In this document: piece after piece, positions 1 through 64,000 of the stretch
How positions within the stretch are numbered: position 1 is the first letter of the stretch
Layout of the letters: each line of letters opens with the position of its first letter
NCBI GenBank assembly: GCA_964291295.2
Contig: OZ219754.1
Location: forward strand, 1,216,001-1,280,000
DNA from: an uncultured Candidatus Binatia bacterium
Lineage (GTDB): Bacteria; Desulfobacterota; Binatia; UBA9968; JAJDTQ01
Length of the DNA: 64,000 nucleotides
Direction: 5' to 3'
Position numbers and translations under genes: made by a program
Notes under the pieces: model-generated
The model's input: only the letters and a program-made list of their open reading frames with translations
Told to the model about the DNA's origin: nothing
Databases searched by the model: none

Positions 1-3000
1 GTCAGGTAGCCCAGGCCCACCTCGTCCAGGAACCGCAGCTTGTGCTGGATCTCCTTCCGGGTCTTTTGCAGTACCAGCCGTTCCTTGTCGCCGCTCTCCC
101 TGGCGAGCCGTTCCCCCAGCGAGGCGAAGCGGCCCAGCGCCTCCTTTACCGACAGCGCCGTGATCTGCCAGATGGCCTTGCCGGCGATGCGGACATTGCG
201 CGCCCGCGGGTTGAGGCGGGCGCCCTGGCAGGCCCCGCAGGTGCGCTCGCTCATGAACGAGGCCAGATAGCCGGCCAGCGCGCCGTCGCCCTTGACCCGC
301 AGCCCGGCGAGCAGCGCCAGCAGGCCGGGGACCGACGGCCGCTTGCGTCCGTGGAGCACGGCCTGCCGCTGGCTCGGCGACAGTGCGCCGAGGGGCGTGA
401 CGCCCGAAACGCCGAGCTTTTGCTGCAACTCCGCCTGGCGCTGGCTCAACTGCCGCTTGAGTGCGGCACCCCCTTCGGGTGCCCCGGCGCACAGCCGGTT
501 CACCACGTCGTTGAGGCTCCACCCGGGCTCGGCAACGATCCGATCGGCATCGAACTCCTGGGCGGAACCCGCGCCGCCGCACTCCGGGCAGGCGCCCTGG
601 CGGCTGTTGAAGGAGAACAGCCTGGGGTCCAGGGGCTCGTAACCGACGCCGCAGGCGCGGCAGAAGAGGCGTTCGTTGTAGGTCTCCTCGGCGCCGTCCG
701 AGAGCACATGGATGACCCCGTTGCCCAGGCGCAGGCCTTGGCTCAGCACCGTCTCCATGCGCACGCGCCCGGCCTGGACGGTGTCCACGACGATGTCGAT
801 GTCGTGCTCGTGGAACCGCCCGAGCCCCTGCTGGAGCAGCCCGGCGTTCAGGACCGTGAGGGTTCCGTCAATGCGGGCGCGGACGTAACCCAGCCGCCGC
901 GCCGCCGTCAGCACGTCCTTGTGGTAGCCTTTGCGCCCGCGCACCACCGGACTCAACACGGTGATTTCCCTGCCGCGGTATTTTCGCCCCACCCGGTCCA
1001 GGATGCGGCTGCGGGTGAGCGAGGTGATGGCGCCGCCGCACTGCGGGCAGTACTGCCGGCCGACCTTGGCGTAGAGCAGGCGCAGGTAGTGATAGAGTTC
1101 GGTGACGGTGGCGACCGTGGAGTTCCGTCCCCCCTGGCTCAGGCGCTGCTCGATGGCCACGGTGGGCGGAATGCCCGCCAGCATGTCCACATCCGGCCGG
1201 GCCATGATCTTCATGAACTGCCGCGCGTAGGCGGAGAGGCTGTCGATGTAGCGCCGCTGGCCGTCCGCGTAGATGATGTCGAAGGCCAGGGACGACTTCC
1301 CGGAGCCGCTCAGGCCGGTCACCACCACGAGGCGGTCCCGCGGAATGTCCACGTCGATGCCCTTGAGATTGTGCTCCCGGGCGCCGACCACCTGGATGGC
1401 GCCGCGCCCGTTGACGCGCCCCGCCGGGCGCGTCCCGGCCAGGGTCGGGGCAAACCGGTCCGACGCCGGCGCAAGGTGCGCCTTCAGGTAACGTCCGGTA
1501 TGGGAGCGCTCCACCGCCGCCACTTCCGCGGGTGTGCCCGTGGCCACCACCTCGCCGCCGCCGTCGCCGCCCTCGGGCCCCAGGTCGATGATGTGGTCCG
1601 CGCACTTGACGACCTCGGGATTGTGCTCGATCACCATCACCGAATGGCCCTGGTCGATGAGTTCCTGGAGCGCCGCGAGCAGCCGTCGGATGTCGTGGAA
1701 ATGCAGGCCGGTGGTGGGTTCGTCGAAGATGAACAGGGTGCCGGTCTTCGTCGCCCGGACGATGTGGGCAGCCAGCTTGAGGCGCTGGGACTCGCCGCCG
1801 GACAGGGTGGTGACCGGCTGGCCCAGCCGCAGGTAGTCGAGACCTACCCGCGCCAGCGGCCGCAGCCCGCGCACGATCTCCGGCTGGTCGCCGAAGAACT
1901 TCATGGCCTCGGCCACGGTGAGGCCGAGCACGTCGTGGATGTTCCTGCCGCGATAGGCGACCTCCCGAACCTCCTGGCGGTAGCGGGCGCCGCCGCATTC
2001 CGCGCAGGTGGCGTAGACGTCCGAGAGGAACTGCATCTCGACCTTTTCGAACCCTTCGCCGCGGCACGACTCGCAGCGCCCGCCTTCCACGTTGAAGGAG
2101 AAGGTGGAGGCGGTGTAGCCCCGGAACCGCGCCAGGTCCACGCCCGCGAACAGGCGCCGGATGGGGTCGAACGCCTTCATGTAGGTCACCGGGTTGGATC
2201 GGGGCGTCGAGCCCAGGGGAGACTGGTCCACCAGGATCACCTCGGGAACGCGTTCGACGCCGCGGATCTCTTCGCAGTCCGCCACGGTGGCCAGCGGCGA
2301 CGCCTTGAGGCGGCGGAGGTTGCGGGCGATGACCGCGTCCACCAGGCTCGATTTGCCCGAGCCGGACACGCCGGTGACGCACACCAGTCGGCCCAGGGGG
2401 ATGCTCACGTCGATGCCCTTGAGGTTGTTGGCGCGGGCGCCGCGGATGTCCAGGGTCCGTCCCGGTATCCGGGGCCGCCAACGGAGCGGCAGCGGGATGG
2501 TCTTGCGCTGGGTGAGATAGTCGGCGGTGAGGGAGGCGCCGGCGTTCAGCAGTTCGTCACAGGGGCCGGCGAACACCACCTCGCCGCCGTGCTCGCCGGC
2601 CCGCGGTCCCATGTCGATGACGTAGTCGCTCTCCTTGATGATCTCCGGGTCGTGCTCCACCACCACGACGGTGTTGTTGTTGGCGCGCAGCCGGTGCAGG
2701 ATCGCCACCAACCGGTGGCTGTCCCGCGGATGCAGTCCGATGGAGGGCTCGTCCAGCACATAGAGTGTGTTGACCAGCGAGGAGCCGATGGCGGTGGTCA
2801 GGTCCACCCGCTCAAGTTCGCCGCCGGACAGGGTCCGCGACTGCCGGTCCAGTGTCAGGTAGTCGAGGCCGACCCCCATGAGGTAATCCAGGCGGCGGCG
2901 GATCTCGTGGAGGATCAGTCCGGCAACCTGGTCGCTGCCCGGGTCCAGCTTCAGGGACTCGAAGCAGGCCTGGGCTTCGGCCACGCTCATGCGGCTTGTG

Positions 3001-4241
3001 TCGGCGATGGTGCGGCCGGCGATGAGGAAGTTCAGGCCCTCGGGCTTGAGGCGGGTTCCCTGGCAATCGGTGCAGGTCACGTAACGCCGGTAACGCGACA
3101 GGAAGACGCGCACGTGCATCTTGTAGCTCTTCCGCTCCAGCCAGTCGAACCAGCCGCGGACGCCGTAGTACTTGCCGTCCTGCCAGCTTCCTTCACCTTC
3201 GAGGATCAGCCGTTGGTGCTCCGGGTCCAGTTCGGCGAAGGGCCGCTCCAGCGGGATGCCCCGACGTTGGCAGAACTTGTCCAGTTCGCGCCGCTCCCAG
3301 CGCGCCACCCGCGTGGTCCATGGCTTGATGGCTCCCTCGGCGATGGACATGGAAGGGTCCGGGACCACCAGGTCGAGATCCAGGTCGATGGAGCGGCCGA
3401 ATCCGTGACAGGTCTCGCACGCACCCAGCGGGCTGTTGAAAGAGAAGAGATTGGGTTGGGGCTCGGCGTAGGACAGGTCGCAGGCGGCACAATGCAGGTG
3501 GTTGCTGAAGCCTTCGCGGCGCCAGCCGTTGTCCATGTCGTGCAGGTCCAGCCTGCCCTTGCCGAACTGGAAGGCCTGCTCCAGCGAGTCCGTGATCCGC
3601 TTGCGCGTGGAACGGCGGTACACGAAACGGTCGCCCACCACGTCGACGCCGCCGCCGGGCGGCTCGTCCAGCGCGCCGATGTCCACCAGCGCGCGGTCCC
3701 GCAGGAGCCGGTGAAACCCCGCCTGCAGCAGGCTTCCCCTGACGTCCTCCCACGGCAGCGACGGCGGCACCGGCACCGGGAAGGTCAGCACCCACCGGAG
3801 CCCCTCGCCCCGGGCTTCGAGTTGCCTGGCGATGGACGGGGCGCTGTCCTTGGTGACGACCTTGCCGCAGCCCGAGCAGTGGAGGACGCCGATCCTGGCG
3901 AACAGGAGCTTCAGGTGATCGTACAGCTCGGTCATGGTGCCCACCGTCGACCGGGAGGTCTTGACCGGGCGGGTCTGGTCGATGGCAATGGTGGGCGGGA
4001 TGTTCTCTACGGCCTCGACGTCCGGCTTCTCCATGCGGTCGAGGAACTGCCGGGCGTAGGCCGAAAAGCTTTCCACGTAGCGGCGCTGGCCCTCGGCGTA
4101 GAGTATGTCGAAGGCGACGGTGGACTTGCCCGACCCGCTGACGCCGGTCACCACCGTCAGCGCGTGGAGGGGGATCCGGAGATCGAGGTCCTTGAGATTG
4201 TTCTGCCGGGCGCCGCGGACGTGGATCCAGCCCGGATCCAC
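1..4241 (-). CDS. uvrA: Excinuclease ABC subunit A, tandem (double-length) UvrA; runs off the left edge
   Basis: Read manually (absent from the ORF track): GTG at 4241, [32 protein letters not shown]; second Walker [10 protein letters not shown] at ~2360; a second UvrA N-terminus [21 protein letters not shown] at ~1300-1390; LSGGE signatures and CxxC zinc fingers. Confidence 0.93.
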
Positions 4242-4299
4242 GGTGGATGGGGGGCGGGCGGGCGGGCGGCCCGCCGCGGGTCCCGGCCTGGCCCCCGGC

Positions 4300-4599
4300 T
4301 TAGCCAATTCCCAGCTTCTGGCGTGCTTCCTCGCTGATCCGGCTCGGATCCCAGGGCGGATCCCACACCAGATCCACGTTGGCTTCCCGGACGCCGGGGA
4401 TCTCCATGATGAGCGACTGGGCGTTGCCCGCGATCATGCCGCCCATGCCGCATCCCGGTGCGGTCAGGGTCATCTTGACCGCCACGTTGTCGTCCTCCAC
4501 CTCGACGTCGTACACCAGGCCGAGATCCACGATGTTCACCGGGATTTCGGGGTCGTAACACTCCTGCAGCGCCTCGTAGACCTGTTCCTTGGTAACCAT
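4300..4599 (-). CDS. Fe-S cluster assembly protein, DUF59/SufT/MIP18 family
   Basis: DPEIPVNIVDLGLVY, MTLTAPGCGM, VWDPPW motifs. Confidence 0.92.
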   Translation of the reverse strand: MVTKEQVYEALQECYDPEIPVNIVDLGLVYDVEVEDDNVAVKMTLTAPGCGMGGMIAGNAQSLIMEIPGVREANVDLVWDPPWDPSRISEEARQKLGIG

Positions 4600-4611
4600 G
4601 ATTCCTCCGGG

Positions 4612-4917
4612 TCAACTTTTCCCGCATTCCCGGCATGGGCACAGCGAACGCAGGTAGTTGAAGGTGTAGATGCCGGTGACGTGCCCGTCGCTCCAGCGAA
4701 AACCGATGGCGTAGTTGCCCACCGGTTCGATGGCATCCAGCCCCGCGTCGGACACTTCCACGAAGCGTTTCGCGGCGGCCTCGTGTCCCTGGCAGAGGGC
4801 GCAGGGGCACCAGCCTCTCAGGTACTCCCTGGGATACTCGCCCGAGTGCCCGTCGTCCCAAGTGATGCGGACAATGCCCGAGGCCTTGACGTGATTGATC
4901 TCTACCGGAACGGCCAC
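4612..4917 (-). CDS. DUF971 (GBBH-like N-terminal) protein
   Basis: C-terminal part of ORF 4612..6237 from GTG 4917: ITWDDGH..YLRGWCPCALC..VGNYAI.FRWSDGH.TGIYTFNYLR. Confidence 0.88.
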   Translation of the reverse strand: MAVPVEINHVKASGIVRITWDDGHSGEYPREYLRGWCPCALCQGHEAAAKRFVEVSDAGLDAIEPVGNYAIGFRWSDGHVTGIYTFNYLRSLCPCRECGKS

Positions 4918-4946
4918 CGGTGTCCCGCCTGCTTCTCCGGTCCGGC

Positions 4947-6044
4947 TCAGGTGGTCACGATCTTGAGCCCGGGCGCCTTGCGGGCGGCCTCGGCGGCGAT
5001 GGAAAGCTGGCCGGCCAGCCGCGCCGCCACCTGCAGGAGAGCCTTTCCGGTGGGCGAGTCGGGCTCCCGGGCCAGGATCGGCGTTCCCTTGTCGCCCCAC
5101 TCGCGGATGGCGGCAACCATGGGGATCTCGCCGAGAAAGGGTACGCCGAAACTGTCGGCGGCCCGCTGGGCGCCGCCTCGGGAGAAGATCTCGTGCCGCT
5201 TGCCGCAGCCGTCGCACACGAACCCGCTCATGTTTTCCACCATTCCGACGATGGGGATCTGAACCTTGTCGAACATCGACTTGGCCCGCACCACGTCCGC
5301 CAGCGCCACGTCCTGGGGCGTGGCCACCAGCACCGCGCCGCTGCACTTGAGCTGCTGCGAGAAGGTGATCTGCACGTCGCCGGTCCCTGGCGGCATGTCC
5401 ACCACCAGATAGTCCAGGTCGCCCCAATGCACGTCGGACATGAGCTGCTGCAAGGCCTTGCCGAGCATGGGGCCGCGCCATATCACCGCCTGGTCCCGCT
5501 CCAGGAAGAACCCGATGGACATTACCGGCACGCCGTGGGCCGTCGGCGGCGCCAGCTTGACGCCGCCCTCCACCTCCACCTTGCCCGGCTCCTCCTTGAC
5601 GCCCATGAGGATGGGCACCGACGGCCCGTAGATGTCCGCGTCCAGGAGTCCCGCGGCGGCGCCGAGCATCCGGAGCCCAACCGCGAGGTTGGCCGCCACC
5701 GTGGACTTGCCCACGCCGCCCTTTCCTGCCGCCACCAGCACGATGTTCCTGACGCTCGGCAGGAGGTCGGTGGTGCCCGCGCCGGACTTGCTGCCGCGCA
5801 CCTGGGCGCCGAACTCGAGGGCCAGCTCCGAGACACCGAGGGGTGCCAGGGCCTGCTCCACGTCGGCCCTGATCCGGTCCTTGAGCGGGCACGCCGGCGT
5901 TGTCAACTCCACGGTCAGGGACACCTTGCCGTCCGACACCGCCAGGTTCTTCACCATGTCCAGGGCGACGATGTCCCTGTGCAGTTCGGGATCCTGGACG
6001 GTCGCGAGGGCTGCGAGAACGGTTTCCGGTGTGGCACTGGCCAT
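4947..6044 (-). CDS. apbC: Mrp/ApbC/NBP35 Fe-S carrier ATPase
   Basis: N-terminal DPEL..TTPACP domain, GKGGVGKST, DADIYGPS, WRGPM, DMPPGTGD, ENMSGFVCxxC. Confidence 0.95.
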   Translation of the reverse strand: MASATPETVLAALATVQDPELHRDIVALDMVKNLAVSDGKVSLTVELTTPACPLKDRIRADVEQALAPLGVSELALEFGAQVRGSKSGAGTTDLLPSVRNIVLVAAGKGGVGKSTVAANLAVGLRMLGAAAGLLDADIYGPSVPILMGVKEEPGKVEVEGGVKLAPPTAHGVPVMSIGFFLERDQAVIWRGPMLGKALQQLMSDVHWGDLDYLVVDMPPGTGDVQITFSQQLKCSGAVLVATPQDVALADVVRAKSMFDKVQIPIVGMVENMSGFVCDGCGKRHEIFSRGGAQRAADSFGVPFLGEIPMVAAIREWGDKGTPILAREPDSPTGKALLQVAARLAGQLSIAAEAARKAPGLKIVTT

Positions 6045-6208
6045 GTCGCTCCTCTTTTCCGCGTCGGTGTGGTGCTGCCGGAACCGCGTGCCGCAAGGTG
6101 TTCCGGCAGGCGGCGTCCCGGAGACGATGCCCCGAATGTGTTCCTCTCTCTCCCGCGCGCTGCCGGCATCGTGCGAAGGGTCGGGTCGTCAAGCCGGAGG
6201 ATAATTGA

Positions 6209-6237
6209 ACTATAGACTTGCGCAGCCCCGATTTCAA
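6209..6237 (-). promoter_or_regulatory. Sigma70-type promoter for the mrp-DUF971-sufT-uvrA operon
   Basis: Minus strand TTGAAA-17 nt-TATAGT in an AT-rich patch upstream of mrp. Confidence 0.65.
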
Positions 6238-6285
6238 TCTGCGTCGATCTGCGCGGGGGCGCCGGTTGGCCCGGAAGCGGCCGTC

Positions 6286-7812
6286 TCAGTCCGTCCGGTG
6301 CTCCGGTCGCAGCAGGTCCAGCACGCTCTTCACCGGGGCGAAGGTGTCGGCGGGCAACTCCACGAACACCGTGTTCCAGCGCGCCATGCCGCCGTTCCAG
6401 AGGCCCGGGTGCTCCAGCGCCTTGAGCGGGCGGCCGCGGCTGGACTTCACGGAGACGAAGGCGGCGCTGGGGTCGCGGAAGCGCATGAGGTCGAAGCCCG
6501 CCCCGGAGTGGTCGCGGAGGCCGCAGACCAGGTCCGCGGGGTTGAAGTGGGTGGCGGCGCCAAGCACCGCCCGCTGGCGCGGGTCGGTCATGTCCACCTG
6601 CGAAGACTCGACGATCTGAAGCGAGCCGGCGCCGTCGGAGCCCCTGACCCAGAAGGGGCCCCCGCCCGGTTCTCCCGCCGCCGGGACCATGCCGCACACC
6701 CGCAACGGACGATTCAGGGTCTCCCGCAGGAAGCGTACACGCCGGGCCATGGGCGCGCGCGCCAAGGCCGCCGGCGGCACCACGGACAGCGACGCGCGGG
6801 CGAAGTCCGCCGCTTCTTTCACCAACGACGGCGCCGCGTCCGGGCCGAGCCGCCGAAGATAGTCGAAAACCCGGGCCTGAAGCTCCACCAGAAGACCCGC
6901 CAGCGCCTTCCGGCAGCGGATGGCGGTACCCGGATGGGCCGAGACGTTGTCGATGTTCTGAATGAACACGATGTCGCCCCCGACCTCGTTCAGGTTCGCC
7001 AGCAGCGCGCCATGGCCCCCCGGCCGAAGCCACAGGCTGCCGTCCGGTTCCCGGAACGGTTGGTTGTCCGGCGTGGCCGCCAGGGTGTCGGTGGCGGGAC
7101 GCTGTTCCGACAGGGTCACTTCGAAATGTGTGTCCCGACCCTGGTGGCGGCGGCACGCGCCGGCGATGTGACGTTCCATGGCCGCACGATGTTCGGGCGA
7201 GACGGTGAAGTGGATCCGGGCGGTGCCGCGGCGGTCGCACGCATATGCGCGGGCTTCCATCAGATGCTCCGCCACGGGCGTGCGGACTCCGTCGGGATGA
7301 CGATGAAACGGGATCAGCGCCTTGGGCAGCCGGGCGTAGCCGAGTCCCGGGGTTTCGAGCAGGCAGTGCCGTATCGCATCGAACCGTCCGGTGGCGTGCA
7401 CGTGCGCGCCGCCATCCTTGAGCTTCGCCTCGAGCTCGGGATGGAAGGCGAACTCTTCCAGCCGCTCCATGAACTCCCGCAACGCCGGCGGTTCCCGCAG
7501 GTCGCGGACCGCCGCCGTGTCCGTGGCCGCCGGCGACAGCACCTGGAACAGCCGGGTGGCCACCCCGGACGCCGGAACGAACTTCAGGCATCGTCCGTCC
7601 CGAGCCGCCGCCTCGCCGCGCCGGCCAAGCCGTTCGAACTCGGCGCCGTCCAGGACCAGGATGCCGTCGCCCCGGGTGCAGGGGCGGTCGAGCCGGGCCC
7701 GGGGCATCCCGGCGGTGAGCGCCGCCAGTTGTTCCACAGCCAGCCCGGGGTCGATGCCGTGATCCCGGAGCTGCTGCAGGTCGCGCTCGGTGAACGGATG
7801 GAAAGCGGGCAT
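6286..7812 (-). CDS. DUF4301 family protein (nucleotidyltransferase-like)
   Basis: KFVPASG.ATR, PKALIPFH, RPGGHGALL.NL, GEPGGGPFWV, THFNP.DLVC, ALE.PGLWNG.MA.WNTVFVE. Confidence 0.9.
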   Translation of the reverse strand: MPAFHPFTERDLQQLRDHGIDPGLAVEQLAALTAGMPRARLDRPCTRGDGILVLDGAEFERLGRRGEAAARDGRCLKFVPASGVATRLFQVLSPAATDTAAVRDLREPPALREFMERLEEFAFHPELEAKLKDGGAHVHATGRFDAIRHCLLETPGLGYARLPKALIPFHRHPDGVRTPVAEHLMEARAYACDRRGTARIHFTVSPEHRAAMERHIAGACRRHQGRDTHFEVTLSEQRPATDTLAATPDNQPFREPDGSLWLRPGGHGALLANLNEVGGDIVFIQNIDNVSAHPGTAIRCRKALAGLLVELQARVFDYLRRLGPDAAPSLVKEAADFARASLSVVPPAALARAPMARRVRFLRETLNRPLRVCGMVPAAGEPGGGPFWVRGSDGAGSLQIVESSQVDMTDPRQRAVLGAATHFNPADLVCGLRDHSGAGFDLMRFRDPSAAFVSVKSSRGRPLKALEHPGLWNGGMARWNTVFVELPADTFAPVKSVLDLLRPEHRTD

Positions 7813-7900
7813 GGCAGCGGAGGTCGGGTTAGCGGGGCATGGCGGCGGAGGCCGGATGACAGCGAGCGGGCAGACGGGTGGTGTCGCGAGGCCGCCGGGG

Positions 7901-8374
7901 TCACGCCGGGTGTTTCGTCCGCCTGGCCGTCTTCACCCGTTCGTCGTCTTCGTCGTTCATGTACCCGCGGCAGTCCCCGGCGCCGCACACGCATTCATGC
8001 AGTTCGTCCGACTGGAGCCGGTAATCGAAGGTGATCTCCTCTCCTTCGGCGATGTGCCGTTCGGCGATGAACCAGATCCGGTTGCGGATGATGTCCACCC
8101 AGGCATTGCCGTCACAGGAGTGGTTGGCAAACCGCGCTTCGTTGCCGTTCAGCGAGCCGTCCACGTCGTACTTGTCGTTCAGGGTGAAGAGGTAGGTGAG
8201 CTCCTCGTCGTTCCTGGACAGGGTGGTGCCCTCGCCGGAAGGGACCTTCTCGCCCCTGTATTCGATGATGCGCCGGCCCCGTCTGATCCGTTCGCCGGCG
8301 AACAGACCGTCGCCGTGAATCGCGGACTTGTCCACGAACACCTTCGGAAGCGTGCGCTTCGACGCCTTTGCCAC
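7901..8374 (-). CDS. SET-domain protein-lysine methyltransferase
   Basis: SAIHGDGLFA, IIEYRGE, ARFANHSC, GEEITFDY, post-SET CxCG..CRG. Confidence 0.92.
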   Translation of the reverse strand: MAKASKRTLPKVFVDKSAIHGDGLFAGERIRRGRRIIEYRGEKVPSGEGTTLSRNDEELTYLFTLNDKYDVDGSLNGNEARFANHSCDGNAWVDIIRNRIWFIAERHIAEGEEITFDYRLQSDELHECVCGAGDCRGYMNDEDDERVKTARRTKHPA

Positions 8375-8665
8375 CCACGTCCTTTCCCCCGGCGAATATC
8401 GACAGCGGAGGAATCATACCATTCGCCGGGCGGAAAGTTGATTTGCCGGGATCGCATGACGGGAGAGCATTCCGCGCGACCGCGCGGGCCGACCCCGCGG
8501 CCCCTCACCCGCACCCGGGTTCGTCCGGACCGACAGCCCCGCACGTCCGGCCACCCGGCTCCATCGCCTTGCCGCTGTTCCGGTAATCCGGTACGAATAG
8601 CCCCCATCCGCCTCGTGACGACACGCGGGACCGGATGCCGAATCCATGAACAAGGAAGGGGAACG

Positions 8666-10381
8666 ATGGCCAGGACAACCCTGTTGAATGTGACCGTGGC
8701 GGATGCCTATCTGGCGCTGCTGGCGGACCGCGGCGTGGACTGCTTCTTCGCCAATGCCGGCACGGACTTTGCCCCCATCGTGGAGGCCATGGCCAAGGCG
8801 CGGTCGCTGGAGACCCGGATTCCCGAGCCGATCACCTGTCCGCACGAGAACACCGCGATGCACATGGCCATCGGCTACTATCTGGTGACCGGCAGGCCCC
8901 AGGCAGTGATGGTGCACGTCAATGTGGGCACCGCCAACGGCATGAACGGTTTTCTGAACGCCGCCCGCGGCAACATTCCCATGCTGTTCACCGCCGGCCG
9001 CACCCCGACCAACGAAGACGGGCTGGCCGGCCACCGGAGCCTGGACATCCACTGGACCCAGGAGATGTTCGACCAGGCTTCCATGGTGCGCGAGGCGGCC
9101 AAGTGGGACTACGAGCTGCGTAACGGCAGGCAGACGGAAACCATCGTGGACCGGGCGCTGTCGGTGGCTGGCAGCGAGCCCACCGGCCCGGTCTATCTGA
9201 GCCTCCCCCGGGAGGTCCTGGCCGAGCAGATGGACGAATTCACCTACGAATCGCCGGGACGCCAGCACGCGCCGGCGCCGCCCCGCCCCAACGCGGCGGC
9301 CACCGATGAGGCGGCGGCGCTGCTGGCCGGCGCCCGGAATCCGCTCATCATCACCAACTGGGCGGGCCGGAATCCGCGGGTGTGGCAGCCTCTGGGCGAG
9401 TTGGCCGAGCGCTACGCGGTCCCGGTGGTGCAATACCGCAACCGCTACATGTCGCTGCCCACGGATCACCCCATGAACCTTGGGTACGATCTCGTCCCGC
9501 TGCTGGGCCAGGCAGACGTCATCCTGGCCATCGACGTGGCGGTGCCGTGGCTCCCGGCCACCGACAAGGTGCGCGACGACGCCAAGGTCATCCACATGGG
9601 CGCGGACCCTCTGCACAGCTACGTGCCGTTGCGCGGCCACCCCTGCGACCTTGCGCTGGCGTGCGGCACCGACGTCGGCCTCGTGGTCCTGGCCGACGCC
9701 ATGTCCGCCCACGAAGCCCGGTTCCGGCAACAGATCGACAAGCGCCGGAAGGTGCTGGCGGAGATGTGGCGCACACAGCGCGAAGGCTGGGCGAAACGGC
9801 TTGACGAGGTCAGGGACCAGAAGCCGCTGCATCCGGTGTGGGTCACCCACTGCATCAACCAGATCAAGGACAACGACACCATCGTCGTGAAGGAGTCGCC
9901 GCTCGCCTCGTCGCACATCGACATCACGCAACCCGGCACGCTGCTCAACGCGGGCGCGGCCTCGGGCCTGGGGCACGGCCTTGGCGTGGCCCTGGGCGCC
10001 AAGCTCGCGGCCCGGGACCGGCTGGTGATCGGCACCCACGGCGACGGCTCCTACATGTTCGGCAATCCCGTCGCGAGCCACTACGTGGGGGCGGAGCAGA
10101 AGCTTCCCATTCTCACGGTGATCTTCAACAACCAGCGCTGGCAGGCGGTGCGCCGGGCCACCGTGGGACTTCATCCCGAGGGCTACGCGGCCCGGAGCCC
10201 CCATCAGCCCATCACCATGCTCGACAGCATCGACAAGTACGAAAAGGCGGTGGAGGCGGCCGACGGCTGTGGCCAGCGGGTGGAGGATCCCGCCGACCTC
10301 ATGCCGGCGCTGGAACGGGGCCTCAAGGCGGTTCGGGTGGAGCAGCGGCAGGCGGTGGTCAACGTGATCTGCTCGGCGTAG
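8666..10381 (+). CDS. Thiamine-pyrophosphate-requiring enzyme (acetolactate synthase/decarboxylase-like)
   Basis: ATG 8666 after a GGAAGGG RBS; FANAGTDF, PHENTAM, HVNVGTAN, GDGSY..NN TPP motif. Confidence 0.9.
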   Translation: MARTTLLNVTVADAYLALLADRGVDCFFANAGTDFAPIVEAMAKARSLETRIPEPITCPHENTAMHMAIGYYLVTGRPQAVMVHVNVGTANGMNGFLNAARGNIPMLFTAGRTPTNEDGLAGHRSLDIHWTQEMFDQASMVREAAKWDYELRNGRQTETIVDRALSVAGSEPTGPVYLSLPREVLAEQMDEFTYESPGRQHAPAPPRPNAAATDEAAALLAGARNPLIITNWAGRNPRVWQPLGELAERYAVPVVQYRNRYMSLPTDHPMNLGYDLVPLLGQADVILAIDVAVPWLPATDKVRDDAKVIHMGADPLHSYVPLRGHPCDLALACGTDVGLVVLADAMSAHEARFRQQIDKRRKVLAEMWRTQREGWAKRLDEVRDQKPLHPVWVTHCINQIKDNDTIVVKESPLASSHIDITQPGTLLNAGAASGLGHGLGVALGAKLAARDRLVIGTHGDGSYMFGNPVASHYVGAEQKLPILTVIFNNQRWQAVRRATVGLHPEGYAARSPHQPITMLDSIDKYEKAVEAADGCGQRVEDPADLMPALERGLKAVRVEQRQAVVNVICSA

Positions 10382-11393
10382 CCGGGCGCGGCGCGCCTCC
10401 CTGCAGATAACCCTTCTCCCGGTAGTACCGTTCGGCGCCGGGGTGCAGCGGCAGGTCCAGCGGCCCGTTCGGGGTGTCGGTGCAGAACTGCGCCATGGGC
10501 GGTATCCCGGGCGTGTCGTACGGGATGTGCTCGCGCATCTGCTCGATGACGCTCACCACGTGGTAGGCCAGTTCGTCCGGCAGGCCGGCGTGGGTGACGA
10601 TGGGCCAGCCGCTGAAGTCCACGGCGGTCACCGGCTCCGGCAGCTTGCCGTCGAACAGCGGTCCGTCCAGGAGCGCGCGGGTGAAGCCGTAGCGGTCGAG
10701 CCGCGCCATGGCCCGGGGCGAGAAGTGCAGGAAGGCCATCTCCTGTTCCACCGCCGCTCCGGCCCAGGAGGGCAGACCCTCGTCGATGACGGCGTCCACC
10801 TCGCCGGAGGCGATGCCCTCCAGGCGCCGGGGGTTGCTCGGCCGCACCACCGGCTCCACCACGCCGCCCCACTCCTCGAAGGTCGCGAGGCTCATTCCGT
10901 GAGCCCGCAGCACAGCGTGGATGGCGAAGTCGACGCAGTCGTTGGCGGCCACCGAAACGCGCAACGCGGGCCGTTGCCGCTTGAGTTCATCCATGGACCG
11001 GATGCCGTGCCGGCGCGCCACCGCCACCACCAGGCGGTCGCTTGACGGGAACACCGCCAGCGCCCGCAGCGGCAGCGGCTTGCGGAAAGCGCCGCGTCCG
11101 TGAAAGGCCATGGAGGCGATGACCGAGGGGTTGAGCCAGCCGATGTCGATCTTGCCCCGCCCCACCAGGCGCGCCCCCTGGATGCCGCTGCACCAGGCCG
11201 GGCTGATGGCGATGTTGAAGGCGAAGGGAGGCCCCGCCGAGACCGCGGCGCCGGGCAGTTCCACCGACAGCCTGATGGCGCTGGTCATCAGGGTGGGTAC
11301 GGTGTCGTAGAGGCCCGAGAGGAGCCGGGTGCCGATGCGGGCCCGCAACAGGCTCGAGCTCATGGGTTTCACGCTGCGGTCGTCGTAGGTCAT
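10359..11393 (-). CDS. TAXI-type TRAP solute-binding-like protein
   Basis: LRALAVFP, GIRSMDEL, LPDELAY.V, PLHPGAERYYREKG C-terminus. Confidence 0.75.
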   Translation of the reverse strand: MTYDDRSVKPMSSSLLRARIGTRLLSGLYDTVPTLMTSAIRLSVELPGAAVSAGPPFAFNIAISPAWCSGIQGARLVGRGKIDIGWLNPSVIASMAFHGRGAFRKPLPLRALAVFPSSDRLVVAVARRHGIRSMDELKRQRPALRVSVAANDCVDFAIHAVLRAHGMSLATFEEWGGVVEPVVRPSNPRRLEGIASGEVDAVIDEGLPSWAGAAVEQEMAFLHFSPRAMARLDRYGFTRALLDGPLFDGKLPEPVTAVDFSGWPIVTHAGLPDELAYHVVSVIEQMREHIPYDTPGIPPMAQFCTDTPNGPLDLPLHPGAERYYREKGYLQGGAPRPATPSRSR

Positions 11394-11560
11394 GGTTGCG
11401 CTCTCCTTTCCGTACCCCCCTCTCCCCCGGGCCGGGGCCGTCCGGCAAGGTTAGCCTATCCCGCATCGCTGTTGTATAGTGTGCCGTCTCCCGCGAACCG
11501 CCGTTCCGTTTGCCGCAGCCCTGCCCGGCCGGCGGCGAGACCCGCCGCAAGATACCCCGG

Positions 11561-12421
11561 ATGGCAACACTGACCGCCCTGGCAGCCGCTTTCTTCTTCG
11601 GTTCTGCCCACATTCTGGTGCGCTACGGCCTGCGCACCGGCTCGCCCACCACCGCCATCACCTTCAACATCGTGACCATGGGCGCCGTGCTGCTGGCGGT
11701 CATGGGGCCGTTGGCGGACTGGCGGCAGGCGTTGCTGCCGGCTGTGGGTTGGTTCATGCTGGCCGGAGCGGTGGCGCCCCTGACCACCCAGTTCCTGTTC
11801 TACGCGGCCATTTCCCGGGTGGGCGTCGCCCGGGCTTCGCCGCTCCGGAACACCTCGCCCCTGTTCGCCGGCCTGTTGGCCGTCACGTGGCTGGGAGAGC
11901 AATGGACGCTGACGCTTGCCAGCGGTACCCTGCTGATCATCCTGGGCGCGACCGTGCTGGGAATGCGCGATGCCAAGGCCCTCACGGCCTTTCGCAAGCG
12001 CGACCTGCTGTTCGCTCTGGGCGCCGCGGTCCTCGGAGGCGCCGCCAGCCCCATTCGCAAGTTCGGCTATTCGATGTTGACGTCGGTGCCGCTGGCCATC
12101 TGCCTGACGCTGATGGGGAGCCTCGGCGGCCTTCTCCTCTACCTGGCGGCGGGGCGCGGCCGCCGCGACGTCAGGGTCAATCGGGGCACGCTGCTCTGGT
12201 TCGGCCTCTCCGGCGTGGTCACGAGCTGCGGCATCACTTCCTACATGGTGGCGCTGAGCCTCGGCGACGTGGTGCTGGTGGATCCCCTGATCGCCACCAC
12301 GCCGCTGTTCTCGGTGACCTTCACCCACCTCCTGCTGAAGGAGCAGGAACGGGTCACGTCCAAGGCGGTCCTCGGCGCGCTGCTGGTATGCGCCGGCGGC
12401 GTGGTGCTGGCCGCCTTCTGA
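11561..12421 (+). CDS. EamA/DMT family transporter
   Basis: About 10 hydrophobic segments in two EamA repeats (GVARASPL..TSPLF; V.PL..TTPLF). Confidence 0.88.
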   Translation: MATLTALAAAFFFGSAHILVRYGLRTGSPTTAITFNIVTMGAVLLAVMGPLADWRQALLPAVGWFMLAGAVAPLTTQFLFYAAISRVGVARASPLRNTSPLFAGLLAVTWLGEQWTLTLASGTLLIILGATVLGMRDAKALTAFRKRDLLFALGAAVLGGAASPIRKFGYSMLTSVPLAICLTLMGSLGGLLLYLAAGRGRRDVRVNRGTLLWFGLSGVVTSCGITSYMVALSLGDVVLVDPLIATTPLFSVTFTHLLLKEQERVTSKAVLGALLVCAGGVVLAAF

Positions 12422-12451
12422 ACACTGCCTGCCCGGTCCTGAGGGCGTTGG

Positions 12452-12480
12452 TTGACACGGCCCGGAGCGGCGGTTAAGCC
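12452..12480 (+). promoter_or_regulatory. Putative sigma70 promoter upstream of the NUDIX gene
   Basis: TTGACA-17 nt-TAAGCC; the -10 is weak. Confidence 0.4.
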
Positions 12481-12489
12481 GCATGTCTC

Positions 12490-13053
12490 ATGGACCCCGG
12501 TGATGAGATCGTGACCATCGTGGACCAGGGCAACAATGTCGTCGGCGCCGCCACCCGGCGGGAGATGCGGGCGAGACGACTGCCGCATCGCAGCACCTAC
12601 ATCCTGGTGTTCAACTCCCGGGGCGAAGTTCATGTCCAGAAACGGACGCGGACCAAGGATGTGTACCCGGGATACTACGATCCAGCGGCCGGCGGCGTCG
12701 TGCTGGCCGGCGAGAGCTGCCTTGCGGGAGCGTTGCGCGAGCTTGAGGAGGAGATGGGCATCCGCGGCGTTCCGCTCGAGAGCCTGTTCGAGTTCTATCA
12801 TGCCGACGCCGGCAGCCGGGTCTGGGGCGCGGCCTACCGGTGCCTTCACGACGGCGTCGTGACGCTGCAGGAAGAGGAAGTGGAGAGCGGCGCCTTCATG
12901 GCGGTCGACGAAGTGTTCCAGGCCGCGGCCACCAAGCCGTTCACTCCCGACGGGCTGTACGTGCTGCGGCGTCATGTGGCATCCACGGGGATGCATTGGA
13001 AAGGGCCGGCGGCTGGTGACGGAACCCATCGTTCAGATCGCCGGCGTCCTTGA
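12490..13053 (+). CDS. NUDIX hydrolase (YfcD-like)
   Basis: HRSTYILVFN, QKRTRTKD.YPG, GG..AGES...ALRELEEEMGI, FTPDGL. Confidence 0.9.
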   Translation: MDPGDEIVTIVDQGNNVVGAATRREMRARRLPHRSTYILVFNSRGEVHVQKRTRTKDVYPGYYDPAAGGVVLAGESCLAGALRELEEEMGIRGVPLESLFEFYHADAGSRVWGAAYRCLHDGVVTLQEEEVESGAFMAVDEVFQAAATKPFTPDGLYVLRRHVASTGMHWKGPAAGDGTHRSDRRRP

Positions 13054-13705
13054 CGAAGCCGAGGCGCGGATGCTGGCGGAGAGCGGCGCCCACCGGCTCG
13101 GCTTTCCCCTGGGCCTGGACGTGCACCGTCAGGAGCTTGCGGAAGAGGATGCGGCGCTCCTCATCCGGCGCCTGGGCCTGGGTCCGCGCGCCTGGCTGAT
13201 CACCTACCTTGACGAGCCGCGCGCCATCGCGGCGCTGTGCGGCCGGTTGGGTTGCGCCGGCGTGCAACTGCATGGCCCCATGGAGGAGGCCCGGGTGGCG
13301 GCGCTCCGGCGGTTGCGCCCCGGCCTCCAGGTGGTCAAGAGCCTCGTCGTGCGGGACGACAATCTGGCGGAGCTCGAAGCCCGGGCGGCGGCGCTGGCGC
13401 CGCAGGTGGACGGTTTCATCACCGATACCTTCGACCCCGCCAGCGGAGCGTCCGGGGCCACCGGCAAGACCCATGACTGGGCCGTCAGCCGCCGGCTGGT
13501 GGAACGGAGCCCGCGGCCGGTCATGCTGGCCGGAGGACTGACGCCGGAGAATGTCGGCCGAGCCATAAAGGCGGCAAGACCCGCAGGCGTGGACGTGCAC
13601 ACCGGCGTCGAGGATGCCGGCGGCCGCAAGGACCCGGCCAAGGTCCGGGCCTTCGTGGCCCATGCGGGGCAGGCGTTCGCCGCGCTCGCCGGGCGGTCCG
13701 GCTGA
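13016..13705 (+). CDS. trpF: Phosphoribosylanthranilate isomerase-like TIM barrel (TrpF family)
   Basis: VQIAGV, VQLHG, GATGKTHDW, LAGGLTPENV..AI, GVDVHTGVE..G.KD..KV. Confidence 0.8.
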   Translation: MTEPIVQIAGVLDEAEARMLAESGAHRLGFPLGLDVHRQELAEEDAALLIRRLGLGPRAWLITYLDEPRAIAALCGRLGCAGVQLHGPMEEARVAALRRLRPGLQVVKSLVVRDDNLAELEARAAALAPQVDGFITDTFDPASGASGATGKTHDWAVSRRLVERSPRPVMLAGGLTPENVGRAIKAARPAGVDVHTGVEDAGGRKDPAKVRAFVAHAGQAFAALAGRSG

Positions 13706-13798
13706 AACGCGGCGGTGCACGGGAGAGTTGCCGGAATGCAGCCGGCCGGTTGCCGGGACGGGGCACCGGCAAGTCCGGGGAAGGGAACGCGAGGCAAT

Positions 13799-14773
13799 AT
13801 GAAACTGGGACTCAGTCCGTTGCAGGGGACGGTGCACTTCGAGGAGACCCTGCGGGAATGCGAGCGCGCGGAGGCGGCGGGGTTCGATTCGGTGTGGCTC
13901 GGCGAGCACCACAACAATCCGGTCCTCTATCCCGCACCGCTCCTGGGGCTGGCCGCCATCGCCGCCCGCACCCGCCGGGTGTCGCTGGGAACCGGTGTGC
14001 TGCTGTTGCCCTTGTATCATCCCATGAGCGTGGCCGAGGAGGGCGCCATGGTGGACATGATCTCGGGGGGGCGGCTCATCATGGGGGTGGGTGCCGGATA
14101 CGCGCCGGAGGAGTTCGCCGCCTTCGGCCTGTCGGTGAAACAGCGCGGCAGCCGGCTTGATGAAGGGGCGGCCCTGCTCCGGCGGTTATGGACCGAAATC
14201 CACGTCACGCATCAGGGCCGCCACTACCACGTGCGGGACGCCACGGTGGGACCGCGGCCGGTGCAGCAACCGGCGCCGCCCATCTGGTTCGGCGCCTGGA
14301 CCGCCCCGGCCATCGAGCGCGCGGCGCGGTTGGGCGACGCCTGGCTGGGGGGGCCGTCGGCGAAGCTGTCGGAGCTGTCGTCGTGCGTGGCCTCCTATCG
14401 GCGGGCGCGCGCGGTGCTGGGCAAGGACGCGGGCACCATCGCGGCGTTCCGCTACGTCTTCGTTGCCCGGACCACGCAGGAGGCCCTGGACTCCGCAGGG
14501 GAGTCCTTTATCCGGGCTTACGAAAACATGTACTTCCGCTGGCCGCACCCGGTCATCAAGCGGCCGTCCGGAGAACTCACCATCGAGCGGTTGGCCGAGG
14601 ACCGCATCATCCTGGGTGACTCGGAGACCTGCATCCGGGAGATCTCGCGTTTCCGGGAGGAACTCGGGCTCGAACACCTCATCTGCCGCTTTTCGGTTCC
14701 CGGCATTTCCCGCGAGGCCTCCATGGCCTCCCTCGAACAGTTCGCGCGGGAAGTCATGCCGGCCCTGCGGTAA
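13799..14773 (+). CDS. LLM-class flavin-dependent oxidoreductase
   Basis: GFDSVWLGEHH, LGTGVLLLPLYHP, SGGRL..GVGAGY, PPIWFG. Confidence 0.92.
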   Translation: MKLGLSPLQGTVHFEETLRECERAEAAGFDSVWLGEHHNNPVLYPAPLLGLAAIAARTRRVSLGTGVLLLPLYHPMSVAEEGAMVDMISGGRLIMGVGAGYAPEEFAAFGLSVKQRGSRLDEGAALLRRLWTEIHVTHQGRHYHVRDATVGPRPVQQPAPPIWFGAWTAPAIERAARLGDAWLGGPSAKLSELSSCVASYRRARAVLGKDAGTIAAFRYVFVARTTQEALDSAGESFIRAYENMYFRWPHPVIKRPSGELTIERLAEDRIILGDSETCIREISRFREELGLEHLICRFSVPGISREASMASLEQFAREVMPALR

Positions 14774-14894
14774 CCGTCGTGCGAAGGGATGCGGGAGGAA
14801 GGGTCTCGGGAGCGGTCTGCGGGAACGTCGCGCCGGCATTGCCAGCGGCATTCGCATCGATATTCTCGGCGAACCGGGCCGGGCAGGCCGGAAT

Positions 14895-17800
14895 CTACTT
14901 CTTCAGGCGCAGGTCGGCGCTGATTCCCTCCAGCAGCGCGTTGAGCGAAGACACCGATTCGGACGGCACCTTGGTGTCGCCGTCTCCCAGCATGATGTGA
15001 AGGTGGAACCGCAAGGGGACGCCGGCCGTGGCCGTAATCACGTCCGGCAGCGCTTCGACCAGGTCCTGCAGTTGGTTCGGTTCCAGGTCGGCGGCGCCGG
15101 CGAATGCGCCCTGCGGGACTGAAGGGTAATCGACTTCCGGGTCCGCAACACCGGGCGGTGGCGGTGCTGCCTCGGGTTCCCGCAGCGTCACGGCGGCCGC
15201 TCCGGCGAAATCGCACGGCCACCTGCCACTGTCCGGCGCCAGCGCCAGCCAGCGGGCGGCGAGCGCATCGGTGATGGCTTGGCGCAGGATCGGCCACGGC
15301 AGCGGAGCACCCAGTTGCACGGAGAGCGCGGCGGACAAGGCGAGTGCGCTGGTCGTCCCGTCCTTCCATGCCTCCGGCACTGAGTCCCTGGTCAGCCGCT
15401 CCACTCCCAAGGGCGGCACCGGCGAACGCAGCACCGCGGCATCCGTCAGCACGCCCGGCGGCAGCGCCTCACCCTGGACGCTTGCAGGGCCATGCACCAG
15501 CCACAGGATGCCTTGGCCGACAGCACCGGAAACGGCCGCTTCGACCGCGGCGCGCGGGCAGGCCGGTATGGCCACCGGCTCCTCGTAGCCCTCGCGTGGC
15601 ACGGTTACGGTGTGCCCTTCCGCGAAATAGGCGACGACATCGGCCACCGCCACCGACTCGCCGGCCCACAGTTCCGGCAGCATGCCCGGTGTCAGCGCTT
15701 CAGGGTCGAGTTCCGAAAGCCGCGTCCGGTCGGGCAGGAACAACTCAAGGGCGGGTTCCGCGCGGACGGTTTCGTCGATGGGCGTTCGCCACCAGCTCCT
15801 GACCGACCGGTCGGGCCGGACGAGGGATGCGACGAAGAGGCCGTCGCGCACGCCTCTGTCGATGGTGTCGAAGATCTCCTTGTGCCGGAGCATCTTCGGC
15901 AGCTTCGGATTCTCGGCGAACGCGCCCACCAGGTCCTTCACGCGACGCGACGGTTCGTCCGTGCGCCAGAGATCATAGGGTCCGCCCGGCAGCATCGCTT
16001 CGGCGCTGATGGCGGTGTCCTGGATACGGGTGCGCCGGTCCGCCTTCACGGTGGGGAACAGCGGCTCGGTGCCGACGGTCGCCTTGAACGCCTGGACCTC
16101 GTTGCTGTCATTGACGGTGACGACGATCGTCCACGCCTGGCGAATGGCATCGGGGATGCGCGTGCGTGCCTGCTTCGTCCAGTCGGCGAGCATCCCTTCG
16201 CGCACGGGCTCCTGCGTCCGGCCTTCGAGTTGGCGGCGCACCTCCTCCCAGCCCAGATACTCGCGAATGCGTTGGCGGGCGGCATCCAGGCCGTCGCGCG
16301 AGGGGGTCACCGCCACGATGGCGTTGCGGCGCGTGCGGGGACGGTCCGGTGCGGTGGTCTCGTCGATGAAGCGCCGCGCCGCCGCACTCGGCTTGCCCGA
16401 ATCGGAAACGGCTCCCGGCCCCAGGACGGCAAAATGGAATTCGCCGTCGTCCTGAATGTCGCGCGGCCGCTCCGGCAGCGTGTGCACGCGGGCGCCCGCC
16501 GCGGACGCGCCCTGGGTGAGGCTCTTCGTCCGCCGTACTTCGGCCAGGAGCGTCTCCTCGATGGACTCCGCCGGGACCCGGTTGGTACAGGCGTCGTGGT
16601 GCATCTGCCGGAGGTTGGGCCGGTTGCCGAGCCGCCACGCCCTGGGCAGCGCGCCGTCCGCCTTCGCGGTGCCGTCGAACTCCGCCTCGTCAAGGAACCA
16701 GGACATGTCCGTCCAGCGGCGCAGGCCCTTCTTGAGCTCGATGTGGTCCGGGCGGGTGGCGCCAACGAGCCGCATCAGCTCCGGCGTGTACGCCTTCTGG
16801 CCGATGGGCTGGGAACTCAGGAACGCGGCGCATACGGCCTGCTCCAACTCGCGAAACTTCAGTGCCGGCTGTTCGTCCTGGATGGTTCGCGCCTTGGCGA
16901 GTTCGCCTTCGAGGACGGCGCTCCAGTCGTTGCCGGCGCCATCCGTCACCTCGCGCGTGGCGGTGCCGGCGAGTTCCCGCGCCGCCTCGGCAAGGGCGCC
17001 GTCGCCGGGTGCGGGCAGGAACACGCCGGGTCCCACCAGCGGCGCGGTGTCCCAGGTCTCGGCGTCGCGCAGCGCGATGGCGAAGGTCCTGAGAATGCCG
17101 CGGGTGCGCTGAAATCCGTCGAGTTGAGTCCACTTGGTATAGAAGATATCGGTCAGGTCCGGATGGAACGGCCAGCCTTCGAGGAACCGCTGTTCCGCGG
17201 CCGTCCTGTCCTTGCGCACGGTCTCGTCGACTCTGGCGATATTGGCCACCGCGGCGTGGGCGTGCGGACGAAAGGAGTCCGATTCGGCGATGGATTCCGG
17301 CTCGAAGAAGCGTCGGCGCAGCACCTCGGCCACGTCCCGTTTCTGCACCGGCTGGACACCCTCCTCCCGCTGCCGGTTGAAGATGTCGAAGATCTGCCGG
17401 GTCAGTTCCTTGCCGACCGGGTCGCTTTTCGCAGGGTCGGACGCGAGCAGCGAGGCGACCAGGGCGCAGCGGTCGACCCTGGCCACCGCCTGGCACAGAT
17501 ACTGGAAGAAATCGATCAGCCGGGCGCGCCCGTTCTCCGCCATCGCCGCCTTCTCGCGGGCGTACATCAGCACTTCGTCGATCAGCACCAGGGTCGCGAG
17601 CCCGCGCGCCTGCGGCAGCGACAGCACCTCGGCGAGCAGCGGCTCGGCCGGCGGCGTCTCGCGCTCGTCGTTGGCGCCGTCGGGATGGAGCGCGCGCAAG
17701 CCCGCCTCGCCCGCGATCTGAAACGCGAGCACGCTCCAGGGATGCTTGAGCCAGCGAAGCTCATCCGCCGGTCCGCGCACTTCCATGCCCTTCTCGACAT

Positions 17801-18221
17801 CAAGCTTGTCGAAGCAGAGCGCCGCGACGCGCGACGATGGCAGGGTCGCGCCGACATGGGAGCGAAACTGCTCGACCGCGGGCAGCGCCGGCAACGACGC
17901 CGGGTCGTGCAGGAGGTGGCGCAGCGTTATCAGCGCATGGGTCTTGCCCCCGCCGTAGGTGAGTTCAAGCTGGCGGATGGCCTTGGTGTTCCTGCCGGTG
18001 AGGCGGAGCGCCACGTCACGCACAAGTTCCCGCAAGGGCAAGGTCGGCCAGGTCAGCGCGAAGAACCGGCCCGGGTCCTCGTACACCGGCCGCGCACCTT
18101 TCCTCATCACCACGTCGTGAAGGTCGGCGGCGAAGTCGGCGAGCGAGAGCTCGCCCGTGCGTACGTCCTCGCGCAATTTCACGACCTCGTGCCAGGGTGT
18201 CCATGGAAGGGTCTGCGCCAT
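14895..18221 (-). CDS. DUF499 family AAA+ ATPase (restriction-like defence system component)
   Basis: FAADL, TYGGGKTH Walker A, LVLIDE Walker B, LRRRFFE, WPFHP, FQRTRG.LR; ATG 18221 after GGAGG. Confidence 0.9.
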   Translation of the reverse strand: MAQTLPWTPWHEVVKLREDVRTGELSLADFAADLHDVVMRKGARPVYEDPGRFFALTWPTLPLRELVRDVALRLTGRNTKAIRQLELTYGGGKTHALITLRHLLHDPASLPALPAVEQFRSHVGATLPSSRVAALCFDKLDVEKGMEVRGPADELRWLKHPWSVLAFQIAGEAGLRALHPDGANDERETPPAEPLLAEVLSLPQARGLATLVLIDEVLMYAREKAAMAENGRARLIDFFQYLCQAVARVDRCALVASLLASDPAKSDPVGKELTRQIFDIFNRQREEGVQPVQKRDVAEVLRRRFFEPESIAESDSFRPHAHAAVANIARVDETVRKDRTAAEQRFLEGWPFHPDLTDIFYTKWTQLDGFQRTRGILRTFAIALRDAETWDTAPLVGPGVFLPAPGDGALAEAARELAGTATREVTDGAGNDWSAVLEGELAKARTIQDEQPALKFRELEQAVCAAFLSSQPIGQKAYTPELMRLVGATRPDHIELKKGLRRWTDMSWFLDEAEFDGTAKADGALPRAWRLGNRPNLRQMHHDACTNRVPAESIEETLLAEVRRTKSLTQGASAAGARVHTLPERPRDIQDDGEFHFAVLGPGAVSDSGKPSAAARRFIDETTAPDRPRTRRNAIVAVTPSRDGLDAARQRIREYLGWEEVRRQLEGRTQEPVREGMLADWTKQARTRIPDAIRQAWTIVVTVNDSNEVQAFKATVGTEPLFPTVKADRRTRIQDTAISAEAMLPGGPYDLWRTDEPSRRVKDLVGAFAENPKLPKMLRHKEIFDTIDRGVRDGLFVASLVRPDRSVRSWWRTPIDETVRAEPALELFLPDRTRLSELDPEALTPGMLPELWAGESVAVADVVAYFAEGHTVTVPREGYEEPVAIPACPRAAVEAAVSGAVGQGILWLVHGPASVQGEALPPGVLTDAAVLRSPVPPLGVERLTRDSVPEAWKDGTTSALALSAALSVQLGAPLPWPILRQAITDALAARWLALAPDSGRWPCDFAGAAAVTLREPEAAPPPPGVADPEVDYPSVPQGAFAGAADLEPNQLQDLVEALPDVITATAGVPLRFHLHIMLGDGDTKVPSESVSSLNALLEGISADLRLKK

Positions 18222-18392
18222 GTCGTCCTCCCTATGCAGGTTCGGAGACCGTCCGGACACGCCCGGCGAGGCGGATTGCGCGGCAACGTCGCGCAGACCG
18301 GACAGATCCGGACAATGGCCGGTCGATGGAGAACCGTTCTGCTGCGACCGTCCGTGTTCCGGACGGAGGGCGTTCGCAATGGCCGCTTCGAT

Positions 18393-19646
18393 TCATTGCG
18401 AAACCTGCGTTCTGTTGTCGGGCGAACGATGCGCGCCGGGTCGGGTGAACAGACGTACGATGAACCGTTCGCCCTCTTCGACAAGGTCCGGATCCGTTCC
18501 GTTGTGTTCTCTCATGCCGCGCACGATCTTTCTCGGTACCCCCATCCCCATGTGCTCAAGATAGCCGTAGTCCCGCATCACATCCTTCAGGAGCGGATTG
18601 CGCGCGGCCCTCACCCCGGTGCGCATGCGCTCGGGCGTGACCCCGTTCGGAAGTTTTCCGGGCGAGACGATCTCCAGCCGGTCTCGATATACCGTCAGTT
18701 CGACATCGGTGTTGGCCAGAAGGTAGTCTCTGTGGATCAGGGCGTTGACCACAGTCTCGCGAACTGCCTCGTCAGGATATGTCGGCCGCTCGACCCGGCG
18801 CGCGCCACTCTCAAGGACTGCGGTCACGGAGGTGTTGCGCTTGACGAACTCCAGCGCCTGCTCTACAAGGCCGGTTTCCAGAATATCTCCACGCCCGCCC
18901 ATGAGCGGCACCATGGGGCCGCGCAAAGCCCTTCGCTCCCTGGCCGCGTAGTCCTTCTCCGAGCCAGGGAAGGCCGCGGCGTCGATGCCCGCCTGCGGCA
19001 GGAACCGGTTGGGTGCGCTCCCGAACAGCAGCATCCCCGAGAGGCTTGCGCCGTCCTCGACCATGAACTCCGTGTTGACCAGCAGGGTCCGCCCTCCGGC
19101 CTCGTCGCCATCGGCCGGGACATCCTGCTGGCGAACCCGCGCGAAGTAGTCTCCGAGCCGGCGACGGTCGAGGTCGTTGAGGGTGGATCCGGAGACCGGC
19201 CGCAGGTCGGCGCGGAACGCACCGCGCTGCTGCAAGAGCCGGGCGAGCTCCTGCGGCGTAGCCTCCCGGCTCTGCGTGCCGCCCCGGATGTAGTAGTCGT
19301 GCCGGTTGTGGTGCCACCGGCTGTGCAAATCCACGCCGCGGCGCACACGCACCACCGCCACGTCGGCACCGGGGCGCACGTCCCGGACCGTCTCGAAGTA
19401 TGGGATGATGCCCGGCCGGATCTTGTCCCTGCACGCAGTCATCACCCACGCCTCCAGTCGGTCCCGCGTCAACCCGACGACGGTTCCGTCGTCGTCCACG
19501 CCGAGCAGGACCATGCCGCCTTCGAGTTTCGAGAACGCGACGAGTTCCTTGGCGAGATCCTGAGTCTGCAAAACGTCGCGCTTGAACTCGACGCCGGAGC
19601 TTTCGCCGTTGGCGATGATCTCCAGAAGCTCGGTCCGTGTCGTCAT
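18393..19646 (-). CDS. AlbA_2 (Schlafen-like) + HATPase_c_4 (RecG C-terminal-like) protein
   Basis: GESSGVEFK, ELVAF...GG.VLLGVDDDG, RE.VVNALIHRDY, SPGKLP, RNP, GMGVP; no C-terminal HTH evident. Confidence 0.88.
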   Translation of the reverse strand: MTTRTELLEIIANGESSGVEFKRDVLQTQDLAKELVAFSKLEGGMVLLGVDDDGTVVGLTRDRLEAWVMTACRDKIRPGIIPYFETVRDVRPGADVAVVRVRRGVDLHSRWHHNRHDYYIRGGTQSREATPQELARLLQQRGAFRADLRPVSGSTLNDLDRRRLGDYFARVRQQDVPADGDEAGGRTLLVNTEFMVEDGASLSGMLLFGSAPNRFLPQAGIDAAAFPGSEKDYAARERRALRGPMVPLMGGRGDILETGLVEQALEFVKRNTSVTAVLESGARRVERPTYPDEAVRETVVNALIHRDYLLANTDVELTVYRDRLEIVSPGKLPNGVTPERMRTGVRAARNPLLKDVMRDYGYLEHMGMGVPRKIVRGMREHNGTDPDLVEEGERFIVRLFTRPGAHRSPDNRTQVSQ

Positions 19647-19648
19647 GG

Positions 19649-22342
19649 TCAGAATCCGTACTTGGAGCGGCGCATCTCGAAGGCGTCCTTGCCGCCCTCG
19701 AGAGTTTCCTCGACCAGTTCCCGCACGGATGTCGAGTCGATGGAGCCCATATGTTCGCGCGCGATCTTCGCGTGACCGCCGGCGGTCTCGCCGGATGCGG
19801 CGAGACCAAGGATCAGTTCGGCGTCGCCGAGCACCGGGATATTCGCATTGTGTGTCGACAAAACGAACTGCCGGCGCCGCTTTTCCCGTCGCATGATGGG
19901 AACGATGACCTCGGTGATGAAGCGATTGTCGAGGTCGTCTTCGGGCTGGTCCACCACCAGCGGCGCCCTGGAGTCGAGCAGCAACAGCAGCAGGACGGCT
20001 GTCGCCTTCTGCCCTGTGGAGAGTGCGTCCAGCTCCCGCCACACCGGTTCGGCGTCCGGTGCCGTGTTCAGTTCGATGTGGGTCGTGGCGGGCAGTTCGA
20101 GTTCCTCGATCCTCATGTGCAGGTCGAGTCCGGCGTCGGCGATTCGTTCCGCGGCGCCCGGAGGAAGATCGTATTTCGAAATCAGGGCATCCTTGCCTTC
20201 CCGGCAGTGCCGCGCAAGCTCGGGCAGGGACAGAACATCGACATCATGAAGACGTCTCAGCGCAGGGGTGAGGTTGCCTCCGACGGTTCGCAGAAGCACT
20301 TCCAGCGGACTCCGGTCTCCGGCCATGGTGACGGTGACCCTTACCCGGTCTCGGAGCTTCCGGGAAATGCTGCGGGCTGCGTCGTCGATCTCCCGATATT
20401 CGCGCGTGTTGGCATCCTCCCATTCCGCGAGCAGTTTGCGGCGGTGCGCCTCATGTGTCTCCAGGTTCTTCACAAGATTTTCCCGCCGGTCCTTGAGCGG
20501 CCGCAACTCCTCGATCTGCCGGCGAAGGCGAATGAACTCCGCACCATCGATGCTGGACTTCTGAAGATCCCGCAGCAGTCGCTCATAGGCTTCTTCGATA
20601 CCTTTGCGATCCTCGTTCCATCGCTCCCTGATTTCCGCCATTGCCGCATCCGCTTCCGACAGGGCGTCGTCGAACCGGCTTGCGATCTCCTGGAGCCGTG
20701 AACTCAAGGTCGTGAGAACCTGGTCCATCCTGGCCGGGATGTCTGCATCGGGAAGCTCCTTGAGCGCTTTTTCCGACACGAAGGCCGCATCAATGGGAAG
20801 GGTCTCGGCGAGCTCCCTGCGGAGTGTCCGGACCGGCTCCAGACGTTCGCCCAGGATCGAGAACAGGGTCTCCTCCCTGACCAGACGGCTTTTCTCCTTG
20901 AGTCGTTCTTCCAGTCCCGCCTGCTGGAAGCGTTTCTGCGTCTCCTCCAGTCCGGGCAAGGCCGCCAGGCGCTCCTCCAGCGTTTCCAGTTCGCCCCGGG
21001 TGTCCAGGATCCGACGACGCGATTGCTCAAGCGCCATTCGAATTTCCGTCTTCCGACCGGAAAGCGACGGATCGCGTTCCGCAAACCGCTCCAGGAGCAG
21101 GGTGAGCCGCTCGGGGCTCCTTGCCAGTTCGGAGATCTCATGCTGGCCGAACACCTGCACGCCCGGCATCGTGTCCCGGGGCGACAAGGCCAGCAGTTCG
21201 CCCGTCCCGTCCCTTGCGGCGGGTGGATTGGGCACCGTGCGTTCAATGACGTATCGCGTCTCGGACGGGTGGTGCGAACGGACCAGCAGCGAGATTTTCG
21301 TTCCTGGCCGCAGGACGTGCCTGACGACCTCTTCGTGCGCCTTCCGCGCCTCGTCTCCCAGGGGTTCGAGGCCGAGCGCATAGCGCACGCTCTCGATCAG
21401 CGTGGACTTGCCGGTGCCGCGTCCGCCGATCAGGGTGTTGAGGTTGCCGTTGAAGTGGACCGAAGCGCCGTCCAGAAATCCGCCGTCCCAAGTCATTGCG
21501 AGGAGTTCGGCATGGGGTTCGGGCGGCGGGTCGCTGTTCAGTCGAACACGGGAATCCGGGTCGAGAAACGCCTGACGGAGCGCTTCGACCGAGACTTCCG
21601 ACATCTTGATGAAGCAGGAGGCGCTGGCCCGTTTCAGGTCTTCCGGACCGTTGACGTCCGAAGCATTCACGATCGCCAAGGCGCGCGCACGCGCGTGCCC
21701 GGCATCCTTGTTCTCGAGAATGGCCTTGAACCGTTGCGGCGCTTCCCCGACAGGCCCCGGCAGTGCACAGGCAAGCAGGTCGGGCGACTGCCAGACGGCG
21801 ATGCGGGCCTGGCCGCCGAGGGTTTGAAGCAGCCCTCCCTTTGAGGCCACATGCGCGGCCATGACCGTCGCCCCCCAGTCCCGCGCCCTTTTGAGCAGGT
21901 CCGTTGAATCGAGACTGCCCAGCGGGGACGGTTCGCTCGAATCGTGGACGCCGCACTCCCCGATGAACCTTTCCAGGTTTTCGTCCTCGTCCGGATCGAA
22001 CAAACACAGGAAAGGGACGCCGTCCTTCGCCACCGCCTCGAAGCCGCCGAACGCGAAAAGATCGGCCTCGCGGCAGGCCCGGACGAGTGCCCTGGGCGTC
22101 TCGACGCGGTAGTGGTCCGTGACGGCCACGACCTCGACGCCGGCTTCACGGCAGGCCCGGACGATCGCTTCGTTGTAGTCCGCTTCCGAGCGGAACTCCG
22201 TCGGTTTGTCATGTCGCTGGAGATAGGTGAACGGATTGATCTGCAGGGCACACCGGTAGAAACGGGCACCGTTCGGGAGCCGCTCGGCGGATGCCAGGCG
22301 TTCTGAACCCGTGATTGTCGAACCGGATGCTGTCATGGCCAT
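19649..22342 (-). CDS. PHP-domain + coiled-coil ABC ATPase (TrlF/Ppl-like defence protein)
   Basis: N-terminal PHP-like motifs (AVTDHY, AAHV, SD), IGGRGTGKST Walker A, long coiled coil, LSTGQK, DQPEDDLDN, STHNANIPVLGDAE, LEGG..AF. Confidence 0.88.
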   Translation of the reverse strand: MAMTASGSTITGSERLASAERLPNGARFYRCALQINPFTYLQRHDKPTEFRSEADYNEAIVRACREAGVEVVAVTDHYRVETPRALVRACREADLFAFGGFEAVAKDGVPFLCLFDPDEDENLERFIGECGVHDSSEPSPLGSLDSTDLLKRARDWGATVMAAHVASKGGLLQTLGGQARIAVWQSPDLLACALPGPVGEAPQRFKAILENKDAGHARARALAIVNASDVNGPEDLKRASASCFIKMSEVSVEALRQAFLDPDSRVRLNSDPPPEPHAELLAMTWDGGFLDGASVHFNGNLNTLIGGRGTGKSTLIESVRYALGLEPLGDEARKAHEEVVRHVLRPGTKISLLVRSHHPSETRYVIERTVPNPPAARDGTGELLALSPRDTMPGVQVFGQHEISELARSPERLTLLLERFAERDPSLSGRKTEIRMALEQSRRRILDTRGELETLEERLAALPGLEETQKRFQQAGLEERLKEKSRLVREETLFSILGERLEPVRTLRRELAETLPIDAAFVSEKALKELPDADIPARMDQVLTTLSSRLQEIASRFDDALSEADAAMAEIRERWNEDRKGIEEAYERLLRDLQKSSIDGAEFIRLRRQIEELRPLKDRRENLVKNLETHEAHRRKLLAEWEDANTREYREIDDAARSISRKLRDRVRVTVTMAGDRSPLEVLLRTVGGNLTPALRRLHDVDVLSLPELARHCREGKDALISKYDLPPGAAERIADAGLDLHMRIEELELPATTHIELNTAPDAEPVWRELDALSTGQKATAVLLLLLLDSRAPLVVDQPEDDLDNRFITEVIVPIMRREKRRRQFVLSTHNANIPVLGDAELILGLAASGETAGGHAKIAREHMGSIDSTSVRELVEETLEGGKDAFEMRRSKYGF

Positions 22343-22388
22343 GCCTTGTCCTTCGCCGGCGTTCGAACCGTTCGCTGCGTTGCTGGCC

Positions 22389-22826
22389 CTAACCGAGGTG
22401 GGTAATCTCGACACCACCCCAACGGTCGTTCAGATACTCCGCCACCAGTCGACGGTGGCAATGGTGCGGCTTGTCCTCGCTGCAAAGCAGGCAGCCGTAT
22501 GCAATGATCTCCTCCGGGATCAATTGCTCAATTTGTCGTTGGCGCATGAGTTCGAGGAAGCGGGCCTCGTAGGCTTCCCACGCACCTCCTCGCTTCTTGT
22601 ACTCGTCCAGCAGATCCTTCGTGGGTGCGAGTTCAGGCACGTGGACATATTCCATTCCACAGATCTCGGCGAGAAAGAATGCCAGGTCGTCGCGTTTGGC
22701 GAAGCCGGCGAGTTGCGACACGTTGTGGAGGCGGACATCCACCACGCGTCGAGCACCGGACTCGCGCAGCAGACCAAAGAATCGATCCGCGGACTTCCTG
22801 GTGAAACCGATGGTGAACACCTTCAT
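22389..22826 (-). CDS. DUF488 family protein (short form)
   Basis: FTIGFT.KSA..FF, VVDVRL, ELAP, CLLCSE..PHHCHRRLVAEYL. Confidence 0.9.
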   Translation of the reverse strand: MKVFTIGFTRKSADRFFGLLRESGARRVVDVRLHNVSQLAGFAKRDDLAFFLAEICGMEYVHVPELAPTKDLLDEYKKRGGAWEAYEARFLELMRQRQIEQLIPEEIIAYGCLLCSEDKPHHCHRRLVAEYLNDRWGGVEITHLG

Positions 22827-23446
22827 GGGGCTTGCTCCTCGGTCCGTGCGGCGAGCTTGTCGTTCACATACGCCACGCGTTTCGACTGTCGCGCGACAGC
22901 GGTGGCAATCAATTCGTCGTGCGTGTGATAGAGATCCTCGCGGGGCAGCTTCAGGATGTCGAGCAGGCGATCCATTGCACGGCCGTGCGTTTCAAGCAGA
23001 CCGTCGGCATGGATGTGCGCGATATCGAGCCCCTGCTCGTCCAGGGCGCGCGAGACAAGGAGCGTCCGGTGGCAGTGGAGCGGTTCCTTCTCCGCGCACA
23101 TGAGCACGATCCGGCACTTGACGGCGCCGCGAACGATGCGGTTCAACCCATCCTTGAACAAATCCGTCGCCGCGAGACGGTCGTACCGGATACGTCCGTT
23201 CTCGTAGCAGGCAGGGTCTTCGGACCGCCCCCCCAACGCATCGCCGAGATACACGTAGTGGACCCCTTGCGCAACGAGGGCTTCGGCAAGCGGTTCACGG
23301 TTAAACTGAGGATTGAATCGGCTGTACGGAACAAAGCGCACATCGGCCAACACCCTCACACGGTGCTGCCGCAACAACGCAAAAAACGTCGGTAGAGCGT
23401 GCGTGGAATGACCGATGGTCAGCACTGCCTGGGATCTTTCACTCAT
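22823..23446 (-). CDS. DUF488 family protein (long form)
   Basis: LTIGHST, ADVR..PYSRFNPQFN, LGGR, LMCAEKEPL.CHR..LV. Confidence 0.9.
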   Translation of the reverse strand: MSERSQAVLTIGHSTHALPTFFALLRQHRVRVLADVRFVPYSRFNPQFNREPLAEALVAQGVHYVYLGDALGGRSEDPACYENGRIRYDRLAATDLFKDGLNRIVRGAVKCRIVLMCAEKEPLHCHRTLLVSRALDEQGLDIAHIHADGLLETHGRAMDRLLDILKLPREDLYHTHDELIATAVARQSKRVAYVNDKLAARTEEQAP

Positions 23447-24135
23447 GAATTCCGCTCGCATTCCCTCGCAATTACCGAGGCAATCAACTTGTAACACGAA
23501 CCCCTGAACGGTTCCCCCAGACTGATGGTGAGATAGCACGCACCGATTTGGTGGTCACCGGGCCTTGCGAGATATTTCTGTTCGTATATCGGATCGGTGA
23601 TCCAAAGGGTGTAGCTTTCTCCCGCCTGCACAAACTGCCCTTGGACACGCCGCCTCATGTCACCAAAGGCCTCGCCGGGACTGAATACCGACAGCCGAAG
23701 CTCTTGCAGATGAACGAGTCTCAACGAACTTCTGACCGAATCGGTGAGCTCGATGGGAATCCTGTCGTTTCGGCCATGGCCGGTGTGATGACCATTGATC
23801 CAGAGCGGGGCAACGGGATCCACGAGTGCCGGCAAGTCGAGCTACGACAGCTTGCCTGCCTTCTCCCAGCGTTGTTCCGAATCAAGCAGCCAGTTCTCGG
23901 TCTGATAGGCATCCGGCTGCGATTCAAGAACCGGAATGTCAATGACGTCCAGGAGTTTCGGATCACTTCCATCCTGATACCGGCGTTCACTCTCCGAAAC
24001 CTCTTGATGTTCACGCGCACTGACGGGCCGGATCCATCCGCCAGCCCGGCCGTCGCGCCATTCCCGCCCGGCTATGCATCGTCCGTGCAGCTTCCTGGAG
24101 TTCGCAAGGCAGACAAAGCGTTTTACTTGCGGCAT
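23443..24135 (-). pseudogene. Dual OB-fold domain protein interrupted by an in-frame TAG at 23842-23844
   Basis: ORFs 23842..24150 and 23443..23835 share one frame: VCLANSRK..GRCIAG..WIRPVS..QTEN, then stop, then ITDP..LTISLGEPF..CYKLIA. Confidence 0.8.
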
Positions 24136-24500
24136 GACGGATGTCTCCATTGTCTCCGACCTGTCCCGAAGGTTTCGGTTCCGCCGCTCCTGCGGTGGCC
24201 CGGGGTTTGACTCCTTTGATGTGGATATCGGTCAACGTCCCGGACGTCACGCGCAAGTATCGCCATGCTGCGGGGGTCGGGACAGCCGTGATTCTGCAGT
24301 CGACTGGTGTCGGTTTCAAACTTCCCGCCGATGATTTCCGCGAGGGTATAGCCGCGGCCGATGCCGTGGAGAAAGCGGAAGGCGTCGCGGATGTTGCTCT
24401 TGCCGCTGGCGTTGGCACCGACGATCACGGTGAACGGGCCGACGCGCAGCGTCTCGTCGGCGAAGTTCTTGAAGTTCCTGAGCCGGAGCGAGGTGATCAT
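24123..24500 (-). pseudogene. Truncated AAA/ABC ATPase (N-terminal ~60 aa only)
   Basis: MITSLRLRNFKNF..GPFTVIVGANASGKSN..DAFRFL; recognisable similarity stops near 24315 and there is no Walker B. Confidence 0.75.
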
Positions 24501-27500
24501 GGCCGTGTCTCCAGCCCGAGACTCGCCTGGCGCGGATCGGTGACGCCCGCGCGGGCGGCGATATGGTTGGACAGCGATTCGAGGATTGCGCGTTCCTCCG
24601 AGCCTGTCGGCGCCAATTCGATCAGCGCCTGCAGCAGTCGGGCGAACAGGGCGTGACGCGCGAGGCCGCTGTCGTCGACATGGTCGTTCACCTTGGCTTC
24701 GTCGCCGGCGCGCCAGAGGTGCATCAGCCGGTGCACCCGGTCGATGAGCGGCACGGGCCGGCCGCCCGGTCCTTCGTAGCCGAGCCACTTTGCCTTGCGC
24801 CGGGTCCAGGGCAGCAGCCTGACCTTGGTGCCGCCACCGGCGGTACTGTCATCCCCATCGCCGGTTTCGTCGTCGTCCTCCAGTTCGTCGGACGGCGTGC
24901 GGCCGGGGCGCGAGAGGAGGGCAAAGCGGTCGGAGAGGTCGCGGTCGGACAGATTGCAGGACAGCGCGTACAGGATGCAGGCCCCCACGGGCGCCTCGCC
25001 CAAGCCGAAATCGCCCCGGTGCAGCAGATAGTAGGTGGTGACGTCGTCGAGCCCGCTCGCGGCGTCTTCCTCTCCGTCGCCGGTGAGCACCCGGCCGACC
25101 ACGAAGTCCACCACCATGCGCCGCACCTCACGCAGAAATTCGGAGACCGTCATCACTGCGCCCGGCTCGTCGGCCTTCTTGACGACGGGATGCCGGGAGA
25201 AGGCTTCGAGCGCCGGCCCCGTCGCCGCCCACACGAAATCCGGTCCGCGAATGCCGGCATCCCAGAAGCCGCGCAGCCGGTGGGTGATGTTGGTGCGCAT
25301 CTCGGCGAGCACCGCAGCGTCCCATCCGGGTCCCGCCGGCGGGCGCTTGCGGCAGACGAGCCAGACCGAGGAGGCCAAGGCGGCCGAAGCCATCGCCCGT
25401 GTCCGCGTGGTCATCTCGGTGCGGATCGGCCAGGAGCCGTCGACGACGAAGCCGGCGCGGATCAGTGCCGCGACCAAGGTTTCCCAAGCATCGGGCGACT
25501 TGTTGGCGAACACGACGACCAAGCGCCCTTCCGGGTTCAGCGCCTCATGGCAGGCCCGGAAGGCGCGGGCCATGCCGTTTTCGTAGGTCTGTTTTGACAG
25601 TGCCTTGTCGCCTTCGAACCGACTGGCGTCGTCGATCAGCTCGCCGTCGCCGCTCGCCGCATTCCACTTCGGGCCGAGGGGGTCGGCGAATACCGGATCC
25701 GCGTCGGGCACGACGCCGCGTAGTGCGCGCCGCAGCCAGACATGGAAGAAGTCCATGAGGTCCGAATAGGGGATGGCGTCGTAGTAGGGCGGATCGGTGC
25801 AGATCAGGTCGAAACCGCCGGAAGCGGGGTCGATTGCGGACCGCCGCAACACACTTGCACCGGGTGCTGCCTTCGCGGCGTCCTGCAGATGTTTGACGAC
25901 TCGGGCAACCCATTCCAGTGCCCCGAGAAAGTTGCCCGACGCGCCCGATAGAGGATTCACTTCAGCGAAATCCCAGACGATTGGCAAGGCAAAGCGGGCA
26001 AAGGTGTGTCCCAGGTTCTCCCTGCTATTGTGCCACGAGCAGACGGTGCTGGAATAATCCACGAGTCGGTCCAGGCATACGGCAATGGAGGCCACTACTG
26101 CCTCGCGCCATTGCGTCGGGAGGTCTCCCATCCCGTCTGCCCCGGCGGCGCACCGGCGTATCTCCCGCAACACCGAGCCCAGCGCCAGAAGCTGCCGGTC
26201 GGTGAACAGCTTGGCCCACTGGTCGAGGCCGTAAAGCGGGATGCGAAAACCCAGCGCCTCCTTGCCCGGCAATCGCTCCGCCGGCAGCCCGAACGGAATG
26301 TCCGCATACAATGCTTCCAGTTCGCTGGCGGAGACCTCCGCAGCGCGTAGCTCCGCGTCCTCCGGCAGGCGGTATTCCTTGCCCTTCGGTCCGTCCACCA
26401 CCACCGCGGTCATCACGGCACCCATGCGCCCGGCGCGGCCCTCGAGGCGGATGTCCTCCATGGTCATGATTGCATGACATGAGGACAGGGGGCAGCGTGC
26501 GCCGCTGCGGCTCATGGTGCCGGTGCCGAGATGCTTGTCGTGCTCACGACGCTGCGCCGCGTTGCCGCCCACGGGCGGAACCCCGGCCTTGACTCCGAAG
26601 ATGACGCCGCTCCTGTCCGCATTCGGCGTCATCGTGAGCAGGACGCGCTTGTTGTCCTTCTTGCAGAGCCAGAGCGTCTTGAGCAGCGGCAGTGTCGCCC
26701 GACAGCCCTTGCAGCGCACCGCGCGCGCCCAGAGCCAAGCCACCGCCGGCTTGGCCACCCAGCGCGGGTTGCGCGGATCCTTGAGGTAGGTTGCGTCGAA
26801 CCCGGCGTTCAGGGGTTCGACGTCGGTATTGCCGGCATCGTCCGGTTCCAGCCGTACAAGCGGTCGCTCCTCGAACGGCCTGCCACCGGGTGCCAGCGCC
26901 TGGAATGACGCATAGGTCGGATAGCGCTGCGCCAGCGCCGCGCGGACGCGGGCCAGTACGAGCCGGCCCCATGCGCGCACCTGCCAGGCGAGGTCGGCGG
27001 CGAAGAGGTCGCCATCGACCGACGGGGTGCGGTCGATGAGTGCCGGTTCGCGCTTGCCGTCCTCGCCGAAGCCGAGCGCCTCAAGCTGACGGGTGAGCGT
27101 CTTGCCCTTGAGACCCTTGGCCTTCAGGAACGCTCTCATGAGATCCGGGTCGGTGCGCGCGAACTCGGGCAGCGGCAGGGTCTTGCCCGCCAACCGCCGC
27201 GGATAGTCCAGTGTACACTTGAGGATGAACCAGGCCACCGGGTTGATGTCCATGGCGGTGGCTTCGCAGCCGAGCCGCATCGCCTCCAGCGGGATTGCTC
27301 CGCCGCCCGCGAACGGGTCCAGCACCTTGGGTGCGCGCCCGCCGTATGCTTTGCGGATGCGGACGCGGAACCAGTCGAGGTCCGGGCCGCCCTCGCGCCC
27401 CCAGTGCAGGATGCCGTCCCTGGTCTCGCGCCGGCGCCGTTCGGCTTCCCGCCCTTCCCGCCGTTCGGCCTTGACCGGCTCGCCAACCTCGCCCGCGAGC

Positions 27501-27718
27501 CGGCGGTAGATTTCCCGGCGCTCCGTGGCGTTGCCCGGGTCGGGCAGCAGCGTCGCGATCAGCGCCGCCCGGCAAGCCGCCAGCGGTCGCCGCGCCGGCC
27601 AGATATGCAGCGTCGAGATATGCCCATGCCGCACGGTCTTCTCGTGCACCGAGTCGAGCGAAACCTGCTCCAGTGGAAAATCGGCCTCGATCAGGCGCGT
27701 GTCGTCGGCGGTGGTCAT
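24497..27718 (-). CDS. DUF1156 adenine-specific DNA methyltransferase
   Basis: LHIWPARRPLAACRA, LDPFAGGGAIPLEAMRLG (motif I), TDPPYYD (motif IV), CxxC zinc ribbon. Confidence 0.93.
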   Translation of the reverse strand: MTTADDTRLIEADFPLEQVSLDSVHEKTVRHGHISTLHIWPARRPLAACRAALIATLLPDPGNATERREIYRRLAGEVGEPVKAERREGREAERRRRETRDGILHWGREGGPDLDWFRVRIRKAYGGRAPKVLDPFAGGGAIPLEAMRLGCEATAMDINPVAWFILKCTLDYPRRLAGKTLPLPEFARTDPDLMRAFLKAKGLKGKTLTRQLEALGFGEDGKREPALIDRTPSVDGDLFAADLAWQVRAWGRLVLARVRAALAQRYPTYASFQALAPGGRPFEERPLVRLEPDDAGNTDVEPLNAGFDATYLKDPRNPRWVAKPAVAWLWARAVRCKGCRATLPLLKTLWLCKKDNKRVLLTMTPNADRSGVIFGVKAGVPPVGGNAAQRREHDKHLGTGTMSRSGARCPLSSCHAIMTMEDIRLEGRAGRMGAVMTAVVVDGPKGKEYRLPEDAELRAAEVSASELEALYADIPFGLPAERLPGKEALGFRIPLYGLDQWAKLFTDRQLLALGSVLREIRRCAAGADGMGDLPTQWREAVVASIAVCLDRLVDYSSTVCSWHNSRENLGHTFARFALPIVWDFAEVNPLSGASGNFLGALEWVARVVKHLQDAAKAAPGASVLRRSAIDPASGGFDLICTDPPYYDAIPYSDLMDFFHVWLRRALRGVVPDADPVFADPLGPKWNAASGDGELIDDASRFEGDKALSKQTYENGMARAFRACHEALNPEGRLVVVFANKSPDAWETLVAALIRAGFVVDGSWPIRTEMTTRTRAMASAALASSVWLVCRKRPPAGPGWDAAVLAEMRTNITHRLRGFWDAGIRGPDFVWAATGPALEAFSRHPVVKKADEPGAVMTVSEFLREVRRMVVDFVVGRVLTGDGEEDAASGLDDVTTYYLLHRGDFGLGEAPVGACILYALSCNLSDRDLSDRFALLSRPGRTPSDELEDDDETGDGDDSTAGGGTKVRLLPWTRRKAKWLGYEGPGGRPVPLIDRVHRLMHLWRAGDEAKVNDHVDDSGLARHALFARLLQALIELAPTGSEERAILESLSNHIAARAGVTDPRQASLGLETRP

Positions 27719-28728
27719 GAGGTGGCGTCGCGCGACGGTTCGGGCTCCAGGTCGATGGGAGTGAATGGGGGGTCATACCTGACCTGCCCGTCAGGATGTC
27801 TCTCGATGATGACGGCACTTGACAATTCACAACCTCGTCCACGCAGGAATTGTGACAGAGACTTCAAATAATCCATACGAAACGTGCACTCCGCAATCGT
27901 GAAAAGCTCTTTTCCGGAACGTGTCAGAGGGAGCATGGGCACACTTACGGATGGGTCAGTTTTTGATGTGGCTTTTGCTGATATTATCAAAAGTCTATCT
28001 TGGTATAACAGCCTTCTTCCCTGTTCATCTGCTTCGCCAAGAGGGAAACGATTTGAAAAAGACGAATCGACATGAAGAAGGCCAGCCTCTTGAAGGCTAA
28101 TCAAATTGCCCAAAGACAGCTCTTGGTGACCTCCGCTGCGGTTCCTGTAATAAAATATGAATTCACCATTGATGACGAAATCGCATATGCGCTCGAACGT
28201 CCTTGCGTCTTTGCTCGTCATGTTCCTTAGAACGTCCAGCGTCCGAAGCGAAGTTCGACCCGGCTCCCTGACCTCTCCCGCAAGGATCCTGGCCCAGATC
28301 TTACGCATGTCCTCCGACGAAATATCCTGAACGTTGTCGAAGAACCGTGCGGTCCAGTCGGGATCGGGTTCGTGGTCATCGACATCCTTGCCGTCCAGTT
28401 CAGCGGCGGCGCCCCGGACCACCGAGGCGATGTTGGTGTGCCGCTTCTTCTCCTGGAACTCGATCCGCTGTCGAATGCTATCGGGGTCCATTTCCAGTAC
28501 GCCGCGAACCTCATTGTACGGCTTGAGGAGGGTACGGCGCGCCTCGTCCTGAGCATGGGCGATGAGTTTCAGGCTGTCGGCATCGGCCTTTGTCTCGATG
28601 ATCTTGGCCTTCGCTTCCCGTCGCGCCTTCCAGGGAGCCAGCATCGGCCCCGCCACCGCGCCGATGCCGCTGGCGACGTACTTCACGAGCAATTCGACCG
28701 CCGGTATCCTGACGTTTAGGTTCACCAC
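27715..28728 (-). CDS. DUF2806 family protein
   Basis: GAAGGAG RBS before GTG 28728; E.K...NI..V, PDPDWTARFF..VQDIS.EDM..IWARILAGE...PG..SLRTL..L. Confidence 0.82.
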   Translation of the reverse strand: MVNLNVRIPAVELLVKYVASGIGAVAGPMLAPWKARREAKAKIIETKADADSLKLIAHAQDEARRTLLKPYNEVRGVLEMDPDSIRQRIEFQEKKRHTNIASVVRGAAAELDGKDVDDHEPDPDWTARFFDNVQDISSEDMRKIWARILAGEVREPGRTSLRTLDVLRNMTSKDARTFERICDFVINGEFIFYYRNRSGGHQELSLGNLISLQEAGLLHVDSSFSNRFPLGEADEQGRRLLYQDRLLIISAKATSKTDPSVSVPMLPLTRSGKELFTIAECTFRMDYLKSLSQFLRGRGCELSSAVIIERHPDGQVRYDPPFTPIDLEPEPSRDATS

Positions 28729-28977
28729 TCCGGTTGCTCCTTCACTCAATGCATCGCCGCGCGGCCGTCGCAGCGACAGCGATTCCTTGTCCACTTCCAT
28801 CCAGACGATCTTGCCGTCCTCGAATATGGCGATGGCGTTGCCGTTCTCCGCAGCCCGGCGGCGGGCGACTTCAGCGGCCCTCCGCAGGGCTGCTTCGGCG
28901 CCGGCCATGTCCGGATCCGGGTCGTGAGTGGGGGTGAGTCTTTCCTGCTGCCTGTCGTCCGACTTCTGTGGCTTCAT
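28729..28977 (-). CDS. Small partner (antitoxin-like) of the zeta-like ATPase; has no stop and reads in-frame into DUF2806
   Basis: ATG 28977 overlaps the ATPase stop; AALRRAA..ARRRAAE.G..IAIFEDGKIVW pattern resembles small genes that follow these ATPases. Confidence 0.6.
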
Positions 28978-29497
28978 GGGTTTTCTGCCTTCGCCAGCAG
29001 CACGGGGGCGATCCCGGAACTGTCGTATATTGCCCATCCGTCCACAAGATCGCGCCAGACGCGCTCGAAGTTGCGCCGGCCCGCACGGAGTCTTCGACGA
29101 ACCACCGTCTCGGGCACGCCGTGCCTGCCCTCCGAAACCCGCTGCCGGACGCGGGATATCGCCATTTCCGGCGTCGGGAGCCGCAGGAACAGCAGTTTCA
29201 CACGATAGCCCCGCTTTCGCCAGAGCGGAATCGAACGGGCGTGGCCACGGCCGCTCAAGGTCGTCTCGAAGGCGAAGCTCTCACCTCGGGTCGCATGGAA
29301 GTGGATTGTTTCGATCACCAGACGGCCGGCCCGGAACGCGACCGACGATGGGCGGAACGGACTCAACCCGCGGCGATCGAATCCGCATTGACAAAGGCCG
29401 GACAGTTCGCTTCGTTCTGCAGGAACTCCGTCGCGAACGTCGTCTTTCCCGCCCCGTTCGGCCCGGCAATGATCAGTATCTTCCGGTGCGCGTTCAT
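28974..29497 (-). pseudogene. Zeta-toxin-like (AAA_33) ATPase with a 1-nt frameshift near 29367
   Basis: Frame from ATG 29497: [23 protein letters not shown]; continues in another frame as LSPF..SFAFETTLSG..RV.QRV..G.H.VP..YDSS. Confidence 0.85.
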
Positions 29498-29642
29498 ACG
29501 CCTTGCTCAAGCTCAAGCGCTTTCGGACAGGCCGGTGTGATGCCGCGGGATCGGTTCGCGGCGGTGCACCGGTCGCACGCCGAGCGTCGCGAGGCAGGGA
29601 CCTTGCCCGGTGTTGCCGTGCTTTCATGGACAGGCCAGGCTT

Positions 29643-32600
29643 TCATGCCTTGGCCTCGTCCAGGCTCGCCGACAGTATCTCGGACGCCGGGATGACAACT
29701 CCGCCCTTGGCTTTGGCCAGCAGGCGGCCGAAGGGGTCGCGGACCTTGATCAGGCGGGGCCGGACCGTGGCGCAGTCGAAGACCACGTAGAGCCAGTAGC
29801 GGTCCCGCAGGTTGCAGGCCGCTGCCCATTCGTTCTCCTTCACTTCAACGGAACCGGAGCCGGCGCGGCCCTTGACCTCGATGGCGCGTTCCTCCGCCGG
29901 CCCGCGCGCCCCGCCGGGGCGAAGCGAGCGAAGGTCGAAGCCCGGCCAGTCGCCGAGCCCTTCCCGGCGCGCCAATTCGGGCCGCGACACGTCCCGGACC
30001 GTGGCACCGGCGGCTTCCTCGTGGGCGCGGGCGAGGTCCATGGCGACCGCTTCGACCTCCGCGTCATGCCGCTGGCGCTCTTCCGGATCGTCCGTCGGCA
30101 CCACCAGGGCGTGGACGATCATCGCGATTTCGCCAGGCTCGATCCCGGACGGCTCCGCTTCGAGCAGTGCCAGAACGCGCTTCTTCTCCGCGACGAGCCG
30201 GCTCTGTTCTTCCCTCACCATGGCGAGCTGTGCTTGCGCGCCGGCATCGCCCCGGTGCGCGTCGTCGCTCAAACGCCGCCGCCGCACCATCAGTTCGGCG
30301 ACCTTGTGGTTGTGGCCGCGCGTGGTCCACCGGCGCCGTTCCGGCAGCGACGCTTCGGTGCGCACGCGATGTTCCGCGGCCATGCGCCGTGCGGTCTTCC
30401 ACACCCACTCCTCCGCCTGCTTCGTCAACCGGTGCGCCGCACGGGCCAACGGCACGCCGCCCGGTGCGATGTCGCGAGCTCCGCGCAGCAACAGCAGGTG
30501 TTCCGGCGGGCACGGCGCAATGGCGCCGTCGCTCTCCTGCCGCAGTCCGATGGGGCGGGTCTCGACGGTCTCCATCCGTTCCCCTTCGCGCCGCACCACC
30601 GACACCTGCGCCAGGTGAAACAGGTAGGGTGCCTCCGCGTCGGGATCGACAAAGACGGCCCCTCGCCTCGCGTCGCCGCCCCGCCGGGTCAGGAAGGCGG
30701 TGCGGAAGCGGTCGAACACCGGCTCGCCGGGATGCATCCAGATGGCGTTGTCGCCGCTTTTCGGGCGGTGGACCGTCAGGCGCCCCCGCATCGTTTCGGG
30801 GTAGACGTCCATGGCGCCGCGTATGGCGTCGGCGGCGCGCGGCAGGTCGGGCGCCAGGTCGAAGACGCCGCCCGGATCGCCCTCCAGCCGAAGGTCGATG
30901 AGGGGTGCCGCGGTCTCGACGAAACGACGGACATAGCCGGGCAGCAGCCGGCGATACGCCTCCCGTTCCAGGGTCGCGTTGATCTCGGGGAGACGGTCGC
31001 GCACCGCGACGCTGCCGTACAGGGTACGCTCCCGCTTCTCGATGGCGCCCACCCGCTCCGGCGTCAGGTGCTGGCCCAGTGTCTCGGCAGCCTCCCGGGC
31101 GCCGTCGTCCGTCGCCGCCATCTCCAGATAGCTCTTGAGCGGCATGTTCTCGAACAGGCGCCCGACCACGTCGAAGACCTTTTCCGAACCGAGTTGCCTG
31201 CGGATCGTCTCAAGCTTGTCGAGAAGCACCCCGAGGACTCGCCCTTCGCGCGTCTCTCCGGCGATCAGGTTGACGATCACCACGGGGTCGCGCGTTTGCC
31301 CATAGCGGTGGATGCGTCCCATCCGCTGTTCGAGGCGCGCGGGATTCCAGGGCACGTCGTAGTTTGCCATCCGCCAGCAGAACTGGAGATTGATGCCCTC
31401 CCCGGCGGCGTCGGTGGCAATCAGGCAGCGCGCGCCGCCGCGGTCGGCCGGGCGCCGGAAAAACTCCACCTGAGCTTCCCGTTCCCGGTAGTCGAGCCCG
31501 CCGTGGATCAGAGCGACCTGGCCCGTGAAGCCGAGCCCCTCCAGGCGGTGCACCAGAAATGTGGCGGTGTCGCGATGCTCGGTGAAAACGATGATTTTCT
31601 CCCGGGACAAGGCCGGATCGGCCATGACCGCGCGCAGTTTTTCGAACTTGGAGTCCTCGCCGGCCTCGGCGAGTTGGCGCGCCCGGACGAGAAGGTTCTC
31701 GACCGTGGCGCGTTCCTCCCGAAGTTCCGCCAGAGTGGTCATGGCGAGACCGCCGAGCGCGGTCTCCTCGAATGCCTCGTGACGCTCCGGCGCATCCGCG
31801 TCGCCCATCTCCTCGTCGGCGGTGTGCGATTCGAAGAAATCGGGTGTACCGGCGATGCGTGCCTGGCGCCGTTCCATCTCGTCGGTGCGGCCTGCGCGCA
31901 CCAGTTCGATGGCCTCGTCCAGGCGGTCGAGGCGGCGTTCGAAGGAGCGCATCAGCGCATGGGTGGAGCTGGCGAGGCGACGCTGGAACACGCTCATGGC
32001 GAGACGCGCGGCCGAACGGTTCAGAATGGATGCCTTGTTGTAGGTCTCGGCGATGTAGTGCGTCGTCGCGTCGTAGAGTTCCCGTTCGGCCGGGCTCAGG
32101 GCGTAGCTCAGGGTATCGCAGCGCCGTTGCGGGTAGAGCGGCCGGCCGTCGAAGCGGACCATCTCCTCCTTGGTCCGGCGGATGAAGTGGCGGTGTCGGT
32201 GTGCTTCGGAAAAGTCCTTGAACGCGTCGAAGTTCGCCAGCGCGTCCGGGGCAAGAAGGCGCCACAGGCAATAGTAGGGGAAGTCCTTGCCCATGTGCGG
32301 CGTCGCGGTCAGCAGCAGAAGGTTCTGTGCCGACCAGCCGAGGCGCCACCGTTCATCGCTCACCGGCAGGCCGGCCAGGGCCTCGGCGAGGCGGTAGCGG
32401 TCGGTCTTGCGGACATGGAAGTCCTGCTCCCGGTCGGCGGCCAGCTTGTGGGCTTCGTCGAACACCACGAGGTGGTAGGGGTCTGCGGCGCCCGAGGCCA
32501 CCGCCTCGCGCATCCGCGCGACCATGCGCGCACCGGCGAGGGTGTCGATGCTGACGATGAGGCGGTCGCTCCCCGGCCCGACGAACGGATTGCCGGTGCG

Positions 32601-32975
32601 GGCGTCGGCGCCGTGAACGATCCGGAACGGAAGCCGGAACAGCGTGCGCATCTCGCGTTCCCAGTTGCCCACCAGGCCGGCCGGGGGCACCACCAGGACG
32701 CGCGTGACCAGACGGCGAGCGAGCGTTTCGCGAAGATAGAGGCCGGTCATGATGGTCTTGCCGGCGCCGGCATCGTCGGCGAGAAGGAACCGCAGCGGCG
32801 CTTGGCCGAGCATGTGCTCGTAGACGGCGATGCGCTGGTGCGGCAAGGGGTCGATGGAGGAGATCTCGATCGCGAAGGCGGGATTGAAGAGGTGGCCGCA
32901 GGCGAGGCGGGTGGCTTCGGCCACCGCCACCACCGCCTCCGGTTTCGCCGCAAAGTCGAGCATCGGCACCCGCAT
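29643..32975 (-). CDS. SNF2-family helicase with C-terminal DUF3883 nuclease-like domain
   Basis: PLPHQ, LLADDAGAGKT, FDEAHK, LLLTATPH, ATDAAGEGINLQ, WNP.RLEQRMGRIHRYGQ; C-terminal GFDL.S..IEVKGR..NEW..YWLYVV. Confidence 0.93.
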   Translation of the reverse strand: MRVPMLDFAAKPEAVVAVAEATRLACGHLFNPAFAIEISSIDPLPHQRIAVYEHMLGQAPLRFLLADDAGAGKTIMTGLYLRETLARRLVTRVLVVPPAGLVGNWEREMRTLFRLPFRIVHGADARTGNPFVGPGSDRLIVSIDTLAGARMVARMREAVASGAADPYHLVVFDEAHKLAADREQDFHVRKTDRYRLAEALAGLPVSDERWRLGWSAQNLLLLTATPHMGKDFPYYCLWRLLAPDALANFDAFKDFSEAHRHRHFIRRTKEEMVRFDGRPLYPQRRCDTLSYALSPAERELYDATTHYIAETYNKASILNRSAARLAMSVFQRRLASSTHALMRSFERRLDRLDEAIELVRAGRTDEMERRQARIAGTPDFFESHTADEEMGDADAPERHEAFEETALGGLAMTTLAELREERATVENLLVRARQLAEAGEDSKFEKLRAVMADPALSREKIIVFTEHRDTATFLVHRLEGLGFTGQVALIHGGLDYREREAQVEFFRRPADRGGARCLIATDAAGEGINLQFCWRMANYDVPWNPARLEQRMGRIHRYGQTRDPVVIVNLIAGETREGRVLGVLLDKLETIRRQLGSEKVFDVVGRLFENMPLKSYLEMAATDDGAREAAETLGQHLTPERVGAIEKRERTLYGSVAVRDRLPEINATLEREAYRRLLPGYVRRFVETAAPLIDLRLEGDPGGVFDLAPDLPRAADAIRGAMDVYPETMRGRLTVHRPKSGDNAIWMHPGEPVFDRFRTAFLTRRGGDARRGAVFVDPDAEAPYLFHLAQVSVVRREGERMETVETRPIGLRQESDGAIAPCPPEHLLLLRGARDIAPGGVPLARAAHRLTKQAEEWVWKTARRMAAEHRVRTEASLPERRRWTTRGHNHKVAELMVRRRRLSDDAHRGDAGAQAQLAMVREEQSRLVAEKKRVLALLEAEPSGIEPGEIAMIVHALVVPTDDPEERQRHDAEVEAVAMDLARAHEEAAGATVRDVSRPELARREGLGDWPGFDLRSLRPGGARGPAEERAIEVKGRAGSGSVEVKENEWAAACNLRDRYWLYVVFDCATVRPRLIKVRDPFGRLLAKAKGGVVIPASEILSASLDEAKA

Positions 32976-32989
32976 ACCCGCCTTGCCGC

Positions 32990-33904
32990 TTACTGATATT
33001 GCGCGGCGCGGCACTGCCTGAGGAACTCCCCGGCCTTGATGGGTGGATACCGGGGCGGGCGGTGGTCGCTGCGGCAGGCGTCCATGCAGCGGACGGTTGC
33101 CCGACTGTCGGGGTTGTAGAAGAACACGTTGGAGTAGCGGGACTGCTTCACATCCGCCGGCGGCAATGCCACGCGGTGCTCCGGCGAGCGGTAGATGCCG
33201 TTGGTCCAGCGTGACAGCAGGTCCGCCACGTTCACCGTCACCGTGCCCTGGGTCGCCGGCACGGTCAGCCACCGTCCGTTCACCCGCGCTTCCAGTCCCT
33301 CCACCGACTCCTGGAAGACAAGCGTCACCGTGCCGTAGTCGGAGTGGCTCCCGGCGCGCAGCTGACCGGCGCCGGGCCTGTCCTCCACCGGAGGGTAGTG
33401 GAAGAAGCGCGCGGTGCTGGCATGGGGATCGTGCTTGTCCGCGAAGAAGTCCAGCGGCGCGTCCAGGGAGAGGGCCATGGCCTGCAGCAGCATGGCGCAG
33501 GCCCGGGCGCCGGCCGCGTGGAGTTCCAGGACCGTCTCCCGGAAACCGGGCACGGGAATGTGCCAGCGGTCCAGCAGCTTCAGGCTGGCCTGGTTCAGGC
33601 TGAAGGATTCCTTGAGGTCTCCGGGCCGTTGCGTGTCGAGGTGCTCCACGGCCACGCCGGCGTAGCCCGAGATCATGTCCAGGTCGGAGCGGCCGATGGC
33701 CTCCTTGACCTGGCGGGGCAGCGCAAAGAAGTCCTTGGCTCTGGCCGACATCCGTTGGACCAGCCCCTCCGGCAACGGCAGATTGGCGATGTTGAGAAAG
33801 CCGAACTCGCTGCAGGCGGCGCGAATTTCTCCCGCCACGCGGCGGCGCGACGCGGCGGTGCCGTTCACGAACGGCCCGAAGTCGATCTGGGGAATGCCCG
33901 GCAC
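32990..33904 (-). CDS. 2-oxoglutarate/Fe(II) oxygenase (isopenicillin N synthase family)
   Basis: IPQIDF, DLKESF, HYPP, HSDYG (HxD), H-R-V, RYS. Confidence 0.93.
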   Translation of the reverse strand: MPGIPQIDFGPFVNGTAASRRRVAGEIRAACSEFGFLNIANLPLPEGLVQRMSARAKDFFALPRQVKEAIGRSDLDMISGYAGVAVEHLDTQRPGDLKESFSLNQASLKLLDRWHIPVPGFRETVLELHAAGARACAMLLQAMALSLDAPLDFFADKHDPHASTARFFHYPPVEDRPGAGQLRAGSHSDYGTVTLVFQESVEGLEARVNGRWLTVPATQGTVTVNVADLLSRWTNGIYRSPEHRVALPPADVKQSRYSNVFFYNPDSRATVRCMDACRSDHRPPRYPPIKAGEFLRQCRAAQYQ

Positions 33905-34085
33905 GGTCAGCTTCCGGTGGCGGCCACGGGCCGTCGCGTCAGCCCCTGCCGCCGCTCAAGGAACCCCGTGCTCCACGAGACGGTTTCGTTGCCCGGGTGC
34001 GATTCGGTGCCGCGGCACGACCGGTCGCGGGAACCGGTGCCGCCTGGCCGCCGGCGGCGACCCCGGCTCTTCCGGGCGGCGGTGG

Positions 34086-34691
34086 TCACGCGCTGGCGGT
34101 GTCCTTCAACCGGGCCGCGTCCGCCTCGGTGACAAGCTGTTCCAGCCGCTCGTAAGGCTCCGCGCCGACCATGGCCAGACCTTCCGCCAGATACGTCGGG
34201 ACCGCCGACACGCCCAGGGAGTGGCAGCGCTGCCAGTCGTCGTTGACCGCCTGCTGGAAGGTGCGCCCGGACAGCACCTGCCGCGCCTCGTCCGCCGGCA
34301 ATCCGGCCTCCTCGGCGATGCCCAGCAGGACGTCCGGCTTTGCGATATTCGCCGCCTGGACGAAATAGGCCCGGAACACCGCGTCGTTGAAGGCGTCTTC
34401 CCGGCCCTTGCTTTTCGCCCATTTGGCCAGTTCCTGGGCCGAGCGGCTGTTGTAGCTGAACTTGCGTTCGGTGAACGGCAGGCCCTCCCGGGCCAGCATG
34501 GCATCGACCCGGCTCGGTCCGCTCATGTTGCGCGGCTTGCCGCCGGGCGGTGTCTCGGGATGCAGGGGGAACTGGGTATAGACGATGCGCAGGTCATGGT
34601 TCTGCCGCAGTTTCTCAATACGCCCGGTACTGAGATAGCACCACGGTCAGACGAAGTCGGAGAAAATCTCCAGGGTCACGGGGTCGGCCAT
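34086..34691 (-). CDS. DsbA/FrnE-like thiol-disulfide oxidoreductase, selenoprotein (Sec at TGA 34647-34649)
   Basis: AAAGGAGG RBS, ATG 34691, MADPVTLEIFSDFV-TGA-PWCY..FPLHP..GV.AVPT..GAEPY in one frame; hairpin directly downstream of the TGA. Confidence 0.9.
34613..34635 (-). promoter_or_regulatory. Bacterial SECIS element
   Basis: TCTCAGTAC-CGGGC-GTATTGAGA: 9-bp stem with one G-U pair and a G-rich loop starting ~20 nt 3' of the UGA. Confidence 0.75.
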
Positions 34692-35127
34692 CGGAACCTC
34701 CTTTCCGGCCCTCCCTATCCGGCACCGGGACAGTCTCACGCCGGAGAGCCGCGCCGGAGAGCCGCAACAGGTGCCATGCTATCAGATTTGCCTTGAAAAT
34801 TCCCGCATGAGTGTTGTCCAATGCGACGTGAGCCTGACGGCGGGAAGCGATTCCAACACAAGGTGAGCCTGAACCGTGGATGCAGGGATGATCAGGAGAT
34901 GATGGTGACACTCGGCCTTGGCCGGCGGCTTTCGGTGCCATGGGGCCACGGGGGAGGTGCGGTCGGGTGTCCGGGCCGACCGGTGTCGGAGGAGAGGTCC
35001 CGGCCGTGCGCGGAGCAGGCCCGCACCGGGACGGGGAAAGGCCCCGGGAAGTGCGCGGGGCGCCGGTTCGCGTAGCCGCCGGAGGGCGGCGGTGCCCCGG
35101 CCGCGTGCGTCGCGTGAGCGGGTTGAA

Positions 35128-36588
35128 ATGAGCGAGATACATTTCGTCGACACCACCGTGAGGGACGGGCATCTGAGCCTCTGGGCCCTGCGCATGCGCA
35201 TCGGCCACATGCTCGGCGCCGCCCGGCAGATGGACTGCTGCGGCTTCGAGTCCATGGAGTTCTTCGGCTTTGCCAGCATCATCAAACAGGTGCGGGAGTT
35301 GAAGGAGAACCCCTGGGACTGGGTGCGGCTGGGAGTGAAGCGGTTTTCCAGAACCCGGCTGCGCTATCACGGCGGGATCGGCTCCGGGTTCGAGCCGATC
35401 CCGCCGTGCATTCGCCATCTTCTGCTGGAACGGGTCATCGCCCACGGCATCACCCTCACGCGCTCGTCCAACCCCTGGAACGACTACGACGTGCTCCGCA
35501 AGGAGGTCGAACTGCTGGGGAGCATGGGCATGGCGGTGGTGGGCAACATCATCTACACGGTCTCGCCCCGGCATACCCGCGAATACTACGAGCGGAAGGC
35601 CCGAGAGTTGGCGGCGCTGCGTCCTTGGCGCATCTGCTTCAAGGACGTGGGCGGGCTGCTGACGCCGGAACGAACCCGGGAGCTGCTCCCGCTGGTCATG
35701 GCCAACGCCGGTGGCATCCCGCTGGAGTTCCACGCCCACTGCAACAACGGCCTTGCCCCGCTGAATTATGTCGAGGCCCTCAAGCTGGGGATCAGGACGC
35801 TTCATACCTCCATTCCGCCGCTGGCCAATGGCTCGGCGCAACCCTCCATTTACAACGTGGCGGCCAACGCCGAGGCATTGGGTCTGACGCCGATGGTGGA
35901 CCTGGAGGCGGTGAAGCCGGTGGAAGAGCATTTCACCCGGGTGGCGCAGCGGGAGCACTTTCCCATAGGCGCGCCCAGGGAGTACGACCACGCGCAGTAC
36001 CTGCACCAGGTGCCCGGCGGCATGATCTCCAATCTGCACCACCAGCTCGAGGCCGTGGGCATGGGCGACCGGTTGGAGGAGACTCTGGAGGAGGCGGGCC
36101 GGGTTCGCGAGGAGTACGGCTATCCCATCATGGTTACGCCGCTGGCCCAGTTCGTGGGCACCCAGGCGGCCGTCAACGTCATGGTGGGGGAGCGCTACAG
36201 GGAGGTCACCGACCAGAGCATTCAGTACGCCCTCGGGTATTGGGGCGCGGAGGGCGCCCGGCTCATGGACGAGAATGTCAGGGACAGGATACTGAGCCGG
36301 CCGCGGGCTCGGGCGTGGAGAGACTGGACCCCGCCCGAGCCCGCGCTGGACGAGGTGCGGCGGAAGTTCGGTGGTCCGGGGGTCTCGGACGAGGAGCTGG
36401 TAATTCGGGTCATCGCCGGCCCGGACTCGGTCAGGGAGATGCTGGCGGCCGGTGCTCCCCGGGAGTTTCTCGATGCGACCCGGCCGGTGTCGGTGCTGTT
36501 GAAGCGGCTCGTGGGCCTCCGTGAACTCCGGCAGGTCCATGTCCGGCGGGATGGCCTGTCGTTGCGGCTGGAGCGTCGGGATGGCTGA
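35128..36588 (+). CDS. Pyruvate/oxaloacetate carboxyltransferase-like protein (pyruvate carboxylase subunit B-like, no biotin domain)
   Basis: DTTVRDGH.SLWA, FKDVGGLL.P, H.H.NNG, HQVPGGMISNL, GYPIMVTP..QFVG.QA. Confidence 0.87.
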   Translation: MSEIHFVDTTVRDGHLSLWALRMRIGHMLGAARQMDCCGFESMEFFGFASIIKQVRELKENPWDWVRLGVKRFSRTRLRYHGGIGSGFEPIPPCIRHLLLERVIAHGITLTRSSNPWNDYDVLRKEVELLGSMGMAVVGNIIYTVSPRHTREYYERKARELAALRPWRICFKDVGGLLTPERTRELLPLVMANAGGIPLEFHAHCNNGLAPLNYVEALKLGIRTLHTSIPPLANGSAQPSIYNVAANAEALGLTPMVDLEAVKPVEEHFTRVAQREHFPIGAPREYDHAQYLHQVPGGMISNLHHQLEAVGMGDRLEETLEEAGRVREEYGYPIMVTPLAQFVGTQAAVNVMVGERYREVTDQSIQYALGYWGAEGARLMDENVRDRILSRPRARAWRDWTPPEPALDEVRRKFGGPGVSDEELVIRVIAGPDSVREMLAAGAPREFLDATRPVSVLLKRLVGLRELRQVHVRRDGLSLRLERRDG

Positions 36589-36823
36589 GGACGTCCGAAC
36601 CGACCCCGGACCGAATCGGCTCTGAACCCGCTTCGAACCGGCCGTGGTCCCGGGAGCATCGCCGCCCCGGTGCGTGGTGTGGCCGGTGGCGGGGCCGTGA
36701 GCGTGGAAGCGCCAGCCCGGGGCACCTGCGCGGTGCCGTGCGGTGAAATTCTCCCCGCCGGGGCAGGCCGCCCACGGCGGGGAGGAAAGGGGTTCCGGCG
36801 CCGCTGTTCACGGCGCGGGCCGT

Positions 36824-37321
36824 CTACGTCGAGACGATCTTCCAGTTCCCGTCAGGCTGGCGGCAGGCGGTGCCGTAGGCCTGTTCGGTGCGGCCGCCCA
36901 CGGTGATGGTCTGCTGGAACTCGCGGCAGTACGTTCCATCCGGGCGTTGATAGGTCTTTTTCGGCGTTACCGTGCCCTGGTTTCCGGAATCGGGATTCTT
37001 CCAGGTGCGGGTGGTGCCGACCTGGCCCGTCTCCAGCGTCCGCTGCGTGGTCCGCTGCATGGCCAGCCGGTCGGCGCGGTCGAGGGACCTGCCGATCTCG
37101 TTGCCGATCAGCGCGCCCAGCAGCGTGCCGACGCCCGTGGCCACCAGCTTGCCGCGGCCCTTGCCCACCTGAGAGCCGGCGATGCCGCCCGCGGCCGCGC
37201 CGAGCAGCGTTCCGGCGGCGGTCTTCGGGCCGACGTTGGCGGTGCAGCCGGCGAGAGCAAGAGCCAGGGCCATCAGGGCCACCAGGGTCAGTTTCGGTGC
37301 ATTCGTCGGTGTGTTCTTCAT
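36824..37321 (-). CDS. 17-kDa surface antigen-type glycine-zipper lipoprotein
   Basis: Lipobox LAGC, glycine zipper, IGRSLD..D, W.NPDSG, CREFQQTI.VGG...AYGTACRQPDG.W. Confidence 0.9.
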   Translation of the reverse strand: MKNTPTNAPKLTLVALMALALALAGCTANVGPKTAAGTLLGAAAGGIAGSQVGKGRGKLVATGVGTLLGALIGNEIGRSLDRADRLAMQRTTQRTLETGQVGTTRTWKNPDSGNQGTVTPKKTYQRPDGTYCREFQQTITVGGRTEQAYGTACRQPDGNWKIVST

Positions 37322-37470
37322 TGCGTCTCCTTGTGCTGGACTCGTCTCGTGCTGGATTCAAGCGGCGGCGTCCCGCGACGCCTGCCGCCGACTTCCCCGC
37401 GTGGCCGACTGCCCTGCTTCGTGCGCGATCCCGCCCCCGACATTCATTCTTTCCCGATGCACGAGCGGAG

Positions 37471-40400
37471 TCAAGCGGTCTCCTGTCCGAATTGCCGGAA
37501 CATGTCCAGTTGGCTGTCCTTCCGGCGCCGTGCGCCGGCATGCCGAGTGCGGCTTTGTTCCAGGAGCCGTTCCTCGATGTCGGCGAGGTAGGGAGAGGGG
37601 CGCATCTCCCGGATCTTTCCGCGCCAGCGGCGCTTGCGGGCGCGGCAGAGGTAGAGCCGGGTCATGGCCCGGGTCACGCCGACATAGACAAGACGGCGCT
37701 CTTCGGCCAGTTCACGGGTCTTGCCCCAGGTGAGGGGAAGCAGGCCGTCCTCGCAGCCGGCAATGAAGACGACGGGGAATTCGAGACCCTTGGCGGCGTG
37801 GAGGGTCAACAGCGAGATGCGGTCGGCACGAGGATCCCAGGTGTCCACCTGCGTGGCCAGCGCCAGTTCGGACAGAAACCGTTCCAGGTCATCGCCGCAC
37901 GCCTCGGCCAGGGGTTTCAGCAGTTCGCAGGCTTCGCGTTGGTCCGTGCCCGTGCAGGCGGCTTCGAGTCGTTGGCGCACCGAACCTGTGCCGGCGCCGT
38001 GGCCCAAGGTGTCCACGAGTGCGGCCACGCCGGGATGGCTTGCCAGCGGGTCGTGCGAGCGCTGCTGGAAGGGCATGCCGGAACGCTGCAGGGCCTCCAC
38101 GAGGGGAGCGGCCTGGGCCTCGGTGCGGTAGAGCACGGCGAAGTCGGAGAACGACAAGTCGCGGCCATGGCCGGCTTCCGAGCGGCCGCTGTCGATGGAG
38201 AAGAAGTTGTGACCGCCCAGGGCCGCTTCCAGGGATTGGACGATGAATTCCGCCTCGGCCTTGTCGCTCGCGGCTTCGTGGAGAGTGATGCGGCCGGCAG
38301 CGTCGTCGAGCACGGGTATGGACGGGCCGGCCGAGGCGGAGGCTGCGATGACCTGGGACGAAAGGGTGACGATGTTGCGGCTGGAACGGTAGTTGCGGTT
38401 CAGCCGCGCCACGCGGGCACCGGGGAAGTGTTCGGCAAACTCCATGAAGAAGCGCCGCTCGGCGCCCCGGAAGCCGTAGATGGCCTGATCGGGGTCGCCG
38501 ATGGCGCAGATGTTGCCGCCGGGCGGGACCAACTGCCGGATCAGCCGGACCTGCTGTTCGTCCACGTCCTGGTACTCGTCGATGCAGACCCGGGGATGGC
38601 GTTGCCGCCACTGGCCGCGGATCTCCGGGTCGGCTTCCAGGGCGTCCGCGGCGCGTATGACGAGGTCGTCGAAGTCGCACCAATTGCGCGTCTCCATCTC
38701 GTGCCGGTAGACCTCCCATGCATGTGCGAGCCCTGCGTCCGCCGCCGGAGTACCGGTCCGCCTGCCGTGGGAGATGGCTGACAGCCGGGACCGGGCCTGC
38801 CGCTTGGATATCTGGAGTACCTCCCGCAGCAGCGCTGTCCGTTGGGCTTCCGCCACCACGCGGAAGCCCCGCTGCAATCCCGCGGCGTTCCAGTGCTGCC
38901 GGAGGATGCTCAGCCCCAGGGAATGAAAGGTGTGGAGCGGAATGGCCGCCCACACCTCCGGCAGGAGCGCGCGCAGACGGCGCCGCATCTCGTCCGCGGC
39001 CCGGCGGGTGAAGGTGACGGCCAGGCAGCCGGACGGTGCCGCACCGTGGTTGCTGACGAGGTGGGCGATGCGGTGGGTCAGGGTACGGGTCTTTCCGGAG
39101 CCGGGTCCGGCAACGATGAGCAGGGGACCGTCCACGGCCTCCACGGCTTGGCGTTGGTGTGCATCCAGGCCGGCAAGGGTATCCGGGGTGCCGGGCGGGC
39201 TGTCCGCCGGAAGGGACAGTTGACCCGGTGTTGCCGGGTCCGGCGACGGCGTGAGTGAGGCCTCCGCGGGCGCGGACTCGGGCGACTCCTGCGCACGCAC
39301 TCCCGGACGCGCTACCGGGACGACAACCGCCGGGCTGGCAACCGCCGGTTCGTCCCCGAAAAGCGGCGCGCCGCGGCTGCGCCGCTCAAGCTCGGCGTCC
39401 CGGAACAGCCGGATGGTGCCGTACACCCCGTCGTAGCCGGCCTCCCGGATCACTTCCCGCCGGCGCAGCCGCGCCACCGCCTCGGCCAGCAGCGCCGGCG
39501 CGCCGGTGCCGATCTCCTCCAGCGGCAGGCTGTCGAGCAGCGGCAGTTCCGGCCCGAGGCGCGCCAGCAGACCTTCGTAGTCCCGTGCCACCCGCTTGCT
39601 CCCGGCACCGACGCGGTGGAGTTCTCCAAGGATCTCCGGCAGCGGAATGAGGCCCCGGGTGTCGCCCGCGGTGTCGGGCGGAGCCGCGTCGGCCCCGCGG
39701 TCGGCCAGATCCTCGACCCGGTGCATGACTCCCACGGTCAGAGGCTTGCCGCAGGCCGGGCAGCGGCCGCCGCGCCGGCGGGTCTCGTCGGGCTCCAGGC
39801 GCACGTCGCAGTTGCGGTGGCCGTCCAGGTGGTACTTGCCCTCTTCCGGGAAGAACTCCAGGGTTCCTCCGTAACCCTCGCCCGTCTCCAGCGCCCGGCG
39901 CATGGCGAAATAGTCCCTCGCCGTATCGAAGACGCAGACCTCCCGGCCCAGCTTCTCCGGCGAATGGGCGTCGGAGCTGGACATCAGTCGGAAGCGGTCC
40001 AGGGACGAGACGCGCCAGTTCATCGGCGGGTCCGAAGAAAGCCCGGTCTCCACGGCGAAGATGTGCGGCGCCAGGTCTCCGTAGCAGTCGTCGACGGCGT
40101 CGAAGCCGGACTTCGAACCGAGGGCGGCGAACCACGGCGTCCACACGTGGGCCGGCACCAGATACGACCCCGGTCCGGAGTCCAGCGTCATTTCCAGCAG
40201 ATGGCGCGAGTCGAGCCCCAGGATCGGCCGCCCGTCCGAGTGCAGATTGCCGATCCTGGCAAGGGCGGTCACCAGCCGCTCCGCGGACGCGAAGTCCGGA
40301 GCGTAGACCAGGTGGTGAATCTTCCGGGTCTTGTCGCCCTTCTTGTAGATCGTCGAAATCTCCACCGACAGCATGAACCGGGTTGCGGTGAGGCCGCTGG

Positions 40401-61887: not shown

Positions 61888-61979
61888 GGAGACGGTCTGA
61901 ACAAGGCGATGGCGCGACATGGCGCCATCGCAACCTGTTGATTCAGCCCCGGCGAACTCGGGATTGTTCAGACCGTTCC
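61888..61979. mobile_element. Small MITE-like inverted-repeat element
   Basis: 13-bp perfect TIR ACGGTCTGAACAA / TTGTTCAGACCGT plus an internal 10-bp hairpin GCGATGGCGC..GCGCCATCGC. Confidence 0.55.
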
Positions 61980-62017
61980 TAAAGCACGCGCCGGAACCGC
62001 CGATCTTCCATGATCGT

Positions 62018-62530
62018 ATGGGACCGCGGAATGTACGGTCAACCGGTTGGCGGGCAGTTTTCCGTCTCCGGGGCGAGGAGGGCATCGTCCTGCCGTCGGT
62101 GCTCATGCTGGTGGCGGTTCTGGCCGTGGTGAGCGCCGCCAGCATGACCGCCACCGTGACCGAGTTGAAGATCGCCGACGCTTACCACGAGAGCGTGGCC
62201 GCCTTCTACATCGCCGAAGCCGGGCTTGTTCATGGCCGGCATGAGGTATCGGACGAGGATGGCGTTCACGACTTCGCCGCCCTGTCGGCGTCCACCATCC
62301 TCTTCAGTGGCCGGCGTTTCCACGGCGGCAGCTACACCGCCGTGGCCGAACCGGTGGCCGGCGCCATCCCCGCAAGGCTCCGGCTGAGATCCTTCGCGTG
62401 CTATCCGGCCGCCGACCCGTGCCCGCGCACCCATGCCCGGAGCGCCCTCGAAGTCCTGCTGGTGCAGAACCCTGCCGGCGCCACCCCGCGCGACCGGGTC
62501 CGCCTCATTGCCTGGAGGCGGCTGGACTGA
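62018..62530 (+). CDS. PilX N-terminal domain (type IV pilus assembly) protein
   Basis: EEG|IVL..VLML hydrophobic prepilin-like segment, AFYIAEAGL motif; start uncertain. Confidence 0.7.
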   Translation: MGPRNVRSTGWRAVFRLRGEEGIVLPSVLMLVAVLAVVSAASMTATVTELKIADAYHESVAAFYIAEAGLVHGRHEVSDEDGVHDFAALSASTILFSGRRFHGGSYTAVAEPVAGAIPARLRLRSFACYPAADPCPRTHARSALEVLLVQNPAGATPRDRVRLIAWRRLD

Positions 62531-62911
62531 CCCGCCGGTGCGGGCTGACAGGAATCCGAACGGCCTTGTATGGTGGAGGACATGCTTTGCTCGACAACCT
62601 CTGGTGGACACGGTACCTTCTCTCCGGTGAGTGGGAGAGGGCTGTGATGTCTTCCAGTACAAACCGCGATCCTGTACTCATGGGCAACCGCGCAGTACCG
62701 GTTCACAGATGGGTTCCTTTGGACGCCGGGTTCTGGAGGACGGCTTTGGCAATCCATCCGCAAGGCAACGGACCGGGACAAGGCAGGGTAGGTCCATGGG
62801 ACATCGTACACCCCGGTGGCGGGTGGGCAACGACATGAAAACGCAGCGGCAGTGACGAAGACGTCCTTGCCTGGATCGCTACGTTTTCAGAAGTGTGAAA
62901 GGAGACCGGTT

Positions 62912-63040
62912 ATGGCCGCACAAACCGACAAGAGGCAAGACAGGAAGCTCATGGACCGCCTCATACCGAAAGATCCGAAGTGGTTCGCCAAAGAAATTTT
63001 CGAGTATGCGGACGAGCGAATCGAAAAGGCCGAAGAATAG
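62912..63040 (+). CDS. Small hypothetical protein (42 aa)
   Basis: GAAAGGAG RBS, ATG 62912, stop overlaps the next GTG. Confidence 0.55.
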   Translation: MAAQTDKRQDRKLMDRLIPKDPKWFAKEIFEYADERIEKAEE

Positions 63041-63315
63041 TGGCTCTCTTTACAATAGCCTTGGTTCAGCCAAGTCCAGCAGTAACTCAACTGATCCGTA
63101 CGAACTACCCAAGTTGCTTCGAGTATAGTCCGACCTTTTACCTGGTAGAGGCAGATGCTCTTGCAGAAACTTTGGCTGTTACCGTGGGCATCAAGGGAGA
63201 AGGACGTGTTTCGGATGCCTCGGGGTTCGTCATCAAGTTACAGGAATTTTCCTATGCCGGATACACGACGCGATCACTGTGGGATTGGCTCAAAGACGTG
63301 GAGAAGCGGACATGA
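63040..63315 (+). CDS. Hypothetical protein (91 aa)
   Basis: GTG overlapping the upstream TAG; globular composition; ends LWDWL; ATGA overlap with the next gene. Confidence 0.6.
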   Translation: MALFTIALVQPSPAVTQLIRTNYPSCFEYSPTFYLVEADALAETLAVTVGIKGEGRVSDASGFVIKLQEFSYAGYTTRSLWDWLKDVEKRT

Positions 63316-63560
63316 GCGCCGGCCCATGGATGGCTGTTCCCGACCCTGATAGCGCAGAGAGCAGTGGCAAGGGTGGCGGCGGTAACGGGGGCGGGTTCGA
63401 AAGTCGCCTTTCCAGGCTGGAAACCCACCTTCAGTACCTTGCCACCAAAGAAGACATCCAGAAACTCAAGGTATGGTGGTTGGTCGGGATAATCACGGGA
63501 ATGGGACTGGCCGCTACTGTCGCCCTCACCGTCTTGCGATTCTTCACACCGGCTGGGTAA
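63312..63560 (+). CDS. Small coiled-coil, C-terminally membrane-anchored protein
   Basis: G-rich linker, ESRLSRLE..LATKEDI, one C-terminal TM helix. Confidence 0.7.
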   Translation: MSAGPWMAVPDPDSAESSGKGGGGNGGGFESRLSRLETHLQYLATKEDIQKLKVWWLVGIITGMGLAATVALTVLRFFTPAG

Positions 63561-63562
63561 AT

Positions 63563-64000
63563 TCACCTGTATCTTCCTGGCCGAGGCTCTTCCGTGTCGT
63601 CGGGTGCGCCGCATCGGGGCAGCCTCAGGCGGGTTTCGCCCAAGGTCGTCTCCTCGTGAAGCGTCTCCAGGACGACCGCGCACGGGGTGATGGCCTTGAC
63701 CCGGTAGCGCCGGTCGCCGAGCGGTGCGCCGGGTTGGACGACGTGGCCGAATCCCTCCGCATCTTTTACCAGTGCCACCGGCATGTGCTTTTGCCATACG
63801 ATGCCCGCGGCTTGGAATCGTGGCTCGGAAACCGGCTCGGGGGCCGGCGCCGGAGCTGGCACCACGTCCGGCTCCGGCGGGGCGGGGGGCTCGTACGGCT
63901 GAAACGGATCCCGGTGCGGGAGTCGGGTGTCGATCCGGGCCAGGACCGCGTGGGCGTTCGGTTCCGCAACCGGGCTCTCCTCCCCGGCCGTGCCCGGCTT
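63563..64000 (-). CDS. pilP: PilP-like type IV pilus assembly protein (5' end outside the window)
   Basis: Frame open to the window edge: RDPFQPY, GIVW....ALVKD..G.GHVV..G..LG, V..IT...V. Confidence 0.7.
   Translation of the reverse strand, partial: KPGTAGEESPVAEPNAHAVLARIDTRLPHRDPFQPYEPPAPPEPDVVPAPAPAPEPVSEPRFQAAGIVWQKHMPVALVKDAEGFGHVVQPGAPLGDRRYRVKAITPCAVVLETLHEETTLGETRLRLPRCGAPDDTEEPRPGRYR

Follow-up and report, generated by a model that had tools for sequence, protein, structure and literature searches.

A probable Hma system with apparently exchanged defence modules in an uncultured Candidatus Binatia bacterium

An earlier description of Hma, Payne 2021, is reportedly cited in Payne 2024. 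Among DUF499-centred systems, Type-1 (= Hma) contains a helicase-REase fusion and is without DUF3780, whereas DUF3780 is specific to Type-2, which has an HKD/PLD helicase, and is found in 98% of Type-2 systems (PMC12839542, available portion of the text). The hma locus was already presented as an insertion hotspot for defence genes in the available portions of Payne 2024 (bioRxiv 10.1101/2024.01.29.577857) and Liu 2024 (PMC11232893). Systems embedded in Hma are given there as 931/1485 (Payne 2024), and insertions are given for 66.5% of hma loci (Liu 2024). The landing-pad idea of the original prediction for the locus described here is correct and already published.

The analysed stretch of DNA (the window) comprises 64,000 nucleotides of contig OZ219754.1 (assembly GCA_964291295.2). 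All positions refer to the window.

Locus layout and backbone genes

The locus (14895-32975, minus strand) is a single co-oriented gene string of hmaA, hmaB and hmaC with cargo in both gaps. Slot 1 lies between hmaA and hmaB (27.7-29.6 kb) and slot 2 between hmaB and hmaC (18.2-24.5 kb); orientation and slots were as predicted. The predicted count of eleven genes holds for open reading frames and fails for intact genes, as four of 12 gene units are damaged. 'Mostly overlapping' was roughly right: 4-nt ATGA overlaps occur at five junctions (zeta-like kinase/partner, DUF2806/hmaB, hmaB/ATPase stump, M45A/M45B and M45B/M45C), and the other junctions are one 2-nt gap and gaps of 46, 145 and 171 nt. 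G+C content was lower in the cargo (0.60-0.64) than in the backbone (0.66-0.70). The locus is flanked by housekeeping genes for a luciferase-like monooxygenase (13715-14773, plus strand) and a 2OG-Fe(II) oxygenase (32990-33904, minus strand). No tRNA genes were found in the window and no Rfam matches in 14000-34000. A 50-codon ORF (29494-29646) is probably no gene and was unconserved in related loci (best tblastn E 0.5).

All three backbone genes are apparently intact, lie on the minus strand and matched the PADLOC Hma models, and Pfam domains and PADLOC together confirmed the predicted SNF2/DUF3883-DUF1156-DUF499 backbone. HmaA (29643-32975, 1110 aa) is an SNF2 helicase with a C-terminal NOV_C (PD-(D/E)XK) nuclease (Pfam SNF2-rel, Helicase_C and NOV_C, the former DUF3883). 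Its PADLOC HmaA match (E 8e-160) spans positions 69-1131 of the 1176-position profile, and the protein contains GAGKT72, DEAH173, TATP223 and QRMGR550 as well as the nuclease residues D1014...E1033-V-K1035...E1049. HmaB (24497-27718, 1073 aa) is a DUF1156 N6-adenine DNA methyltransferase (PADLOC HmaB E 3e-116; Pfam DUF1156), in which DPFAGGG134 and DPPY642 are invariant across an alignment of homologues. HmaC (14895-18221, 1108 aa) is a DUF499 AAA+ ATPase (PADLOC HmaC E 2e-63; Pfam DUF499) with GGGKT90 and VLIDE212; the C-terminal third of its gene (14750-15750) was matched by far fewer loci (16-34 vs 63). NTP-binding and catalytic motifs are thus present in HmaA, HmaB and HmaC.

The original prediction had taken the locus for a DUF3780-less variant. 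A DUF499/DUF1156/DUF3780 system that lost DUF3780 would have the DUF499 and DUF1156 domains in common with the window, and weak PADLOC matches (DUF499 4e-11, DUF1156_MTase 1e-34, PLD_Helicase 2e-26) point the same way. However, the Hma models score far higher, the window shows the helicase-REase fusion of Type-1, its helicase bearing NOV_C instead of an HKD/PLD domain, and NCBIfam equivalogs of the DUF3780 type reached 6-16% of their cut-offs (DUF1156_antiphage 157 vs 1000, DUF499_antiphage 67 vs 1200, phospholipD_antiphage 143 vs 1100). DUF3780 had no match in 13 gene-frame ORFs and 91 further ORFs with 90 or more codons in the window, nor among 38 cargo representatives from related loci scanned with Pfam, and the available text of PMC12839542 confines it to Type-2. 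Loss of DUF3780 is therefore extremely improbable. The locus is very probably an ordinary, complete Hma system (synonyms: Type-1 BREX-related, Type-1 DUF499-centred BREX-related) with exchanged modules between its canonical genes.

Judged from the intact motifs and the literature, HmaB would methylate adenines of host DNA, HmaC (a STAND/ORC-like ATPase with variable C-terminus) would recognise foreign DNA, and HmaA (an SNF2 translocase with PD-(D/E)XK nickase) would attack it. Even published work does not establish this RM-like division of labour, because T4 grown with HmaB was unprotected and HmaA alone defends, according to the available part of Liu 2024 (PMC11232893). The HmaA nuclease was required against T4 in published work.

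Cargo genes of the two slots

Slot 1 begins with a zeta-toxin-like P-loop kinase gene (28974-29497, minus strand) in which a 1-nt frameshift at a stretch of a few Gs (29367-29369) creates a premature TGA (29363-29365) and breaks the gene. The N-terminal 44 aa with the P-loop GPNGAGKTT lie in one frame and the remainder in another; all seven intact homologues listed read ...ADSIAAGLSPF... without interruption, and homologues in the cluster are mostly 174 aa long. As the frameshift lies in a homopolymer, an assembly error is possible at this site. The C-terminal part matched Pfam Zeta_toxin (E 5e-6), and a homologue from related locus L002 matched AAA_33 (2e-10) and Zeta_toxin (6e-10). The start of a small antitoxin-like partner gene (28750-28977, minus strand, about 76 codons) overlaps the kinase stop via ATGA. 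Its own stop is replaced by TTG (28747-28749), causing read-on into DUF2806; related locus L022 has TAG at this site. In six related loci the partner (67-97 aa) is encoded separately, immediately 3' of the kinase. For the intact L022 pair, a complex was predicted with high confidence (best control: zero), and the model placed the partner over the P-loop region of the kinase. The two genes would constitute a toxin-antitoxin-like abortive module, degenerate in the window.

The third slot 1 gene (27715-28728, minus strand) encodes an apparently intact, Abi-alpha-like DUF2806 protein of 337 aa (Pfam DUF2806 E 3e-36, Abi_alpha 1.5e-3). It starts with GTG at 28728 preceded by GGAG; homologues are 322-360 aa long with an equivalent start position. 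tblastn matches were found in 20/80 related loci, in slot 1 every time. PADLOC had no match for either the kinase or the DUF2806 protein. The recurrence in Hma of zeta-like, partner and DUF2806 genes without a PADLOC model goes beyond the literature searched.

In slot 2, seven ORFs in three modules are stacked. Directly behind hmaB, whose stop its start overlaps, lies the stump of an ABC ATPase gene (24320-24500, minus strand), comprising the first 61 codons including Walker A, compared to about 425 aa in full-length relatives. The open frame extends to 24123 without homology. The stump had tblastn matches in 41/80 loci (best: 97% identity across aa 1-61), and blastn homology of the ATPase stops at 24309-24325 in the approximately 40 loci whose HSPs cover this part of the window.

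At this break begins an insert (22359-24319, minus strand; 169-nt leader; G+C 0.57-0.61) carrying PDC-M45. By blastn it is present in the window alone among the related loci compared, and by tblastn it had no match in the 80 related loci. Gene A (DuOB, 23443-24150) contains an in-frame TAG (23842-23844), and its N- and C-terminal halves matched the PADLOC profile separately (2e-42, positions 1-96; 7e-41, positions 103-226). Genes B (22823-23446) and C (22389-22826) both encode DUF488 proteins (PADLOC PDC-M45B 4e-82, PDC-M45C 4e-75). M45A has 2949 homologues at E ≤ 0.001; those listed (120) have lengths of 224-238 aa and align with 94-98% of the read-through query, spanning the break, and the TAG position is W in 7/11 aligned homologues. 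On a plasmid, a trio with intact DuOB gene lies in a CRISPR neighbourhood.

The remaining slot 2 genes are both intact. TrlF (19649-22342, minus strand, 897 aa) consists of an N-terminal region and an ABC/SMC-like ATPase and reached 493 bits against NCBIfam TrlF_fam_ATP (cut-off 350, profile 1-944). Assignment to the related Ppl (PADLOC Ppl E 4e-37) was rejected at 157 bits against a Ppl_antiphage cut-off of 1000. The TrlG-like gene (18393-19646, minus strand, 417 aa; Pfam Schlafen AlbA_2 and HATPase_c_4) begins 2 nt past the TrlF stop. A TrlG-like gene adjoins TrlF also on plasmids, inside BREX (BREX-1) and type I RM systems, a placement beyond the literature searched. The predicted 'uncharacterised' nature of the cargo does not apply throughout, as PDC-M45 has been catalogued as a candidate and NCBIfam has a TrlF family.

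The frameshifted kinase, the partner without stop codon, the truncated ATPase and the interrupted M45A could suggest a decaying relic, in which the lesions of the cargo are genuine and the whole island is being lost or silent. A recognisable promoter is also missing, and the hmaA ATG lies 14 nt past the stop of the upstream gene. Promoter-like sites (3 vs 1.7 expected, scanned by sigma-70 consensus only) and terminator-like sites (5 vs 12.9 expected) were at or below chance. Against decay, the backbone trio, TrlF, TrlG, DUF2806, M45B and M45C have kept their full length and their motifs, the promoter scan was limited to one consensus, and the kinase frameshift could be an assembly error; such errors could explain part of the four lesions. 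A relic is unlikely, and a complete Hma system with partly broken cargo is preferred.

Cargo variation and module exchange

Eighty related loci were fetched by HmaB similarity, 55 of which were complete within the fetched DNA. HmaA was found in 78/80 and HmaC in 68/80, and the A-B-C order on one strand recurs. Cargo was present in 53/55 complete loci, and both slots were below 200 bp in the other two; sizes were 5-6813 bp for slot 1 and 10-6756 bp for slot 2. Tabulating the cargo gave 429 ORFs in 199 clusters, called crudely in this high-G+C DNA. With 52 distinct layouts among the 55 complete loci, cargo was highly variable rather than invariant, and a large part of it can be recognised as defence machinery, bearing out the view that the slots collect defence genes. 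PADLOC matched 47/120 cluster representatives, among them HEC-01, HEC-07, Gabija, Avs2, Dsr2, short and long pAgo, CBASS, type II and IIG RM, DRT8, PDC-S19, -S32 and -M71. Among cargo ORFs of 100 aa or more, 214/231 were co-oriented with the backbone.

Slot genes might instead be accessory subunits of the window's Hma clade (sensors, regulators, back-up effectors). The ATGA overlaps that couple hmaB to DUF2806 on one side and to the ATPase on the other agree with this, as do the ATPase in slot 2 of 29/55 loci and its pair with a 190-aa partner, the commonest slot 2 cargo in other loci, immediately before hmaC in 18/55. According to the available text of Liu 2024 (PMC11232893) this pair occurs in all Halomonas hma loci, and auxiliary and back-up effectors within DUF499-centred loci are described in that of PMC12839542. 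On an HmaB tree (FastTree, single gene), DUF2806 changed state 8 times, fewer than in all 200 shuffles (minimum 9), indicating phylogenetic inertia; changes were near the shuffled-label mean for ATPase (18 vs 18.9), zeta-like (9 vs 10.2) and TrlF (3 vs 4.0), which speaks for exchange. The frequency of the ATPase in slot 2, taken with the ATGA coupling of several cargo genes to the backbone, suits a semi-core accessory role better than free cargo. However, 52 layouts in 55 loci, two loci without cargo, many complete known autonomous systems, the occurrence of PDC-M45 and TrlF-TrlG in unrelated contexts, and an ATPase reduced to 61 codons beside an intact backbone make accessory subunits quite unlikely.

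The preferred reading is that the two intergenic junctions would act as exchange points, at which independent, operon-oriented and often translationally coupled defence modules come and go. The window copy holds five modules: zeta-like kinase with partner, DUF2806, ATPase stump, PDC-M45 and TrlF-TrlG. The stump shows that newer cargo replaced older, with the breakpoint lying within the older gene; colinearity with L003 and L004, where TrlF directly follows hmaB, extends over window 14980-22358. No significant repeats or other direct traces of an exchange mechanism were found at the locus. As a recombinase, a tRNA gene and flanking repeats are all absent, we infer that the most likely route would be recombination of incoming hma DNA with the backbone genes, which are conserved, or with the likewise conserved ATPase 5' end.

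Comparison with known systems

The Photorhabdus laumondii temperature restriction locus trlR-trlF-trlG (PMC7554251), whose paper nowhere mentions phage, likewise has a TrlF-family ATPase directly before an AlbA_2 and HATPase_c_4 protein; the domain order of its TrlG matches that in the window, a likeness at the level of domains. In the window, the pair lies within a defence operon and is preceded by a 46-nt gap instead of a small trlR-like regulator gene. Ppl, a single-gene anti-phage ATPase, shares the ABC-ATPase C-terminus, whereas window-type TrlF always had a TrlG partner in the contexts seen. PDC-M45, a phage-defence candidate of PADLOC-DB v2, agrees in all three models (E 1e-41 to 1e-82), A-B-C order and ATGA overlaps, and differs in the TAG of the window's gene A.

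In classical epsilon/zeta systems the antitoxin gene comes first. The window pair resembles epsilon/zeta (PezAT) in a P-loop kinase with weak Zeta_toxin/AAA_33 similarity (E 1e-6 to 1e-10) and a small partner predicted at the P-loop region; it differs in that the partner gene is downstream and the kinase frameshifted. Belisama, a DUF2806 integron cassette defence, is described as having a DUF2806 domain with Abi-alpha similarity, like the window protein.

Type-2 BREX-related systems (DUF499, DUF1156, DUF3780 and HKD helicase) have the DUF499 ATPase, DUF1156 methylase and RM-like logic in common with the window, which is without DUF3780 or an HKD/PLD domain and widely misses the equivalog cut-offs. 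The N-terminal HEPN of 1370/2446 Type-1 taxa (PMC12839542, available portion) is absent from the window HmaC. The window further differs from published Hma in its crowded slot 2 and several broken cargo genes; the Payne 2024 screen would miss it because, in the available text, at most three embedded genes per gap were allowed. It agrees with published Hma in that the same three proteins, with the same domains, are encoded in the same order on one strand, cargo fills the gaps, an AAA_21-type ATPase follows hmaB and the cargo includes a Ppl-like gene.

Backbone and surroundings of the Hma locus

Every credible gene between 14895 and 32975 lies on the minus strand. The backbone is formed by hmaA (32975-29643, minus strand; Pfam SNF2-rel, Helicase_C and NOV_C, the former DUF3883; PADLOC HmaA, E 8e-160), hmaB (27718-24497, minus strand; Pfam DUF1156, E 7e-18; PADLOC HmaB, E 3e-116) and hmaC (18221-14895, minus strand; Pfam DUF499, E 1e-16; PADLOC HmaC, E 2e-63). 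Between them lie slot 1 (hmaA/hmaB, 27.7-29.6 kb) and slot 2 (hmaB/hmaC, 18.2-24.5 kb), whose genes are referred to as cargo. At five junctions neighbouring genes share 4 nt (ATGA), and at one they are 2 nt apart. Coordinates, orientation, backbone genes and slots had all been placed correctly by the original prediction, as confirmed by ORFs, Pfam and PADLOC.

Judged from its sequence, the backbone is an Hma system, with domains, motifs and gene order all as expected. HmaA is an SNF2 helicase fused to a C-terminal PD-(D/E)XK (NOV_C) nuclease and carries the motifs GAGKT, DEAH, TATP and QRMGR and the nuclease pattern D...ExK...E. Its D1014, E1033-x-K1035 and E1049 are spaced like D1084/E1104/K1106/E1121, the HmaA nuclease residues reported as mutated by Liu et al. 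2024 (PMC11232893); spacings were compared here, not alignments. HmaB is a DUF1156-type N6-adenine methyltransferase whose DPFAGGG and DPPY motifs are invariant in an alignment of 34 sequences, and HmaC is a DUF499 AAA+ ATPase with Walker A and Walker B motifs (GGGKT, VLIDE). The order A-B-C on one strand is shared by 55 complete related loci. Hma was renamed Type-1 DUF499-centred BREX-related system according to PMC12839542, where a restriction-modification-like mode of action is put forward as a proposal; that model is weakened by the negative HmaB experiment reported by Liu et al. 2024. The same study reports that nuclease and helicase motifs of HmaA are required against T4. For the window locus, phage protection and methylation of host DNA are predicted functions.

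DNA similarity to related loci drops at three places within the backbone: 14750-15750 (HmaC C-terminus; 16-34 matching loci vs 63), 26000-26250 (part of HmaB; 54 vs 75) and 30250-31000 (part of HmaA; 30-42 vs 61-71). These dips are in keeping with the variable recognition regions of which PMC12839542 speaks. AAA_15, SMC_N and AAA_21 domains stand at one end of an HmaB relative of 1200 aa; it seems to be hmaB fused by read-through to the ATPase gene that comes next.

The locus had been called a DUF3780-less variant; this was a misclassification, and nothing is missing. According to PMC12839542, DUF3780 is specific to the Type-2 BREX-related system, which employs an HKD helicase. Pfam searches detected DUF3780 neither in the 13 gene-frame ORFs (E <= 0.01) nor in another 91 stop-to-stop ORFs from either strand with a minimum of 90 codons (E <= 0.001), and the Hma locus of the window has no PLD domain. 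Scores for the NCBIfam models phospholipD_antiphage (143 bits vs cut-off 1100), DUF1156_antiphage (157 bits vs 1000) and DUF499_antiphage (67 bits vs 1200) were far below threshold. The window thus differs from Type-2 in every trait searched for, namely the DUF3780 gene, the HKD/PLD helicase and equivalog-level matches of ATPase and methylase.

The G+C content of the whole window is about 68%. Both flanks of the locus consist of metabolic genes, and the 80 related loci contain no match to either flanking gene. Since PADLOC matched just two of the 29 other window ORFs, a UvrD-like helicase (GajB-like) and a luciferase-like gene, this is a lone Hma system rather than part of a wider defence island. 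The helicase (37471-40713, minus strand; 1080 aa; GajB-like, E 1e-77) has no Pfam match in its first ~510 residues, and no GajA-like neighbour was seen. Elsewhere in the window, a 617-aa protein (52296-54149, plus strand) consists largely of RTX calcium-binding nonapeptide repeats (13 stretches) and coincides with a GC-skew peak of 0.17-0.22 at 51-54 kb. A further ORF (3-4307, minus strand), open-ended and longer than 1435 aa, extends beyond the window; its product has several ABC cassettes in addition to DNA-binding and interaction domains of UvrA.

Scans yielded no tRNA gene in the window and no Rfam family in 14000-34000. Direct and inverted repeats around the island or its cassettes were short and imperfect (longest direct repeat 33 nt, 73% identity), and the repeat search lends no support to att sites or transposon ends. 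Promoter-like and terminator-like sites occurred at or below shuffled expectation; the sole minus-strand promoter-like site (24319-24291) coincides with the start of the PDC-M45 insert in slot 2, a 9-of-12 match that proves nothing. Only 14 nt (32976-32989) separate the stop of a 2OG-Fe(II) oxygenase gene from the hmaA start, so the island has no upstream intergenic region and its promoter must be inside or upstream of the oxygenase gene.

Cargo variation in related loci

Related loci were fetched with 10-kb flanks using the alignment of 34 HmaB relatives as query. Of at least 604 matching stretches, 592 were confirmed, and the 80 best of these were retained. They stem from Alpha- and Gammaproteobacteria, Vicinamibacteria, Dehalococcoidia, Caldilineaceae, Latescibacterota, Binatia, Spirochaetia, cyanobacteria and others. 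HmaA was detected in 78/80 of the loci and HmaC in 68/80, always in the order A-B-C. The 55 loci that were complete within the fetched DNA were used for slot measurements. Slot 1 had a median length of 2013 bp (5-6813 bp) and slot 2 one of 1908 bp (10-6756 bp); a slot of at least 4 kb was present in 19 of the 55, and both slots were empty in just two. There were 52 distinct cargo layouts among the 55 loci, with repeats confined to L046/L047, the two empty loci and L003/L004, the last two being identical and from one MAG.

Cargo ORFs, called by a greedy longest-ORF scheme with a plus-strand bias, numbered 429 and fell into 199 single-linkage clusters. Representatives of all clusters with at least two members and singletons of at least 150 aa were scanned (120 in total). 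A PADLOC match (E <= 1e-5) was obtained for 47 of them, three being backbone fragments. The models matched include HEC-01A/B, HEC-07, Gabija, Avs2, Dsr2, CBASS, type II and IIG RM, DRT8, NsnA, PDC-S19, -S32, -M07B and -M71; Argonaute cargo comprised short pAgo with SIR2- or TIR-APAZ and long pAgo with a Cas4-like nuclease. Of the 231 cargo ORFs with 100 aa or more, 214 were on the operon's strand. On a quick, single-gene HmaB tree (FastTree, 56 rows), presence of cargo changed about as often as shuffled labels did; the exception was DUF2806, with 8 changes vs a shuffled minimum of 9.

The number of layouts and the PADLOC matches bear out the prediction that the backbone serves as a landing pad for nested modules. 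This idea has already been published twice, and the 55-locus census agrees with it. Payne et al. 2024 (bioRxiv 10.1101/2024.01.29.577857) found that 931 of 1485 Hma systems contain embedded genes, on which they based a discovery method; Liu et al. 2024 report insertions in 66.5% of hma loci, use the term 'defence-gene insertion hotspot', and list Ppl among the inserts as well as, between hmaB and hmaC, an AAA_21 ATPase together with an unannotated gene. Stacked loci will be missed by screens that permit no more than three embedded genes in a gap.

In the 80 related loci, slot 2 most often holds an ABC ATPase of ~425 aa with a ~190-aa protein (e.g. L024:14135-14722) that has no Pfam, PADLOC or NCBIfam match. 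The ATPase is in slot 2 of 29 of the 55 complete loci, and the pair stands directly before hmaC in 18.

Cargo may be swapped by recombination in which the conserved backbone genes serve as homology arms; as to direct traces of such exchange, neither a recombinase nor a repeat was found. Its orientation and overlaps suggest that cargo is co-transcribed with the backbone, the promoter scan being uninformative.

Interrupted modules in both slots

Slot 2 begins with the stump of an ABC-ATPase gene (24500-24320, minus strand), of which the first 61 codons are left, ATGA-coupled to hmaB. Homology of the stump ends at 24309-24325 in ~40 loci whose blastn match spans this stretch. Full-length relatives have ~425 aa and are usually followed by the 190-aa protein of no known family; of this pair (HEC-01 / PDC-M07-like), the window retains codons 1-61 and no partner gene. 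The adjoining insert (22359-24319; G+C 57-61%) was found only in the window when compared with the related loci. It carries genes A (DuOB), B and C (DUF488) of the phage-defence candidate PDC-M45 (24150-22389, minus strand). All three genes match their models, and A is broken by an in-frame TAG at 23842-23844, where seven of eleven aligned intact homologues have W. The trio also occurs on an Allochromatium plasmid in a CRISPR-associated neighbourhood, with an intact DuOB gene (223 aa). Literature searches for DUF488 or DuOB returned nothing relevant; with phage as an added term, DUF488 gave just a mention of a DUF488-HTH fusion binding CTP. Colinearity with L003/L004 (blastn, 77% identity) extends in the window from 22358 to 14980, and in those loci a TrlF-like gene directly follows hmaB. 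The stump marks the spot where newer cargo displaced the older ATPase pair; as a clear case of a replaced cassette of which a gene stump is left, it is relevant to turnover in such hotspots.

Slot 1 contains a zeta-toxin-like kinase gene (29497-28974, minus strand), a small partner gene (28977-28750, minus strand) and a DUF2806 gene (28728-27715, minus strand). The P-loop of the kinase (GPNGAGKTT) is in one frame and the remainder in another, as a G run of the window (29367-29369) lacks one base. The seven intact homologues printed read through the break, and most homologues in the cluster have 174 aa. As the sequence comes from a single assembly, lesions may be assembly errors, this homopolymer frameshift in particular. 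In related loci a separate gene of 67-97 aa directly follows the kinase. At 28747-28749 the partner's stop codon, TAG in the related locus L022, is replaced by TTG in the window, so that the partner reads into the DUF2806 gene, which keeps its own GTG start and a GGAG. Kinase and partner of the window are therefore a frameshifted gene and a gene without stop codon, respectively.

A 50-codon ORF (29494-29646), ATGA-coupled at both ends and antitoxin-like in appearance, was rejected as a gene: the search for a conserved counterpart found none (E 0.5 at best), and the kinase of related loci begins 24-72 nt past hmaA.

Complex prediction was performed with the intact kinase-partner pair of L022. 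It scored 0.87 vs 0.00 for the best control; 116 of 157 solved complexes attained this mark, as did 2 of 215 mismatched pairs. Between runs, at least 93% of contacts agreed, partner pLDDT was at least 78, and predicted contacts include kinase residues 17-30, around the P-loop. The model supports binding for the intact L022 pair, as distinct from the broken gene of the window. Because solved epsilon/zeta-type complexes exist, the score may show likeness to these rather than binding.

The DUF2806 protein (Pfam E 3e-36) has weak similarity to Abi_alpha. According to the literature, Belisama, an integron cassette presented together with anti-phage systems, has a DUF2806 domain too. The structure model was mediocre (mean pLDDT 69, pTM 0.63, residues 22-85 below 50), and a fold search against the PDB gave no match better than E 0.55 and no functional lead. 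Among the 80 loci, DUF2806 recurs in 20, the C-terminal kinase piece in 19 and the N-terminal piece in 16; the kinase cluster covers 15 loci, and DUF2806 is often seen on its own. Kinase, partner and DUF2806 have no match in PADLOC-DB v2; these three genes, recurrent in 15 to 20 of 80 loci, are a modest lead. In slot 1 of L046, L047 and L049, kinase and small partner are directly followed by short-pAgo genes instead of DUF2806, and in L051 the DUF2806 gene is interrupted.

TrlF-TrlG as candidate defence cargo

The ATPase of 897 aa downstream of the insert (22342-19649, minus strand) belongs to the TrlF family (NF045780, 493 bits vs cut-off 350, profile positions 1-944 of 944). 'Ppl' was rejected as its name (Ppl_antiphage, 157.5 bits vs cut-off 1000). 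After a 2-nt gap it is followed by a TrlG-like protein with AlbA_2 and HATPase_c_4 domains (19646-18393, minus strand).

A tblastn search of plasmids with the TrlG-like protein matched 185 records, and among the 25 matches listed, 17 had a 'TrlF family AAA-like ATPase' named under the match. In all four plasmid regions opened (L081, L083, L084, L085), trlF and trlG are adjacent. They were found between pglX and pglZ of BREX-1, in two type I RM operons and once alone. Such 'guilt by embedding' in three different host systems supports TrlF-TrlG as a defence module.

The temperature restriction locus (TRL) was published as a locus that stops growth of Photorhabdus at 36 °C (PMC7554251), and the word "phage" appears nowhere in the text of that paper. 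Literature searches retrieved no further paper with TrlG in this sense or with the phrase "temperature restriction locus", and nothing relevant on HATPase_c_4 with phage. Within these searches, a defence role for TRL is not in print and is regarded as a lead.

Taken together, the window may hold a TrlF-TrlG defence module, slot-1 defence modules without a PADLOC-DB v2 model, and cargo turnover caught in the act, a joint reading to which we give somewhat less than an even chance. Its first part is that TrlF-TrlG might be a widespread two-gene anti-phage module that arrests growth and travels as cargo in Hma, BREX and type I RM systems. The second part is that the kinase with its partner, and DUF2806, could be further Hma-embedded defence modules missing from PADLOC-DB v2. 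The third is that a new cassette might have displaced an old one by breaking inside it, with displaced or redundant modules decaying while the backbone stays intact.

Overall, the original observation was sound and its interpretation mostly right yet known, with the exception of the DUF3780 part, which was wrong. Two modest leads are added, one being a role of TrlF-TrlG as cargo for defence and the other the slot-1 genes for the zeta-like kinase, its partner and DUF2806. As a defence module, TrlF-TrlG would explain an odd published growth phenotype, and 'temperature restriction' would then be an autoimmune side effect. The pair differs from the Photorhabdus TRL in the small regulator gene trlR, which lies upstream in the latter and has no counterpart in the window, since the 46 nt from the stop of PDC-M45 gene C to the TrlF start are too short for a gene. 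Compared by domains, the window neighbour of TrlF has AlbA_2 and HATPase_c_4 in the same order as reported for Photorhabdus TrlG (PMC7554251).
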